This document shows, one piece after another, positions 1 through 64,000 of a DNA stretch of 64,000 nt (positions are counted from its first letter, which is position 1; every line of letters starts with the position of its first letter). Both the position numbers and the translations under genes were made by a program. The DNA comes from a bacterium (lineage in GTDB: Bacteria > Patescibacteriota > Minisyncoccia > UBA6257 > MFKM01): positions 1,368 through 65,367 of the forward strand of contig JAUYAV010000011.1 in assembly GCA_030693325.1 (NCBI GenBank), in the 5' to 3' direction. Under the pieces are notes generated by a model. It was not told where the DNA came from, searched no databases, and saw only the letters and a list, made by a program, of their open reading frames with translations.

Positions 1-31
1 GAACGAAATTGAAGCGAGTGAAATTAATCAA

Positions 32-475
32 GTGGCTACGGATATAAAAGTCAGTAAAAATGAAATGAAAATTGATAACGTGATAATAGTGGAGGCCACC
101 GGAAAAAGAATATTGCTTAACGTGGGGGACAGGCCGATAAGCGTGGAATCCAACGGGAGCATTGTCATTATTAAAGATAAAAATCTGGAAGTCACAACTG
201 ACAATGTTTCCATATCCGATAATTTACTGAAAATAGGAAATGTTGAAGTTAAGATGACGGCCAGCCAGGCGGCGGAAAAATTAAATATTGCGCCGACAGC
301 CGTCCAACTAACCACAGAGAATGACCAGCCGGTATATAAAATGGAAGTCAGCGAATCAAGAAACCTTTTCGGATTCATAAAAATAAATACCGGGAATACG
401 CAGACCGTCAGCGCTGACAACGGAAATTTAATAAGTGAAAAACGCCCCTGGTATTATTTCCTGACCACGAAATAG
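32..475 (+). CDS. Hypothetical protein, C-terminal PepSY-like fold (5'-truncated by window edge)
   Basis: Open frame; C-terminal 'LFGFIK...VSADNG...EKRPW' pattern resembles PepSY-like tails. Confidence 0.6.
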   Translation: MATDIKVSKNEMKIDNVIIVEATGKRILLNVGDRPISVESNGSIVIIKDKNLEVTTDNVSISDNLLKIGNVEVKMTASQAAEKLNIAPTAVQLTTENDQPVYKMEVSESRNLFGFIKINTGNTQTVSADNGNLISEKRPWYYFLTTK

Positions 476-491
476 TTTTCCGCGCAAGTTT

Positions 492-1184
492 ATGAAAAAC
501 AAAAAGATTATTATTGTTTTGGCAATTATCGGCGTCATATTGGCGGTCTTAATCGGCGTTTATTTCCTATTTTTTCAGAAAACCGCGCAACTGAATTTGA
601 ACAACACGGCGGAAGAGACCGCGGATAACGCAACGGAAAATCAAACACCGACAACGAATCAAGGAAAAACAGAAAATGGCATTGTAACAGATAATCAGCC
701 CAGCCCCGAACAATCTCAAAATAAAATAATAACCGATGATTTTTCCATTAATCTTCCTCCGGGCTGGTCAAAAACCGAAGCCGCGGCCGGGGTTTCGGCA
801 ATGGCTTTTGACACGAATGAAATCATAAAAGATTCCGCGGCCCAAAAAATTAATTTCAAAAGTTATTTGGCGGTGGTTTTTGACGCGCTTCAGGGAAAAA
901 CTCTGGATGAATACCTGCAGAACCTTAAAAACTCGCTTCTGCAAACTATTCCGAATACTGTTTTCACTAAAGAACAGGATATGACAATAAGCGGCAAACT
1001 CGGCCATGCAATGGAAGTGGAACTTTCTCAACAAGGAGTAAATTTCAAAATTTTGACGGTATTCGTCAAGGATGAAAAAGAAGAAAATGTCTGGATTATA
1101 ACTTTCAACACGATTAAAAGCAGTTGGGATGGATATAAAGAATCTTTTTATAACACCGCGAATAGTTTTGTTTTGAAAAAATAA
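492..1184 (+). CDS. Membrane-anchored PsbP/DcrB-like protein
   Basis: N-terminal TM helix, T/N/Q-rich linker, 'FSINLPPGW' and a C-terminal 'SF' end typical of PsbP-like folds. Confidence 0.6.
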   Translation: MKNKKIIIVLAIIGVILAVLIGVYFLFFQKTAQLNLNNTAEETADNATENQTPTTNQGKTENGIVTDNQPSPEQSQNKIITDDFSINLPPGWSKTEAAAGVSAMAFDTNEIIKDSAAQKINFKSYLAVVFDALQGKTLDEYLQNLKNSLLQTIPNTVFTKEQDMTISGKLGHAMEVELSQQGVNFKILTVFVKDEKEENVWIITFNTIKSSWDGYKESFYNTANSFVLKK

Positions 1185-1303
1185 TTACCTCAGGGTTATC
1201 CACAATCCCACCGCGCTGTTTATTTAATGGATTTTTGCTATACTTAAATCAGTGAACAAAAAGGTCGAAAAAATATAATTTAGAAAATTAAAATTAAAAA
1301 ATT

Positions 1304-1996
1304 ATGGCACAATTATTACAAAGTTGGGGTGATGTTACCTTGCAGGCCTTGAGCAATCTTTGGATTCAGGTGTTGGGCGTTATTCCGATGATATTAGGAG
1401 CGTTGATAATTTTTGTTGTCGGTTTGATCGTCGCTTCGGTTTTGGACATGATAGTGATAAAAGTTGTCCGCTTGATAAAATTGGATAATCTTTTGATGCG
1501 CTCGGGATTGGAGGAGTACTTGAAACGGGGCGGTTGGAAGCTTGATACCGGAAAATTCCTGGGAAAGATTGTTTATTGGTTTGTGGTTATCGCGTTTGTC
1601 CTGGCTGCTTCCGATATTTTGAAATTTTACGCTTTCTCCGGTTTCCTCAGCTCAATTCTTAATTACATTCCCAACATCATTATAGCCGTTTTGATTTCAT
1701 TGACGGCCTTCATTATTGCCGGATTCCTCAAATCAATAGTTAAGGTTTCCGTTGCCGGCGCCCGGTTTGAAGTAGCGCACTTTTTAGGCGCTCTTGCCTG
1801 GTGGACAGTGGTGGTTTTCGGATCATTGGCCGCTTTGGCGCAATTGGGGATTGCCAGCAGTTTGTTCAATATAATCATTTCCGGTTTGGTGGCTATGTTT
1901 GCCTTGGCCGGCGGAATCGCTTTCGGCTTAGGAGGCAAAGATTATGCTTCTCATCTTCTTAATAAAATGAAAGATGAAATAGAGCATAAAAGATAA
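1304..1996 (+). CDS. TM-helix repeat protein (CmpX / small mechanosensitive-channel-associated)
   Basis: Multiple TM helices, 'IPNIIIAVLI' repeat, 'AFGLGGKD' C-terminal motif. Confidence 0.8.
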   Translation: MAQLLQSWGDVTLQALSNLWIQVLGVIPMILGALIIFVVGLIVASVLDMIVIKVVRLIKLDNLLMRSGLEEYLKRGGWKLDTGKFLGKIVYWFVVIAFVLAASDILKFYAFSGFLSSILNYIPNIIIAVLISLTAFIIAGFLKSIVKVSVAGARFEVAHFLGALAWWTVVVFGSLAALAQLGIASSLFNIIISGLVAMFALAGGIAFGLGGKDYASHLLNKMKDEIEHKR

Positions 1997-2008
1997 AAGT
2001 TAAGTTAA

Positions 2009-2089
2009 TCAACCCCGCATCTTTTCTGGATTATTTCACGTACGAATTCGCGAAAGCGAAATTCGTATCCAGAAAAGATGCGGGGTTGA
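2009..2089. repeat. Palindromic miniature element with TCAACCCCG...CGGGGTTGA ends
   Basis: 23-bp perfect inverted arms tcaaccccgcatcttttctggat / atccagaaaagatgcggggttga around an inner hairpin. Confidence 0.8.
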
Positions 2090-2631
2090 CAAAGTTTATA
2101 ATTTACCCAATACTTTATACATATATGTATATTTTTCACTATAACGGGCGAGGTGAAAAACTTTATTAAGTTAAAGTTTGTTGTATACCCCGCCTGAAAA
2201 CGGCGGGAATTTTATTTTTATAGCCGGACAATTTGCCCCCAGACCAATTAAGCATTAATGTCTACCGTAAAAAATAAATGCTCAATCGGTGTGTGGGTAA
2301 AGAAGAAAAGATTGAATCGGAAAGAAATTTAAAAAATTAATATGACCCCCGTGCCAAGTCTTTTTTTTGGCGCGGAATTAAATTAGACAATTTTTTGAGG
2401 TAGAGAATTAATAAGGGTATATGGTGGATGCCTTGACACAAAGTGGCGATGAAGGACGTGGCGTAGCTGCGATAAGCCTCGGTGAGGTGCCTAGCAACCT
2501 TTGACCCGGGGATTTCCGAATAGGGAAACCTATTTGCATAAAATGCAAATGATTCCAAATATAAATTTTGGAATAGCAGACCCGCTGAAGTGAAACATCT
2601 CAGTAAGCGGAGGAACAAAAAAAAGATTTTT

Positions 2632-2662
<31 letters not shown>

Positions 2663-2932
2663 GAGCCTAAATTTGTTAAAATTTTCGCAAGAAGATTTTA
2701 ATGAACGTTGCAAGATGGAAATTTTTCTTAAGTTTTAAAGCTTGAAACTTAAGATAAGAGTTACAAATTTGTTGGCTAGTCGAAACCGTTGGAAAGCGGT
2801 GCCAAAGAGAGTGATAGCCTCGTAGACAAAAGTCGGCAAACTCTTAGTTTTTCATTCTTAAGTACTCCGAGGCCAGACAACCTCGGAGGAATCCAGGAGT
2901 ACTATCTCCTAAGGCTAAATACACTTTGTGAT

Positions 2933-2968
<36 letters not shown>

Positions 2969-4938
2969 ATAGGCCGTTGAGGCCGGTGAAATAGAATCTG
3001 AAACCATATACTTACAAGGACTCGGAGCCTTACAATTTCGCAAGAAATAACGGGTGACGAGGTGCCTATTGAAGAATGAGCCAACGACTTTATTTGCATT
3101 GCAAGTTTAACCTCGCGAAGCGAGGGAAGCGAAGGGAAACCAAGTGTTAATAGCGCTAATAGCAGTGCGAGTAAGACCCGAAGCCAAGCGAGCTTGTCCT
3201 GGTCAGGATGAAGGCCGAAGAAATTCGGCTGGAGGTCCGAACCGGTGAGCCGTTCAACACTCTCGGATGAACTGGGATAAGAAGTGAAAAGCTAATCGAG
3301 CTTGGTAATAGCTGGTTCTCTCCAAAATAGTTTTAGGACTAGCGTCGGATAAATAGATTTCTGGGGGTAGAGCACTGGATGATTTGTAAAGGACGAAAGT
3401 TCGACAAATCAATCAAACTCCGAATACCAGATTTTGTTCTCCGGCAGTCAGACTACGGGGGCTAAGCTCCGTGGTCGCGAGGGAAAAAGCCCTGACCGCC
3501 GTCTAAGGTCCCAAAATGTATGCTAAGTGTTAAAGAAAGTCTCCAACCAGAGACAAATAGGAGGTTGGCTTAGAGGTAGCCATCCTTTAAAGAGTGTGTA
3601 ACAACTCACTATCCGATGGTTGGGGGCGTCTAAAATTTATCGGGGCTAAGCATACTACCGAAGACGCGGATTCGTTTTTTGTTTACAAAAAACGAGTGAT
3701 AGGAGAGCATTTCCAGCCGCTGTGAAGGTTGACCCGCGAGGGCGACTGGAGCGCTGGGAAGAGAGAATGTTGGCATGAGTAATCACAAATCAGATGAGAA
3801 ATCTGATCCCCGAAAATCCAAGGTTTCCTCCGCAACGAAAATCGACGGAGGGTTAGGCGGCCCTAAGGCAATGGCGAAAGCCGCAGCTGAAGGACAGTCG
3901 GTTGATATTCCGACCTGCCCATTAATTATCGATGGAGTGACAAAGAAAATAAAATCGCGCGCCTTAATGGTTTGGCGTCATTAATAATAAGATTGGGCAT
4001 CCAGGAAAATCCGGGTGCAAGCCTTTAGTGGCACCCAATCGTTTATCGAAGTAAGGCTAAGTTTTTACTTGGCTAATGCGATTGAAGAGTCTTTCAAGAA
4101 AACCTTCTAAGAGTTATGTTAATGGGCTCCGTACCGTAAACCGCCACAGGTGGGTGAGGCGAGGAGCCTCAGGGGAACGGGTAATTCTTCGTTAAGGAAC
4201 TCGGCAAAAAAGCAGACGTAAGTTCGCAATATGTCTTGGCTGACGCAAGTCAGCCCGCAGCGAAAGAATCTCTGGCGACTGTTTACCAAAAACACAGCTC
4301 CCTGCTAACTCGTAAGAGGATGTATAGGGGGTGACGCCTGACCGATGCGAGAAGGTTAACGGCGGGAGTGCTCTGACGCAAGTTGGAGTGCCCACTGCCC
4401 GAAGCCCTCGTCAATGTCCGCAGTAACTATAACTGTGTTAAAGTAGCGCAATTCCTTTTCAGGTAAGTTCTGAAGCGCACGAATGGCGTAACGATCGGAG
4501 AACTGTCTCAACGAAGAGCCCGATGAAAATGCGATTCCCGTGAAGACGCGGGGTACTGGCAGTAAGACGAAAAGACCCCGGGAGCTTTACTGCAGCTTGA
4601 TATTGTTTTTAGAACTTTAATGCGTAGTGTAGTGGGTAGGCTTTGAAGTTTCGCTTTCGGGCGGAATGGAGCCGACAATGAAACACCCATCTTTCGAGTT
4701 TTAAAATCTAATCTGAACGGCAAAAACGTTCGGAGACACTGTCTGGCGGGCAGTTTTAATGGGGCGTTATCCTCCTAAAGAGTAACGGAGGAGTTTATTA
4801 AGGTCGGCTTAGCCCGGATGGAAATCGGGCTGGACGCGTAAAGGCAAAAGCCGGCTTAACTGCAAGACTGACAAGTCGCGCAGATGCGAAAGCAGAACTT
4901 AGTGACCCGACGATTCTTTATAGAAAGGTCGGAGACAC

Positions 4939-4969
<31 letters not shown>

Positions 4970-5105
4970 GGTGGAGCCCGAGAGTCCATATCGACGGCTC
5001 CGCTCGGCACCTCGATGTCGGCTCACCCTATCCTGGGACTGAAGAAGGCCCCAAGGGTTTGGCTGTTCGCCAATTAAAAGGGTACGCGAGCTGGGTTCAA
5101 ACCGT

Positions 5106-5424
5106 TGAGTTCATAAACATAATTACGGTAATTGCCGTAATTACAGTAATTACTGTAATTTTTATGAATTGAACGGTTTGAATCCGAGGATTATGACATC
5201 AATCACGGCGGTTATAGAAAGTAATTTCTATATTCCAATAGTTTAATTAATTTAGCTAACTAATATCGGTGGAACCCTAATTGATGATTAGGGCAATACC
5301 GAGGGAATTCTTTATAAATTAAAGAAGCCCGTAGAGACTAAGCGTTAGCCTCCGCCAAAATTTTGTAAAAAAATGGGCGGATGAAGATATAGTCCAATAC
5401 ACTTAGTAATAAGTGACCAATATG
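5106..5424 (+). ncRNA. Group I intron without ORF at E. coli 23S position ~2593
   Basis: Interrupts aaaccgt^cgtgagacag; ends in G; IGS tcacg-gcggtt (~5203-5213) pairs with both exons with the U.G pair; core motifs gtagagacta and gaagatatagtc. Confidence 0.9.
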
Positions 5425-5487
5425 CGTGAGACAGGTTGGTCTCTATCTACTGTCAGCGATGAATACTTGAGGGAAGTCGACTCTAGT

Positions 5488-6235
5488 AAACAAAATTTGC
5501 TACTTTCCGAAGTAATTCGGATTGAAAATTCGGCTAATAACGGTGAAATCTTACCATTTAATTATTACAATCGGTCTTGTGATAATTTACTTGAGGACCA
5601 AGAAATGCTAAGATAATACCGTGGGAAGTCAATCTAAAATCAACTTAGCTTATATAGCTGGATTTCTTGATGGCGATGGAAGCTTAATGCTTCAAATCAA
5701 AAAACGTAAAGAGGGGAATATATCCAAGAGGCGTTTCATGCTAACGATTTGTTTTTATCAAGATTCGCGCCATGATAAGCCCCTTTTATGGATTAGAAAA
5801 ATTTTGGGAATAGGTTATCTTTCCAAAAGAAAAGACGGAATGTCGGAATTAAGAATCAATGGCTTCCGCCAAACGGAAAAGATAATCAAATCTCTGTCGC
5901 CGTTCATTAAATTCAAGAAAGTCCAAGCTAAAATTCTTTTGGCATCGGCGAAGTTGCTTCAAAAAAGCAAACTAACCGGTAACGAATTAAAGAGATTGGT
6001 TGATAATATTCTGAAAATTCAATCAGAAAATTACACAACTAAAAGAAAGAAAACCAAAAGAGAATTGCTAAAAAATTTAGGTTTGACCCCGTAACGACTG
6101 AATTCCGCCGATTGGCGGATGAAGATAATATCAATTTTGATATTATAATACGCCGGCCCCGCTAAAATTTTATTTTTGTAAAAATTTAGGCGGGTGAAGA
6201 TATAGTCTGCGCACATAGTGATATGTGAATTCGTG
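5488..6235 (+). ncRNA. Group I intron with homing endonuclease gene, in the sarcin-ricin loop (after U2656 equivalent)
   Basis: Interrupts ctctagt^acgagaggacc; P1 agUaaa/tttGct; terminal G; core gtaacgact and gaagatatagtct; the 63-nt middle exon matches E. coli 2594-2656 spacing. Confidence 0.9.
5621..6094 (+). CDS. Intron-encoded single-motif LAGLIDADG homing endonuclease
   Basis: LAYIAGFLDGDGS motif, 157 aa, GTG start, inside intron 2. Confidence 0.92.
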   Translation: MGSQSKINLAYIAGFLDGDGSLMLQIKKRKEGNISKRRFMLTICFYQDSRHDKPLLWIRKILGIGYLSKRKDGMSELRINGFRQTEKIIKSLSPFIKFKKVQAKILLASAKLLQKSKLTGNELKRLVDNILKIQSENYTTKRKKTKRELLKNLGLTP

Positions 6236-6586
6236 ACGAGAGGACCGAGTTGAACGAACCTCTGGTCTACCGGCTTCAGCACCTGCTGAACCGCCGGGTA
6301 GCTATGTTCGGCCGGGATAAGCGTTGAAAGCATCTAAACGCGAAGCCCCTCCCAAGATTAAGTATCACTAAATAATTTATTATTTAGGTGGTCCCCAGAA
6401 GATTACTGGGTTGATAGGCCTTAGGTGTAAGCTCCGTAAGGAGTTCAGCCGAGAGGTACTAATAGACCATCTATTCTCTACCTCAAAAAGTTGTCTAAAA
6501 TCGTGCTTCACTATTGTTCGGCATAAATCGGCTTTATCAGCATTTATCAGCGTCAGTGGCGAGCGATAGCGAGGCACGAAAATATT

Positions 6587-6695
6587 CCTCGGTGATACAG
6601 TTTATGGTGTCCTACCCGTTCCCATTCCGAACACGGAAGTAAAAGCCATAAACGCCAATGATAGTCCTTCGGGGCGAAAGTAGGCTTTGCCGGGG
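6587..6695 (+). rRNA. rrf: 5S rRNA (compact, ~109 nt)
   Basis: cccgttcccattccgaacacggaagtaaa core; terminal stem cctcgg/ccgggg. Confidence 0.93.
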
Positions 6696-6738
6696 ATTTT
6701 TATTTTAATATTTTAGTATTTAGTTGTAATATTTATAT

Positions 6739-7521
6739 ATGACCCCTCGCTTGGTTAAACAACTGCTTTACGGCGCTTTCTATTTTTTAATAATATTTAT
6801 TATTTTTTGGCTGATTTATATTTTATTTTTGAAACCCGCGCCCACTTGTTCCGATGGACATCGGAATCAAAACGAAATCGGCATTGATTGTGGCGGATTT
6901 TGTCCGTCCTGTGAATTAACCCAATTGAAAAATTTGGCGGGTGATTGGGCTTTAGTTTTGCCGGCTGGAGAAAACGGGATAACGCTGTTGGCTGAGATTA
7001 CTAATCCCAATTTGAATTTCGGGGCTGAAAGTTTTTCTTACCAATTCAAAATCATCGGCCCTTTCGGCTTACTGAAAACCGTTGGAGGTCAGTCATCTAT
7101 TTACAGCGGCGAAATAAAATATTTAATAGCAACCGCCGTTCCGGTTAATCCTCAAGACGCAAAACGGGTGGAACTGGAAATATCTGCCTCCAGTACTGTT
7201 TGGCAATCGCAGGAAAAAATGCCCAAACCTGATTTAGCGAATCCCTCTCATCAAACAGTAATTTCAAACGGAAGCGTAATAGTGAAAGGTATTATTAGAA
7301 ATAAAAGTCCTCTTTTAATATCTCAAACAAAAATCATAGCCCTTATTTATAATTTTGATGGAAGCCAAATCCTAAACGCGTCTTACACAACCTTAGCTGG
7401 CCTCAAAGGGGATGAACAGCGGGCCTTTTCCATTGGATTCCCGAAAGGCGATTGGACCAAAAAAATAGATACAAACAGAACCAAGATTTTTATTGAACCC
7501 CAAATTACCAAATTACAGTAA
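6739..7521 (+). CDS. Membrane-anchored hypothetical protein with Cys-rich motif
   Basis: TM helix followed by PTCSDGHRNQNEIGIDCGGFC. Confidence 0.75.
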   Translation: MTPRLVKQLLYGAFYFLIIFIIFWLIYILFLKPAPTCSDGHRNQNEIGIDCGGFCPSCELTQLKNLAGDWALVLPAGENGITLLAEITNPNLNFGAESFSYQFKIIGPFGLLKTVGGQSSIYSGEIKYLIATAVPVNPQDAKRVELEISASSTVWQSQEKMPKPDLANPSHQTVISNGSVIVKGIIRNKSPLLISQTKIIALIYNFDGSQILNASYTTLAGLKGDEQRAFSIGFPKGDWTKKIDTNRTKIFIEPQITKLQ

Positions 7522-7550
7522 TTACAGTAATTGCCGTAATTACGGTAATT
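7511..7550. repeat. 9-bp-period TAATTAC-type repeat (other copies ~5120-5160 and ~17544-17584)
   Basis: aattacagtaattacagtaattgccgtaattacggtaatt. Confidence 0.8.
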
Positions 7551-7558
7551 AAATTTTT

Positions 7559-8623
7559 ATGTTTAAGAAACTTGATTGGTGGCTTATCGGCGCTTTGATT
7601 TTTATGGCCGCGGCCAGTTTAATATCGCTTTCGTCTACCAAACCGGCGCTTTTTCAAATCCAACTTATTTGGTACGCATTGAGCTTTTTGATTATTTTTT
7701 TTGCGGCAAAAATTAACTGGCGTTGGCTTATAACCCAAAATTGGTTTTTGCTGTCTTTCTATTGGCTGACGATCATTTTATTGATTGCCGCCTTTTTTTT
7801 CAGGCCTATCCGAGGCGCCCAAAGCTGGTTGATAATCGGAAATTTCCAGTTTCAGCCATCGGAATTGGCAAAAATTTCCCTGATTCTTATTTTCGCCAGT
7901 TTTTTCTCGCGCCGTTATCTTGAAGTTTCATTGATTAAAAACATAGCCGCTTCATTTTTTTATTTTTTTATTCCGGCGGCGCTGGTAGCGCTTCAACCGG
8001 CTTTGGGTATGGCTATAATTTTTTTCGGTATTTGGTTCAGTTTTTTGATAGTAAGCGGCTTGAAATGGCAGAGGATTTTCGCCAGTTTTTTAATTTTTAT
8101 TTTGGTATTTTCTTTTCTTTGGATGACTTTTCTGAGGCCCTACCAGAAAGAAAGGGTTTTGGGATTTATCTTTCCGGACCGGAATCCTTTGGGAACGAAT
8201 TATAATGTCATTCAGTCAAAAATCGCCATCGGTTCGGCGGGATTATTCGGAAAAGGCTTCCAGCAGGGGACGCAAAGCCGGCTGGGTTTTCTGCCTGAAG
8301 CCCAAACCGATTTTATTTTTTCCGCTTTCGTGGAAGAATGGGGATTGGTCGGCGGCCTTCTTTTGATTGCCGCTTTTTTGCTGATTATTTTCAGAATAAT
8401 TAAAATTGGCATCAAATCGGAAGGCAACTGCGCCAAATTTATTTGTTTGGGCGCCGCTATCGCCCTCGGTTCGCAATTTTTCTTTAATATCGGTTCTTGT
8501 CTGGGGCTTTCACCGGTGGTGGGGATAACTTTTCCTTTTTTCAGTTACGGAGGATCTAGCTTATTGACTAACGCTTTGCTCATCGGTATAATACAAAATA
8601 TTGCAATTGAATCCTCGTTTTAA
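7559..8623 (+). CDS. rodA: Rod shape-determining SEDS protein RodA
   Basis: FQPSE, IGSAGLFGKG, LPEAQTDFIF, PFFSYGGSS. Confidence 0.92.
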   Translation: MFKKLDWWLIGALIFMAAASLISLSSTKPALFQIQLIWYALSFLIIFFAAKINWRWLITQNWFLLSFYWLTIILLIAAFFFRPIRGAQSWLIIGNFQFQPSELAKISLILIFASFFSRRYLEVSLIKNIAASFFYFFIPAALVALQPALGMAIIFFGIWFSFLIVSGLKWQRIFASFLIFILVFSFLWMTFLRPYQKERVLGFIFPDRNPLGTNYNVIQSKIAIGSAGLFGKGFQQGTQSRLGFLPEAQTDFIFSAFVEEWGLVGGLLLIAAFLLIIFRIIKIGIKSEGNCAKFICLGAAIALGSQFFFNIGSCLGLSPVVGITFPFFSYGGSSLLTNALLIGIIQNIAIESSF

Positions 8624-9653
8624 CAAAAGGGTGAGTTTTATTTTGGTTGGCGGAATAATACTGGCAGCAGTCCTGATTTTGTTTTCTGTTTTTTATTTTA
8701 ACGGGTTGAAGCCGATAGGTTCGGATATAAAATTTGAATTGAAAATTGAAAAAGGGCAGGGATTGAAAGAAATTTCCGCCGCTCTTTCTCAAGCCCGGAT
8801 AATCCGCTCAATAACTGTTTTTAAACTTTACGCTATTTTTACGGGCAAAGCCCGGCATTTGAAATCAGGCATTTATCAATTGAACGGCCGCTTGAGCGTT
8901 CCGGAAATAATTAATTTTTTGATTGATGATTCAAGCCAAGAAGTTTCCATCACTATCACTGAAGGCTCAACTCTTAAAGAAATAGACCGGATTTTGAGTT
9001 CGGCAAATATTATCCCAAAAAATTCATTAGTTAGTTTTTATTTTCCCGTCCATGGCGGGTCCGCCGCAGGCGGAAAAAATGACGAACTAATAAAAGCTTA
9101 TCCTTTCTTGGAAGGTATTGACAATTTAGAGGGTTTCCTTTATCCTGATACTTATCGTTTCAAAATTGACTCTTCAGTCGAAGAGGCAGCTAAAAAATTT
9201 TTTGATAATTTTCAGAACAAAGCTTGGCCGTTAATAAGCCAAAAAAATAATTGGTATCAAATTTTGATTTTAGCTTCTATTTTAGAGAAAGAAGTTCCGG
9301 TTTTTAACGATCAGCAACTGGTGGCGGGGATTCTCAATAAGCGGATAAAAGTGGGAATGCCTATCCAAGTTGACGCGACTGTTCTTTATACTAAATGCCA
9401 AGGGGATTTTTATTCCTGTTCTCAGCGTAAGTTATCAACGGGCGATTTGAAATTGGATTCGCCTTATAACACTTATTTGAATTTAGGCTTGCCGCCGACA
9501 CCCATTGCCAATCCTGGTCAGATGGCGATACAGGCCGCTTTAAGTCCTAAGGCTTCAAATTATTGGTTTTATCTTTCAGATTCCCAAACGAAAGAAACGA
9601 TTTTTTCCGAAACTCTGGAAGATCAAAACAAAAATCGTCAAAAATATCTATAA
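8601..9653 (+). CDS. mltG: Endolytic transglycosylase MltG (start uncertain)
   Basis: LEGFLYPDTY, ASILEKE, QVDAT, SPYNTY...GLPPTPIANPG. Confidence 0.93.
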   Translation: MQLNPRFNKRVSFILVGGIILAAVLILFSVFYFNGLKPIGSDIKFELKIEKGQGLKEISAALSQARIIRSITVFKLYAIFTGKARHLKSGIYQLNGRLSVPEIINFLIDDSSQEVSITITEGSTLKEIDRILSSANIIPKNSLVSFYFPVHGGSAAGGKNDELIKAYPFLEGIDNLEGFLYPDTYRFKIDSSVEEAAKKFFDNFQNKAWPLISQKNNWYQILILASILEKEVPVFNDQQLVAGILNKRIKVGMPIQVDATVLYTKCQGDFYSCSQRKLSTGDLKLDSPYNTYLNLGLPPTPIANPGQMAIQAALSPKASNYWFYLSDSQTKETIFSETLEDQNKNRQKYL

Positions 9654-9670
9654 AATTATTTAAGATTAAG

Positions 9671-12600
9671 ATGAATTCTTTAACAAAGAAAAATTTCTCT
9701 TCTTATCAAAAACCGTTTATTGAGGAGTCAAATCTAATAGAAATTCAAACTAAATCCTATAAGTGGCTTTTAACCGCCGGCTTAAAAGACCTTTTTGAAG
9801 AATTTTTTCCGATTAAGGACCGAACCGGAAAAGAACTGGAACTTCATTTTCTTGATTTTGATTTTGACGAACCCAAATATGATGAAATTCAAGCTCAGAA
9901 CAAAGAGCAAAGCTACGAAGCCACTCTCCGGGTTAAATTAAAATTAGTAAACAATCTCTCTAAAACCAGCAATACCCAAAAAATTTATTTCGGCGATTTC
10001 CCGATGATGACCGAGCGGGGAACGTTTATTATCAACGGCGTGGAAAGAGTGGTGATTTCCCAGTTAATCAGATCCGCCGGCGTTTATTTCTCGGCCGATA
10101 TTTTCCGGGGACGGAAATTTTTCGGCGCCAAAGTGATTCCTAATAGGGGCGCGTGGCTTGAAATAGAATCCGAACCCAACGGTTTCATCGGCGTAAAAAT
10201 AGACCGGAAAAGAAAAGTTCCGATTACCTGTCTTTTGAGAATTTTTGCCGCGGTTGCCGATAAAAAGAAATCGCTTACCAATGAAGAAATTCTTAAAATT
10301 TTCGGCAAAGCGATTGAACCGACTCTCCTGAAAGATACCGCCTCCAATGATGACGAATCTTTCGTGGAAATTTATAAAAGATTGCGTCCCGGCGATTTAG
10401 CTACGGCTGACAATGCCCGTTCTTTAATCCAGCCGATGTTTTCGCGATTTGACCGTTATGATATTTCTCCGGTTGGCCGTTTTAAAATTAATCAGCGGTT
10501 GGATCTTAAAAAAGAATCGCGACAACTTGATTTGGAAGATCTGATAGCAATTATCAAAGAAATTGTAAAACTTAATAACGAACCGATGGCCGAAGCCGAT
10601 GATATTGACCACCTCGGTAATCGCCGCGTGAGAGCGGTGGGAGAATTGGTTCAGAACAGATTGCGGGTCGGGTTCGCCAGAATGCGCAGGGTTATTCAGG
10701 ACAGGATGTCAACCTTAAACGCTATGGAAATATCAATGCCGACACAGTTGATTAATCCCAAAATTTTGATAGCGGTGGTAAAGGAATTCTTTATGCTTTC
10801 CCAGTTTTCTCAGTTTATGAACCAAGAAAATTTCTTGGCCGAACTTGAGCATAAGCGTTTGCTTTCGGTTTTGGGTCCCGGCGGATTGACTCGCGAGCGG
10901 GCCGGATTTGAAGTCCGCGATGTTCATCGTTCTTACTACGGACGTATTTGCCCGATTCAAACTCCCGAAGGAGCTAATATTGGATTGGTCAATCACTTAG
11001 CCAATCTCAGCCGGGTGAATGAATTCGGTTTCCTGGAGGCGCCATATTATAAAGTTAAAAATGGGATAGTCGGTTTGGAAGTGATCTGGCTTGACGCTTT
11101 TGAGGAAGAAAAATATAACATCGCTCACGCCGCCATTGATATTGATAAAAAAGGAAAAATTTTAGAATCCACGGTTGAAGCGAGAATTAAAGGCGAGCCG
11201 GCCACTTGTTTAAGAGAAGAACTTGATTTTATTGATGCCGCTCCGCATCAGGTTTTTTCCCCGGCCGCTTCCTTGATTCCTTTTATTGAACACGATGACG
11301 CCAACCGGGCGTTAATGGGTTCAAACATGCAACGACAAGCCGTTCCGCTGATTAAACCGGAAGCTCCGTTAGTAGGCACCGGGCTGGAAGGAAAAATCGC
11401 CGAGAATTCCCACCAAGTGATTACCGCTCCGGCTGACGGAGAAATTACCGTCGTTGACGCTAAACATATTGAGCTGAAAACTGCCGCGGGAACAAAAAAA
11501 TATGATTTGATTAAATTCAAACGGTCCAATCAATCAACCTGCATCTCTCAATATCCGGTTATCAAAAAAGGACAAAAAATAAAGAAAGGGGATTTTTTAA
11601 CCAGCGCCTCTTCAATAGACAATGGCCAGTTGGCATTAGGGCAGAATCTTTTAGTGGCTTTCACTCCGTGGGAAGGAGCCAATTTTGAAGATGCGGTTAT
11701 TCTTTCGGAGAGAGTAGTGAATGATGACCGTTTCACGTCCATACATATTGAAGATCACTACTGTGACGTCCGCGAAACCAAACTTGGCCCGGAAATTACT
11801 ACTCCTGATATTCCCAATGTATCCGAAGATAAATTAAGAAACCTTGATGAAGAGGGAACTGTTAGAATTGGAACCGAAGTTAACCCGGATGATATTTTGG
11901 TGGGAAAAATTTCTCCAAAAGGGGAATCTGAATTAACCTCCGAAGAACGTTTATTGAGGGCTATTTTTGGCGAAGAAGCCCGCGATGTTAAAGACACTTC
12001 TCTGGTAATGCCTCACGGAGAACAAGGGCGGGTTATTGGCATAAAAATTTCTTCCCGTGAAAAAGGAGACCAACTTGACCCGGGCGTCATAAAAAGAATC
12101 CAAATCCAGGTAGCCCAGTTAAGCAATATCCAGGTCGGCGATAAATTGACGGGCCGCCACGGAAATAAAGGCGTCATTTCTCAAATCAGACCGGTTGAAG
12201 ACATGCCTTATCTTGAAGATGGAACGCCGGTTGACGTGATTCTTAATCCTTTGGGCGTTGCTTCCCGGATGAATATCGGCCAAATTTTGGAAACCCATTT
12301 GGGTTTTGCCGCCAAAAAATTAGGATATCAGGCGGTTACTCCGATTTTCACCGGCGCTTCTGAAGACCAAATAAGAGAAGAACTCAAGAAAGCCGGTCTG
12401 CCGGAAGACGGAAAAGTAAAAATTTTTGACGGCCGGACCGGTGAAGCTTTCCGTAATCCGATAACGGTCGGCTACATATATGTAATGAAGCTTAACCACT
12501 TGGTTAAAGATAAAATTCACATGCGGTCTACCGGCCCCTACTCTCTTATCACTCAACAGCCCTTGGGCGGCAAAGCGCGTCTTGGCGGCCAGCGTTTCGG

Positions 12601-15600
12601 AGAAATGGAAGTCTGGGCCCTTGAAGGGTACGGCGCCAGTCATACGCTTCAGGAAATGCTTACTATTAAATCCGATGACGTAATGGGCCGTTCTTCAACT
12701 TTTGAATCCATAATCAAAGGAGAAAAAATCAAAAAACCCAGTTTACCGGCTTCCTTCAATGTTTTGGTAAGTGAAATTAAAAGCTTGGGATTGGACGTGG
12801 AAATAATAAAATCCAACGACCAAAAAGACAGGTTGGAAAAAGACCTTAAAGATATTCAGGCTATTTCCATAAAATTGGCCTCGCCGGAAAAAATTATTTC
12901 TTGGTCTTCAGGAGAAGTCACTAAAGCCGAAACCATCAACTACCGCACCCAACGACCCGAAAAAGACGGATTATTTTCCGAGAGAATTTTCGGACCGACC
13001 AAGGACTGGGAATGTTATTGCGGCAAATATAAAAAAATCCGTTACAAAGGCGTGGTCTGCGACAAGTGCGGCGTTGAAGTCACTCGCTCAATAGTCAGAC
13101 GCGAACGGATGGGGCACATTAATTTAGCCGCTCCGGTTGTTCATATTTGGTTTCTGAAAAGCGTCCCTTCAAGATTAAGTTTGATTCTTGACGCGCCCCT
13201 GCCGAAACTGGAAAAAGTCATTTATTACGCCTCCTATATTGTCACGGCTATTAATAAAGACAGCAAAGATTATGAATTTAAAAAGAAAGAACTGCTTGCC
13301 GAAAATATCAAACCAGGGACAATTTTGAACGAGAACGAATATCTTGATTTAAGCGAACGTTTTGAAAAAACCTTGGAAATTAAATCCGGCGCCGAGGCGA
13401 TTCGGAAAATTTTAGAGAACTTAGACCTTAAAACTCTGGTTCATCAGCTGGAAAAAGAACTAGAAGAGACCAAAGACGCCAATCGCCAAATACGAATTTT
13501 AAAACGGCTCAATTTGGTAAAATCCATGATAAAATCCGGCATCAGACCCGAATGGATGATTATGAATGTCTTGCCGGTTTTGCCTCCCGATTTAAGGCCG
13601 ATGGTCGCTTTAGACGGCGGTCGTTTCGCCACTTCCGACCTTAACGATCTTTATCGGAGAGTTATTAATCGCAATAATCGTTTGAAGAAACTGCTTGAAT
13701 TGAAAGCGCCGGAAGTGATTGTCACTAACGAAAAGCGAATGTTGCAGGAAGCCGTTGACGCTTTAATAGACAACGCCAGTTCCATCGGCGCCCAACAACT
13801 TTCCGCTCAGCGCCGTCCATTAAAATCCCTGGCTGATATGCTCCGGGGCAAACAGGGCCGTTTCCGCCAAAATCTTTTGGGCAAACGGGTTGATTATTCC
13901 GGCCGCTCCGTAATTGTCGTCGGCCCCGAATTAAAACTTGGCGAATGCGGTTTGCCTAAAAAAATGGCCTTGGAACTTTTTCGTCCTTTTATTATCCATA
14001 AAGTTATTGAACGCAGTTTGGCTCATAATATTAAAAACGCCAATAAATTTATTGACCAGGGTTCGGACGAGGTCTGGGCGATTTTAGAAGAAGTCATCGC
14101 GGACAAAAAAGTACTGCTTAACCGGGCGCCGACTCTCCACCGTTTGAGCATCCAGGCCTTTAAACCGATTCTTGTGGAAGGATTGGCTATTAAAATTCCG
14201 CCGCTGGTTTGCGCGGCTTTTAATGCCGACTTTGACGGCGACCAAATGGCCGTCCATCTGCCGCTTTCCGAAGAAGCTCAATATGAAGCCAGAGAACTCA
14301 TACTCTCTACGGTTAATCTCTTGAAACCGGCTTCAGGCCACCCGGTCGTCAGTCCTACTCAGGATATCGTCTTGGGCTGTTATTTCCTTACCAAACTCCA
14401 GCCGGAAGCGAAGGGAAAAAATTCAATCTTTTCAAGCTTTGCCGAAGCCACTTTGGCTTATGAGCGCGGTTTTCTTGACCTTAACGCGCCGATTAAAATC
14501 GCCCTTCCGAAAAGAAGCAAAAAACTCATAGATACAACTTATGGCCGTTTAATCTTCAATAATCAGCTTCCGAAAAATTTTGATTTTATCAACGAACTGC
14601 TCAATAAAACCGCTCTCTCAAAAATCAGTTCCTTGATTATAGAAAAAGTGGGCATCAATCAAGCCGCCGTTTATTTGGACAACATTAAAAATATCGGCTT
14701 TGAATACGCCACCATTTCCGGAATTACCTGGGGAATGGACGATTTGAAAATACCGGAACAAAAACCTCAAATCATTGAAAAAGCGGAAAAAGAAGTAGCC
14801 ACGGTCAATGACGAATTCCGCCAGGGATTATTAACTAACGAAGAAAGAAAAAATCAGGTTATTATTATTTGGGATAAAACCAATAAAGAAATCGCCAGTC
14901 TTGTTCCTAAAACATTCCATCCCGACAATCCTGTCTTTATTATTTTAGATTCCAAAGCCCGCGGCGGCTGGGCGCAAACGGCCCAGATGACCGGCATGAA
15001 AGGATTGGTTATCAACCCGAGTGGAGAAGTCATTGAATTGCCCGTTAAATCATCTTATAAAGAAGGATTGGACATTTTAGAATACTTTATTTCCATTCAC
15101 GGCGCCCGCAAAGGCCAGGCCGACACCGCGCTCAGAACGGCAGAAGCCGGATATTTGACCCGCCGTTTGATTGATGTAGCCCAGGACGTAATAATCCAGG
15201 AGGAGGATTGCCAAACAGAAGAAGGAATTGAAATTTTCAGAAAAGAAGGGGACGAATACGGTTATCATTTTGCCGAGCGGCTTTATTCGCGAACGGCTTT
15301 GGAAAATATAAAAATTAAAAGCAAAATTATCGTGAAAGCCGGTGAAGTTATCGGCCGCGAAGCCGCCGAGCTTATTGATAAATCAAAAGTGGAATCAGCT
15401 AAGGTCCGCTCGCCGATTACCTGTAAAACTCTTTACGGAATTTGTTCGCGCTGTTACGGCTTGGATTTAGGAACTAACCAGCCGATAAAACTGGGAGAAG
15501 CTGTCGGGATTATCGCCGCTCAATCAATCGGCGAGCCCGGAACTCAGCTTACTTTGAGAACCTTCCATTCCGGCGGCGTGGCCGGGATTGATATCACCCA

Positions 15601-16363
15601 CGGTTTGCCGCGGGTAGAAGAGGTTTTTGAAGCCCGTTCGCCTCGCGGGAAAGCCATCCTGGCCGAAACTGATGGCGTTGTTGAATCCATTAAAGAAGAT
15701 AATTCAATAAAAATCGTAAAAATAAAAAGTTCGGCTTCAAAAGGCAAAAAAGCCAAATATTTTGAATATACGATTCCTCGGACGACCATCCTTTTGGTAA
15801 AAACCAATGACAAAATCGTTAAGGGCCAGCAAGTCAGCGAAGGTTCAATTAATTTAAAAGAGCTTTTAATCGCCCAAAATAGCCGAGAAGTGGAGCGCTA
15901 TATCGTCAACGAAATTCAAAAAATTTATGTCCCCGAAGGAACTATTATCAATGACAAGCATATTGAAATAATCATCCGCCAAATGTTTTCTCGGGTAACA
16001 ATTAAAGAAGAAGGAGATACTAATTTTGTCATCGGCGATGTCATTGAAAAATCAAAATTCTTGGAAGTTAACCGGCAAACCAAAAAACTCAAAGGCGAAC
16101 CGGCAAAAGCCCAGCTTATTTTGATGGGCATCACCCAGGTCAGCTTAACCACTGAAAGTTTCCTCTCGGCGGCTTCTTTCCAGGAAACTTCTCGCGTCTT
16201 GGTAGGGGCGGCCATCAGCGGCAAGGTTGATAAACTCCGCGGCCTTAAAGAAAACGTGATTATCGGCCGCTTGATTCCGGCTGGCATCGGCTGGCGGGGA
16301 ATACCCGTGGAAGCCGTCAGCGACGAAGAAGAAAATAAAGAGATTGAAGAAGGCAACAAATAA
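9671..16363 (+). CDS. rpoBC: Fused RNA polymerase beta-beta' subunit
   Basis: One open frame holds beta motifs ([23 protein letters not shown]) and beta' motifs ([31 protein letters not shown]); ATG at 9671 after the mltG stop. Confidence 0.95.
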
Positions 16364-16446
16364 GTTTGACTTTGGGAAAAAGTTTGATATTCTAATGATG
16401 AAAGTGGATAAGCGCTAATAAATATCCGCATAAATCAGCGTACTTT

Positions 16447-16872
16447 ATGGAAGAAATTGAAAAAAGAAAATACGAGATTGGTTTCGTGATAAAAACCGAA
16501 GACGCGGCGATTATCTCTCAATCCTTGAAAAACAGGGGATTTGTTGTTTTGGCTGAAAATCCTTTAGAAAAGATTCAGCTGGCTTATCTCATAAAAAAAG
16601 AAAGTTACGCTTATTTCAGTTATTCCCATTTTGAAGGCGATCCGGCCGCTATTAAAGAGTTGAAAGAAGATCTTAAGCTCAACCCGGAAGTTCTGCGTTA
16701 TTTGATAATCACTCCGCCTTTCATAAAAAAACTCGCCTGGAGAAACCCCGCGTTTTCCGAAACATCCGGAGAAATGAAATTCACTCCGCCTGTCGCTAAA
16801 CGAAGTCCGGCTATTGAATCAATCTTAACCAATGAAGCGTTGGAAAAGAAAATTGAAGAAATATTAAAATAA
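16447..16872 (+). CDS. rpsF: 30S ribosomal protein S6
   Basis: KYEIGF, LAYLIKK, VLRYLI; rpsF-ssb-rpsR synteny. Confidence 0.85.
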   Translation: MEEIEKRKYEIGFVIKTEDAAIISQSLKNRGFVVLAENPLEKIQLAYLIKKESYAYFSYSHFEGDPAAIKELKEDLKLNPEVLRYLIITPPFIKKLAWRNPAFSETSGEMKFTPPVAKRSPAIESILTNEALEKKIEEILK

Positions 16873-16876
16873 AAAT

Positions 16877-17335
16877 ATGAATTTAAACAAAGTATTTCTT
16901 ATCGGTAATTTAACCAGGAACCCGGAACTTAGAGCTCTGCCTTCAGGCGCGGCAGTTGCTTCTTTCGGGATAGCCACTAATCGGATTTGGAAAAATCAGC
17001 AAGGCGAACGGCAGGAAGATGTGCAGTTTCATAATGTTGTTGTTTTCGGCCGTCAAGCTGAAATCGTGAACCAATATTTAACAAAAGGAAGCTTGGCGTT
17101 GATTGAGGGCCGGATTCAAACCAGCTCATGGGACGGAAAAGATGGAACTAAGCAATACAAAACGGAAATCGTGGCAGAAAGAGTCCAGTTTGGTCCGCGA
17201 AGCGCCGCAAAACAGGAAGGATTTGTTAAAAATGAAACACCAAAAGTCGTGAATCAAAATCCGCCAATTCGCGAAGAATTGCCGGAAATTAATATTGACG
17301 AAGGCGAAATAAGACCGGAAGATTTACCATTTTAA
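16877..17335 (+). CDS. ssb: Single-stranded DNA-binding protein
   Basis: NKVFLIGNLTRNPELR...EDLPF tail. Confidence 0.96.
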   Translation: MNLNKVFLIGNLTRNPELRALPSGAAVASFGIATNRIWKNQQGERQEDVQFHNVVVFGRQAEIVNQYLTKGSLALIEGRIQTSSWDGKDGTKQYKTEIVAERVQFGPRSAAKQEGFVKNETPKVVNQNPPIREELPEINIDEGEIRPEDLPF

Positions 17336-17339
17336 AATT

Positions 17340-17546
17340 ATGAATAAGAAACAGTGTTTTTTTTGTTCCCAAAATTTAAAAGACGTTGATTATAAAGAGA
17401 TTGAATTACTCCGGCGTTTTGTGTCCGGCCAAAGCAAAATCATTGACCCGCGATATTCCGGCATCTGCGCCAAACACCAGAGAAAACTGGCGCAAGCGAT
17501 AAAAAGAGCCCGGTATTTAGGATTATTGCCGTTTGTTTCAAGATAA
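17340..17546 (+). CDS. rpsR: 30S ribosomal protein S18 (Cys-containing form)
   Basis: CFFC, DYK, CAKHQRKLAQAIKRARYLGLLP. Confidence 0.96.
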   Translation: MNKKQCFFCSQNLKDVDYKEIELLRRFVSGQSKIIDPRYSGICAKHQRKLAQAIKRARYLGLLPFVSR

Positions 17547-17593
17547 TTACAGTAATTACTGTAATTACCGTAATTACGGTAATTGAATAAAAA

Positions 17594-18124
17594 ATGTCTT
17601 TCGATTTTTATATTTTTCAAGCTTTCCATAATTTAGCCAATAAGTCTAATTTTTTTGATGGGCTGATTGTTTTTTTGGCCGGCTACCTCCAGTATGTTTT
17701 ATTAGCTTTGGCGATTTTTCTGTTGCTTGCGAAAATAAAAGATTGGCGCCATCAGCTTTATATCGTTTCGGTTTTTCTACTTTCGGCTATTATCAGCCGG
17801 GGATTGATTACGGAAATTATCCGATTTTTCTATCACCGATTAAGGCCATTTTTGGCTCTCAATCTTACGCCCCTAGTCAAAGATTTCAGCGGCTCTTTCC
17901 CTTCCGGCCATATGACTTTGTATTTCGCTCTGGCTTTAACTATTTTTTTGATAAGCCGAAAATGGACCTGGTTTTTTGTCGCCAGCGTTATTTTGATGGG
18001 CCTGGCAAGAATCGCCGCCGGCGTTCACTGGCCTTCGGATATTATAGGCGGAATTCTAATTGCTATTATCAGTTATTTTATTGTCAAAAAAATTCTTCCC
18101 TCAAACAATAAAACCGCCAATTAA
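17594..18124 (+). CDS. PAP2-family phosphatase (undecaprenyl-PP phosphatase-like)
   Basis: RPF, SFPSGH, RIAAGVHWPSD motifs. Confidence 0.88.
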   Translation: MSFDFYIFQAFHNLANKSNFFDGLIVFLAGYLQYVLLALAIFLLLAKIKDWRHQLYIVSVFLLSAIISRGLITEIIRFFYHRLRPFLALNLTPLVKDFSGSFPSGHMTLYFALALTIFLISRKWTWFFVASVILMGLARIAAGVHWPSDIIGGILIAIISYFIVKKILPSNNKTAN

Positions 18125-18142
18125 GCGGTTTTATTTTTCTTG

Positions 18143-18226
18143 TGCCCGAGGAGAGAGTCGAACTCTCACGACCTAAACGGTCAATGGATTTTGAGTCCAT
18201 CGCGTCTGCCATTCCGCCACCCGGGC
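18143..18226 (-). tRNA. tRNA-Leu(CAA)
   Basis: Cloverleaf with long variable arm; anticodon arm atgga-ctCAAaa-tccat. Confidence 0.95.
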
Positions 18227-18276
18227 TCCTTTTTAATTATAACGCATAAATTTTAACAGCCAACTCGCGAAATTCA

Positions 18277-18423
18277 TAGCCAAACCAAACTTGTCTGAGA
18301 AAATATCCCGCAGGCACTGAAAGATTGGTTTCGCCGTAGGCGAATTTCAGCGCCGAGGGAAAAGAAAATTTTGCCGCTGGAGCAAAATTATTCTGGTTTT
18401 CGAAGGCAAGTTTGGTTTGGCTA
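18277..18423 (+). mobile_element. ~140-bp structured repeat element, copy 1
   Basis: Terminal inverted repeats caaaccaaacttg/caagtttggtttg; shared core aatatcccgca...gaggg...cgctgga...attctgg. Confidence 0.85.
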
Positions 18424-18489
18424 AAACTAAAATCAATTCGGAAATGTATATTGATAATGCCATAATTTTTAGCTATAGTAAAGAAGAAT

Positions 18490-19299
18490 ATGGCCCGCGT
18501 TATTGCAATCTGTAATCAAAAAGGGGGAGTCGGAAAAACAACCACGGCGATGAACTTGGGCGCTTATTTAGCCGCTTTGGGACGGCGCTGTCTTTTGGTT
18601 GATTTTGACCCCCAAGCCAACGCCACTTCCGGTTTGGGGATAACGCCGCCACAAGAGTCAGTTTACACCGCTTTGATGAGCGGTCTAATCCCCAGCCATT
18701 TGATCAGAAGAACCGCCATTTTCGGCTACGAAGTTCTGCCGGCTTCCCAGGATTTAGCCGGCGCTTTGGTGGAATTAATTTCTTTGCCCGAGCGGGAATA
18801 TCAGTTAAGAAAAACTATCAATCAACTCCGGCATTTATACGATTTTATATTAATTGACTTGCCGCCCTCGCTTAATCTTCTGACTGTTAACGGGTTGATA
18901 GCCGCCGATGAAGTTTTGATGCCGATTCAATGCGAATATTACAGTTTGGAGGGGATAGGCCAGCTTTTAAAAACTATTGACCTTATTCGCGAAAATCTCG
19001 GCTATAAATTAAACGTGGCGGGTGCGGTTTTAACGATGTATAATAAAAAAGAACGGCTTTCTCGGGAAGTGGTTAAAGAAGTTAGAAGACATTTTCCTTA
19101 TCATGTTTTTAACTCTGAAATACCCCGAGCAGTCGCTTTGGCCGAAGCCCCAAGTTTCGGCAAACCCATTATTCTTTACGCTCCTAACACCCAAGCGGCT
19201 CGGGCTTATCTGCTTTTAACCAAAGAAATCATCAGCCAACAAGAGAAAGGCGCAAATAGTCAATTCGCTAATCAAGTTTTTGGTAACCTAATAACATAA
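18490..19299 (+). CDS. parA: ParA/Soj ATPase
   Basis: NQKGGVGKTTT, DPQANAT, AEAPSFG. Confidence 0.95.
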   Translation: MARVIAICNQKGGVGKTTTAMNLGAYLAALGRRCLLVDFDPQANATSGLGITPPQESVYTALMSGLIPSHLIRRTAIFGYEVLPASQDLAGALVELISLPEREYQLRKTINQLRHLYDFILIDLPPSLNLLTVNGLIAADEVLMPIQCEYYSLEGIGQLLKTIDLIRENLGYKLNVAGAVLTMYNKKERLSREVVKEVRRHFPYHVFNSEIPRAVALAEAPSFGKPIILYAPNTQAARAYLLLTKEIISQQEKGANSQFANQVFGNLIT

Positions 19300-19309
19300 T
19301 TTTTATAAT

Positions 19310-20344
19310 ATGCTCGGACGAGGTTTAGAATCTTTAATACCACGGAAAGATAATAAAGAAACGCCGGAAACCGAACAAAAAAATGCGTCTTCGGCGTCGG
19401 CGCCGGCTTCGGATTTTTTTTCATCCGATAGTCCGGAACTTAAAAAAGATTTAGCTGGTGTCTTACCTAAGCCGGAAGAAAATTTGAAATTAAACATCCA
19501 AGAACCTGCGCCGAAAAAAGATTTTCAGGAACTCCCCAGAAAACATCAGGAAGCCATATTTTTGATTGAAGTTGATGAAATCAAACCCAATCCTCATCAG
19601 CCAAGGCGCCATTTTGACGAAGAATCATTGAAAGAATTAGCCGCCTCCATTCAGGAATTCGGCATTCTCCAGCCGCTTCTCGTTTCCAAAATTGAAGAAG
19701 AAACCGAAAACGGCACCAAGGTAAGCTACCAATTGATAGCCGGTGAAAGAAGGTTTATGGCCGCCAAAATGCTCGGCCTGGAACGGGTGCCGGCAATTAT
19801 TAAAAAAATTGACCTTGAAACCAATAACCTGGAAATGGCGATCATTGAAAATATCCAGCGTGTTGACCTCAATCCGATAGAATCAGCCCGCGCTTTTGCC
19901 AAACTCCAGGACGAATTCCGCTTAACCCAGAGAGAAATCGCCCAAAGAGTGGGAAAAAGCCGGGAAGCGGTAGCCAATACTTTGCGGTTATTAAGCTTGC
20001 CCTCAAATATCCAGGATGCCCTGGCCCAAAAGAAAATAAACGAAAGCCAGGCCAGGATGCTTTTAACCGTCAGTGATTTAAACCAACAACAAGCGCTTTT
20101 TCAGGAATTAATAAACGGCGGCCTCAGTGTCAGAGATTTACGGGAAAAAATAAATCCCGAAGAAACAACCGGCCGTACCGAAGACCCGGAAAGTAAATAT
20201 ATGGAAAACCGGCTGGAAGAAGCGCTCGGCACTAAAGTCAATATCAGTAAAAATCAAAATAAAGGCAAAATCGTCATTAAATTTTTCTCACCGGAAGAAC
20301 TTGACGCCATTATCAAAAAAATCTGCCAGCCAGAGTCAGAATAA
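19310..20344 (+). CDS. parB: ParB/Spo0J
   Basis: LGRGLESLI, NPHQPR, AGERR, ENIQR, HTH. Confidence 0.95.
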   Translation: MLGRGLESLIPRKDNKETPETEQKNASSASAPASDFFSSDSPELKKDLAGVLPKPEENLKLNIQEPAPKKDFQELPRKHQEAIFLIEVDEIKPNPHQPRRHFDEESLKELAASIQEFGILQPLLVSKIEEETENGTKVSYQLIAGERRFMAAKMLGLERVPAIIKKIDLETNNLEMAIIENIQRVDLNPIESARAFAKLQDEFRLTQREIAQRVGKSREAVANTLRLLSLPSNIQDALAQKKINESQARMLLTVSDLNQQQALFQELINGGLSVRDLREKINPEETTGRTEDPESKYMENRLEEALGTKVNISKNQNKGKIVIKFFSPEELDAIIKKICQPESE

Positions 20345-20400
20345 TTTTGTCCAGGAGCAAACCAAACTTGCCTTCGAAAACCATACTTTTAATTAATGTG

Positions 20401-20625
20401 ATTTTTCACAAAACCTTTTCCGCCAGCAAATTTCCGTTCAGATAAATTATCTTCGCTCGTCCTCAGAAGGTAACGAAAAATATCGAACTCACCCAATCTT
20501 ACGAGGTTTAACCTCATAAGATTGGGATTCAGACAGCGAATATTTTTCTACTTCTTTCGTCCTCGCTCAGTAATTTATAACTTCACTTCAACAGGCTGGC
20601 TAAAAAAAGGTTTTGTGAAAAAAAT
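20401..20625. repeat. ~220-bp long imperfect hairpin (nested inverted repeats)
   Basis: Nested arms tttttcacaaaacctttt/aaaaggttttgtgaaaaa, gccagc/gctggc, ataaatta/taatttat, gaaaaatat/atatttttc, cccaatctta/taagattggg. Confidence 0.8.
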
Positions 20626-20662
20626 CTTCCTTACAAAACTTTCCTGAAAAGAAATTCAGGAG

Positions 20663-20801
20663 CAAACCAAACTTGTCTGAGAAAATATCCCGCAACCCCG
20701 ACGGGCTGGGTCTCGCCGAAGGCGAGCCGTCGGGGCGAGGGCAAAGAAAATTTTGCCGCTGGAGCAAAATTATTCTGGTTTTCGAAGGCAAGTTTGGTTT
20801 G
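20663..20801 (+). mobile_element. ~140-bp structured repeat element, copy 2
   Basis: Same ends and core as 18277-18423, with compensated inner stems. Confidence 0.85.
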
Positions 20802-20834
20802 TTTATTATTTTTTCCTCAACAACCTTAGATTAA

Positions 20835-21248
20835 TTAATATCTAATCTTTTTAATCTTATAAATTATTTTTATCGGGGAATTGATTTCTATTTCATCGGA
20901 AACTTTGTGATTCAGGAGCGCTTTGCCTACCGGCGACTCCGAAGATATTCTTCCTTCGCTGGGACTGGCTTCCAGTGTTCCCACGATTTCATATTCTTTA
21001 ATTTTACCATCGGAATTTTCCAGGGTAACAGTGGCCCCTAAATTGACGGTATCTTGTTTTTCTTTAGAAGGAATTTTGATAAGTTCGGCGTTTTTAAAAA
21101 CGTATTCCAGTTCCGCTATTTTAGATTCCGACAAATCAAAATTTTCCTCGGCTTTGGCCAGCCGGATTATCTTTAAATTCTTTAAATCCTGGTATTCTTT
21201 TTTTATCCTTTCCAGTCCTTTTTTAGTTAAATAAATTTTTTCTGACAT
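20835..21248 (-). CDS. GreA/GreB-family factor with shortened coiled coil
   Basis: IYLTKKG N-terminus, EASPSEGRISSESPVGKALL C-domain; lacks GDLSENAEY tip. Confidence 0.85.
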   Translation of the reverse strand: MSEKIYLTKKGLERIKKEYQDLKNLKIIRLAKAEENFDLSESKIAELEYVFKNAELIKIPSKEKQDTVNLGATVTLENSDGKIKEYEIVGTLEASPSEGRISSESPVGKALLNHKVSDEIEINSPIKIIYKIKKIRY

Positions 21249-21461
21249 ATATAGTTTATATTAAAAAACCTCCTTGGTTTCGGAGGTTCATCAGGTTTTT
21301 TATTTTTGTTTTTTATTTTTGGTTTATCCTGTTGAATCTCCGATGTAGGCCTTTGGTCGGGGTAATGACGCCGCCAAAAACCAAGCCGCGCATATAGCAG
21401 CCAGCGTGAAGATTCCAAAGATTGATTTTTGCTATTTTCTGACTCATTTTTATCTAATTTA

Positions 21462-21489
21462 ATTATAGGCGGGCAAGAAAGGTTGTCAA
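21462..21489 (-). promoter_or_regulatory. sigma70-type promoter (TTGACA-16-TATAAT) pointing towards the gre gene
   Basis: Consensus hexamers on the minus strand. Confidence 0.6.
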
Positions 21490-21620
21490 CCCCGTTAGAA
21501 ACTGACTTAGAATTCCCTATTTTTTGTGTAAAACACTAATTTGACAAATAAATCAGATAAAGACAATGGTATAAGAAAAAATTACTCAAGTAATTTTTTC
21601 TTCAGAGGTTTCTAACGGGG
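21490..21620. mobile_element. CCCCGTTAGAAA...TTTCTAACGGGG miniature element, left copy
   Basis: 13-bp terminal inverted repeats, AT-rich interior, 131 bp. Confidence 0.8.
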
Positions 21621-21632
21621 GCAAGCGAGAAC

Positions 21633-21664
21633 AAACAAAACCCCTCCGACTTGCGTCGGAGGGG
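21633..21664 (-). terminator. Intrinsic terminator
   Basis: cccctccgac-gcaa-gtcggagggg followed by ttttgttt on the minus strand. Confidence 0.75.
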
Positions 21665-21735
21665 AAACAGAATGGTTTTTCTTAGATTGGATAATATTGA
21701 TCCAACACAGAAAAACAATCACTCACTTAAAATTA

Positions 21736-21764
21736 AGTATAGCGTAAATTTCATAGAAAGTCAA
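21736..21764 (-). promoter_or_regulatory. sigma70-type promoter (TTGACT-17-TATACT)
   Basis: Near-consensus hexamers with 17-nt spacing on the minus strand. Confidence 0.6.
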
Positions 21765-21822
21765 CCCCAATTTTCACCCCGTAAGATAAACCCTCGCAAC
21801 AGGCGCGAAAGGATAGACCTGC

Positions 21823-21862
21823 GTTCCCTCACTGATATACTTAAGTATATCAGTGAGGGAAC
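21823..21862. repeat. 40-bp perfect palindrome with GATATACTTAAGTATATC core (also 26281-26318, 26455-26478)
   Basis: Read directly from the sequence. Confidence 0.9.
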
Positions 21863-22223
21863 TTATTACCCGGTGGCGGCGGTGAAAGTGCGGAGAGACT
21901 AAAGGAAGGGGAAATAACCATAGAAGACAAGAAATTCTATGAGGGATTTTTTGAGGAAATCGGGGAAGAACTAAGGAAATCAAAGGGAATGGGAGAGGGG
22001 AACAAAAAGCAGGATTAAATTATAGGCGGTAGGCTGTCCGCGCTAAAAGGCTTTGAGGGCAGATTCGTGGATGAGACGGCGATGAGTTTTGGGCTACCTA
22101 TAGATTCTAATTTCTCTTACTTGATATAGCCGCGAGCAAAGATTAAAATGGGCGGATAAAATCCCCAAAACTTTGCTTTAATATCGGAGGGATAATACTG
22201 TAAGAATTAATCTAGTATGAAGT

Positions 22224-22248
22224 ACTATCGAGGTTAAACCTCGATAGT
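22224..22248. repeat. CGAGGTT-x-ACCTCG REP-like palindrome (also 41415-41445, 20492-20526)
   Basis: actatcgaggttaaacctcgatagt. Confidence 0.8.
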
Positions 22249-22273
22249 CGGTAATCAGACATTCGTTTGCTCC

Positions 22274-24913
22274 TTAATTTGCCGCTTCATAAAAAAATTG
22301 GCCATAAGAATATTTATCTCCAGTAGCAGCAAAAGAACTACCATCCATATCTTTATTGAGAAGTATAATCGCTCCCCCTCCATTAGTTATATCTATTATT
22401 GCAATACGAGAAGCAGTATCATAAGTCCGCCCAAATGCCATTGAATTGGATGGCATTGAAATTGTGTAAGGAACTGTGAAGGATGTGACTGTACTATTGC
22501 TTACTCCAGTTAATTTATATTGAACAAACACTGTTTTTCCAATTTTCTTAGTCCAAATATATCCGACTGGAGTAACCCAACCTACCTTCGTAGAAATAGC
22601 AAAGTAATCCGCCCACACACCTTCTTCCGCCGGTTTCGGGCTAAACGCAAACGGCGTTGAGCCTTCTACTACCATACATCCGTCAAGGTAAGCAGTTACA
22701 GTCGTTCCAGCACCAAAAAAGATATAAGGACCAAAATTAGTTGAACCTCCATTATTAGACACCAGATGCGTAACAGTTAACCTTTGCCAAGTTGAATCTC
22801 CTGTATGGTAGGGTGAATAGTCTGCAATACCTGACCCAAATTCGTAAGCGACAACTCTTAATCTATCGGCTACATTACTCCAAGCCCAACAACCCATCGT
22901 TACTGTTTTACCTCTATAAGCCGCTATCCCCATAAGCTGATACAACCCATTAAAGTTTGCACCAGTCATTTTCGCAGAGTATGTTCCTAATTTAACAGTT
23001 GTTGATTCTCTAGATACAGCATCTCCACCAAATACCCACCCATCAGGGGCCGCACTTGTTCCTGCTGACCAGTTCTCAAAGTTGCCGTTAGAGAGGAGAT
23101 TGGTGGGGTTCATATTAGAGGCGTTCCAATTAATATTTCCACTTGCATTCACATTGCCAACATTCAAATCACTGGCAGTTATCACGCCGTAAGGCGCGGC
23201 GGGCGGAGTGAAATTGGAAGTCCAGCGGGCGATGCCTTTGGAGATGCGGAGTTCGTCGAGATAGCCGTTAAAATATCTAATTGAGCCACGCCATCCTATG
23301 GTCCAGTTACCTGTAAAATCAGGTATAGAATACGAAGCTGAAAAATCTCCAGTTGCTACCTGTATGCCATTGTAATACATTTTAAGATTATCTCCGTTAC
23401 GAACAACAGCAATGTGATACCAAGTATCTGCAACTATGGCTGTATCGGAAATAACATTTATTTTAACAACGCCTCCTTCTACAACCAAAAACCTAAATTT
23501 ACCCAAATCTGGACTCGTATTTCCATCTATAACTATAAGATTAGCTCCATCATTATACTGACTCCAAATAGGGGCATAATCATTTAGTGTTCCAGTAAAT
23601 CTCACCCAAGTATCAATAGTAAAATTCCCCGTTCCAAAAGCCCAATCTGCGGAATCTGGAACAGTAAGATAATCCGTGGTTCCGTTGAATAAGCCGCTCT
23701 TGGAACCAAGCTTGTATTGAGCCGTGGTTTGGGTGGCAGAGCCGACAGCGGTAACGGCTTTGCCGGTGGCCGAATCACTGAAGGAAGTTCCTGAACTCTC
23801 CATATGAAGCAATAACTTGTTGTAGCTATCTGTTGTCTGCAATCCTTGAGAAGCGTTTATCAATCCAGCAACGTCTAACATGAAACCTGGGCTCGCCGTC
23901 CCGATGCCGACGTTGCCGCCGTTTGGATTTAACGATAAATTATGATAAGCGCCAAGAGTTGCTCTGTTGGTAGATTGTATCCAGCCAGTAGGTCCACTTC
24001 CGTAATATCCAAAATCCATAACACCGTTATTTAATCCTTGCCCTATACGAAAACTTCCTGTTTGTGTTGAGCCAGTTGTTGCCGGAAGTCCGTTATCTCC
24101 TAAAATGTCTAATTTTAAACCCGGGTTCGCCGTCCCGATGCCGACCTTGCCGGCGTTGGTATTGTAGATATTGGTGGAGGAAGCGGCCCAACCAACGCCC
24201 AAATCAGCCCAGGAGCCACTCTTATAACCCCGGAAAGCATTACTCGCGGTGTTGTAGTAGATAGACCCGTTCTGGGCTCCGGCCACGGGGTCGATAGTCA
24301 ATTGTCCCACGTTAAGAAGATTAGAAATGTTTACATCTTTCCATTTGTAAGTGGCATCACCCAGGGAAAAAGAATTGTCGGCGTTGGGAATCAAACTATC
24401 GTCAAAGGTGGCAGCGCTCACTCTGCCGATGGCTATTTTGAGAGCTCGCGTTATCTGCTGATAGGGATTCTGGCTGTTATAGGTCAAAGCCAGGTTGATC
24501 TGGACAATGGCGTGGGCGTCGGGGTTCTCATACTTGGTGGCCTGGAACTGGGAAACCTTGACCTGGCTGTTGGTCAGAGGGGCGATGGCTCCGGTTCCCT
24601 GTTTGAGGTAGATGCCGTTAGCATCGGAGGAAATGATGGTGGGGTCTAAAGAGGAGGAAGCCATCCTCAAGACCAAACTGGACGAAGCGACTCCGGCCGG
24701 ATTTTCAATGTTGGCGCTTTCTCTGACCAACCTTTGAATAGTGGATTGGACAAAAGCCAACTGCTGGGTGAGCTCGGAATCAGCCGAGGTTTGGGTCTGA
24801 ACTCTGGTGAAGGTGATGAGGACGCCGGAAAAGACGCCGACGGAGATGGAGAAGATCACGGTATAGACTAACAATTCAATCAGAGTGAAACCTTTGTTGT
24901 TGGGGTGATCCAT
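22274..24913 (-). CDS. Type IV prepilin-like protein fused to fibre-like repeats, a LamG-like domain and a carbohydrate-binding-like domain (putative adhesin)
   Basis: KGFTLIELLVY cleavage/methylation motif; GxVGIGT repeats; 'FTIDTW...WYHIAVVR...GYLDELRIS' LamG pattern; 'NLLSNGNFE' CBM-like start. Confidence 0.88.
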   Translation of the reverse strand: MDHPNNKGFTLIELLVYTVIFSISVGVFSGVLITFTRVQTQTSADSELTQQLAFVQSTIQRLVRESANIENPAGVASSSLVLRMASSSLDPTIISSDANGIYLKQGTGAIAPLTNSQVKVSQFQATKYENPDAHAIVQINLALTYNSQNPYQQITRALKIAIGRVSAATFDDSLIPNADNSFSLGDATYKWKDVNISNLLNVGQLTIDPVAGAQNGSIYYNTASNAFRGYKSGSWADLGVGWAASSTNIYNTNAGKVGIGTANPGLKLDILGDNGLPATTGSTQTGSFRIGQGLNNGVMDFGYYGSGPTGWIQSTNRATLGAYHNLSLNPNGGNVGIGTASPGFMLDVAGLINASQGLQTTDSYNKLLLHMESSGTSFSDSATGKAVTAVGSATQTTAQYKLGSKSGLFNGTTDYLTVPDSADWAFGTGNFTIDTWVRFTGTLNDYAPIWSQYNDGANLIVIDGNTSPDLGKFRFLVVEGGVVKINVISDTAIVADTWYHIAVVRNGDNLKMYYNGIQVATGDFSASYSIPDFTGNWTIGWRGSIRYFNGYLDELRISKGIARWTSNFTPPAAPYGVITASDLNVGNVNASGNINWNASNMNPTNLLSNGNFENWSAGTSAAPDGWVFGGDAVSRESTTVKLGTYSAKMTGANFNGLYQLMGIAAYRGKTVTMGCWAWSNVADRLRVVAYEFGSGIADYSPYHTGDSTWQRLTVTHLVSNNGGSTNFGPYIFFGAGTTVTAYLDGCMVVEGSTPFAFSPKPAEEGVWADYFAISTKVGWVTPVGYIWTKKIGKTVFVQYKLTGVSNSTVTSFTVPYTISMPSNSMAFGRTYDTASRIAIIDITNGGGAIILLNKDMDGSSFAATGDKYSYGQFFYEAAN

Positions 24914-24960
24914 GTTTATTGATTAATATTTATTGGACGACCTTGGCTGGCCTGGGAAGG

Positions 24961-24993
24961 GGAAATAAAAACCCCGCTCTGACGAGGCGGGTT
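24961..24993 (-). terminator. Terminator-like hairpin inside the leader ORF
   Basis: aacccgcctc-gtca-gagcggggtt followed by a U-rich tail (tttattt) on the minus strand; one bulge. Confidence 0.55.
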
Positions 24994-25104
24994 GGCCAAA
25001 CTGTTGTTCAAATCAAAAACTACCTTGATTAAAAAGGCGACCGTAAGAATCAGGAGAAGATTGATGACCGCTAAGCGGCGGACTTGTTTACTGACTCCGC
25101 TTTT

Positions 25105-25163
<59 letters not shown>

Positions 25164-25331
25164 GACCCGATGGACAAAGATTGGAAGAAGTTAAATAGTT
25201 TCATAATAAAATTATAACATATTATATATTAATGAAAATCAAAATAGATTTTGCTATAATAAAAAAGGCAGGTAGCTGAGCACTCACTTAATAAAACAAA
25301 AAACGGAGGTCACCACTATCTGCCTTTTTCT

Positions 25332-26243
25332 ATGTTTCAGAAAAATATTCCTTTAAAAAAATACACCAGTTTCAAAATCGGCGGACCGGCCGATTATTTT
25401 TTTAAAGTTAGAAAAATAAAGAATCTTATTGAAGCCGTTAAAGAAGCAAAACAAAATAAAATACCAATTTTCATTTTTGCTGGAGGAACTAAAATATTAG
25501 TCAGTGATAAGGGCATCAAGGGGTTAGTTATAAAAATTCAAACTTCAAAAATTGAAATTAAAAAAAACAGAATCATCAGTGAAGCGGGAGTTAATTTAAA
25601 TAAATTAGTAGCCGCGTCAATTAAAAACGGCTTAACCGGCTTGGAATGGGCGATTGGCATTCCCGGCACAATCGGCGGCGCTATTCACGGCAACAGCGGG
25701 GCCTTCGGCGCTTCTATTTCCAACTCCGTAAAAAGCGTCACCGCCTTAAATCCGAAAAATTTTAAAATTAAAAAATATTCCGGCAAGCAATGCCGCTTCG
25801 GCTATCGGGACAGTATTTTTAAAAAAAATAAAAATATCATTCTTTCGGTGGAATTGCAGTTGAAACAAAACAAATCAAAAAATAATTTGGAAACGATTAG
25901 AGGATATTTAAAAAGAAGAAAAGAAAGAATCCCTGAATATTACTCGGCCGGAAGTGTTTTCAAAAATCTTAAATTCAAATCTTTAAACAAAGACATCCAA
26001 AAAATTATTCCCAAAAATAAAATCAAAGGCGGCATGGTGCCGGCGGGCTATCTTATTGAAAACTGCGGGCTAAAAGGAAAAAGTAGCGGTGGAGCGAAAA
26101 TTTCCGAACAACAAGCCAACATTATTATTAATTTTAATAAAGCCAGAGAAAAAGACGTTTCTTCGTTAATTGATTTAGCTAAAAAACAAGTCAAGAAAAA
26201 ATTCGGGGTTAAATTAGAAGAGGAAATAATTTATTTGGGCTAA
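25332..26243 (+). CDS. murB: UDP-N-acetylmuramate dehydrogenase
   Basis: TSFKIGGPAD, GLEWAIGIPGTIGG, FGYRDS, SAGSVFKN, LEEE. Confidence 0.95.
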   Translation: MFQKNIPLKKYTSFKIGGPADYFFKVRKIKNLIEAVKEAKQNKIPIFIFAGGTKILVSDKGIKGLVIKIQTSKIEIKKNRIISEAGVNLNKLVAASIKNGLTGLEWAIGIPGTIGGAIHGNSGAFGASISNSVKSVTALNPKNFKIKKYSGKQCRFGYRDSIFKKNKNIILSVELQLKQNKSKNNLETIRGYLKRRKERIPEYYSAGSVFKNLKFKSLNKDIQKIIPKNKIKGGMVPAGYLIENCGLKGKSSGGAKISEQQANIIINFNKAREKDVSSLIDLAKKQVKKKFGVKLEEEIIYLG

Positions 26244-26625
26244 GCGAACCAAACTTGCCCTCGGCCTCGCTTTGTCCGAGATCTTATACTGATATACTTA
26301 AGTATATCAGTATAAGATTATCCTCTTGATTAGAATATCGGATTTAAAGCATTAGATTAGAGTATTAGTATCGGAACAAACCCGATATTTCCTATATTTT
26401 TATTTCCTATATTTACAATATTTTCATTTATTTCCATTTTACATTTCTTCCAACAGCGATATACTTAAGTATATCGCTCCGGCAACATAGACTAAGCCCA
26501 ATGTACCCGTCGCAAAGGTTTATTTTATCTCCGATGTCTATCGGGGGACCCTGCCCGCCTTCGCGGTGCCGTAGCCCCGCTTCGGTGGGCGGAAGCCCGT
26601 ACCCGTCACATAGTTATCCCCATTT

Positions 26626-26756
26626 ACCCCGTTAGAAATCCTGAACAGAAAAAAATTTCTAATTTTTATCTGTTATAACAGATAAATCAAACATAAGCTT
26701 TTAATAATTATAGATAATGCTTGCTTAATAAGTATTTATCGGACTTCTGACGGGGT
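26626..26756. mobile_element. ACCCCGTTAGAA...TTCTGACGGGGT miniature element, right copy
   Basis: Terminal inverted repeats, 131 bp; interior resembles the reverse complement of 21490-21620. Confidence 0.8.
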
Positions 26757-26827
26757 TTACTTTATTTCCCGATATGATAGAATAAACCTTATAGAAAAAA
26801 GAAGAGATGGTGAGGTTGTCTCTTCAT

Positions 26828-26862
26828 AAAATCGCTCCGATAATTATCGGAGCGATTTTTAT
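26828..26862 (+). terminator. Perfect 32-bp palindrome with U-tract
   Basis: aaaatcgctccgataattatcggagcgatttt. Confidence 0.6.
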
Positions 26863-26903
26863 TCCGCCTTGCTCAACGGATTAGAAATTTGTATAATTAA
26901 GGC

Positions 26904-27272
26904 ATGAAAATAAACATTAAAGCCATTAATTTGGATTTAACGCCGGCCCTTAACCAATACATAGAAGATAAAATCGGCTCGCTTTCGAAATTTCTTAAAA
27001 ATTATGAAATTGAATCAGAAATCCAGGCCCGCGTGGAAGTCGCCCGAACTACGCGGCACCATCATAGCGGCAATGTATTTAAAGCCGAGGTCAACCTTGA
27101 CCTGCCTAAAAAAATCTTAAGAAGCGTCGCCGAAAAGGAAGACATCAGATTGGCTATCAACAAAGTCAGAGACGAATTACAGCAGGAAATAAAAAAACAT
27201 AATCAAAAATTAAACATTAAAAATGATAAAAAAGCTTATAGAGAAGTTCTTAGGCGGAAAGGGCAAATATAA
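26904..27272 (+). CDS. hpf: Ribosome hibernation factor HPF/RaiA
   Basis: LDLTPALNQYIEDKI...AINKVRDEL; upstream of secA. Confidence 0.88.
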   Translation: MKINIKAINLDLTPALNQYIEDKIGSLSKFLKNYEIESEIQARVEVARTTRHHHSGNVFKAEVNLDLPKKILRSVAEKEDIRLAINKVRDELQQEIKKHNQKLNIKNDKKAYREVLRRKGQI

Positions 27273-29700
27273 AAATTTTGTTGCCGAAATTAACAGCCTG
27301 GAACCGGAACTGGAAAAATTAAGCGGCCAGGAATTAAAAGAGAAAAGCAACTACCTAAAAAAAATAATTCAGGAAAACGAGGAAAACCTGAATGATTTTA
27401 ATTTTATTTGCCAAAGTTTCGCTTTAATAAGAGAAGCCGCCAAAAGAACCTTAAATCAGCGCCATTTTGATGTTCAACTTATAGGCGGCTTGGTTTTACA
27501 CGAAGGAAAAATCGCCGAAATGTTAACCGGCGAAGGCAAAACTCTCGCCGCCACTCTGCCGGCTTATCTAAACGCTTTAAGCGGCAAAGGCGTTCATGTT
27601 ATCACAGTGAACGATTATTTGGCGCGCCGGGATGCCATTTGGATGGGGCAGGTATACCAGGCGCTTGGCCTTTCGGTCGCTTGCATAACACATGATGCGG
27701 CTTATTTATACGATTCCAATTTTACTGTTGAAAATGACAAAGCGCCCGAAATAAAAAATAATGAAAATAATTTAGACAAAGAACGCGATGTCTTGGGCGG
27801 CTTCAAAATAGTCCAGGAATTTCTGCGGCCGATTTCACGGAAAGAGGCCTATGCGGCTGATATTATTTACGGCACCAACCACGAATTTGGGTTTGATTAT
27901 TTAAGAGATAATTTAAGTTTAAGATTAATTGACCAATCCCAAAGGCCGCTTAATTACGCCATTATTGACGAGGTTGACAGCATTTTAATTGATGAAGCCC
28001 GAACACCACTGATTATCGCTTCGCCTGATGCCCAGTCAAGCGAATACTACAAAATTTTCGCCCGCATCGTTGACGACCTTAAACCGGAAGAAGATTATCT
28101 GGTTGAAGAAAAACAGAAAGCCGTAAATATCACCCAGGAAGGAATTAATAAAGTGGAAAAAAATCTCCAGCTGAAAAATCTTTACGGTCCGGAAAACTTC
28201 CAACTGGTTCATTATCTTGAAGTGTCTTTGAAAGCCAAAGCTCTTTTTCGCTGCGACAAACATTACCTTGTGAAAAACGGCGAAGTAATAATTATTGACG
28301 AGTTCACAGGGCACTTAATGCACGGCCGCCGTTATTCCGTCGGACTTCATCAGGCAATCGAAGCCAAAGAATGGCTCTTTGATAAAAGCGTGAATGTCCA
28401 ATTGGAATCCCGAACCCTGGCCCAAATTACCATTCAGAATTATTTCCGTTTGTACAAAAAAATTTCCGGAATGACCGGCACCGCTCAAACTTCAGCCGAA
28501 GAATTTCATAAAGTTTATAACTTGGAGGTAGTCAGCATCCCGTCAAATAAACCCCTGACGCGCAAAGATTTTCCCGATGCCATTTATAAAACCAGGGAAG
28601 CGAAATACCAGGCGGCGATTGAAGAAATAAAAAAATATCATGACCAGGGCCGGCCGATTTTAGTGGGAACGCCTTCCACTGACCAAAATGAAATACTTTC
28701 GGGTTTATTGTTCCAGAGCGGCATTCCTCATGAGGTTTTGAACGCTAAAAATAACGAACGGGAAGGCGCTATTATCGCTCAAGCCGGAAAATTGAAAGCG
28801 GTAACCGTGGCGACAAACCGCGCCGGTCGAGGAGTGGATATCGTGCTCGGAGGCAATCCCGTCAACCCGGAAGAAGCGGAAAAAGTCAGAAATTTGGGCG
28901 GACTTTGCATAATCGGCACGGAAAGACACGAAGCGCGCCGCATTGACAATCAGTTGCGAGGACGCGCCGGCCGCCAAGGAGATCCGGGCGCTTCCCGATT
29001 TTTCTTATCGCTGGAAGACGATTTATTGAAAATTTTCGGCGGCGACAAAATAAAAAATATTATGCAAGCTTTTAAATTGCCGGAAGATATGCCTATTGAA
29101 TCGGGTTTGGTTTCCAACGCCGTCAATCAGGCGCAGGCAAAAATTGAAGGATTTAATTTTGACATTCGCCGTCATCTTCTTGATTTTGACGATATTTTAA
29201 ACAAACAGCGAAGTTTTATTTACGGCCGGCGTCAGAAAATTTTAAACGCCATTGAAAAAGGCGATTTTGAATCTTTATTTAAAGAAACTACCAACAAAGA
29301 TTTGAGCGATGAAGAAAAAACCAAATTAAATCCCGAATTGAAAACTTTTCTCGGCCAACAGATGTTAAGAATTATGGATTTGCTTTGGATGGAAAATCTG
29401 GAAAATCTGGAATCATTGAGAGAATCAGTCAGTTTAAGGGCTTACGGCCAGCACGAGCCGATAGTTGAATACCGCCAGGAAAGTTATCGTTTATTCAAAA
29501 GTTTCCAAGCTAATTTTCAGGGGATGGTCGCAGAAATTACTTCCCAAATTTTAGCCAATCCCGCGGCAGTCGCTATGTCTGCGCCGACTCCTCCGCCTGA
29601 CGACACTCATAAAAAAATCGGCCGCAACGACCCCTGTTGGTGCGGGGCGAAAAAGCCAGACGGAACTCCGATAAAATACAAGCATTGCCATGGGAAATAA
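27223..29700 (+). CDS. secA: Preprotein translocase ATPase SecA
   Basis: TGEGKT, TVNDYLA, DEVDSILIDEARTPLI, QLRGRAGRQGDPG, SEC-C-like tail. Confidence 0.97.
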   Translation: MIKKLIEKFLGGKGKYKNFVAEINSLEPELEKLSGQELKEKSNYLKKIIQENEENLNDFNFICQSFALIREAAKRTLNQRHFDVQLIGGLVLHEGKIAEMLTGEGKTLAATLPAYLNALSGKGVHVITVNDYLARRDAIWMGQVYQALGLSVACITHDAAYLYDSNFTVENDKAPEIKNNENNLDKERDVLGGFKIVQEFLRPISRKEAYAADIIYGTNHEFGFDYLRDNLSLRLIDQSQRPLNYAIIDEVDSILIDEARTPLIIASPDAQSSEYYKIFARIVDDLKPEEDYLVEEKQKAVNITQEGINKVEKNLQLKNLYGPENFQLVHYLEVSLKAKALFRCDKHYLVKNGEVIIIDEFTGHLMHGRRYSVGLHQAIEAKEWLFDKSVNVQLESRTLAQITIQNYFRLYKKISGMTGTAQTSAEEFHKVYNLEVVSIPSNKPLTRKDFPDAIYKTREAKYQAAIEEIKKYHDQGRPILVGTPSTDQNEILSGLLFQSGIPHEVLNAKNNEREGAIIAQAGKLKAVTVATNRAGRGVDIVLGGNPVNPEEAEKVRNLGGLCIIGTERHEARRIDNQLRGRAGRQGDPGASRFFLSLEDDLLKIFGGDKIKNIMQAFKLPEDMPIESGLVSNAVNQAQAKIEGFNFDIRRHLLDFDDILNKQRSFIYGRRQKILNAIEKGDFESLFKETTNKDLSDEEKTKLNPELKTFLGQQMLRIMDLLWMENLENLESLRESVSLRAYGQHEPIVEYRQESYRLFKSFQANFQGMVAEITSQILANPAAVAMSAPTPPPDDTHKKIGRNDPCWCGAKKPDGTPIKYKHCHGK

Positions 29701-29701
29701 A

Positions 29702-29731
29702 GCCAACGGCTCAACGCGTTGAGCCGTTGGC
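29702..29731. repeat. 30-bp perfect palindrome after the secA stop
   Basis: gccaacggctcaacgcgttgagccgttggc. Confidence 0.85.
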
Positions 29732-29772
29732 AAATGCAAGAAGTGTCATGGGAAATAAAAAAATGGTAAAAT

Positions 29773-30129
29773 TTGATTATGGTTATTAGAATAGTAAAAA
29801 CTACAATTAAAAAATCGGAGCTTTTGGAAATAGCAAGTGAAGGATTCGGCGATATTGTTAAAGCGGTTGTAGACATTGGGCAAGGAATTATGGCTGTTGG
29901 CGGAGAACTTCACGCCGATGAGGAAGTTTTACTGACAGAACAAGAAGATTCAAAACGAGAAAATACCTGGGGAATAAACATTTATCCCCAAAAATCAGAA
30001 AACAAATGGATTGAGTTTGATTCAATGGTTAATCTTAAGCCGCATTTTGGCAATCGTTCCCGCGATGTGGAAAATCCGGAAATAAGAGAAAAAATCAGAG
30101 ATATCGTCAAAAAATTAATTACCGTTTAA
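29773..30129 (+). CDS. DUF5674-like protein
   Basis: VKAVVDI...GGELHADEE...WGIN...IEFDSMVN pattern, recognised from memory. Confidence 0.7.
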   Translation: MIMVIRIVKTTIKKSELLEIASEGFGDIVKAVVDIGQGIMAVGGELHADEEVLLTEQEDSKRENTWGINIYPQKSENKWIEFDSMVNLKPHFGNRSRDVENPEIREKIRDIVKKLITV

Positions 30130-30130
30130 A

Positions 30131-30156
30131 CCTAAGTACAATCAATTGGACTTAGG
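30131..30156. repeat. CTAAGTCCAATCGATTGGACTTAG palindrome family (perfect copy at 49610-49633)
   Basis: Two-mismatch copy; both copies are followed by GGTA. Confidence 0.8.
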
Positions 30157-30191
30157 GTAATGGTTTTAAATATTTTAAAATATTTTCAAGA

Positions 30192-30521
30192 ATGGCTTTT
30201 CAACATAAAGAATTGGCAACGGGTCAATGGCAAAAACTTTCGCTGGTAGAGCAACTGGGCAATATCGGCAGTGAAATTCTAAGGGTTTCGCGCCAAGAAG
30301 GCAAAAACGAAAAATTATTTTGGGGAGCAGTGGAGCGAGCTTTGGAGCTTTTTGATTTGACGCTGGACGACCCTCGCTGGAAAGGTCGCTGTTGGGAAAT
30401 TGCCAGGGCCCGAGAAGTTTTTTGCGACGCCGTTTACGGCGGGAAGCTTTACAAAAGCTCACTTCAGGATTTGACGCGTTATTTTGATATTTTCGCTTTT
30501 GCCGCGAGAAATAAATATTAA
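30192..30521 (+). CDS. Hypothetical helical protein
   Basis: Clean ORF in operon; W...EQLGNIGSE...RALELFDLT...REV motif. Confidence 0.75.
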   Translation: MAFQHKELATGQWQKLSLVEQLGNIGSEILRVSRQEGKNEKLFWGAVERALELFDLTLDDPRWKGRCWEIARAREVFCDAVYGGKLYKSSLQDLTRYFDIFAFAARNKY

Positions 30522-30545
30522 TCCGCCATTGCCACGGAAAATAAT

Positions 30546-30848
30546 ATGAAATATAACAAATTAGTAAGAGATAAAATACCCGAATACATTCGCAAAAAAG
30601 GCGAAACGCCGATTACGCATATCGCGGATGAAACGGAATATTGGCAAAAACTGAAAGAAAAACTGATTGAGGAAATTGAGGAATTCAATAAAAATGAAAG
30701 TGTTGAAGAATTTGCCGATATCTTGGAAGTGCTGGACGCGATTGCCGACTATAAAAAATTTGATAAAAAAGAGATAGAAAAAATAAAGGCGGAAAAAGCG
30801 GAAGCAAAAGGAAAATTCAAAAAGCGGATAATTCTTGACGAATCATAG
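30546..30848 (+). CDS. MazG-like nucleoside triphosphate pyrophosphohydrolase
   Basis: YNKLVRDKIP, KLIEEIEEF, EEFADILEV. Confidence 0.88.
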   Translation: MKYNKLVRDKIPEYIRKKGETPITHIADETEYWQKLKEKLIEEIEEFNKNESVEEFADILEVLDAIADYKKFDKKEIEKIKAEKAEAKGKFKKRIILDES

Positions 30849-30852
30849 GGTC

Positions 30853-31464
30853 ATGGAAAATAATCAGCCAAAATTTTATAAAAAAACAATGGATATTATC
30901 GGCGCTTCTTTAGGGCTGATAATTCTTGCGCCTTTTTATCCCTTTATTGCTTTGGCGATTAAATTGGAAAGCAAGGGGCCGATTATCGTCAAATTAGACA
31001 GAGTAAGTCAGGGAAAAGTAATTAAGGTTTATAAATTCCGTTCCATGATTAAAGACGCCCAAAAAATTAAACCGGATTTGGCGGGTCTCAACGAACGAAA
31101 AGACGGCTCATTTTTCAAAATAAAAAAAGACCCCAGAATAACAAAAGTAGGGAAGCTGTTCCGTAAATTTCGGATTGACGAATTTCCTCAATTAATCAAT
31201 GTTTTGAAGGGCGAGCTTTCTCTAGTGGGCCCGCGTCCCCATGAACCCGGAGAAGTTTCGGCTTACCCGACGGAATTCCAGCACCTTTTTTTGGCCAAAG
31301 CCGGCGTCACCGGCCTTTCCCAGGTTAATGGCGCTTCCAGTTTGCCTTTTTTAAAAGAATTAACATTGGACAATTATTATCTTAAAAACCAATCTCTCTG
31401 GTTAGATTTTAAAATCATCATCAAAACCATATTAATCTTATTTTTTGACCCAACAGCGGTATGA
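30853..31464 (+). CDS. Polyprenyl glycosylphosphotransferase (sugar transferase)
   Basis: YKFRSM, DPRITKVG, DEFPQLINVLKGELSLVGPRP. Confidence 0.92.
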   Translation: MENNQPKFYKKTMDIIGASLGLIILAPFYPFIALAIKLESKGPIIVKLDRVSQGKVIKVYKFRSMIKDAQKIKPDLAGLNERKDGSFFKIKKDPRITKVGKLFRKFRIDEFPQLINVLKGELSLVGPRPHEPGEVSAYPTEFQHLFLAKAGVTGLSQVNGASSLPFLKELTLDNYYLKNQSLWLDFKIIIKTILILFFDPTAV

Positions 31465-32585
31465 AGATAGCTTTAGCGCATGATTATTTAAACCAGTGCG
31501 GTGGAGCGGAAAACGTTCTGAAAGTTTTAGCCGAAATTTTTCCCGAAGCGCCCATTTATACTCTTTTCTACGACGAAAATAAAACCCGGAGTTATTTTAA
31601 AAACCGCGTCAAAAAAACCAGTTTCCTTGATTTTGGAATCGTCAGGAATCATCATCGGGCTTTTATCCCTTTACTGCCGTTGGCCAGCAGCAATTTAAAG
31701 ATTGAACCTGAATATGATTTGGTTATATCTTCCAGCGCCGGCTATGCCAAAGGTTTTAATTCCAAAAACGCCTTCCATATTTGTTATTGCCATACTCCGC
31801 TCCGCTATGCCTGGGAGGAAAATTATCTTCAAGGATTGGATTTATTCCATATACCCTTATTAAAAACTTTGGCTAAACCAGTACGCGCCGCTTTAAGAAG
31901 CTGGGATAAAAAAGCCAGCCGCCGAGTGGATGTATTTATCGCCAATTCTTATTTTATCGCCCAAAAAATCAAGAATTTCTATAATCGGGAAGCCGAAGTA
32001 ATCTATCCGCCGATTGATTTGAAAAAATTCTATCCCGAACCCTCTCAAAAAACCGGTGATTATTTTTTGATGGTAGGCCGACTGCTTCATTACAAACGTT
32101 TTGACCTCGGCATTGAGGCCTTTAATCAACTAGGGCTTCCTTTAAAAATAGTCGGTGAAGGTCCGGAACTTCAAAAATTAAAATCAATGGTTAAATCTCC
32201 TTTGATAGAATTTTGCTCTTATATTGAGAACCTGGACGAGCTCCGGAAAATTTATAGCGGAGCTAAAGCTTTAATATTCCCCCAGATTGAGGACTTTGGG
32301 ATGGTGGCGGCCGAAGCCCAAGCCTGCGGCTTGCCGGTAATAGGCTATAACACCGGAGGAGTTAAAGAGATTATTAAAGAAGGGAGAACCGGCTTATTAT
32401 TTAACGAGCAAACGCCGGAAGCCTTGATAAAGGCAGTTTATTTATTTGAAAAAACTGATTTTTCCAAATCGGAAATCATTGAAAATGCCCAACGATTTTC
32501 CAAAGAAAATTTTAAATCAAAATTTCAAGAAATAATCAATAAAATAAAAAATGAAGAAAACAAAATAAATCATTTACTATTGTAA
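31461..32585 (+). CDS. GT4 glycosyltransferase
   Basis: HDYLNQCGGAE, YCHTPLRY, EDFGMVAAEAQACG. Confidence 0.92.
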   Translation: MKIALAHDYLNQCGGAENVLKVLAEIFPEAPIYTLFYDENKTRSYFKNRVKKTSFLDFGIVRNHHRAFIPLLPLASSNLKIEPEYDLVISSSAGYAKGFNSKNAFHICYCHTPLRYAWEENYLQGLDLFHIPLLKTLAKPVRAALRSWDKKASRRVDVFIANSYFIAQKIKNFYNREAEVIYPPIDLKKFYPEPSQKTGDYFLMVGRLLHYKRFDLGIEAFNQLGLPLKIVGEGPELQKLKSMVKSPLIEFCSYIENLDELRKIYSGAKALIFPQIEDFGMVAAEAQACGLPVIGYNTGGVKEIIKEGRTGLLFNEQTPEALIKAVYLFEKTDFSKSEIIENAQRFSKENFKSKFQEIINKIKNEENKINHLLL

Positions 32586-32615
32586 TTCCGCGATCGTGGA
32601 ATTACAATAGTAAAT
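32572..32615. repeat. 44-bp palindrome (second copy 59189-59234)
   Basis: atttactattgtaattcc(g/a)cgatcgtggaattacaatagtaaat; one difference between the copies. Confidence 0.9.
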
Positions 32616-32642
32616 TTATAATGACTAAAGAAAACAAAAAAT

Positions 32643-33788
32643 ATGAGAATTTTAATTGATCTTCGTGTTTTAACCCGGCCGCAATTTTCCGGCATCACCG
32701 AATATACCAAATCTTTAGTCAACCATCTGTTGTCGGCCGATAAAAAAAACGAATATATTCTTTTCTATAACGGTTTTCAAAAAGCCCCTCTTCCGGAAAA
32801 ATGGGTTAATAATCCCCAAATTAAAGTCATTAATTCGTCAATTCCGAACCGCCTTTGGAGTTTCAGCAATAAAATTTTCAATTTGCCGAAAATTGACAAA
32901 AAAATAAAAGCTGATGTCTTTTTCAGCCCTCATTTCAACATTTTGTCTTTGGCGAACCCGCGAAAAAGAATATTCACTTTTCACGACCTTTCTTTTATTC
33001 ACTATCCTAATTTTTTTTCCAACCGCGATAATTTTTGGCATTGGCTCCAGAATTACAAACGCCAAGCCCAAACCGCCGGCCATTTAATCGCCGTTTCCGA
33101 ATTTACCCGCCAAGACCTTATTGATAATCTTTTTATTTCGCCGGAACGGATAACTAAAATTTATTCGGGCATTAATCCAATTTATAAAAAACTTTCCCCT
33201 GAAGACAAAGGTTTAAAAGAATTTGAACAAAGCCATAATTTAGAAAAACCTTTTTTGTTTTATCTGGGAATGATTGAACCGAGAAAAAATATTCCGGCGA
33301 TTATCAGGGCTTTCAACATTTTAAAAACCGATAAAAATTTCAAAGATTTAAAACTTGTTATTGCCGGCTCCAATGGCTGGCTTTACGATAAAATTTTTAA
33401 GGAAGCCAAAAAATCAAAATTTCAGGATGAAATTGTATTCTGGGGACCGGCTACACCCGCAGAAGCTCTTTGTCTTTATAATTTGGCTGAGGTTTTTGTT
33501 TATCCGTCTTTTTTTGAGGGCTTTGGTTTCCCTCCATTGGAGGCCCAGGCCTGCGGTTTGCCGGTAATAACCAGCAATCGCTCTTCCTTGCCCGAAGTAA
33601 TGGGGGATTCCGCTTTAATGGTTGACCCCTGGCGTATTGATGATTTGGCAACCGCCATAGAAAAAATTTTAGCCAACGAACATTTCAGAAAAAATCTCCG
33701 AGAAGCTGGATTTCTTAACATCAAAAAATTCAATTGGGATAAAACCGCGCGGGAAACCATAGAGGTATTTTCTAAATTAGGTTATTAG
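32643..33788 (+). CDS. GT4 glycosyltransferase
   Basis: FHDL, EPRKN, PSFFEGFGFPPLEAQACG. Confidence 0.92.
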   Translation: MRILIDLRVLTRPQFSGITEYTKSLVNHLLSADKKNEYILFYNGFQKAPLPEKWVNNPQIKVINSSIPNRLWSFSNKIFNLPKIDKKIKADVFFSPHFNILSLANPRKRIFTFHDLSFIHYPNFFSNRDNFWHWLQNYKRQAQTAGHLIAVSEFTRQDLIDNLFISPERITKIYSGINPIYKKLSPEDKGLKEFEQSHNLEKPFLFYLGMIEPRKNIPAIIRAFNILKTDKNFKDLKLVIAGSNGWLYDKIFKEAKKSKFQDEIVFWGPATPAEALCLYNLAEVFVYPSFFEGFGFPPLEAQACGLPVITSNRSSLPEVMGDSALMVDPWRIDDLATAIEKILANEHFRKNLREAGFLNIKKFNWDKTARETIEVFSKLGY

Positions 33789-33822
33789 TGTTTTTGGGCA
33801 TTAGCTTTTATAATGAGAATCA

Positions 33823-35934
33823 ATGGCGAGAGTTCCCAAAAAAAATATCTCTCCGGTTCTTGCCGATATTAAGCATCCGGGCAAAAAAATCGCCTGCAAG
33901 CCGGTGAATTTTTGCCGACAAATCTTTCCTTTAAAGAAAATCGCCGGGGAAAGACCCCGCAAAATTTTGTTGCGCCGGCGGAATAAAATTCCTTTTCAAA
34001 AAATAATTTTGACTTTTTTGGGCATTATTGTTTTGACCCTGCTTATCGGCGGCTCCTTATTTTTCGCCAAATTCAACGCTTCTAAGCCGGTTATTTCGGC
34101 GAAAATTCATTCAATTATTGACAACTTCCAGGAAGCCGTTAGTTCATTAAATAATTTTGACCCGCAAAAAGCGATAGCTCTTTTTGACGAAAATAATTCC
34201 GAGCTAATTGCCGTCAAAAATTTATTTCAAAATTTTCTTTTAACAAAAATTTTAAATCTTGGCGGATTTTTTGAAAAATCCCTGAGTTTGAACCAATCGG
34301 CGCTGGCTATTTCCCGGAATCTGGAGACTCTTAAAACAAATGGGTTAAATCTTTTCTTAAACGGCGACGGCAAAGAATTGGTCGGAATAATCAAAAACCT
34401 TCAAAAAGAAATTGATAACATCCAACAGGACACCAATTTAATCCGCAATCAAATAGCTTCTGTCGGCGATAAAATGAATTTTTTACAAGGGAATTTATTT
34501 GATTTTAGTCAAATTAATAAAATAGCTACTGATGAATATATCAATTATGGCGCCAAACTTTATCAAACAGAAGATGTTTTAGCCGGCTTACTCAATATCC
34601 TGCAGTCAGTAAACGATGTTCATTGGCTGATTTTTTTCCAAAACCCGGCCGAAATCAGACCGGCGGGAGGATTTTTGGGAAGCTATGCCGATCTGACAAT
34701 CAGTTCCGGCTGGCTGGCCAATATTGATGTTCGGGATATTTATGACCCTGACGGTCAATTGGAATTAAAAGTGGTTCCGCCAATGCCGCTTCAAGCCATC
34801 ACCACTTCCTGGGGGGCCCGCGACGCCAACTGGTTTTTTGATTTTCCTTTGTCCGCCCAAAAAGTAATAAGTTTTTTGGAGGCCTCAAAAATTTATCAGG
34901 AAAAAAACATTAAATTTTCGGGAGTTATCGCTTTAAATATCAGAATTCTGGAAAGTATTCTGGGAATTACCGGGCCGATGAAACTTGCCGATTATCCGGA
35001 AATAAATAAAGACAATTTTATGGCAGAAATCCAAAGAGAAGTTGAAGCCGGGCCGGATAAGGCTAAGGGACAACCGAAACGTATTCTCCAGGTTTTGGCG
35101 CCGGCGCTGCTTGAAAAAATAAATAATTTTGACGAAATTCAAAAAAAAGAATTGACGGAAAAACTCAAATTTCATTTAGCCAATAAAGATATTATGCTTT
35201 TTGCCGAAGACCGGCGGCTCCAAAATTTCTTTTCTCAAAATAATTTCGCCGGTGAAGTTTATAAACTGCCGGACAATTTTTACGGCAGTTATCTGGCGGT
35301 CGTCAACGCCAATATCGCCGGGGGAAAAAGTGATTTTTTCATAAAACAAGAAACTGATCTTCAAATAAGTTTGGACAGCGACGGCAAAGCCGTCAGTCAG
35401 CTAAAAATAAAAAGAACCCATTACGGCAATACCGAAAAAGCGTCTTGGTGGCGGGCTACTAACAAAAATTTCCTTAAAATCTTTGCCTCGCCCGGATCGC
35501 GTCTTATAGAAATCAAAGGGAACAGTCAAAAAGTCGTCAATCCGCCGATAGACTACAAAAAACAAAATTATCAAAACGATTTTGTGGTCCAAGCAATTGA
35601 AAAAAACCAGCAATTTTCGGAAGATTCTAATGTCTGGTCGGGCGAAGAAGCCGGAAAAACGACCTGGTCAAGCTGGTTTAACGTGCCAGCTGGCGCAACT
35701 AAAACCCTGGAATTAGAATATGAAACATTAGCTAATGTTTATTCATCCGTCAAACCTGGCAAAACCTACCAATTTATTTTTGACAAACAATCCGGCGTGG
35801 ATGGAAAATTAAAGGTGAGTATTGAAACGCCGCCGGGATATAAATGGCAAGAAAGTAAAAATTATATTTATGAATACCAGAACGATAATCCGCCGTCTCG
35901 TCTGATTATAAATCTCACTTTATTAAGCGTATAA
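33823..35934 (+). CDS. DUF4012-domain membrane protein
   Basis: FQNPAEIRPAGGFLGSY, RDANWFFDFP, NANIAGGKSD, KQSG. Confidence 0.85.
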   Translation: MARVPKKNISPVLADIKHPGKKIACKPVNFCRQIFPLKKIAGERPRKILLRRRNKIPFQKIILTFLGIIVLTLLIGGSLFFAKFNASKPVISAKIHSIIDNFQEAVSSLNNFDPQKAIALFDENNSELIAVKNLFQNFLLTKILNLGGFFEKSLSLNQSALAISRNLETLKTNGLNLFLNGDGKELVGIIKNLQKEIDNIQQDTNLIRNQIASVGDKMNFLQGNLFDFSQINKIATDEYINYGAKLYQTEDVLAGLLNILQSVNDVHWLIFFQNPAEIRPAGGFLGSYADLTISSGWLANIDVRDIYDPDGQLELKVVPPMPLQAITTSWGARDANWFFDFPLSAQKVISFLEASKIYQEKNIKFSGVIALNIRILESILGITGPMKLADYPEINKDNFMAEIQREVEAGPDKAKGQPKRILQVLAPALLEKINNFDEIQKKELTEKLKFHLANKDIMLFAEDRRLQNFFSQNNFAGEVYKLPDNFYGSYLAVVNANIAGGKSDFFIKQETDLQISLDSDGKAVSQLKIKRTHYGNTEKASWWRATNKNFLKIFASPGSRLIEIKGNSQKVVNPPIDYKKQNYQNDFVVQAIEKNQQFSEDSNVWSGEEAGKTTWSSWFNVPAGATKTLELEYETLANVYSSVKPGKTYQFIFDKQSGVDGKLKVSIETPPGYKWQESKNYIYEYQNDNPPSRLIINLTLLSV

Positions 35935-36227
35935 TGATCAAAAACATACTGCGTTTTCTAAAAATATCCGCGTTGATTATTGTAATCGGTTTTTTGGGAT
36001 GGGGTCTTTTTAATCTAAGAAAACAAAGCCGCGGCCTGGAAACCAAAACCAAAAACCTGCAAACTAATGCCACGGCTGTTGAAAAAGAGAATCAAACCTT
36101 TAAAGATAATATTGAATACTACAGCCATCCGGAGAATCTGCTGAAAGAATCAAAATCGTTGTTCAATTATCGCCAACCCGGAGAAAAAATGATGATTATT
36201 ATTCCTTCCCAAAATGAAAATCATTAA
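35934..36227 (+). CDS. Septum-formation-initiator (FtsB/DivIC)-like protein
   Basis: TM helix plus coiled coil plus 'NYRQPGEK'. Confidence 0.65.
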   Translation: MIKNILRFLKISALIIVIGFLGWGLFNLRKQSRGLETKTKNLQTNATAVEKENQTFKDNIEYYSHPENLLKESKSLFNYRQPGEKMMIIIPSQNENH

Positions 36228-36756
36228 AATAATTATCAGTTCAATCGGATTGTTGATTCTGGCATTTTTTGTTCTTCTGAAATTAAATCTCTATCCGGTC
36301 GCTTTTACCTCAAATTGGCTTATTACCGAAAAGCAATTGGATAAAATTACGGCCGCTTCTTTGGTTTATTATCAAAAAACTCTTTCCGTTTATGCCGCCG
36401 GCACGCCAATAATTGGCGAGGAATTAAAAAAGGAAATCAAACGGGCGGCTCTGGATAAAATGATTGAGGATAAAATTATTGAGGATACCCTGACAAAAAA
36501 ATTAGGCGCTGAAAAATTGAAAAAATCAGTCAATGAGAAATTGGCGAATTTATCTCTTAACGGCGAAATTGCCAATGCCAGCCAAATTCTTTATAATTTA
36601 TCATTGAACGACTTCAGGGATCTGGTTTTAACGCCTGAAGCAAAAAGAGAAATCTTGAAAGAGCAGGGGATTGATCTCAGGGAAATTAAAAAATCCTGCC
36701 ACCCGATAATTTTAGCGCCAGGATTTTATTGGCAAGGCGGGGTTCTAGCGCGATAA
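36214..36756 (+). CDS. SurA N-terminal-like chaperone
   Basis: TM helix, YPVA, ALDKMIED. Confidence 0.55.
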   Translation: MKIIKIIISSIGLLILAFFVLLKLNLYPVAFTSNWLITEKQLDKITAASLVYYQKTLSVYAAGTPIIGEELKKEIKRAALDKMIEDKIIEDTLTKKLGAEKLKKSVNEKLANLSLNGEIANASQILYNLSLNDFRDLVLTPEAKREILKEQGIDLREIKKSCHPIILAPGFYWQGGVLAR

Positions 36757-36766
36757 ATATATAAGC

Positions 36767-36837
36767 GCGGGTGTAGTATAGTGGCAATACGCGACCTTCC
36801 CAAGGTTGAATCGTGGGTCCAATTCCCATCACCCGCT
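36767..36837 (+). tRNA. tRNA-Gly(CCC)
   Basis: Cloverleaf; cgacc-ttCCCaa-ggttg. Confidence 0.93.
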
Positions 36838-36845
36838 CAATAAAC

Positions 36846-36918
36846 GCCACCTTAGCTCAGCTGGTAGAGCAGCACTTCCGTAAAGTGAAGGTCCCGAGTT
36901 CGAATCTCGGAGGTGGCT
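36846..36918 (+). tRNA. tRNA-Thr(CGT)
   Basis: Cloverleaf; loop tcCGTaa, T-loop ttcgaat. Confidence 0.88.
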
Positions 36919-36923
36919 CAAAG

Positions 36924-37304
36924 TTAAAGAATAGCTGTGATATGAGGCCAGAAAACAAGAATGCCGATAACAATCGCCGCTAAAGAAACTACAAGGACGA
37001 TGGCCGCCAAAAGATCTTTGATAATTCGGACGCGCTGATCATCCGCCGGCTGAAGAAAATCTAAAAATCGCTCCATCACGGAGTTAATTAATTCCAGAAT
37101 TAAAACCGAAAAAATCATAACCAAAAGCGTGGCCTTTTCGTCCCGGCTGGTTGGAAAATAAAGCATCGCCCCGATAACTATCAAGGCAACCGCGAGCATA
37201 TACTTAAAAGCCGGCTCGTAAACCAAAACTGTCCAAATGCCTTTCCATGCGGTCTTAAAACTCAAAATAATATTTTTTTTTCTGTTATTTAAAAATTTAT
37301 TCAT
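36924..37304 (-). CDS. dgkA: Diacylglycerol/undecaprenol kinase
   Basis: SF..AWKG, ELINSVME, IIKDLLAAIV. Confidence 0.85.
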   Translation of the reverse strand: MNKFLNNRKKNIILSFKTAWKGIWTVLVYEPAFKYMLAVALIVIGAMLYFPTSRDEKATLLVMIFSVLILELINSVMERFLDFLQPADDQRVRIIKDLLAAIVLVVSLAAIVIGILVFWPHITAIL

Positions 37305-37341
37305 TATTTTAAATCTAAAAATGAGAGTATAATAAGCATAT

Positions 37342-38037
37342 ATGATTAACCAAAATTCAACAACCATTTCTATTTATGCCGGTGTCGGAGGAGAAGACGC
37401 CAAGGACTGGGTGGAAATGCTTTTGAGAATGTATCAGAAATTCGCCCAGCGGAATAATTGGAAATTCCACCTGATTAGCAACAACGCCCTGGAAATAATA
37501 GGGGAGAATGTTTACGGCCTGCTTAAAAATGAATCCGGAGTTCACCGCTTAATCAGAATTTCTCCTTTTGACGCCAAAAAACTTCGCCATACTTCTTTCG
37601 CTTTGATTGAAGTTCTGCCGGAACTGCCGGAGCTGGAAGCAAAAAATTTGAATATTCCAGAAGAAGATTTAAAAATAGAACTCTGTCGTTCCAGCGGCCC
37701 GGGCGGCCAGAACGTCAATAAACGGGAAACGGCGGTAAAATTGATTCATTTGCCGACCGGTTTGTCCGCCGCTTCACAAATTGAACGCTCTCAGGGCCAA
37801 AATCGGGAAAAAGCCATGAAATTGCTTAAATCCAAAATTTTCAAATTAATGACCGAACGACAGGAAAAAGAGTTGAGTAATCTGCGAATCAAAGTGACTC
37901 CCGATTGGGGCCATCAAATCCGTTCCTATGTCCTTCACCCTTATCAGATGGTTAAAGACCACCGGACAGGCGTCAAAGTCAGTAATGCCAATGAAGTTTT
38001 AGAAGGAAATCTTGATAAATTCATCCAAAAAGGATAA
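37342..38037 (+). CDS. prfB: Peptide chain release factor 2, lacking the N-terminal domain
   Basis: SPF anticodon motif, GGQ motif, WGHQIRSYVLHPY. Confidence 0.88.
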   Translation: MINQNSTTISIYAGVGGEDAKDWVEMLLRMYQKFAQRNNWKFHLISNNALEIIGENVYGLLKNESGVHRLIRISPFDAKKLRHTSFALIEVLPELPELEAKNLNIPEEDLKIELCRSSGPGGQNVNKRETAVKLIHLPTGLSAASQIERSQGQNREKAMKLLKSKIFKLMTERQEKELSNLRIKVTPDWGHQIRSYVLHPYQMVKDHRTGVKVSNANEVLEGNLDKFIQKG

Positions 38038-38047
38038 TATTATTGTT

Positions 38048-38734
38048 ATGATAACTTTCCAAAACGTAACTAAAACCTATAGCAAAAATTCAACGGCTCT
38101 GGAAAATATCAGCTTCAAAATAAATCCCAAAGAATTCGTCTCTATTGTCGGCCGCTCCGGAGCCGGCAAATCAACCATCGTCAAACTTGTTGTCGGTGAA
38201 GAAAAACCAAGCGGGGGAAGAATCTTTTTTGATTCCCAGGAAGTCAATAAATTAAAATATTCCCAGCTTCCGCAATATCGCCGGCAAATCGGAACCATTT
38301 TCCAGGATTTCCGGCTTTTGACCGGAAAAACGGTTTTTGAAAACATCGCTTTTGCCCTGGAAGTGGAAGGCAGGCCTCAAAAAGAAATAAATAAGTTTGT
38401 TCCCGAGATTCTTGAACTGGTGGGATTAAAAGAAAAATTACAGAGTTTTCCATATGAATTGTCAGGCGGCGAAAAACAGCGGGTGGCTATCGCCCGGGCT
38501 ATGATCAACCAGCCCGAGGTGCTTGTCGCCGATGAACCGACGGGAAACCTTGATCCGTTTAATACCTGGGAAATAATCAAACTTCTGATGAAAATCAACG
38601 AAATGGGCAGTATCGTTATTCTGGCTACTCATAACAAAGAAATTATAAACACCTTGGGTCACCGGGTTATCACTTTGGACAAAGGGAAAATTATCAGGGA
38701 CGAAGAACACGGTCGCTTCATCCTTACTAACTAA
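38048..38734 (+). CDS. ftsE: Cell division ATP-binding protein FtsE
   Basis: GRSGAGKST, IFQDFRLL, LSGGEKQR, ADEPTGNLD. Confidence 0.93.
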   Translation: MITFQNVTKTYSKNSTALENISFKINPKEFVSIVGRSGAGKSTIVKLVVGEEKPSGGRIFFDSQEVNKLKYSQLPQYRRQIGTIFQDFRLLTGKTVFENIAFALEVEGRPQKEINKFVPEILELVGLKEKLQSFPYELSGGEKQRVAIARAMINQPEVLVADEPTGNLDPFNTWEIIKLLMKINEMGSIVILATHNKEIINTLGHRVITLDKGKIIRDEEHGRFILTN

Positions 38735-38746
38735 AAAATAAAATAA

Positions 38747-39655
38747 ATGTTTCTTACTCTTTCGCGGATAATTAAATACGGATTTAAAAATTTTTTAAGA
38801 AACGGATGGCTAAGCACGGCCACTATTGCGGTTATGTTTTTGGCTCTTTTTGTTTTACAAGGTTTGATAATTTTTAATGTCGTCGCCAAAACCGCCATCA
38901 CTTCCGTCCAGAATAAAATTGATATCAGCGTTTATTTCAAAAGCAATGTCGCCGAAGACGAAATTTTAAATCTCAAAAAATCCCTGGAAGGATTAAGCGA
39001 AGTCAAAAAAGTGGAATATATTTCCCAAGACCAGGCCTTAGCCGAATTTAAGGCCCGCCATCAAGAAAATTCAGCCGTCTCTCAGGCCATAGAGGTGATC
39101 GGGACAAATCCGCTTCTTTCTTCTCTTAATATAAAAGCCAATAATCCCAAAGAGTACGCCGCCATCGCCGACTATCTCAATAACCAATCCCTTTCGCCAA
39201 TAATTGAAAAAGTAAGTTACGCCCAGAACCAGGTAGTAATCAACCGGTTAATCAGTATTGTTGATACCGCAAAAAGCGGAGGCATAATCCTCTCAATTAT
39301 CGCCGCCATAATTGCCGTTTTAGTGGCTTTTAATACCATCCGGCTGGCGATCTACACCAACCGGGACGCCATTGGTATTATGAGAGTGGTAGGCGCTTCT
39401 AATAATTTTATTCGCGGCCCCTACATTGTTGAAGGAGTTCTTTATGGAATTTTAGCCGCCGTTTTAAGCTTTGCCGTGATAGTGCCTTTGATCACTTATG
39501 CCTCTCCTTATGTGAATAATTTCATTCCGGATATGAATCTTCAAACTTACTTTGCTTCAAATTTTTTACGTCTTTTGGGCTATCAGCTTCTTTTCGGAAT
39601 CATTCTAGGCACTGTTTCCAGCTTCATCGCCGTCCGCCGCCATTTGCAAATTTAA
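38747..39655 (+). CDS. ftsX: Cell division permease FtsX
   Basis: FLRNGWLS, NTIRLAIY, IMRVVGAS...IRGPY; follows ftsE. Confidence 0.93.
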   Translation: MFLTLSRIIKYGFKNFLRNGWLSTATIAVMFLALFVLQGLIIFNVVAKTAITSVQNKIDISVYFKSNVAEDEILNLKKSLEGLSEVKKVEYISQDQALAEFKARHQENSAVSQAIEVIGTNPLLSSLNIKANNPKEYAAIADYLNNQSLSPIIEKVSYAQNQVVINRLISIVDTAKSGGIILSIIAAIIAVLVAFNTIRLAIYTNRDAIGIMRVVGASNNFIRGPYIVEGVLYGILAAVLSFAVIVPLITYASPYVNNFIPDMNLQTYFASNFLRLLGYQLLFGIILGTVSSFIAVRRHLQI

Positions 39656-39668
39656 TTTTTTCTTTTCC

Positions 39669-40637
39669 CTATTTTAGATATTTTTCAATATTTTTCAGAT
39701 GCTCCTCATAAGTTTTGGCAAGATGAATTTGCCCCGCGCTGTCGTGCAAATAATAAAGATAATCCGTTTTTTCCGGATTAATCACGGCATTAATTGCCGC
39801 TAACCCGGGATTGGAAATCGGCGCCGGCGGCCGGCCTTGATGAATATAAGTATTGTAAGGCGAATTAATTTTATAATCTTCCAATTTTACTTTTTTCCAC
39901 CAATTACCCGGCTCTCCCAGCGCGTATTGGACGGTGGCATCTATCTGGAAGGGGATGCTCTTCGTCCATCGGTTCCAAATAACGCTGGCGATTAACGGCA
40001 TTTCTTTTTCATTGGCTGCTTCCCGTTGAATCAGGGAAGCGAGGACGATTAGAGTGTCATTTCTGATATTTTTTACTTTAGCTTCTTTAATTGAATCGGC
40101 GGTTTTCTCGTTGAAATTATTTTCCATCTTTTTTATCGCGTCATCGCTTTTGTAAGCGAGGTCAAAAAGATAAGTGTCCGGAAATAAATATCCTTCTTTA
40201 CTGTTTTTAATGAATTTTTCTTTTTCGCTGTCAGGCCAGCCGATTTTATTTTGGATTATGTACGCAATTTCTTCTTTTCTTAATCCTTCCGGTATTACCG
40301 CCCATTTTTGATAAGGATGATTTACCAATATATCGGCCAACTGCCAAACACTCATGCTTTTTGATACAGTGTATCCCCCCGATTTTATTTTGCCCCGCCA
40401 ATTTTTTATTTTTAACGCGAAATTAAAAGCCCACTCGCTTCTGATATAACCCTGCTGTTTCAGTTTAGGAATAAGCTCGGCTTCGGTTGTGGCTAGATTA
40501 ACCACAATCCGTTCTTCTGCCGCTTTTCGCTGCGGCGCCGAAAATTGATTGAGAAAAATAATAACACTAACTGCTAAAACTAAAATTAATCCGGCCAGAA
40601 TCAGATTTTTTTTGTTTATATTATCAATTACTGCCAT
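39669..40637 (-). CDS. mltG: Second MltG-family transglycosylase
   Basis: IPEG, EGYLFPDTY, ASLIQRE, QIDAT, SPYNTY, PISNPG. Confidence 0.9.
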   Translation of the reverse strand: MAVIDNINKKNLILAGLILVLAVSVIIFLNQFSAPQRKAAEERIVVNLATTEAELIPKLKQQGYIRSEWAFNFALKIKNWRGKIKSGGYTVSKSMSVWQLADILVNHPYQKWAVIPEGLRKEEIAYIIQNKIGWPDSEKEKFIKNSKEGYLFPDTYLFDLAYKSDDAIKKMENNFNEKTADSIKEAKVKNIRNDTLIVLASLIQREAANEKEMPLIASVIWNRWTKSIPFQIDATVQYALGEPGNWWKKVKLEDYKINSPYNTYIHQGRPPAPISNPGLAAINAVINPEKTDYLYYLHDSAGQIHLAKTYEEHLKNIEKYLK

Positions 40638-40758
40638 TGGTTATTTTGATTTGACTACTATTAAGCCATATTACTTTTTGTCCGCGATTAAAGTTTAAGG
40701 CGGCATTGGCTTCATCGGTATCAATATAAAACACCGGCGAAAAATCTTTGATTCTCAT

Positions 40759-41367
40759 TTATAAAAGTTTTTTAATTTCTTTTATCATTTCCGGGAAGCT
40801 GGCCTGATTAAAATGACCTCGGTTTTTGAATATTCTCATTTTTGCCTGCGGCAAAGCTTTTTTGTATTTTAAGGCATTGACAAAAAGAACAACAGGGTCG
40901 TCTTGGCTTTGATAAATAAAAATATTTTCCGCTGCCTGCGATAATTTGCTTAATTTTTTGGGCAAAATAAAATCCGCCAAAGATTCACCGGTATCCTCAG
41001 TATCATAAGGAGCCGCCACCAAAAAAACCGCGCGTATCTTTTTAGAAAATTTATTTTCTGATAAATATTTCGCCAAAAAAATTCCTCCGAGCGAATGGCC
41101 TACTAAAATAACTCCGGTTTTTATATAAGGGATAAACTTTTCAAACCAAATTTTCCATTCGGCGTATTTGGCGTTTGCTTTGTTCGGCATATCCAAAGAA
41201 ATAACTTCAAATTTTTTGCCGAGTTTTCCGCCAAGCGTCTTTTTCCAGTCGCTTTTTGCATTTTTATACCTTTCAAAATCAATTTTCTTTTTCTTTAAGA
41301 AAGAAAGATATTCTCTGTAAGTTTTATAAGTATTGCCTCCGTGAATTAAAACAATTTGTTGTTTCAT
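40759..41367 (-). CDS. Alpha/beta hydrolase (RBBP9/YdeN-like)
   Basis: IHGG, GHSLG, DDPVV, GHF. Confidence 0.88.
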   Translation of the reverse strand: MKQQIVLIHGGNTYKTYREYLSFLKKKKIDFERYKNAKSDWKKTLGGKLGKKFEVISLDMPNKANAKYAEWKIWFEKFIPYIKTGVILVGHSLGGIFLAKYLSENKFSKKIRAVFLVAAPYDTEDTGESLADFILPKKLSKLSQAAENIFIYQSQDDPVVLFVNALKYKKALPQAKMRIFKNRGHFNQASFPEMIKEIKKLL

Positions 41368-41571
41368 TTTTGATATTTTCCAGTTTCTTGCTATAAAACA
41401 AACTCGCCATTTTTTAAATTATCGAGGTTCGACCTCGATAATTTACAGGTCTGATAATCTAACCTTGTAAATATTATAAATCTTTTTCCGTTGTTAGAGT
41501 AGCTATGGCGGTTGCTTATTATTTTGACTTTACCCGCCAAGGCGTTATTATTATTTCATACAACTAAATAT

Positions 41572-41756
41572 GAGACCTAACCCGTAGGGGCAACCTACGG
41601 CAGGGTTATAAAAACCAGTAACGGATAAAAAGCTCCTAGTCAGAGCTCCGTTACTGGTCATATGGGGAAACCCGTATGGGGGTCGCAAGACCTCGCTGGC
41701 TGGGAGCTTTGTGTTTTCATAAAGCTAAAATGTCGAACCCAGCTAGCGTTAGTTTC
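41572..41756 (+). ncRNA. Putative structured RNA or 5' leader of unknown family
   Basis: Five adjacent hairpins with GCAA/GAAA loops, downstream of a TTGACT...TATTAT promoter-like site. Confidence 0.6.
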
Positions 41757-41768
41757 TTTAATAACTTT

Positions 41769-42935
41769 ATGAAAAATAAAATAATTTCTCTATTTCTAAT
41801 ATTTAGCTGTCTTTCGTTTTACTTAGTTTGGCCGGCTAATGCCTTAGCTGGTGTTTCTGATTTTACGGGCTGTCCAGCTTACAACGGCGGTTTGCAAGGA
41901 AGTGATGATTGTTATAAAGGATTGCGGGGCGATGGAGGTTCTTGTGAGTATGGAGTAGGAAGTATAAGGGGCACTGCAAATTTTTCCACGGCCGAACCAA
42001 AACTTCCCTTTCCGGAAGGAACAATTCTAAGGTGTAAAGGCATTTCTCGTACAGGTGGTTGGTCTCGTCATCGGATATACATGGATAGAATCTATCCCTA
42101 TACTAAAAGCAGAATTGCCGGTTTATCCGAAAATGGCTATGAGGTTATTTTAGAGAAAGGCGAAATGAAAAGAAAAAGTTTAGGATTTTATCCGGCAGCA
42201 GATGGAAGATATACGCATTGTACCCAATATACGGGCGGAGAATGCACGGGCGAAATAGTTTATTTAGATGAATATGAAAAAACTCTTTCTTCTGAAGATA
42301 TACCTTATCTGACAAAAGATTGTAATATTTGGGGTAGACTGGGAAAGTGTGTATATTGGGCTTCGGAAAAGAAAAATTTTGAGAATCTTATTACTAAAGA
42401 CGTAATGGAGGTGGTAGACAAAACCGAACGAACTTTTAGTTGGACCGATGAAGACGAAGATTGGTTTTCAACCACGGTCACTTCTCATGTTGACTATAAG
42501 GCCTATCTTTTAACCGCTTACGGTTCTATTTTTAGGTATCACAAATACCAAGAAGAAAGCAAAACTTCCTGGGGAGGATGGGGTTTTGCTATCATAGGAG
42601 CTGTTTTTGGAGCGTTTCTTACTCCTTTTCTTCCGGTTTTGGGAATTTTTGGCTCTTTTTTGGCTTCAGCAATGCCAGTGATAAGCGGCAGTATTTTTGC
42701 CAACCTGACAATGCTTGGGGGATATTTGACTTCGCAGGCCTTGGGGAAAACGACCAATCTTGACGGGGGAGAGCTTACTCTTGTTTATGTGCCGGATTAT
42801 TCTTATTCAACTTCAACAGACTCAACATTGACAATGCCGCCAATAGCGACCTCAACAATAGAGGGGTTTCAAACTCCGGCAGTACAACCGGCCCAGCCAA
42901 CGCCCGATTTCAAAATAAAAGAAATTAAACCGTAA
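41769..42935 (+). CDS. Secreted Cys-rich hypothetical protein with C-terminal hydrophobic Gly-rich segment
   Basis: Signal peptide MKNKIISLF...ANALA; start moved to 41769, after the structured leader. Confidence 0.75.
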   Translation: MKNKIISLFLIFSCLSFYLVWPANALAGVSDFTGCPAYNGGLQGSDDCYKGLRGDGGSCEYGVGSIRGTANFSTAEPKLPFPEGTILRCKGISRTGGWSRHRIYMDRIYPYTKSRIAGLSENGYEVILEKGEMKRKSLGFYPAADGRYTHCTQYTGGECTGEIVYLDEYEKTLSSEDIPYLTKDCNIWGRLGKCVYWASEKKNFENLITKDVMEVVDKTERTFSWTDEDEDWFSTTVTSHVDYKAYLLTAYGSIFRYHKYQEESKTSWGGWGFAIIGAVFGAFLTPFLPVLGIFGSFLASAMPVISGSIFANLTMLGGYLTSQALGKTTNLDGGELTLVYVPDYSYSTSTDSTLTMPPIATSTIEGFQTPAVQPAQPTPDFKIKEIKP

Positions 42936-42986
42936 AACATTAAAAACTAAAGGTCAATAAATATAAAATAAAATTTACTAAATATT

Positions 42987-43292
42987 ATGGAAGATAAATT
43001 TAAATTAGGTAAAAAATGGTTTTGGATAGGAGCGGTTTCGGCTGTTATTTTCCCCTTGATTGGCTTGATTTACGGCATCGCTCTCTTGACCGAAAAAAAT
43101 TTCATTCAAAAAAAAGTCAAAGAGGCCTATCTGATTATTTTTTTGGCCGTAGTTTTGGGCGTCGTTTACGCTTTAATCGGCTCATCTCTTGTTTCCAAGG
43201 GCTATCAATTTTCTCCTACCGGAGAATTACAAAGTATTCCCATGAAAACCACAGGCGGCCCGAAAACAGGAGATGTTTTGCAGCAAAAATAA
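42987..43292 (+). CDS. Small two-TM membrane protein
   Basis: Two hydrophobic helices. Confidence 0.7.
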   Translation: MEDKFKLGKKWFWIGAVSAVIFPLIGLIYGIALLTEKNFIQKKVKEAYLIIFLAVVLGVVYALIGSSLVSKGYQFSPTGELQSIPMKTTGGPKTGDVLQQK

Positions 43293-43331
43293 AAAGCCCC
43301 GGCTTAGTCAGGACTTTTTATTTTCTTGTTG

Positions 43332-43476
43332 AGGACTTACGCCGTTGCCTTGAAGAATATCCCGCAGGCGCTGAAAGCTTGGTTTCGCCGCAGGCGAATT
43401 TCAGTGCCGAGGGAAAAGAAATCCCGACCGCTGGAGTCGGAATATTCTGGTTCTGAAAGGCAATGGCGGAAGTCCT
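43332..43476 (+). mobile_element. ~140-bp structured repeat element, divergent copy
   Basis: Different outer arms (aggacttacgccgttgcctt/aaggcaatggcggaagtcct), same core motifs. Confidence 0.8.
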
Positions 43477-43577
43477 GTTATCCGAACAAATTTTTTGAGC
43501 TAATGAATTGCGCCGAATATTTATAGAAAATTAACCGGTTCGTCTTAATCAAGATTTCATGTTAAAATATTCATAAC

Positions 43578-44879
43578 ATGGACCAACATTCAAATTTTCA
43601 CAATCTCGGCATTGCGCCGAATATTTTAGAGGCGCTTAATCGCCTTCACTTTATAACCCCCACGCCTATCCAGGTGAAGTCAATTCCTCCGGCGATTGAC
43701 GGGAAAGACCTCGTGGGCGTCGCGCAAACAGGAACAGGGAAAACCCTGGCTTTCGGTGTGCCTATGCTTCAGATGGCTCTTTGCGGTAAACAGGGGCTCG
43801 TTATCCTGCCGACCCGGGAGCTTGCTTTTCAGGTACATGATGTTCTTCGTAAAATTGGAGCGGCGTTCGGAATACGAACCGCGGTTTTAATCGGCGGAGA
43901 ATCAATCAGGGGCCAAATCCAAACGCTTCAAAAAAGACCGCACATTATTATCGGAACGCCTGGAAGAATTATTGACCATTTGGAACAAAAAACGCTTTCT
44001 TTGAAATCAGTGGAGGTTCTTGTGCTTGATGAAGCCGACCGGATGCTTGATATGGGCTTCGCTCCGCAACTGAAACGAATACTAAGCGTTCTTCCTCGCG
44101 AACGACAGACAATGCTTTTCTCGGCAACGATGCCCGAGGATATTGTTTTAATGGCAAGGGCCTATATGAAATTACCCCTTAGAGTTGAAATCGCCCCGTC
44201 CGGCACCACGGTTAAAGAAGTGACACAAGAACTTTTCTTTGTTGAAAAGCACGACAAGTCACGACTTTTAGAAAAACTTCTTTATGAATATCGGGGATCA
44301 ATTTTAGTATTTTCACGGACAAAATATGGCGCTAAACGTATTGCGCTAAACGTCCGAACGATGGGCCATACGGCGGCCGAAATTCACTCAAACCGTTCTC
44401 TTACCCAGCGCCGGGAAGCGCTTGAAGGTTTCAGAAACGGAAAATACCGCGTGCTTGTCGCAACTGATATTGCCGCCCGAGGCATTGATGTGAAGGGAAT
44501 TGAAGTTGTTTTAAATTACGATCTCCCGGAGAAACCAGAGGACTATATTCATCGCATTGGCCGCACCGCCCGGGCAGGCGGCGCAGGGCATGCGATTTCT
44601 TTCGCAACACCGGACCAGAAAGGCGACGTAAGAGGAATTGAGCGTCTTATCCGGGCAACGCTTCCGCTCTCAAAACTTCCCGAGCTTCCTCCGGCGCGTA
44701 AAAGCGAGCAAACAGCCGAAGATCGCGAGCCTCGTTTTGGTTACAGCCGCCGGCCTCAATCCAGCTCTCGCTTCAGCCCCGCTAAGCGGGACTTCGGACA
44801 TTCTTCGCGCCCGAGTTCTCGTTCCGGATCTTTTCGGCCAAAGCGATCCTCAAATAATAATGGGGGATATTTCCGATAA
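43578..44879 (+). CDS. DEAD-box RNA helicase (RhlE-like)
   Basis: AQTGTGKT, PTREL, DEAD, SAT, HRIGRTAR. Confidence 0.95.
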   Translation: MDQHSNFHNLGIAPNILEALNRLHFITPTPIQVKSIPPAIDGKDLVGVAQTGTGKTLAFGVPMLQMALCGKQGLVILPTRELAFQVHDVLRKIGAAFGIRTAVLIGGESIRGQIQTLQKRPHIIIGTPGRIIDHLEQKTLSLKSVEVLVLDEADRMLDMGFAPQLKRILSVLPRERQTMLFSATMPEDIVLMARAYMKLPLRVEIAPSGTTVKEVTQELFFVEKHDKSRLLEKLLYEYRGSILVFSRTKYGAKRIALNVRTMGHTAAEIHSNRSLTQRREALEGFRNGKYRVLVATDIAARGIDVKGIEVVLNYDLPEKPEDYIHRIGRTARAGGAGHAISFATPDQKGDVRGIERLIRATLPLSKLPELPPARKSEQTAEDREPRFGYSRRPQSSSRFSPAKRDFGHSSRPSSRSGSFRPKRSSNNNGGYFR

Positions 44880-44969
44880 TGATTTTTTAATAAAAGATTG
44901 ACTTTATCGGTCTTTTAGGTTATTATTTATCTATAACGCCGCTTGCAATGCGGCACTTAATTTTTATCT

Positions 44970-46772
44970 ATGAATTCAATCAGAAACATCAGTATCATCG
45001 CTCACGTTGACCATGGCAAGTCCACTTTAGTTGACGCACTCTTGAAACAATCTGAGACTAATCTGGGTAAGCTCGTTAATGACGAGCTTATTATGGATTC
45101 AAACGAACTGGAGCGGGAACGCGGCATTACTATTTTTTCCAAAAACGCCGCGGTGATTTACCGGGAAACAAAAATTAATATTATTGATACGCCCGGCCAC
45201 GCCGATTTCGGCGGGGAAGTTGAGCGTGTCTTAAATATGGCGGACGGCTCGCTTCTGCTTGTTGACGCCCAGGAAGGGCCGATGCCCCAAACCCGTTTTG
45301 TGCTGAAAAAAGCGCTTGATGCTAAACATAAAATTATCGTAGTTATAAATAAAATTGACAAACCGAATGCCCGCGTAAATCACGTCCTTGAAAAAATAAT
45401 TGAGCTTTTCATGGAGCTTGGCGCGACAAACGAACAATTAAATTTTCCCATCATTTACGCGGCGGGCAGATTAGGAATGGCGGGCACATCGTCCGATCTC
45501 TCCGCTATGGAAAATATTGTACCTCTCTATGAAGCCATCCTTAAATATATTCCTGCTCCGAAAGGCGTGAGTGACGCGCCATTTCAAATGATTGTGGTCT
45601 CAATCCAGTATGATAATTTCCAGGGGAAAATCGCGGTGGGCCGGATTGAACGCGGCGTAGCGACAAACGGAATGCAAATCGCGCACATCCGAAGTAACGG
45701 AACAATAAAAAATTTCAAAATTACGGAGCTTATGACTTTTTTGGGGCTAAAACGCGTGCCGGTTCCTTCTGTGCAAACAGGGGATATTATAGCGCTTGCG
45801 GGAATACCGGAAGTGAATATCGGCGACACTTTGGCGGACGCGGAGCATCCCGAGGCCTTGCCATTAATTACCATTGAAAAACCGACAGTTAAAATGATTT
45901 TCTCGGTCAATAATTCTCCTTTCTCCGGCAAAGAAGGGGAATACTGCACCTCGCGCAATCTCCGCGAACGGCTTTTTAAAGAACTTGATAACGATGTGGC
46001 GCTTCGTGTAGAAGAAAGCGACTCATCCGATAGATTTTTAGTAAGCGGGCGCGGCGAACTGCACCTCGGGATCCTCATTGAGAAGATGCGGCGCGATGGT
46101 TATGAATTTCAGGTTTCAAGACCGGAAGTTATTTTTAAAGAAGAAAACGGCGTAATCTCGGAACCGGCGGAAGATGTTTGGATTGAAGTGCCAGAAAAAC
46201 ATTACGGCCTCATTCTCCAAAAAATGAGCGAACGGAAAGGCGAATTAAGAAATGTGAGTATTGAAAACGGCACGGTTTCATTTCATTTTTTTATTCCCAC
46301 CCGCGGTCTCATCGGCTTCCGAAATGAATTTATGATAGAAACCCGAGGTACCGGCATTATCAATTCGCTTTTCTCGGGTTATTTCCCGAAATTTGATTCT
46401 GTCCCGGGGAATCCCCACGGTTCACTTGTTGTTCACGAAGCAGGCGTGACCACCGCCTACGCGCTTTTGCGCGCCCAGGAAAGGGGAGTGATGTTTGTCG
46501 GGCCGGGTGAAAAAGTTTATGAAGGCCAAGTAGTGGGGCAAAACGCCAAGACGGAGGACATTTCGGTGAATGTCTGCCGGCAAAAACAGCTTACCAACTT
46601 CCGGGCAAAAACCGACGCGGTGACTGACGACTTAATCCCGCCGCGCGTTCTTTCATTGGAACAAGCGCTTGAGTACATCGGCGATGACGAGCTTTTAGAA
46701 GTAACGCCCAAAAGCATCAGAATCAGAAAATTATTCTTAACCGAAATTGAAAGAAAAAGACATAATAGATAA
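44970..46772 (+). CDS. typA: Translational GTPase TypA/BipA
   Basis: AHVDHGKST, DTPGHADFGGEVER, GRGELHL, EVTPKSIRIRK. Confidence 0.96.
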   Translation: MNSIRNISIIAHVDHGKSTLVDALLKQSETNLGKLVNDELIMDSNELERERGITIFSKNAAVIYRETKINIIDTPGHADFGGEVERVLNMADGSLLLVDAQEGPMPQTRFVLKKALDAKHKIIVVINKIDKPNARVNHVLEKIIELFMELGATNEQLNFPIIYAAGRLGMAGTSSDLSAMENIVPLYEAILKYIPAPKGVSDAPFQMIVVSIQYDNFQGKIAVGRIERGVATNGMQIAHIRSNGTIKNFKITELMTFLGLKRVPVPSVQTGDIIALAGIPEVNIGDTLADAEHPEALPLITIEKPTVKMIFSVNNSPFSGKEGEYCTSRNLRERLFKELDNDVALRVEESDSSDRFLVSGRGELHLGILIEKMRRDGYEFQVSRPEVIFKEENGVISEPAEDVWIEVPEKHYGLILQKMSERKGELRNVSIENGTVSFHFFIPTRGLIGFRNEFMIETRGTGIINSLFSGYFPKFDSVPGNPHGSLVVHEAGVTTAYALLRAQERGVMFVGPGEKVYEGQVVGQNAKTEDISVNVCRQKQLTNFRAKTDAVTDDLIPPRVLSLEQALEYIGDDELLEVTPKSIRIRKLFLTEIERKRHNR

Positions 46773-46786
46773 ATAATTTTATATAA

Positions 46787-47749
46787 CTATTTTTCCGATT
46801 TTATTTTATTCAGAATCTCTTTCACTTTTTCCAAACTGTCCCAATCATAAACGGAAATCGGGAGAACATTTTTGTTAATTTTTTTCAGGGCGGTGATTTT
46901 CTTTTTTATTTCTTTTGCCGGCATTGTGTCGCTTTTGCTCAAAAATACATATTCAATTTTCTTTATCAGCTCTTTACTGTATGTTTTGAGCTCATTTTTG
47001 ATTATTTTGTAATCTTTCACGGGATTTTCCGATTCCGCGGAAATTAAATGAAAAAGAATTTTTGTGCGTTCAATGTGGCGGAGAAATTTTATGCCCAAAC
47101 CTTTGCCGCCTGACGCGCCTTCAATAAGCCCTGGAATATCCGCGAGAATAAGTTCATAATATACTCCAAGATTCGGCTCTAATGTAGTAAAGGGATAATT
47201 CGCGACTTTGCTGTTTGCTTTTGTAAGTTCGTTTATCAAACTGGATTTTCCCGCGTTCGGCAATCCTATGAGACCCACGTCAGCTATGAGTTTGAGTTCT
47301 AATCTTAGAGTGAACTGCTCGCCGGGTATTCCTTCTAGAAATTGCTTCGGAGTGGTATTTTTGGGAGAACGAAACTTAAAATTTCCTTTTCCGCCGTGGC
47401 CGCCTTTTGCGATGAAAATTCTCTCGCCGATTTTTAATACTTCTTCGGTTTTCCCCGTCTCAATTTTTTGGATTATCGTTCCCACGGGAACTTTTAAAAC
47501 AATATCGCTTCCGTCAGGGCCGTCTCTGAATTGCCCTTGCCCGTTTGAGCCATCTATGGCCTTAATATTTTTTTTGTATCTGAACTGGCTCAAGGCATTT
47601 AAGTCGGAAACGCCTTCAAAATAAATACTGCCGCCGCGACCGCCGCTTCCGCCAACTGGGCCCAAACTCATCATATTTTTGTTGAAAGCCACGGCGCCTC
47701 TGCCACCGTTACCGGCTTCAACTTTAATTGTTACGTCGTCAATTAACAT
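46787..47749 (-). CDS. obgE: GTPase ObgE
   Basis: Gly-rich Obg domain, PNAGKSS, YPFTTL, DIPG. Confidence 0.95.
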   Translation of the reverse strand: MLIDDVTIKVEAGNGGRGAVAFNKNMMSLGPVGGSGGRGGSIYFEGVSDLNALSQFRYKKNIKAIDGSNGQGQFRDGPDGSDIVLKVPVGTIIQKIETGKTEEVLKIGERIFIAKGGHGGKGNFKFRSPKNTTPKQFLEGIPGEQFTLRLELKLIADVGLIGLPNAGKSSLINELTKANSKVANYPFTTLEPNLGVYYELILADIPGLIEGASGGKGLGIKFLRHIERTKILFHLISAESENPVKDYKIIKNELKTYSKELIKKIEYVFLSKSDTMPAKEIKKKITALKKINKNVLPISVYDWDSLEKVKEILNKIKSEK

Positions 47750-47813
47750 AAAAACAGTATAAGCGTTCTTCGGAGGTTATCCTAACGGCCAAACTAGCCG
47801 CGTCTTGGTATTT

Positions 47814-48710
47814 TTAACCGATACGCTGGATTATCTCTTTTATGCTTTTAACTAAACCGTTCTCAAAATTTACCTTAGGTTCCCAGCCGAGATGTTTTTT
47901 TGCCTTGGTATAACTGCCCCAAAAGCCGGAAACATCGTAAGAACGCTCCGGAATATTAACTATTTTTGAGCGACTTTCCGTGATTTTTATTATGAGTTTT
48001 GCAAGATCATAGAGCGAGATAGGATTGTTGGCGCTTAGAGTGAAGTCATCGCAAAAGCCATTCGGCTTATTTTTAACATACCCGATAGTTTTATTCACTC
48101 CATTAATTACGTCATCAATATAAACAAAATCAAACATCTTCTTCTTGCCGTTGCCCTCAAGAGTTATCGGCTTATTCTTCAAGGCGAGAATTATGAAACG
48201 GGGGATAACCCGGTCCAGAATATCGTCGGCTCCGGTATAAACCCCGCAAAAGCGCAGAATGAGCGCGCGCAAGCCGTAATTACGGGCGTACTGTTGCATT
48301 AGATCTTCGCCGGCAACCTTGGAAACGGCGTAGGCGTTCAAAGGCAGACGCAAACTTTTTTCGGTTACTGGAAATTTGGTATGACCGCCATAAACCTCTC
48401 GGCTTGATGAAAATACCACCCATGCCTTCGGATTTTTCTTTCTTACCGCTTCAAGAACGTTTGCCGTCCCGCCGATATTCGTCGTAAGGCAAGTATGCGG
48501 ATCTATGAACGCAACCTTCGGCCGCGATATGGCCGCAAGATGAATAACTCCGGAAACGCCCCTGACCGCTCTCTCTAATCGCGCTAAGTCGCGAACGTCA
48601 TCTTTGGGATTATTTTTTATGTCGTAATTAATAAATGAATAAATATGGCCGAGCTTGCGCCTAAGGCAAGTGCCAACATATCCCGAACCGCCTGTAAGTA
48701 ATATTTTCAT
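47814..48710 (-). CDS. NAD-dependent epimerase/dehydratase
   Basis: TGGSGYVG, SSREVYG, YAVSK. Confidence 0.9.
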   Translation of the reverse strand: MKILLTGGSGYVGTCLRRKLGHIYSFINYDIKNNPKDDVRDLARLERAVRGVSGVIHLAAISRPKVAFIDPHTCLTTNIGGTANVLEAVRKKNPKAWVVFSSSREVYGGHTKFPVTEKSLRLPLNAYAVSKVAGEDLMQQYARNYGLRALILRFCGVYTGADDILDRVIPRFIILALKNKPITLEGNGKKKMFDFVYIDDVINGVNKTIGYVKNKPNGFCDDFTLSANNPISLYDLAKLIIKITESRSKIVNIPERSYDVSGFWGSYTKAKKHLGWEPKVNFENGLVKSIKEIIQRIG

Positions 48711-48718
48711 AAATTTAG

Positions 48719-48789
48719 CTGCGGGGCTAGGAATCGGACCTAGATTCCATGGTTCAGAGCCATGTTGCCTACCATTAGCAGACCCCGCA
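48719..48789 (-). tRNA. tRNA-Gln(CTG)
   Basis: Cloverleaf; catgg-ctCTGaa-ccatg. Confidence 0.92.
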
Positions 48790-48796
48790 ATTACAT

Positions 48797-49495
48797 TTAA
48801 TATACTCTAAATTTAATCAATTTTCTAAATTTTTCAACCTCTAATTTTTTACGAAGTCTAGTTGAAGTTTTTCTAATCTCGGGATTATAACCAAGTAATT
48901 TTAACCCATTCTCAACATTTTTTAATAAACTTTGGTTTTTATTGGAAAATTGAAAGTTATAAGTACATGTCGGTTTATGAACCGATAAAGAACCCTCCGC
49001 TTCAAATAACCCTCTTAAATATCTGATTAAATAACTTTGGTTTTTTAAAATCCAATTAGGAGTTTTTATGTTTAAACGACCTCTATCGCCTGAAGGGATA
49101 CCTAATCTTTTTGAAATTTCTTTTTGATAAAGACCGATTCTTATATTGTTTTTATTGTAAACCTTGCTAACTGTTGGTTTCTTATTAAATATTTGTTTAG
49201 TTAATTTAGTATAACGATTAACAAAACCTAAATTATTAGAGTTTGCTGAAATTATAATTCTTTCTGTTCGTGGAAATTTACTAATATTGCCGTCGCCAAG
49301 AACAACTCCAATATATTCCGCTAAATTACCAGACAAGGAAAGGGGAGGATAATTTTGAGGAATTTTTCCAATTCTTCGCATTCTTTCCCGCCATTCCTTA
49401 AAATTATCAATTTTTTTCCGCTTCATTGTCCTAGCTGTCCTCAATACAGAGGGATGTGTATCTTTAGTGAATCCTTTATTCCAACTTGACTTCAT
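48797..49495 (-). CDS. Free-standing two-motif LAGLIDADG endonuclease-like protein
   Basis: LAEYIGVVLGDG and YLRGLFEAEGS motifs; N-terminal WNKG NUMOD-like motif; AT-richer than neighbours. Confidence 0.85.
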   Translation of the reverse strand: MKSSWNKGFTKDTHPSVLRTARTMKRKKIDNFKEWRERMRRIGKIPQNYPPLSLSGNLAEYIGVVLGDGNISKFPRTERIIISANSNNLGFVNRYTKLTKQIFNKKPTVSKVYNKNNIRIGLYQKEISKRLGIPSGDRGRLNIKTPNWILKNQSYLIRYLRGLFEAEGSLSVHKPTCTYNFQFSNKNQSLLKNVENGLKLLGYNPEIRKTSTRLRKKLEVEKFRKLIKFRVY

Positions 49496-49530
49496 TACGT
49501 AGTAATTTTACCATAAAAAGTATAAAATTA

Positions 49531-49551
49531 CTACCATTAGACGACTAGGCA
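49531..49551 (-). pseudogene. 5' fragment of a tRNA-Gln-like gene
   Basis: tgcctag-tc-gtc-taatggtag = acceptor 5' strand plus D-arm; shares ctaatggtag with the intact tRNA-Gln. Confidence 0.6.
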
Positions 49552-49629
49552 ATATCTATTAATCTAGCATAATACTGCCAAAATCTCCTTAGCTTCGCAA
49601 ATCTAAAAACTAAGTCCAATCGATTGGAC

Positions 49630-50490
49630 TTAGGGTATTATTTGAGGTTTTCCGCCTTCAAATTGGATTTTAGTCAATTTCAATTTTCCGTCAACCAATT
49701 CGGCCTCCAAAAGTTTTACCCGTTTTTTGTTTTGTATGGAACTATTCGCGCGAATTAGAGAAGATAACTCTTCCGGAATTAAAATAGTCCAAACTCCCGG
49801 CTCCGGATTAAGAGCGCAGATTTTTCTTTCAATAATTATAGGATCATCCTTTTCTAAATCAACATAGCCATCTTCGGTTTTGAATTTTTTCGTGTAAGTA
49901 GCCTGGCTTTCGTCTTGCGGAAGGGGAGTGATTTCGCTTTTTAAAAACTTCGGCAGGGTTTCAATCAGTAAATATCCAGCCAACTCCGCCAGTAATTGCT
50001 GTAATTTTGAAAATTGAAAATTAGAAATTGAAAATTCCAATTTTCGCTGGGCGAAAATTGGGCCATGGTCTACTTTCTCATCCACCAAAAACAAAGTGAC
50101 GCCGGTTTCGGATTCTCCGCTAAGAATAGCCGATTGAATAGGGGAGGAACCGCGGTATTTCGGCAAAAGCGAAGGGTGAACGCCGATAGTTCCCAGCCGC
50201 GACATTTCTAAAATTTCTTTGGGAATAATTTGGGCGTAAGCGGCGACGACAGCAAAATCTATTTCGCCAATTTCTAATTGGAAATTTCTAATTTCTAATT
50301 TTTCCGGCTGATAAACTTTAATCTCATATTTTTCGGCCAGAACTTTAGTCGGCGGGGGAGTGATGATTTTTTTCCTGCCAACCGGCCTATCGTGGTTGCA
50401 AACAACCGCCGCCGGCGGAAAACCGGATTTAATCAATTTTTCCAAAATAACAGCCGCAAAATCAGGCGTGCCGAAAAATGCGTATTTCAT
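49630..50490 (-). CDS. fmt: Methionyl-tRNA formyltransferase
   Basis: FFGTPDFA, HPSLLPKYRG, DHGPI. Confidence 0.94.
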   Translation of the reverse strand: MKYAFFGTPDFAAVILEKLIKSGFPPAAVVCNHDRPVGRKKIITPPPTKVLAEKYEIKVYQPEKLEIRNFQLEIGEIDFAVVAAYAQIIPKEILEMSRLGTIGVHPSLLPKYRGSSPIQSAILSGESETGVTLFLVDEKVDHGPIFAQRKLEFSISNFQFSKLQQLLAELAGYLLIETLPKFLKSEITPLPQDESQATYTKKFKTEDGYVDLEKDDPIIIERKICALNPEPGVWTILIPEELSSLIRANSSIQNKKRVKLLEAELVDGKLKLTKIQFEGGKPQIIP

Positions 50491-50492
50491 AA

Positions 50493-50999
50493 TTATATTT
50501 TTGCCGTTTCCTCTAGGGCTTCTTTGAAAAGTTTATTAGTCCTGTCAACAAAAAGAATCCCGTTCAAGTGATCTATTTCGTGCTGAAATACCCGTGCCGG
50601 CAATGCCCAGGCCTTAATCTTTATTTTCTTTCCGTTTTTATCAAAACCCGCCAGCGTTATCTGTTCCGGCCTTTCCACTAAACCCCAAATCCCCGGCACG
50701 CTAAGACAACCCTCTTCAAGCTCAATCTTTTCTTTTGAAACCTTAACAATGCCGGGATTGAAAATAGCATAAAATTTCGGCTTGCCTTTATCGCTTGGGA
50801 TTTCCGCGATAAAAAGCCGCCAGTCAAAGCCGAGCTGATTAGCGCTCAAGCCGATGCCTTTTACTTTTTTTATCGCCGCTCGCATTTTTTTGATTATTTC
50901 TTTAATTTCTGCCTTTTTATGTTTGGCGAAATCAAAATCAGGCGTTTTTCGCCGTAAAAATTTTTCTTCTTTTTTATTGTTGACAGTTAAAATATTCAT
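50493..50999 (-). CDS. def: Peptide deformylase
   Basis: GIGLSANQ, EGCLS, QHEIDH. Confidence 0.96.
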   Translation of the reverse strand: MNILTVNNKKEEKFLRRKTPDFDFAKHKKAEIKEIIKKMRAAIKKVKGIGLSANQLGFDWRLFIAEIPSDKGKPKFYAIFNPGIVKVSKEKIELEEGCLSVPGIWGLVERPEQITLAGFDKNGKKIKIKAWALPARVFQHEIDHLNGILFVDRTNKLFKEALEETAKI

Positions 51000-51001
51000 T
51001 A

Positions 51002-51277
51002 TTATTTTTTGCTATTTTTTATTTCTTGATAAAAAACCTTCATAAAATAAGCGCCTTTATTTTCTATATTTTTTCTTTCGGCGACACTCTTGGCTGTGGT
51101 AATTAATTTATGCTCGTCATGTTTTTTAGCCATTTTAATATAAAGCGATTTATGTTTTTCATCGCCGAGTATTTGAGCGATTGTTAAACCGGTAAACTGA
51201 AATTTTTCATAAACCCGGCTGGTTTTTTTCCGTTCTTTGATGATATTCAGATAATCTTTGTCTATATTTATGGACAT
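51002..51277 (-). CDS. Hypothetical protein
   Basis: ORF packed with def (2-nt gap). Confidence 0.7.
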   Translation of the reverse strand: MSINIDKDYLNIIKERKKTSRVYEKFQFTGLTIAQILGDEKHKSLYIKMAKKHDEHKLITTAKSVAERKNIENKGAYFMKVFYQEIKNSKK

Positions 51278-51280
51278 TTT

Positions 51281-51856
51281 ATGATAAAATTATACCGTAT
51301 GCGTCTCTTTATTGCCATAAATCTGCCTGAAAAAACAAAAAATGTCATAGAAGAAGCGGTTAATAAAATCAAGCCACTTTTTGATAATTATTCAGCCCAC
51401 TTTTCGCCGAAAAACAATTGGCATCTGACCATCACTTTTTTAGGATACCAGCCGCCGGAGGCCTTGGATTCTATTCTTAAATCAATCAAAGAAACCGCGG
51501 CACAATTTACCCACGTAAAAATAGATTTTGAAAGCATCAGCTACGGGCCGCCTGGCAAACCGGCTCGGATGGTCTGGCTGACCGGCGTTAAAAAAACTTC
51601 CGAAAAATTAAACGAACTGAAAATAAAATTAGACGAAACGCTTATTGAGAATGGCATAAAATTCAAGCAAGACAACCGGCGTTTTAACGCGCATCTTACT
51701 TTAGTGCGATTTCCCGATCCCTTGGGAAAATTGCCCGATAAACTAATAACTCCACTATCATTGTCTTTTGAAGCCGAAACTCTTGATTTAATGGAATCAC
51801 ATCTCAAGCAAACCGGCGCGGAATATGAAGTACTTTCTGAATTTGATTTTCATTAA
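51281..51856 (+). CDS. thpR: RNA 2',3'-cyclic phosphodiesterase (2H family)
   Basis: RLFIAI, HLTITFLG, HLTLVR; real start may be 51299. Confidence 0.9.
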   Translation: MIKLYRMRLFIAINLPEKTKNVIEEAVNKIKPLFDNYSAHFSPKNNWHLTITFLGYQPPEALDSILKSIKETAAQFTHVKIDFESISYGPPGKPARMVWLTGVKKTSEKLNELKIKLDETLIENGIKFKQDNRRFNAHLTLVRFPDPLGKLPDKLITPLSLSFEAETLDLMESHLKQTGAEYEVLSEFDFH

Positions 51857-51915
51857 TTTTTAATATAAAATTTATAAATCATGGACAAGAGATAGATTCT
51901 TGGCAAATTTCAAAA

Positions 51916-53127
51916 ATGGAAAACAAAAAAACATCCAATAAAAATTACGGTTTAATCCTCGGGATTGCTTTGCTAGTCAGCGTTTCCTATTCTTTTGGTT
52001 TCCAAGGCGGGCTTCGTAATGCCGAACCGAAAACCGTATACAAAGATAATCCGGAAATCGCCGCTGATTTTTCTACATTCTGGAAGGCCTGGGATACTTT
52101 TAAACAAAACTTCGTTCATAGCAAGGATATAACCGACCAGGATATGCTTTACGGAGCCATCTCCGGCCTGGTAAACGCGGGCAACGACCCTTACACTGTT
52201 TTTCTTAAGCCCAGCGATGCCAATAAATTCGAAGAGGATTTAAACGGAAACTTTGGAGGAATCGGCGCCCAAATTGATATCCGCAATAGTCAATTAATGG
52301 TCGTTGCTCCTTTGAAAGATTCGCCGGCTGAACGAGTGGGCCTGAAAAGCGGTGATAAAATCCTGAAAATTAATAGTACCTCCACCGACACTCTCGCCAC
52401 GATTGAAGAAGCGGTAAAACTGATTCGCGGAACAAAAGGAACGACGGTTGTCCTCACAATTTTAAGAGACGGCTGGGCATTGCCTAAAGAGATATCTATT
52501 ATCAGAGACACCATCGCCGTGCCTACTCTTGACTGGGAAATGAAATCAGACAATATCGCTTACATTCAGCTTTATAGTTTCAACGAAAACGCTCCCCTGG
52601 CATTTTATAAAGCCGCCCTGCCGGCTCTTATAAGCGGTGCTAAAGGTATAATCTTAGACCTTCGCAACAATCCCGGCGGCTATTTAGACGCGGCGACTAA
52701 TATCGCCGGCTGGTTCTTGAAAAGCGGGGATGTGGTCGTAAGAGAAGAATTCAGTTCCGGTAAACAGGATGTTCTTAAAGCCCAAGGCAACAGCGCCTTA
52801 GCCGATTTACCGGTGGTTGTTTTAGTCAATGGCGGTTCAGCTTCGGCTTCTGAAATTTTAGCCGGTGCCTTGCGGGACAACCGTCATGTCAAAATCATCG
52901 GCGAGACCACTTTCGGCAAAGGAACGGTTCAGGAACTTAAAAGATTTACTGACGGCTCGGAAATGAAAGTTTCAATTGCCCAATGGCTTTTGCCTAACGG
53001 CGAAACAATTGACAAAAAAGGCATAACTCCAGATATTGTCGTTGAATTAACCGAGGAAGACGCTACGGCCGGAAAAGACCCCCAACTGGACAAAGCAATG
53101 GAAATTATAAAAGCAGAAATTAAATAA
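51916..53127 (+). CDS. ctpA: Carboxyl-terminal protease S41
   Basis: DPYT, PDZ, DLRNNPGG, SASASEI, GKGTVQ. Confidence 0.93.
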   Translation: MENKKTSNKNYGLILGIALLVSVSYSFGFQGGLRNAEPKTVYKDNPEIAADFSTFWKAWDTFKQNFVHSKDITDQDMLYGAISGLVNAGNDPYTVFLKPSDANKFEEDLNGNFGGIGAQIDIRNSQLMVVAPLKDSPAERVGLKSGDKILKINSTSTDTLATIEEAVKLIRGTKGTTVVLTILRDGWALPKEISIIRDTIAVPTLDWEMKSDNIAYIQLYSFNENAPLAFYKAALPALISGAKGIILDLRNNPGGYLDAATNIAGWFLKSGDVVVREEFSSGKQDVLKAQGNSALADLPVVVLVNGGSASASEILAGALRDNRHVKIIGETTFGKGTVQELKRFTDGSEMKVSIAQWLLPNGETIDKKGITPDIVVELTEEDATAGKDPQLDKAMEIIKAEIK

Positions 53128-53134
53128 TCTAATT

Positions 53135-53617
53135 ATGAAAATAATTTTATCAGAAGACATCAAGGGACTGGGTAAAAAATTTGAAATCAAGGAAGTCAAG
53201 GACGGATACGCCAAAAATTTTTTAATACCCGGAAAATTAGCCAAAGCGGCAAACGAAGCCAATCTTAAAATTCTTACTCAGCAAAAAACAGTTTGGGAAA
53301 ATAAAGAAAAAGAGATTCTCGAGCACTTTGAGAAAATCGCCGATCAGCTTAAAAGCGCCGTCTTGGATTTTCCCATGAAAGTAAGCCTGCCTGCGCAGGC
53401 AGGGGAGAAAGTATCAATTTTCGGTTCAGTCAGCGCCGCGGAAATCATAAAGGCCATTAAAGACTTGGATACTTTAAAAAAGTATTCCGAAGAAATAAAA
53501 AATTTTGAAGTAATACTGGAGAAACCGATTAAAGAATTAGGAGAACACTTGGTGGAAATAAACCTCGGAAAAGGAATTAAATCAAAAGTTAAAATTAAAG
53601 TACACTCACAACCTTAA
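53135..53617 (+). CDS. rplI: 50S ribosomal protein L9
   Basis: [23 protein letters not shown]. Confidence 0.93.
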
Positions 53618-53867
53618 CTGACCGGTTGACGCCGTCAAAACGAGTGTGTCTTTTATGAGCAAACTTAACTTTCCCCGCTTTAAGAGAGTAAAGCGTGTCG
53701 TCATTCGCGCGGCGGACATTAAGACCGGGGAAATAATTAGTACCCCGCTGGCGAACAATGATGTCGCCTATTTTCACTATCTGGCCGTCGGTCACTTTAA
53801 TACCCAATCGTTGAGCCGCTGAATCTCTGCCTAATTTTGTTGAGCCTTTTGCTTTTGTATGTGCCAT
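53595..53867 (-). CDS. rpmA: 50S ribosomal protein L27
   Basis: [23 protein letters not shown]. Confidence 0.96.
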
Positions 53868-53910
53868 ATTAAAAAATCAAAATCAGATTAAATTCTAATT
53901 TATATAATAT

Positions 53911-54069
53911 ATGTTGTCAAGTTTCAAAAATTTAATTCAGGAAAATAAAAGAAATATCATAATAACTTTTCTGTTGATTCTTGTAATCTCTTTAAGCTTC
54001 GGTTTGGGTTATCTTTTCGCCAAAGAGAACAACCACGCCCCGATTATTATTGAAAAATGCTCGGGATAA
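53911..54069 (+). CDS. Small single-TM protein (52 aa, not in the ORF track)
   Basis: MLSSFKNLIQENKRNIIITFLLILVISLSFGLGYLFAKENNHAPIIIEKCSG. Confidence 0.6.
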   Translation: MLSSFKNLIQENKRNIIITFLLILVISLSFGLGYLFAKENNHAPIIIEKCSG

Positions 54070-54263
54070 AAGAAATTTTGCGACGATATTTATAGCGTTG
54101 CAAAATCTCTTTGGGGTTTTGCGACGAATAATTTATTCGTTGCAACAACCCTTATTTTACGACAGATAGATTTGCTAAAATTAAAACGATGTATTATAAT
54201 AATTTTATATTTGAATAATTTGTTCTTTAAAAAAAGAAATATAAAAAAGGAGGGATAAATACC

Positions 54264-54539
54264 ATGAAGGGTAATCATATAAAATATTATCCGAATGTAA
54301 TAGGATTCATATCCAAACGATTGAGAGAAAAGTTTCCGAAAGTTAAGCCGAGGAAAAATCTGAAAAACACCCCGGCATATCTTCTTTGGATGATGCAAGA
54401 GATGCAAAAATTCGATGATTCAGTGAAAGCTGGCAGATGGATTGGCTGGATAATGGCACATGCGGAAATGCTCGGAATTATGACGAACGAAAAGTCACGG
54501 AAATTAGCTAGAATGGATTGCCGACAAGGATTTACTTAA
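54264..54539 (+). CDS. Hypothetical protein
   Basis: Strong SD (aggagg) upstream; 'HL/YLLWM...KAGRWIGWI' motif. Confidence 0.75.
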   Translation: MKGNHIKYYPNVIGFISKRLREKFPKVKPRKNLKNTPAYLLWMMQEMQKFDDSVKAGRWIGWIMAHAEMLGIMTNEKSRKLARMDCRQGFT

Positions 54540-54585
54540 ATAATCCCGAAAATTAATAACGCAAATCTATCAAAGGAGGTGCAAA

Positions 54586-54876
54586 ATGAGCAAGAAAGAA
54601 ACTCTTGGAAAAGCAATGACCCCGGAAGAAATAATGAAACAGGCCGAATATACAGCACAGAAAGCCATAAAACGGCTCCAAGAATCAATCGACCATGGAT
54701 TTATGACCTATCCGGAGCTTATCGAAGTCCTTAAGTCTCATCTCAAGAAATCAATAGACGAGATGATAATTTTTAGGCCGGACAATCTTCCGTTTTCTCT
54801 GAAAAAAATTGGGCTAAATAAAATCTATAAAGCCCTCATAGAAAAAGAAAAAAGAGAGGAAAAACGGCGAAACTAA
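54586..54876 (+). CDS. Hypothetical protein
   Basis: Strong SD (aggaggt) upstream. Confidence 0.7.
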   Translation: MSKKETLGKAMTPEEIMKQAEYTAQKAIKRLQESIDHGFMTYPELIEVLKSHLKKSIDEMIIFRPDNLPFSLKKIGLNKIYKALIEKEKREEKRRN

Positions 54877-54890
54877 AGAAATATTAATTA

Positions 54891-54921
54891 TAATAGCCCG
54901 TAAAATTTTACGGGCTATTTT
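54891..54921. terminator. Bidirectional terminator-like palindrome between convergent genes
   Basis: aatagcccgtaaaattttacgggctatt. Confidence 0.65.
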
Positions 54922-55698
54922 TTATGATATATATCCGGTCTGTTTCAGCCAGTATTCATTTTCCCATTCCCAAAGTTTCTTGGCGCCCAAAAACGCCTTA
55001 AAATCTTCCTGCCAATAAGGAAATTCCTTTAGTTCGATGTCGCCTTTGAGTTCCGACCACTGGTGTTCGCAATTTCTGGCTTTTGCGCTGTAGCCGCCGT
55101 TAAGCCACGGCAATTTTATTTTTTCCCGGCCGCCTTTTTGGCGTAAAGTGGCGCCGCAGTTAAGGCAAGTTTTAATCTGGTCAATTCTTAAAATCCAGCG
55201 TGTCTGAATATTTTTAAAATCATTTTGGACGGCCGCTATGTAAGCGGATGTTTGGAGATTATAATCGCGATAAATCGCCTGGGAAGTTTTAATGTCTAAA
55301 ACTCCGAATTTGCCGTCAATAAGGGCCAAGGCGTCAATAGTGCCGGCGTAGCGTTCATCAAAATTAATAATTTGTTTTTCCACGAACTGTTCATCAACCT
55401 GGATGTTTTTGGCTTCTTTAAATTTTAAAAATGCGTCAACCGCCGGAGCAATTGTCGGGTCAACAACGGGGGACTGACCGATAAGAAACTGCTCAACTGT
55501 TTCGTGCATTAAAGTGCCTTCGGCGGCTGATGCATTTTTGACCGCTTCCCCTGCGTTAAAATTATTCATTTCGGCGTAAAAGCGATAAAGCGCCGGCTTG
55601 GCTTTGATTTCAATGATTTTAGTCACGCGAGGATACCAAGCACCGTCAATTTCATAGCCGCTTGAATCTTTGAACTGCCCCAAATTGGAATAATACAT
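54922..55698 (-). CDS. PD-(D/E)XK exonuclease-like protein with zinc-ribbon insert
   Basis: YPRVT, GTLMH, YAGTID, DIKTS, QTSAY; CLNC...CEH. Confidence 0.8.
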   Translation of the reverse strand: MYYSNLGQFKDSSGYEIDGAWYPRVTKIIEIKAKPALYRFYAEMNNFNAGEAVKNASAAEGTLMHETVEQFLIGQSPVVDPTIAPAVDAFLKFKEAKNIQVDEQFVEKQIINFDERYAGTIDALALIDGKFGVLDIKTSQAIYRDYNLQTSAYIAAVQNDFKNIQTRWILRIDQIKTCLNCGATLRQKGGREKIKLPWLNGGYSAKARNCEHQWSELKGDIELKEFPYWQEDFKAFLGAKKLWEWENEYWLKQTGYIS

Positions 55699-55861
55699 AA
55701 TATCTCCATATCTTAGCAGGGAAGCCAAGATATTCAAGGGTTATATCTGTCGTACAAGATACCTTTTGCGTCAGATAATAAAAATCTAACGCAAAAGGTT
55801 GCGGTTATTTTACAACAATTCTTTAAATAATATAAAGAACTATCGTAAAATAACCTTACTT

Positions 55862-56272
55862 TTATTTTATAAAAGATAATCCGGCTTTGATTAGATTCGC
55901 GATTCCCTGGAAAATCCAGACAAAAAATTCCCCCACTTTTTGAAATACCAAAACGATATTAAGCCCGATATGGGTCTTTAGCCATTCATTCGTATTCCCC
56001 AGGCCCCGAGTAAGCCACCTGAAGCCATTTGCCACATCCTCGCCCGACTTAGGAATGGCTCCGACAACCTGGTTGAGAAATGAAAATTTGGAAAAATCAA
56101 TATTTATATTGCTGAAGGTTTTGAATAAATCGGTTAAGGGCTGCGGGATAAAACTCTGAATTTTTTCCGGCGTCGGTATATCTGAAATATTAACTTCAGC
56201 CAAAGAAATTTTAGACGCTGACAAAATGAATGCCGATAGTAAAATTAATAGAAACAAACGCTTGTAATTCAT
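55862..56272 (-). CDS. Secreted or membrane hypothetical protein
   Basis: Signal peptide, amphipathic helices. Confidence 0.65.
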   Translation of the reverse strand: MNYKRLFLLILLSAFILSASKISLAEVNISDIPTPEKIQSFIPQPLTDLFKTFSNINIDFSKFSFLNQVVGAIPKSGEDVANGFRWLTRGLGNTNEWLKTHIGLNIVLVFQKVGEFFVWIFQGIANLIKAGLSFIK

Positions 56273-56293
56273 ATTTTTATAATAAAATAAATT

Positions 56294-57757
56294 TTATAAA
56301 TAGTCAAGAGGATTCAAAGTCGCTCCATAGGGCTGGAGGCCGCAAGTGTTGCTGTTTTTTATTTCGGGTGAAAGCAAGGTCTGGCCTCCGCCGTAGATAT
56401 TCGCATAAACCGTAAAATGGAGATGCGAGCCGGTAGAAAAACCTGTATTACCACTATAACCAATCCGGACTCCCCTATTTACGATATCGCCGACTTTCAC
56501 CTCTTGCAAAGAAAGATGAGTATATAATGTTGAAAGATTATTGTCGTGTTTAATCACGATATATTTTCCATAAGAACCGCCGTATTTCTTTTTACCATAC
56601 CAAACCGGAGGACAATATTTATCGGTATTCCCGACAGCTATCACCCGGCCGTTTTCGGCCGCGAAAACCTCCGTCGAGACAGGTACGCCGATATCAATTC
56701 CGTTATGAAATCCGCCATTGCCCGTGCCTTCATTGCAGGCCGGATAAGATTTTCTGGCAAAAGAATCGACAATACAGCCGTATCCCTGGGTTAAATTCGC
56801 TTTCAAATCTAAATTCAAGGGCATGGCTAAAACTCCAGACCGCGGTACAGGCAGGATATTCGGATCAATTTTTGCTCTTAATTCGGATTCAATTTTGTCA
56901 ATTTCGGCGCCGACTGCCTGTTGTATTTTTTCCAGCTCATCAATTCTTTGCTGATAGGCGCTTCCTTGTTTTTTATTGACGGCCAAAAGATTTTGTTGCT
57001 CTGCTTTTTGATCTTGAACTATAAGTTTTCTATTCTGCGAATCGGCTTTTGCCGCTTCCTGATTTTGCTCTTTCTGCGAAACATCGCCTAATTTCTGGAA
57101 ACGTTCGTCGTGGAGCTGCCGAAGCGTGGCTACTTCCGTGGCTAAATTAGTATTAAGGTCAAGCAAGTTTTGAGTTTCGGAAATAGTGTCAGTCAAGCTT
57201 TTATTTTTCAACAAAATATTTAAAATCCCTTCGCCTTCTTTTTCATTAAGCTCTCTTAATAAATTAATGATGGCCTGTTTCTCAATATCGGACTTATTTC
57301 CTATATCTTTGATTTCACTATTCAAAGATTCAATTTCCAAGCCAAGTTTTTCAATAGTGATTCCGCTGGATTTAATTGACAAATTTAACTGGCTGATTTG
57401 ATAATCGTTCTTTTTAATATCTTTTTGAATAGTGGCGCTTTCTTTGTTTAATTCGTTGAGATTATCAAGAATTTTTTGGCGCTCGGAATCAATCTGTTGA
57501 AGCTCGGCGCTTTTCTGGTTGATAGCATCTCTGAGATCTTGAGGAGTGGAAGCCTGAACGGTAGAAAATAGAAAATAGAAAATAGAAAATAGAAAGATAA
57601 AAACAATCCAACCAAACTTGTTTGAGAAAATATCCCGCAGGCGTCCAAAGATTGGTCTCCGCGAAGCGGAGTTTGGACGCCGAGGGAAAAGAAAATTTTG
57701 CCGCTGGAGCAAAATTATTCTGGTTTTTGAAAACAAGTTTGGTTGGATGCTATTCAT
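56294..57757 (-). CDS. M23 peptidase with coiled coil (EnvC-like); N-terminus carries an inserted repeat element
   Basis: HNGID, YTHL, GFSTGSHLHF; ATG overlaps the gltX stop. Confidence 0.9.
   Translation of the reverse strand: MNSIQPNLFSKTRIILLQRQNFLFPRRPNSASRRPIFGRLRDIFSNKFGWIVFIFLFSIFYFLFSTVQASTPQDLRDAINQKSAELQQIDSERQKILDNLNELNKESATIQKDIKKNDYQISQLNLSIKSSGITIEKLGLEIESLNSEIKDIGNKSDIEKQAIINLLRELNEKEGEGILNILLKNKSLTDTISETQNLLDLNTNLATEVATLRQLHDERFQKLGDVSQKEQNQEAAKADSQNRKLIVQDQKAEQQNLLAVNKKQGSAYQQRIDELEKIQQAVGAEIDKIESELRAKIDPNILPVPRSGVLAMPLNLDLKANLTQGYGCIVDSFARKSYPACNEGTGNGGFHNGIDIGVPVSTEVFAAENGRVIAVGNTDKYCPPVWYGKKKYGGSYGKYIVIKHDNNLSTLYTHLSLQEVKVGDIVNRGVRIGYSGNTGFSTGSHLHFTVYANIYGGGQTLLSPEIKNSNTCGLQPYGATLNPLDYL
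57562..57595. repeat. (TAGAAAA)4+ heptamer tandem repeat in the signal-peptide region
   Basis: Read directly. Confidence 0.85.
57606..57748 (+). mobile_element. ~140-bp structured repeat element, copy inside the M23 CDS
   Basis: Same ends and core as 18277-18423. Confidence 0.85.
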
Positions 57758-59144
57758 TAAACTTTTGAATGGCTATTTTTATTCTTTTCAAACTTTCGTC
57801 ACGACCCAAAACTCCCAAAATTTCAAAAGGTCCCGGCGAGGCGGTCTGGCCGGAAAGGGCCACTCTCAAAGGCCAAAAAACCTCGCCCCGGCCCCGACTT
57901 TCGGCCAAAGCCATAATTTTATTATTAGCATTGTCAAAATCTTCCACTAAAGGCAAAATTGATTGAAGATTATCAAGAATCTTTTCCTTTGGCGTTTTAT
58001 CCCAAATCAAAAGATTAGCCGGATAATCGGGCAATTCAAAAAAGAAACCGACCAATTTTACGAAATCAGTCAATTTTTTGACTCTTTCCTTTTCAATCTT
58101 AACAACTTTTATCAAAAATTCCTCGTCCTTCAGCCATTCGTGAGGAATAAAATTTTTCAGACGCTCAATTAACTCTTCCGGTTCCAATTGCATAATATAT
58201 TGGCTATTGAGCCAATCCAATTTTTCCAAATTGAAAACCGCTCCTCCTTTCTGAATGCGTTTTAAGTTGAATTGTTTTATTAATTCTTCCAAAGCGAATA
58301 CTTCCCTGTCGTCTTCCTCCGGGTGCCAACCCAGCAAAGCCAAAAAATTCATCATAGCCTCCGGCAAATAACCTTCATTTCGGTAATCTGCAATTGAGGT
58401 TTCAATATAACGCTTGGAGAGTTTGCTTCGGTCAGCTGACAGAATTAAGGGCAAATGGGCATAAACCGGTTCGTCAAAACCCAGGGCTCCTTGGATCATA
58501 ATTTGTTTCGGTGTATTGGAAATATGATCTTCGCCGCGGATAATATGGCTGATTTTCATTTCAAAATCATCAACCACCACTGCTAGATTATAAAGCGGCG
58601 TCCGCAAATTTTTGGCGATAACAATATCTCCGATAAGCCCGGTGTTAAATTTTACTTTACCTCGGATTAAATCGTTGAAAACCACTTCCGTTTCCGGCAT
58701 TTTAAAACGGATGACCGAGGGTCTTTCAGAATCCGGTTCGCGATTATTCCGGCAACGGCCGCTGTATTTCGGCGCTAAACCCTGGGAAAGCATCGCCTGT
58801 TTATCGGCTTCAATTTCTTCTTTGGTACAAAAACAATAATAAGCCCGGCCTTCTTCAAGAAGTTTTTTGATATATTTTTCATAAATATCCAATCTATCGG
58901 TTTGCCGGAAAGGACCTTCGTCCCAATTCAATCCCAGCCATTGAAGGCTCTCAATAATATCCTTTTCATACTTTTGGTCGGAACGCTCCAAATCCGTGTC
59001 CTCTATCCGTAAAATAAAGCTCCCGCCCTGATTTTTGGCAAAAAGCCAGTTAAACAGAGCGGTCCGGGCCGTGCCCATGTGCAAAAGACCGGTTGGCGAG
59101 GGCGCAATCCGCACCCGAATGTCTTTTTTGGGACTATCAGCCAT
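57750..59144 (-). CDS. gltX: Glutamyl-tRNA synthetase
   Basis: APSPTGLLHMG, RIEDTD, RGEDH, KLSKR. Confidence 0.96.
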   Translation of the reverse strand: MADSPKKDIRVRIAPSPTGLLHMGTARTALFNWLFAKNQGGSFILRIEDTDLERSDQKYEKDIIESLQWLGLNWDEGPFRQTDRLDIYEKYIKKLLEEGRAYYCFCTKEEIEADKQAMLSQGLAPKYSGRCRNNREPDSERPSVIRFKMPETEVVFNDLIRGKVKFNTGLIGDIVIAKNLRTPLYNLAVVVDDFEMKISHIIRGEDHISNTPKQIMIQGALGFDEPVYAHLPLILSADRSKLSKRYIETSIADYRNEGYLPEAMMNFLALLGWHPEEDDREVFALEELIKQFNLKRIQKGGAVFNLEKLDWLNSQYIMQLEPEELIERLKNFIPHEWLKDEEFLIKVVKIEKERVKKLTDFVKLVGFFFELPDYPANLLIWDKTPKEKILDNLQSILPLVEDFDNANNKIMALAESRGRGEVFWPLRVALSGQTASPGPFEILGVLGRDESLKRIKIAIQKFNE

Positions 59145-59253
59145 AATATTTGATTATAAATCAAAATAAGCTTTTTGGCTATCAAGCAAATTTACTATTG
59201 TAATTCCACGATCGTGGAATTACAATAGTAAATTCAAAATTCAATTTTTCTAA

Positions 59254-60396
59254 TCAAAATGACTTTAAAATTTCTTCCGCGATTTTTTGGGCGGCTTCGG
59301 GTTCGGCGAAATTTTTGGCCGCCTGACTCATTTTATTTTGCGATTCCGGGTCGGTTAAAATCTTTTTTGCCTGGCTTATAAAAATACTAGACTTAAAATT
59401 GGCTTCTTCCATTACTACCGCCGCTCCGGTTTTGGCATATTCATACGCATTTACTTTCTGATGGTCGCTGGCTGATTCTTCCAAGGGAATTAAGATACTC
59501 GGCTTGCCGAAAGCGGCAATTTCAAAAATACTGCCACTACCGGCACGGGAAAGAACCAAATCCGCCGCCGCAAATGCTTCTCTTATGGCTTTGGCGTCTT
59601 GCAAGTAGCCGACTAATTGATAACGATTTTTATAAAAATCTCCCAAGGTCTTAAGCAGAAAATCGGAATCTTTTTTGGTCTCCGAATAATTAATCGGGCC
59701 GGATTGATGAATAACTTGAGCGAAATCAAGAATTTCTCCCAAATTATCCAGAATGAAATTATTGACTGACAAAGCGCCTTGCGAACCGCCGATAACCAAA
59801 ATCACCGGTTCGGCGGAATTGAAGCCCAAAGTTTTTTTCGCCGTTTCCTTGTCGGGAATTTCTCTTATAATCTCCGGCCGGATGGGATTGCCGACCAGAA
59901 TTGTTTTATCAGCGGGAAAATATTGCGCCGCTTTTTCAAAAGATATGAGAATTTTCCCGGCAAAACGGGTAGCCCAAAGATTAGTCAAGCCCGGAATTGT
60001 GTCTGATTCGTGAATGATTATCGGTATCCGGTAAAATCTGGAAGCCAAAATGACGGCCATTGGAACTCCTGTCCCCCCTTTGGAAAAAACCACGTCTGGC
60101 ATAAACCGAAAAATTTTAAAAAGCGCCTGAAAAAAACTGAAAACAAATTTAGGAGCGTCAATGAAATTATTTAAAGAAAAATAACGCCGCAGTTTGCTGG
60201 AGATAATCTTTTCGATTTTTATTCCCCTACCCTCAAATTCGTTGTTCAAAACGCCAGCCGGCCCGAAATATTTTATTTCTATATTGCGATTTTGTTCTGC
60301 GGCTAAGCGATAAATTGCTTCAGCCACCGCGACCAAGGGATAGATATGCCCTCCCGTGCCGCCGGCGGTTAAAAGTATTCTGGTTTTATCTTTCAT
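59254..60396 (-). CDS. murG: MurG glycosyltransferase
   Basis: GGTGGHIYP, HESD, GNPIR, GGSQGA, HQKVNA. Confidence 0.95.
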   Translation of the reverse strand: MKDKTRILLTAGGTGGHIYPLVAVAEAIYRLAAEQNRNIEIKYFGPAGVLNNEFEGRGIKIEKIISSKLRRYFSLNNFIDAPKFVFSFFQALFKIFRFMPDVVFSKGGTGVPMAVILASRFYRIPIIIHESDTIPGLTNLWATRFAGKILISFEKAAQYFPADKTILVGNPIRPEIIREIPDKETAKKTLGFNSAEPVILVIGGSQGALSVNNFILDNLGEILDFAQVIHQSGPINYSETKKDSDFLLKTLGDFYKNRYQLVGYLQDAKAIREAFAAADLVLSRAGSGSIFEIAAFGKPSILIPLEESASDHQKVNAYEYAKTGAAVVMEEANFKSSIFISQAKKILTDPESQNKMSQAAKNFAEPEAAQKIAEEILKSF

Positions 60397-60399
60397 AAT

Positions 60400-61389
60400 C
60401 TATCGTTTTTTTATGACTCTTTTCACCGCTTCTTTAATGGCGTCCACTCCCATTCCGTATTTTTCAAGCAAGTCGTTCATATTGCCGGATTCGCCGAAAG
60501 TGTCCTGCATCCCGATAAATTCCATCGGTGTCGGATAATTTTTGGCTAAAATTTCCGCTACCGCGCCGCCCAAACCGCCTTTAACCTGATGCTCTTCAAC
60601 GGTAACTACTGCCCGGCATTTTTTGGCAACATCTATTATGATTTTCTCGTCCATTGGTTTTAAAGTGTGATTATTGACCACGATGGTATTAATCCCCTCT
60701 TCGGCTAAATCTTTAGCCGCCAATAAAGCGTTATAAACCAACGGCCCACAGCCGATAATGGCGCATTGCGGTTTTGAAGAATCCCAAAAAATTTCCGCTT
60801 TGCCTGGGATAAAGGGCGTTTGGTCGGTGGTGAACACCGGCGTTTTCTCCCGCGTCAAACGAATATAATCCGGCCCCCAAATTTTAGCCGCGGCCACCGT
60901 CGCCTTTTTTGCCTCAAGGGAATCGCAGGGAACAAAAATCCTCATGCCGGGCAAAACTCTCATAATAGCCAAATCTTCGGTTGCTTGGTGAGTGGCGCCG
61001 TCAGGCCCGGTGGAAATTCCGGCGTGAGCTCCGGCGATATTGACATTAGTGTTGCCGTAAGCGATAAAAGACCTGATTTGCTCCCAATTGCGTCCCGGGG
61101 AAAAAGTGGCGTAAGAAGAAATAAAGGGAATTTTCCCGCTTAAAGCCAAGCCCGCGGCCACCACCGCCATATTCTGTTCGGCAATGCCCATTTCAAAAAA
61201 TCTTTCGGGAAATTTATCCCGGAATCCGGAACAACGGGTGGAATCGGTGATGTCGGCGCACAAAACCACGACATTGGGGTCGGCTTCGCCGGCGATAATC
61301 AAACCCTCGCCGAATCCGAAACGGGTCGGCTCCTGTTTGATTTCTTTATTAAAAATTTCTGAAGAAAGTTTTACTTGGGGATTTAACAT
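60400..61389 (-). CDS. Transketolase, C-terminal subunit
   Basis: GIAEQN, GPDGATHQ, VEEH. Confidence 0.93.
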   Translation of the reverse strand: MLNPQVKLSSEIFNKEIKQEPTRFGFGEGLIIAGEADPNVVVLCADITDSTRCSGFRDKFPERFFEMGIAEQNMAVVAAGLALSGKIPFISSYATFSPGRNWEQIRSFIAYGNTNVNIAGAHAGISTGPDGATHQATEDLAIMRVLPGMRIFVPCDSLEAKKATVAAAKIWGPDYIRLTREKTPVFTTDQTPFIPGKAEIFWDSSKPQCAIIGCGPLVYNALLAAKDLAEEGINTIVVNNHTLKPMDEKIIIDVAKKCRAVVTVEEHQVKGGLGGAVAEILAKNYPTPMEFIGMQDTFGESGNMNDLLEKYGMGVDAIKEAVKRVIKKR

Positions 61390-61396
61390 ATATTTA

Positions 61397-62251
61397 TTAT
61401 TCTTCTTTAATTTTTCCGCACAAAGTCCGCAACTCTTTTAAAGCCAAATCGGCTTCGTCTTTTGTCGGTGGCACGCCGTGATATTTAAATTCGCATTCCA
61501 TGAAACCCACTCCCTTGCCGGGGATGGTGTGGGCGATAATTATTGTCGGTTTTTCATAAATCGCTTTGGCTTCGTTGGTGGCGTCAATTATCGCTTCAAT
61601 GTTGTGGCCGTCAACTTCAAGCACGTGCCAATTGAAGGCCTCGTATTTTTCCCGCAACGGTTCCAAGGGCATCACGTTTTCGGTATAGCCGTCAATCTGG
61701 ATATTATTGCGATCTAAAATAGCGGTGACATTACTCAAGCGATTCTTACCCGCAAACAACATCGCCTCCCAGACATTTCCTTCGTTCTGCTCGCCGTCCG
61801 AGGTGACGCAATAAATCCGATGCTTCTTCTTATCCATCCGGGCCGCCAAAGCCATACCGATGGACTGGGAAAGGCCGGCGCCCAAAGGGCCGGAAGTGGC
61901 TTCAATGCCCGGCAGGGCCCCATAATGGGGATGACCCTGAAGACGGGAATTGATTTTTCTCAAGGTTTTCAATTCTTCCAAAGGAAAATAGCCGGCATAG
62001 GCCATCGCCACGTACTGAACCGGGCAATAATGGCCACAGGATAAAATCAGTCGATCCCGTTCCGGCCATTCGGGATTTTTCGGGTCGTGATTAAGGATAT
62101 GGAAATAAAGAGCCGTGAAAATATCGGCGCTGCCCAAAGTGGAAGCAGAATGGCCGGAGCCCGCTTCAAGCAAGGTCTCAATTATTTTCTGGCGAATTTT
62201 ATTCGCCATCTCCTCAAGAAATTTTATTTTTTTGTCGTAGGATTCAGCCAT
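61397..62251 (-). CDS. Transketolase, N-terminal subunit
   Basis: SGH, DRLILSCGH, LQGHP, DGEQNEG. Confidence 0.93.
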   Translation of the reverse strand: MAESYDKKIKFLEEMANKIRQKIIETLLEAGSGHSASTLGSADIFTALYFHILNHDPKNPEWPERDRLILSCGHYCPVQYVAMAYAGYFPLEELKTLRKINSRLQGHPHYGALPGIEATSGPLGAGLSQSIGMALAARMDKKKHRIYCVTSDGEQNEGNVWEAMLFAGKNRLSNVTAILDRNNIQIDGYTENVMPLEPLREKYEAFNWHVLEVDGHNIEAIIDATNEAKAIYEKPTIIIAHTIPGKGVGFMECEFKYHGVPPTKDEADLALKELRTLCGKIKEE

Positions 62252-62258
62252 TTTATTT

Positions 62259-62930
62259 TTAGATGTTTAAAAAATCTTCATACGCTTTTTGCGGATTCGG
62301 ACTACCGAAAATATACGATGCCGAAACAATAATATCCACTCCGGCTTCTTTGGCTAATTTGGCGGTTTCCAAATCAATTCCGCCGTCTGCTTCTATAATA
62401 ACACCCGGATAATAATTCTTCAAAAATTTAATTTTTTCCAAAACATTTTCATTTAATTTTTGCCCCGCCAAACCGGGACTTACCCCCAAAACCAGCACGA
62501 ATTTTATAAGACGCTGATTTACGCCGATTTCGGGCTGATTAATGCTGATAAATGGAATTAGTTTTTCAACTGACGTTTCCGGATTAATCGCCAAACCAAT
62601 TTCACAATTTTTATCAAATAAATTTTGAATTTTAAATTGTAATTTTGATTTTTCCAATGCTTCCAGAGAAATAATTATTCGTTTGGCGCCGGCTGAAACC
62701 CAGTCCTTAATTACGACTTCGGGATTTTCCACCATTAAATGAACTTCAATATCGGCTTTCAGCCCGGAATTTATAGCTTTTAAGTCGCCGGGATTGTTCC
62801 AAGTGGTATTGGCGGCGAATTTGCCGTCAACAACGTCAAGATGAATCCACCGGCTGAATTCGCCGGCGATATTGATTTTTTTTAAAACCTCGCTAAATTC
62901 AATTTCGTTAATGGCCGGGATTACTAACAT
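62259..62930 (-). CDS. rpe: Ribulose-phosphate 3-epimerase
   Basis: HLDVVDG, EVHLMV, PGLAGQ, DGGI. Confidence 0.92.
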   Translation of the reverse strand: MLVIPAINEIEFSEVLKKINIAGEFSRWIHLDVVDGKFAANTTWNNPGDLKAINSGLKADIEVHLMVENPEVVIKDWVSAGAKRIIISLEALEKSKLQFKIQNLFDKNCEIGLAINPETSVEKLIPFISINQPEIGVNQRLIKFVLVLGVSPGLAGQKLNENVLEKIKFLKNYYPGVIIEADGGIDLETAKLAKEAGVDIIVSASYIFGSPNPQKAYEDFLNI

Positions 62931-62955
62931 AAAATTATAATTTACTGACTAGTGG

Positions 62956-63408
62956 CTAATTACTCGCTTCTATTTCGGCAATTTTTTTTAATCGTCTTTT
63001 ATGGCGTTCTTCTTTAGAAAAAGGCGTCTGCAGCCAAACGCTTAAGATTTTTTTAGCTTGTTCTTCGTCCAAAAAATCGGCCGCCAAACATAAAACATTA
63101 GCGTCAACATCATTACGGCTGGAAAAGGCCTGGTCGGGATTATTGGCCAAAGCCGAGCGAATGCGGCTAAATTTATTAGCCGTTACGTCTATGCCCACGC
63201 CTGAACCGCAAATCAAAATCCCCCGCCTGTTGTCCGGGTCCTGGGCCACTTCCTGAGCCACTGCGGCGACAAAATCGGGATAATCATCAACCTCGTCGTA
63301 ATGGTCGTTACCCTTGTCGTCCACGGTGTACCCCCGATTTGAAATAAATTGTTTTAATTTTTCCTTAAGATTGAAACCCCGATGGTCGGCGCCGATAAAA
63401 ATTATCAT
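62956..63408 (-). CDS. rpiB: Ribose-5-phosphate isomerase B
   Basis: GADHRG, DDYPD, CGSGVG, ANK, RH.RR. Confidence 0.93.
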   Translation of the reverse strand: MIIFIGADHRGFNLKEKLKQFISNRGYTVDDKGNDHYDEVDDYPDFVAAVAQEVAQDPDNRRGILICGSGVGIDVTANKFSRIRSALANNPDQAFSSRNDVDANVLCLAADFLDEEQAKKILSVWLQTPFSKEERHKRRLKKIAEIEASN

Positions 63409-63414
63409 ATGTTT

Positions 63415-64000
63415 TTATAATGCTTCCGCCGCTCTCAAAACGTGTTTTATCAAAATAGAACAATAGCCCCATTCATTTTCGTACCAAACCAGAACCTTTA
63501 CCAAATCTCCGTCAACTACTTTAGTGAAGGACAAATCCACAATCGCGCCGGTTTCTTTTCCGATAATATCCGAAGAAACCAACGGCTCTTCGCTGACTTC
63601 CAGAATTCCTTTCATTTCGGGGTTAGCCGCGGCCTTTTTTAAAATTTCATTAATTTCTTCAACCGAGGTTTTCCGCTTTGCCAAAAAAGTAATATCAGCC
63701 AGAGACCCGCAAACCACCGGCGTCCTTATGGCGATGCCGTCAAACTTGCCGTCCAATTCTTTAATCACCCGGCCAACCGTTAAAGCCGCTCCGGTTGTTG
63801 AAGGAATCAAATTCTGGGCTCCGGCTCGGCCCCGCAAAAAATCTTTGCCTTTAACCGGCCCGTCAACCAAACTCTGGGTAGCGGTGTAGGCGTGAGTGGT
63901 ATTTAAAATTGCTTTGCTGATGCCTGGATTTTTCGCCAAAACCGCCATTACCGGCGCGACAGCATTGGTGGTGCAAGACCCGTTGGAAGTTAAATTAGTA
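63415..64000 (-). CDS. gap: Glyceraldehyde-3-phosphate dehydrogenase (5' part outside window)
   Basis: SNGSCTTN at the edge, HAYTATQ, PSTTGAA, WYENEWGY. Confidence 0.94.
   Translation of the reverse strand, partial: TNLTSNGSCTTNAVAPVMAVLAKNPGISKAILNTTHAYTATQSLVDGPVKGKDFLRGRAGAQNLIPSTTGAALTVGRVIKELDGKFDGIAIRTPVVCGSLADITFLAKRKTSVEEINEILKKAAANPEMKGILEVSEEPLVSSDIIGKETGAIVDLSFTKVVDGDLVKVLVWYENEWGYCSILIKHVLRAAEAL

Follow-up and report, generated by a model that had tools for sequence, protein, structure and literature searches.

A stretch of 64,000 nucleotides from a Patescibacteriota genome (the window) carries four copies of a non-coding element of about 140 nt. The element raises two questions, namely whether it acts as DNA or as RNA, and how it reaches new sites.

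Four copies in the window

The positions of the four copies, their + strand placement, their motifs and arm pairs, and their apical loops (c-GTA-g, c-GAA-g, c-GCA-g, and c-GAA-g, respectively), all reported in the initial annotation, were confirmed. The features are as follows; the names of the parA-like, parB-like, greA-like, and DEAD-box helicase-like genes near copies 1–3 are putative assignments from their sequences.

18277..18423, + strand: copy 1, between a tRNA gene (18143–18226, − strand) and the parA-like gene
18277..18296, + strand: 5' arm of the outer stem of copy 1, pairing with 18404–18423, with a tandem G·A pair after it
18323..18329, + strand: bulge L2 of copy 1, conserved; GATTGGT here, GCWYGGT in the family
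18330..18344, + strand: apical hairpin of copy 1, variable and dispensable, with the c-GTA-g triloop at 18336–18338
18375..18381, + strand: loop L3 of copy 1, conserved CGCTGGA on an 11-bp arm
20337..20385, − strand: remnant of an older copy, consisting of an orphan 3' outer arm and the 3' half of the L3 arm
20663..20801, + strand: copy 2, between the convergent parB-like and greA-like genes
43332..43476, + strand: copy 3, upstream of the DEAD-box helicase-like gene, carrying the second of the two outer-arm types in this genome
57606..57748, + strand: copy 4, whose reverse complement forms in frame codons ~4–51 of an ORF at 56294–57757 (− strand)

The site of copy 1 is without the element at the orthologous position in all three congeners shown. 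For copy 3, the region upstream of the orthologous gene likewise showed no element in the three congeners shown, where the upstream neighbour differs. In congener G004, the 78 nt of copy 4 that were assembled match it exactly; G001 and G003 lack this copy, and G002 has a remnant-like sequence. At the remnant site, one congener contains a whole copy in the orientation opposite to copy 2. A second, unrelated rod-like repeat directly precedes copy 2.

A profile built from the four copies identifies 13 full copies in the 661-kb genome, with E-values from 1.8e-47 to 3.6e-28, and the next-best match is a fragment at 6e-4. The repeat is far beyond chance. Extending the search to relatives, as had been proposed, located the family in 34 of 151 genomes from the class and in 14 of 151 from the phylum. 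The distribution is patchy, at 0–22 copies per genome. The four copies are members of a protein-less repeat family across the tiny genomes of Patescibacteria (CPR). No match was found in plasmid and phage collections, and viral contigs gave 0 matches with a strict pattern and 37 with a looser one, none of which passed the model. The literature searched holds no description of the family in the parts covered, and the supplements of two 2026 bioRxiv surveys and of PMC5737381 may list it as an unnamed cluster.

A Y-shaped fold maintained on one strand

The element is composed of a stem, free in sequence across the family and with a median length of 26 bp, and a three-way junction carried on it, whose two conserved tips read GCWYGG and CGCWGG. 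No terminal motif is conserved, nor is any flank position among 83 stems, and the stem is probably measured by length rather than sequence. Helix P2 starts 9–10 nt from L2 in 174 of the 199 copies parsed. L2 and L3 covary (T/A 160, T/G 1, A/A 6, and A/G 24), and both are lost in eight copies. The recognition surface is probably formed by the GCWYGG bulge and the CGCWGG loop, brought together by two arms of fixed length.

In an alignment of 52 copies, 98.5% of the predicted pairs are kept, double changes occur in 19 of 29 pairs, and compensatory cells number 313, as compared with 75 in shuffles. The covariation score is 0.599, against 0.164 in shuffles (0/500) and 0.05–0.125 with slid partners. 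A lack of significant covariation in a larger alignment, which had been named as what would overturn selection on the fold, was thus not observed. The mismatches show which strand folds. In 83 stems scored symmetrically, G·T outnumbers A·C by 127 to 27 and G·A outnumbers T·C by 155 to 8, and tandem G·A pairs occur 53 times against none. Selection acts on the fold, and it does so on one strand. The motifs initially described as unpaired are present, but several of them are invariant yet paired, including CCC with GGG, GAA with TTC, and the ATA or ACA before TCCC with TG-T.

Loop types favour DNA over RNA

Three-way junctions with a tertiary contact are more typical of RNA, which counts against the reading that we prefer, a mobile element working as folded single-stranded DNA (ssDNA). 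It is possible, though unlikely, that the folding strand instead specifies a structured RNA, such as a ribozyme, a protein-binding small RNA, or a retro-mobile RNA, with its polarity arising from integration at forks or from a preference for antisense positions. The junction, the fixed arm lengths, and the coupled distal loops would suit an RNA. Two stem positions are also occupied only by Watson-Crick or G·U pairs (C-G 42 and U·G 10; A-U 45 and G·U 7), and the + strand folds better than the − strand by 6–9 kcal/mol with RNA parameters.

The apical loops argue against an RNA. Among 134 loops, 41 are GNA, 3 are the mirror TNC, 4 are GNRA, and none is UNCG. In the two sets that make up this total, GNA accounts for 24 of 73 and 17 of 61 loops, TNC for 2 and 1, GNRA for 0 and 4, and UNCG for 0 and 0. 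The cGNAg triloop, taken at first to be invariant, is therefore only enriched, and some copies have no apical hairpin. Background hairpins show no strand alignment, with GNA:TNC ratios of 13:12 in this genome and 3:3. GNA loops are described as extra-stable DNA mini-hairpins with a Tm of 70–76 °C, as against 39 °C for r(GCGAAAGC) (PMC13037366). The loops are of the DNA type and aligned with the folding strand.

Other observations also disfavour an RNA. The folding strand is usually antisense to the flanking genes (OO 15, SS 13; OO 20, SS 7), so that transcriptional read-through would not produce it. Reverse transcriptase, considered as a partner, is not enriched, being present in 8 of 33 carriers and 49 of 117 non-carriers. 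The four copies have no match in Rfam 15 at the gathering score, to a ribozyme or to any other family; such a match had been put forward as a refutation. A permissive search with copies 1 and 2 returned weak overlaps only, the best being to a plant miRNA model (E 0.021; 22 bits against a cut-off of 50). Mimicry of host rRNA was rejected, with best E-values of 0.37 (23S region) and 0.7 (16S region). Likenesses to the twister-sister and hairpin ribozymes, the tRNA D-loop, and plasmid ssoA were also considered. The element likely acts as DNA rather than RNA.

Orientation mostly follows replication

The folding strand is the C-rich strand in 58 of 75 copies and in 44 of 53 where |skew| ≥ 0.1. The placement is strict in two genomes (13/13 and 14/14), and the folding strand switches with the skew along one contig. 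The fourfold-site GC skew is lower in motif-strand genes (−0.109, n = 102, versus +0.008, n = 124), with a p-value of 2e-5; the p-values here overstate the significance, since neither the copies of one genome nor related genomes are independent of each other. The bias is partial, as seen from 4 of 8 copies in G318, 103 of 163 in a short-locus test, and contig C20, where both orientations occur on one replichore. Lagging-strand operons, in which replication and transcription can be separated, contain only seven copies, divided 5 versus 2.

The G-rich strand corresponds to the leading strand in this genome, judged by a skew minimum at a dnaA-like gene, and in G231, judged by rRNA and the majority gene orientation, with one exception noted. 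The C-rich folding strand is probably the leading-strand template. The window itself sits on a GC-skew plateau of its contig. The shared orientation of its four copies, noted in the initial annotation, is real but weak evidence alone, with a probability of 1 in 8 by chance. Across the family, the comparison with replichores that had been suggested supports replication over transcription as what orientation follows. The polarity would be accounted for if the leading-strand template, equivalent to the nascent lagging strand, either receives the folding strand at insertion or is where that strand survives better. The leading-strand template is not normally single-stranded, and this counts against the mobile ssDNA reading.

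There is a slim chance that the element is a host-serving ssDNA signal on the leading-strand template, acting in priming, restart, or protein loading, selected by the host and occasionally duplicated. The strict polarity in two genomes is in line with such a role, as is strong purifying selection in genomes in which no transposase turned up, and phage G4 and ssiA priming signals contain GNA mini-hairpins (PMC13037366). However, the element was not found in 117 of the 151 class genomes searched, its positions turn over within one genus, the copies are unevenly spaced, and many of them are disrupted by inserts.

Turnover and insertion sites

Copies have been gained, lost, inverted, nested, and recombined by module exchange. 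Eleven sites occupied in congeners are empty in this genome, and six shared sites carry swapped inner modules; one inversion and nested copies are also present among the congeners. The termini are inverted repeats that differ between copies and lineages, with two arm types in this genome alone. Direct repeats at the 13 copies are at best 0–3 nt, differ from each other, and are not consistent, and the empty sites are too diverged to fix the ends.

The flanking genes are mostly housekeeping genes, and the copies are enriched between convergent genes; the 75 copies make 55 contacts with stop codons at a distance of 60 nt or less. Copies immediately after a stop codon are probably retained because that is where the harm is smallest. 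The same distribution would suit mRNA 3'-end hairpins that terminate or stabilise transcripts in the manner of ERIC or REP elements. This function is improbable, since in 42 of the 55 contacts the mRNA would be the reverse complement, losing the G·T, G·A, and GNA features, and a terminator does not need the conserved head. Block changes in the arms and whole-module swaps between copies could also come from template-switch correction of palindromes, the fold itself then being under no selection. This explanation is very improbable: template switching is strand-symmetric, conflicts with the large excess of G·T over A·C, the 53:0 count for tandem GA, and the 41:3 count for GNA, and would not keep the arm lengths and two loop motifs across the phylum.

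Search for a mobilising enzyme

If the element is mobile as folded ssDNA, an enzyme would be supplied from elsewhere. No mobilising enzyme was found in the flanks or among candidate families compared between carriers and non-carriers. Together with the lack of a conserved terminal motif or a consistent target-site duplication and with the partial orientation bias, this weighs against the mobile ssDNA reading. Clustering of 925 neighbour ORFs showed that only housekeeping genes recur beside copies, and no integrase does. The HUH (Y1) transposase invoked in the initial annotation was sought in this genome and in 16 other element-bearing genomes. This genome yielded none, and neither did 9 of the 16, one of which is 100% complete and has 13 copies. 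Carriers have Y1 no more often (22/33) than other genomes do (70/117), and the 12 Y1 loci inspected contain no element copy, so the proposed linkage to a RAYT/TnpA gene was not borne out.

Two other candidates were rejected as partners. GIY-YIG genes are equally frequent in carriers and non-carriers (18 of 20 each), and none of the 21 inspected is flanked by the element's arms. A nuclease-like neighbour (window positions 54922–55737, no Pfam hit) occurs in 9 of 20 carriers versus 6 of 20 non-carriers. A metagenome scan for 5' halves, seeking a gene-bearing autonomous form, found six loci and no such form. Four are ordinary or contig-cut copies, one continues into unrelated sequence, and one lacks a profile hit.

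Comparison with known elements

The element resembles the REP/BIME/REPIN sequences associated with RAYT (TnpA_REP) enzymes. Those sequences are multicopy extragenic hairpins near gene ends, patchy and mosaic, and are believed to be acted on in single-stranded form by a trans-acting enzyme (10.1101/279083). REP and REPIN are simple hairpins of 21–65 nt (10.1101/279083), whereas the element is ~140 nt with a branched head. It also lacks a GT[AG]G foot and a REPtron, its stem sequence is free rather than conserved, several high-copy genomes have no Y1 gene, and no cognate tnpA_REP flanked by copies was found among the loci inspected.

IS200/IS605 elements such as IS608 and ISDra2 share strand-specific folded DNA and replication-coupled orientation, with a polarity toward the lagging-strand template (PMC5027513). 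In contrast, the element has neither tnpA nor separate left and right ends, and in most copies the folding strand is on the inferred leading-strand template. This polarity, opposite to that of IS608 and ISDra2, also differs from that expected of a non-autonomous IS200/IS605 derivative.

The attC sites of sedentary chromosomal integrons are likewise folded ssDNA in which structure outweighs sequence, and their active strand mostly coincides with the leading-strand template, as seen for 25 of 30 integrons (PMC5371416). The element shares this placement. Unlike attC sites, its copies are dispersed singly among housekeeping genes rather than arrayed between cassettes, have a branched head, and have no adjoining integrase.

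Rickettsia palindromic elements have a habit of in-frame insertion into genes, and copy 4 is an occasional case of the same kind. These elements, ERIC, and other bacterial MITEs resemble the element in being 105–170 bp long stem-loops located 3' of genes (PMC3184786). The element is, like MITEs, non-coding, multicopy, and present or absent between relatives. It differs in that its termini are the least conserved part, without the conserved terminal inverted repeats of the ERIC, Correia, and RUP type and with no consistent target-site duplication seen at the 13 copies, and the conserved covarying structure lies in the inner head.

A probable mobile element working as folded ssDNA

A fold kept by compensatory change on one strand, together with a replication-biased orientation, makes a mobile element that works as folded ssDNA likely. 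The full explanation, to which we give an even chance, is a protein-less multicopy repeat that forms a Y-shaped ssDNA and is copied at replication forks by a trans-acting enzyme. One strand would keep the long stem and Y-shaped head and fold while single-stranded, and an enzyme acting in trans would copy the element to new sites at the forks. More speculatively, and doubtful at present, these may be phylum-wide, tertiary-folded ssDNA elements that enter the nascent lagging strand, or the leading-strand template, by a splicing step that needs no HUH transposase and relies on another enzyme, on the host replication enzymes, or on catalytic help from the fold itself.

Few functional ssDNA structures occur in nature, almost all of them simple hairpins, and a more complex one is called 'rare' (PMC5737381). 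If correct, our explanation, with its branched fold, coupled loops, DNA-type tips, and a polarity opposite to that of IS608, points to a new way of moving small DNA, and the models and polarity test make a hunt for the enzyme directly feasible. It would also help to explain the turnover of intergenic DNA and the origin of new protein N-termini, as in copy 4, in the tiny genomes of CPR bacteria.

Copies and host range

Direct re-inspection and a profile search bear out the four copies of a ~140-nt Y-shaped repeat, here called the main element, that the initial annotation had described:

18277-18423, +, copy 1
20663-20801, +, copy 2
43332-43476, +, copy 3
57606-57748, +, copy 4

A comparison with Rfam 15, which had been proposed alongside them, gave zero matches for the four. 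The source genome (661 kb, 25 contigs) contains 13 full copies, a count obtained with both the four-copy profile and a later covariance model. Outside the window, there is one copy nested within another's arms and one with an additional hairpin.

BLAST detects the main element in 12 of 61 related genomes, among them the source genome's four congeners (2-22 matches). An exact-pattern scan of species-representative genomes yielded at least 124 loci. The titles among the matches listed (n = 80) comprise 71 Patescibacteria, 8 'bacterium', and 1 cyanobacterium; the cyanobacterial match and one further non-folding match were removed ahead of all counts. Covariance models place the element in at least 34 of 151 genomes of the class and at least 14 of 151 of the phylum, the source genome being counted in both; these are lower bounds because only the best 22 candidates per genome were scored. 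The viral, phage, and plasmid collections searched yielded no copy of the element, and no description of this repeat family was found in the accessible portions of the literature searched.

Fold and covariation

The outer stem is constrained in length but not in sequence, with a median of 26 bp in 83 of 113 copies (those with an ungapped stem of at least 14), and usually includes tandem G·A. Inward of it lies a three-way junction bearing two arms. The first contains, in order, CCC/GGG, a GNA/GA loop, 9-10 bp, the bulge GCWYGGT, and an apical hairpin that is variable or missing. The second consists of 11 bp closed by the loop CGCWGGA.

In an alignment of 52 copies, three from the window and 49 drawn from 123 distinct pattern matches, pairing is kept in 98.5% of 1507 cells, both-sided changes occur in 19 of 29 pairs, and the covariation score is 0.599 versus 0.164 in shuffles. 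Columns fixed by the search pattern are invariant by construction, but the core (CGSAG, the GCWYGG bulge, CGAG, and CGCWGG) is still conserved in 99 model matches selected without the pattern.

Position 3 of the bulge and the final position of the loop covary (160:1 versus 6:24), and both motifs are lost jointly in 8 of 219 copies. These joint changes and losses suggest that the two tips may contact each other, although subfamily descent could yield the same pattern. A subtype (loci L004, L007-L010, L012-L014, L053, L084, L092, and L146) has both conserved tips substituted, by an AT-rich loop, in some cases TATAAT, and by a CRNA tetraloop.

Selected strand and loop types

Under symmetric scoring, the outer stems hold 127 G·T against 27 A·C, and 53 tandem GA against 0 for the mirror. 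Because of the G·T excess and the one-sided tandem GA, the strand originally read is the selected, or folding, strand. The cGNAg triloop proved less uniform than the 'invariant' first claimed for it: GNA loops cap 24 of 73 and 17 of 61 apical hairpins in two sets. The mirror TNC accounts for 2 and 1, GNRA for 0 and 4, and UNCG for zero in both; hairpins elsewhere have no GNA-over-TNC bias (13:12 and 3:3). DNA mini-hairpins are extra-stable with GNA loops, whereas the RNA counterpart tested is much weaker, according to the accessible part of PMC13037366.

The loop types favour DNA over RNA as the working form, short of proof since it is the dispensable apical hairpin that carries them. A structured RNA is the strongest of the alternatives, and an unlikely one.

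Orientation

The G-rich strand is generally the leading strand. This agrees with the skew minimum of the source genome, which lies beside a gene that we take to be dnaA-like, and with the rRNA of genome G231. An exception is found in G231, a genome with strong skew, where the rpoBC-str-S10 cluster (contig C5, 230-250 kb, locus L335) occupies the C-rich strand.

Measured in 10-20 kb windows, 58 of 75 copies have the C-rich strand as their folding strand. The fraction is 13/13 in G231, including one contig where the strand switches along with the skew, 14/14 in G165, and only 4/8 in G318. Beyond the window, the source genome has 9 copies, of which about 7 lie on the C-rich strand, as assigned from copy positions and skew; the four window copies cannot test polarity, because the window is a skew plateau. 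Over 163 short loci, fourfold-site GC skew is lower for motif-strand genes than for opposite-strand genes (p = 2e-5).

Copies lie close to stop codons in both senses. Clean co-directional contexts are antisense in 15 cases and sense in 13 in one set, and 20 and 7 in another. Within leading-strand operons, the C-rich split is 45 to 12. Within lagging-strand operons it is 5 versus 2 (n = 7; automatic gene calls; one of the five with weak skew), which is more in line with replication than with an antisense rule, on a small sample. The skew counts, the lagging-strand operons, and the short loci support the replication-linked orientation initially envisaged. A host priming or loading signal is somewhat less probable than a structured RNA, and action at mRNA ends less probable still.

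Mobility and turnover

Three congeners have no copy at the copy 1 site. One congener shares copy 4, two lack it, and a fourth has what looks like a remnant. Where flanks are syntenic, congener copies mark 11 distinct sites that are empty in the source genome and 6 that both have; at the latter, the inner modules differ between congener and source genome. At the copy 2 site, the congener's copy is inverted, and an orphan arm remains at 20337-20385 of the window. No consistent target duplication was seen at main-element copies.

Smaller palindromes have invaded some congener copies; one of these palindromes matches the inverted repeats that bound small GIY-YIG genes. In such genes (~85 aa; L375, L378, L367, L384, and L377), the bounding repeats are up to ~20 bp long, and in congener G004 a gene-less palindrome sharing the L375 ends sits inside main-element copies. 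These palindromes are a family separate from the main element. At L348 and L349 (congeners G001 and G003), 5' halves of the main element are fused straight to a -10-like box or a host-gene start codon.

Search for a mobilising enzyme

The initial annotation had pointed to HUH (Y1) transposases. Among the matches listed, Y1 occurs in 22/33 carriers of the element and 70/117 non-carriers, and it is absent from the source genome, G231, and G349, which lends that suggestion no support. Reverse transcriptase (8/33 versus 49/117) and GIY-YIG (18/20 in each group) were likewise compared among the matches listed. The starts of 582 called source-genome ORFs were read and 63 were scanned (13 with NCBIfam, 50 with Pfam), yielding two recombinases, nucleases of the LAGLIDADG and GIY-YIG types, and a reverse transcriptase partnered by bAvd. 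One of the LAGLIDADG genes is ~150 bp away from a main-element copy, a distance within chance by estimate. No mobilising enzyme was found by these comparisons and scans, which can miss a true partner because divergent copies may be present in non-carriers and mobile genes drop out of assemblies.

Neighbouring repeats and other features

Further features of the window are:

5190-5416, +, group I intron match in the 23S rRNA gene
20400-20620, unrelated rod-like repeat (~220 nt) immediately ahead of copy 2
22274-24913, -, gene with a pilin-like N-terminus
41574-41694, +, LOOT RNA (Rfam, 92 bits; cut-off 46.4)
48797-49495, -, free-standing LAGLIDADG-like gene next to a tRNA (48719-48789)
54922-55737, -, conserved 271-aa protein without a Pfam match, presumably nuclease-like, in 15 of 40 genomes searched

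The rod-like repeat has four long matches in the source genome, one again directly before a main-element copy, and the pairing recurs in a congener. A sister rod-like element at L033 and L346 (congeners G002 and G001) has many tandem G·A pairs and a CGCTGG loop, with GCATGG as well at L033, and adjoins or is fused to the main element, hinting at a superfamily with common recognition motifs.

The 16S gene is on a different contig from the 23S rRNA gene, and the source genome has at least four LAGLIDADG genes. The reverse transcriptase at L235 (contig C12) adjoins a bAvd-like gene, and the two likely form a diversity-generating retroelement. Its candidate targets are several genes that have near-identical pilin-like N-termini, one of them in the window.

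Relation to known systems

The main element failed the tests for membership of REP/RAYT, IS200/IS605, classical MITEs, and, despite shared features, attC. It resembles REPIN and ERIC elements in ecology, and attC in its shape-based definition and its position on the leading-strand template, as described in the accessible part of PMC5371416. With moderate confidence, we regard it as an orphan mobile element that would be recognised as folded single-stranded DNA and coupled to the replication fork.

Follow-up and report, generated by a model that had tools for sequence, protein, structure and literature searches.

Introduction

Attenuators and intrinsic terminators place a U-rich run directly after a GC-rich helix and involve competing pairings. 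The c-di-GMP-I riboswitch contains a tetraloop-receptor contact and precedes varied genes, many of which encode surface proteins. The RNA family LOOT ranges over candidate phyla such as OD1/Parcubacteria and TM7, and its original description is reportedly in the supplement of Weinberg et al. 2017. In Rfam, LOOT (RF03000) has the type 'Gene; sRNA'. According to the available portions of the respective papers, it is a ZWD-derived 'metagenomic-based RNA' (PMC7779021), its structure was improved by two pairs in Rfam 15 (PMC11701678), and it has about 43 pairs, six helices and 28 cross-covariations (bioRxiv 2020.02.04.933952). The name LOOT is absent from the searchable portions of the main text of PMC5737381 and of PMC13085918. 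Our literature search, which covered listings and main texts, found no functional study of LOOT. In the searchable literature, LOOT is an orphan RNA from tiny-genome bacteria whose function is not known.

Results

We found that the window, the whole 64,000-nt stretch of DNA analysed here, carries on its plus strand a real structured RNA that is a further copy of the catalogued orphan family LOOT. The original prediction had proposed an undescribed RNA, to be checked by an Rfam search. That search (cmscan) gave a full-length match to RF03000 (model positions 1-121 of 121) with 92 bits, twice the gathering cut-off of 46.4, and an E-value of 2.9e-16, which rules out an undescribed RNA. LOOT is the sole family above its own cut-off within 41300-41900. 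The other three Rfam matches in this region have 16-18 bits and E-values of 5-8, and none of the four matches at E <= 10 is RNase P, tmRNA, SRP, 6S or a known riboswitch family; the prediction was right in setting the RNA apart from RNase P, tmRNA, SRP and the known riboswitches. The four-stem architecture P1-P4 of RF03000, with a GAAA-capped P3, is present in the window copy, which is the single LOOT copy of its source genome (G000; 661 kb, 95.7% completeness).

We compared 66 LOOT copies, a subset of the matches that consists of 38 copies minus L037 (near-identical to L027) plus 29 further ones. Their pairwise identity has a mean of 0.53 and a maximum of 0.85; because the copies are related, the homologue counts given below overstate independence. 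A held-out set comprised 18 new loci, with earlier repeats and four weak matches excluded; 17 were parsed and L100 was not. With the RF03000 model, LOOT turned up in 8 of the 61 relatives, in 28 of the 151 class-level genomes and in 33 of the 151 phylum-level ones (G000 counted in each), but in none of the four same-genus genomes and in none of the 14 control genomes. R1, a LOOT model with a longer 3' end, matched 30 of 151 order-level genomes, four of them weakly, and the same genus was still at 0 of 4. Since the genomes are 84-100% complete, a LOOT RNA that was not found is not necessarily absent. There are up to 4-5 copies per genome. Tandem or clustered copies are seen at L014:232-350 and L014:1501-1624, each ahead of its own gene, at G389:C37:4223-4558 and in G351 (five copies). 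Searches with three sequence patterns also located LOOT on eight viral contigs of 5-19 kb (91-116 bits with R1), and a blastn search of cultured phages gave no match.

Table 1. Features of the LOOT locus and of the genes behind it (window coordinates).
Feature	Position	Strand	Evidence
Putative sigma-70-like promoter site (-35, 16 nt, -10)	41524..41551	+	10 of 12 consensus positions
LOOT core (P1-P4 as modelled by RF03000)	41574..41694	+	cmscan match
P1 with 11-nt GAAA-tetraloop-receptor-like internal loop (41576-41581 with 41601-41605)	41574..41607	+	sequence; conservation
P1 inner stem	41582-41600	+	
P2 (a, 41614-41624; loop segment b, 41629-41643; a', 41648-41658)	41614..41658	+	covariation
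P2 inner stem	41631-41647	+	
P3, 8-bp stem with GAAA loop (41667-41670)	41659..41678	+	covarying stem
P4, stem with GCAA loop	41679..41694	+	RF03000 match; covariation
Fifth hairpin, b' with downstream b'' (41718-41747); copy-specific competitor of b:b'	41695..41747	+	fold; duplex energy
Segment b', outside the Rfam model; long-range/pseudoknot helix with b	41696..41710	+	covariation
U-rich run adjoining the GC-rich b' portion on its 3' side; candidate tract for termination or pausing	41708..41717	+	sequence
388-aa protein, hydrophobic signal-peptide-like N terminus	41769..42935	+	no Pfam family
101-aa hydrophobic ORF	42987..43292	+	ORF; no Pfam family

The stretch 41560-41775 folds with -94.8 kcal/mol on the plus strand (z = -10.5, none of 200 shuffles as good) and with -76.3 kcal/mol on the minus strand (z = -5.8). 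The unforced fold of the LOOT locus has -95.3 kcal/mol. Covariation, found across the 66 copies in the homologue collection that the prediction had called for, and genomic context support the predicted plus-strand structured RNA. The five back-to-back hairpins of the prediction are all present in the sequence. They do not form one fixed structure, however, because b', the 5' strand of the fifth, covaries family-wide with the P2 loop. A helix between 41572-41581 and 41748-41756, which the prediction had put forward as a possible closure of the domain, did not hold up: it has five pairs (-4.6 kcal/mol) and uses bases that P1 needs. It was also rejected as a conserved element, with -3.8 kcal/mol for the own 3' partner and -4.0 kcal/mol for those of other copies (n = 65).

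The predicted TTGACT...TATTAT site is present (41524-41529 and 41546-41551) and is the best of 10 promoter-like sites in a consensus scan of 3 kb. Shuffled sequence gives 6.5 +/- 2.9 such sites, so that the site is weak by itself. Among the LOOT copies, 48 of 65 have a -10-like box (at least 5/6) at a distance of 8-40 nt upstream, as compared with 26 of 194 control windows further upstream. Transcription is predicted to start near 41558; a look-up of RNA runs for the stretch listed none, which counts neither for nor against expression. A short A/C-rich motif just 3' of the -10 box (41561-41569) recurs in 20 of 65 LOOT leaders; it may be a general transcription-start signature, because G000 has 91 such sites. 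A perfect palindrome (41416-41444; 12-bp arms, 5-bp spacer) lies 158 nt upstream of LOOT and has nine related sites in G000, itself and one at 22222 of the window counted. This palindrome is possibly a protein-binding or recombination site. A tie to LOOT was rejected, as it was seen at only two of 67 loci, the window's own and one weak match.

The 11-nt receptor of GAAA tetraloops and its variants are described in the available parts of PMC3494683 and bioRxiv 2024.03.11.584472, and the latter includes the variant CCUAAC_CAUGG among the receptors assayed. Compared with the published variants, LOOT carries the sequence signature of a GAAA loop and an 11-nt receptor. The P3 loop is GAAA in all 66 copies, and the P1 internal loop matches receptor variants, reading CCUAA(A/C/G) with (C/U)A(U/C)GG in most copies (mainly CCUAA(A/C) with (C/U)AUGG). 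The window copy differs in having a G at the bulged position; the homologue L007 has CCUAAG with UAUGG. The receptor-like block of P1 is the most conserved block of the family. Nearly every base conserved in at least 90% of the copies belongs to the receptor-like loop, the GAAA loop, a helix end or the U-run. P1 may dock the GAAA loop of P3. In P2, all 10 outer pairs have two-sided changes, with 94.8% of cells paired in an alignment that was fitted to P2. The length of P2 is tightly held, at 38-50 nt in the 66 copies.

The RF03000 model stops at P4. In the 66 homologues, the roughly 15 nt that follow P4 pair with the P2 loop (b:b'), and the window LOOT runs about 23 nt beyond the 3' end of the model. 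The b:b' duplex has -27.1 kcal/mol in the window. Over the 66 copies, the mean is -25.7 kcal/mol with the own tail and -14.5 kcal/mol with the tails of other copies. The own tail is among the top three of 66 for 57 copies, and in 60 copies none of 100 shuffles reached the own value; one copy (L025) fails the test. The held-out copies gave -27.4 kcal/mol with own and -19.0 kcal/mol with swapped tails (n = 17). The duplexes have up to 12-25 pairs. Column pairs between loop and tail are among the top covarying pairs in an alignment fitted only to P1-P4, on which the b:b' pairing was not imposed. A 14-pair b:b' helix has 87.5% of its cells paired, versus 75.8% in shuffles (0 of 500 as high) and 38-56% in slid-register controls, and 116 two-sided changes, versus 39.8 in shuffles. 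Two-sided change is seen at 10 of the 14 pairs, a count that 17 of 500 shuffles reached.

In 65 of 66 copies, 0-1 nt separate the end of b:b' from the U-run. This GC-rich helix adjoining a U-rich tract, the A-rich stretch before its 5' strand and the competing pairings are like those of attenuators and intrinsic terminators. However, b:b' is a long-range helix that encloses about 55 nt including two hairpins, unlike the local hairpin with a 3-8 nt loop of a standard terminator, and its 5' strand lies in the loop of another stem. LOOT also differs from attenuators in having no leader peptide or known sensor. The U-run has at least five U of eight in 65 of 66 copies, a count inflated by anchoring at the first UU, and is interrupted (six of eight U in 43 of 66). 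A terminator scanner run at the locus did not call b:b' and the U-run as an intrinsic terminator.

Two elements downstream could compete with these pairings. One is the predicted fifth hairpin, which is real in the window, where b':b'' has -28.8 kcal/mol. It is significant in only 19 of 66 copies, with the window copy the strongest, and was rejected as a family-wide feature (own -12.0 versus non-own -9.5 kcal/mol). The other is a second copy of the P2 5' strand (a), which 20 of 83 LOOT RNAs have further downstream, usually at the start codon. Second copies matching a at 9 or more of 11 positions are found in 15 of 66 own sequences versus 50 of 4290 non-own ones, and in 5 of 17 held-out copies versus 3 of 272 swapped ones. 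In 11 of the 15, the second copy ends -2 to +5 nt from the called ATG; of the other four, two have an ATG at that place by eye, one is 23 nt off and one has no ORF. A start-codon copy precedes five of six DNA methyltransferase genes (L002, L007, L014, L018 and L053) versus 10 of the 60 others, and these five cases are not independent since the elements may be related. The window has no start-codon copy, its best match to a being 6 of 11. The two competitors occur together in only two copies, and 35 of the 66 lack both (no start-codon copy, no significant fifth hairpin); this tally took in 14 of the 15 start-codon copies.

We compared the P2-closed and b:b' states as nested folds, a scoring that leaves outside it a pseudoknot holding both. 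In the window, the two alternatives have -64.6 versus -64.1 kcal/mol for folds to 41710, -68.1 versus -66.2 kcal/mol for folds to 41716, and -91.3 versus -71.1 kcal/mol after the fifth hairpin is made. At the U-run they are within 2 kcal/mol of each other in the window and within 3 kcal/mol in 32 of 66 copies. A lead of over 3 kcal/mol goes to the P2-closed fold in 28 of 66 copies and to b:b' in only six. Of 14 copies, only three have a start-codon copy that takes over 25% of a' at equilibrium.

The gene behind LOOT was predicted to encode an orphan secreted protein. The protein has a signal-peptide-like N terminus and no Pfam family. Its single full-length homologue, P0002, is 69% identical over 88% and has a different, longer C-terminal part. 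A metagenome contig (L111) has a partial homologue and ends before the 5' end of that gene. A genome scan for the protein gave two short weak matches (22-23 residues), and the Atlas similarities to hypothetical clusters are 0.79 and 0.75, under the 0.9 guide. The protein has a cysteine-rich N-terminal half, a glycine-rich hydrophobic stretch at residues ~270-320 and a Thr/Pro-rich tail. The prediction had also raised the possibility that translation from an ATG at 41676 is conserved. This ATG sits inside P3, in its 3' strand, and the BLASTP alignment of P0002 starts at residue 26 of the resulting 419-aa ORF and runs without a break only once the signal peptide is reached. The extension is thus not conserved in the sole full-length homologue, a result that has the thin basis of one protein. 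The start at 41769 is favoured because P0002 aligns from the signal peptide on. The 101-aa ORF is probably co-transcribed with the 388-aa ORF, given the gap of 51 nt.

LOOT and these two ORFs make up a variable slot in G000. In G003, about 100 nt lie between the flanking hydrolase and helicase genes, and G004 and G001 have other genes ahead of the helicase gene. A copy of a ~145-bp interspersed repeat (window 43332-43478) closes the slot before the helicase gene; it has 12 blastn matches in G000, itself counted, and many in the four same-genus genomes. Elsewhere in the window, a group I intron match (5190-5416, 77.9 bits) overlaps the end of a 23S rRNA match (2401-5260), and a LAGLIDADG-like ORF (48797-49495) adjoins a tRNA gene.

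Across the family, a same-strand ORF starts within 150 nt of LOOT in 56 of 66 copies, at a median of 58 nt after P4. We picked 65 downstream ORFs automatically, some perhaps in wrong frames. Of these, 41 have no Pfam family, and the others include six DNA methyltransferases, four SNase nucleases, four DUF4352 proteins, four zinc-ribbon proteins (one also DUF4352) and one Ltp lipoprotein. A hydrophobic N terminus is found in 45 of 61 downstream ORFs versus 127 of 446 ORFs in G000. The nearest upstream ORF has a resolvase (recombinase) domain at 7 of 63 loci; other upstream ORFs encode a terminase, two ParB-methylases, a reverse transcriptase and AbiV. In G000, a Shine-Dalgarno-like 4-mer is found for only 24 of the 304 long ORFs, which makes masking of the start region a plausible mode of control. 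An anti-Shine-Dalgarno motif was detected in 48% of Parcubacteria, according to the available part of PMC9297842.

Discussion

The comparison of sequences establishes P1-P4, the b:b' helix, the abutting U-run and a location with a -10 box ahead and a same-strand gene behind, from which we infer termination, switching, docking and a trigger. Segment b', the U-run and the fifth hairpin are missing from the Rfam model, although the original description may already mention the flanks. We suggest, with a probability of about 0.45, that LOOT in the window is a cis-acting 5' leader switch on the accessory gene downstream. We favour an on/off leader role because the relatives share the extra base-pairing that the model lacks. 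The probable cis-regulatory role in the original prediction gains support from covariation and context. The separation of own from swapped tails, also in the held-out copies, the near-equal energies of the two folds at the U-run, the start-codon copies that track their own P2, and the -10 box and same-strand ORF on either side of LOOT all argue for the switch. An accessory gene as its target is consistent with the absence of LOOT matches in the same-genus genomes, the nearly empty slot in G003 and the resolvases upstream.

In such a switch, P1 would dock the GAAA loop of P3 and hold the fold so that b captures b' on its emergence from RNA polymerase. Together with the U-run, the helix so formed would work in the manner of an intrinsic terminator or a strong pause (OFF). 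If the polymerase gets beyond the U-run, the fifth hairpin of the window copy would lock away b', P2 would stay closed and the start at 41769 would be open (ON). In about a quarter of the other copies, a' may instead be freed to pair with the start-codon copy of a, which would block translation. As the trigger, folding kinetics or a mobile-element protein is more likely than a metabolite, given that hardly any unpaired bases of the junction are conserved. Several observations speak against a switch. The U-run is interrupted, the helix is unlike a standard terminator and the scanner was silent. The P2-closed fold leads far more often than b:b', and the start-codon copy rarely wins at equilibrium. 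About half of the copies have neither competitor, and the window has no start-codon copy.

P2 and b:b' might also coexist in a pseudoknot, with no switch. LOOT would then be a static compact 5' leader. P2, b:b' and the tetraloop-receptor contact, all formed at once, would shield the 5' end of the mRNA or aid the loading of ribosomes in an organism that makes hardly any use of Shine-Dalgarno sequences, and both competitor elements (fifth hairpin, start-codon copy) would be secondary, lineage-specific tuning. We consider this unlikely, although much of the above is consistent with it: both helices are conserved in nearly all copies, the length of P2 is tightly held, the invariant GAAA and the receptor-like loop point to a stable tertiary fold, many copies lack a competitor, and Shine-Dalgarno use is low in G000 and, judging from the anti-Shine-Dalgarno count, limited in Parcubacteria. 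However, the longer b:b' duplexes would leave few linker bases with P2 shut. Moreover, the U-run is conserved and the start-codon copy co-varies in 20 of 83 copies, which implies that P2 opens at least in some copies.

The Rfam type raises an improbable alternative, a free-standing trans-acting sRNA that has a promoter of its own, is about 160 nt long and ends at b:b' and the U-run, with the downstream gene as a leak-through passenger. Most copies do have promoter-like and terminator-like ends, several copies can occur in one genome and the downstream genes are unrelated to one another. The genomic context points to a leader rather than an sRNA, however: with gene starts so soon after P4, a second promoter would have little room, the match of the start-codon copy to its own P2 is a cis feature, and the conservation in the LOOT alignment reveals no trans-pairing seed. 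A small-molecule riboswitch, with P1-P4 as aptamer, b:b' and the U-run as expression platform and a second-messenger-like ligand to explain the varied downstream genes, is very improbable: the leader position, alternative pairings and terminator-like geometry fit it at the sequence level, and the tetraloop-receptor contact and the varied downstream genes with hydrophobic N termini recall c-di-GMP-I riboswitches, but LOOT has another order of elements and no riboswitch match even at E <= 10, its downstream genes share no common pathway or function, and its conserved bases offer no unpaired ligand pocket.

The leader switch on the downstream gene is our preferred reading. A doubtful but possible extension of it to the whole family is that LOOT is a ligand-free strand-exchange attenuator for mobile-element cargo genes in tiny-genome bacteria. 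In this proposal, a tetraloop-receptor scaffold would let a loop capture the emerging RNA into a long-range terminator, the freed strand could mask the start codon, and the pairing strands would be re-tuned for each cargo gene.

The window locus is one more copy of a catalogued RNA, and the value of the analysis lies at the family level. Through the b:b' pairing, the U-run, the loop resembling a receptor and the second copy of a at the start codon, an orphan listed as 'sRNA' gains a leader mechanism that can be tested. Should it hold, this mechanism would provide a natural case of termination by a long-range helix. It would also mean that incoming accessory genes, such as those for DNA methyltransferases, nucleases and surface proteins, are controlled by LOOT in regulator-poor bacteria with little Shine-Dalgarno use.
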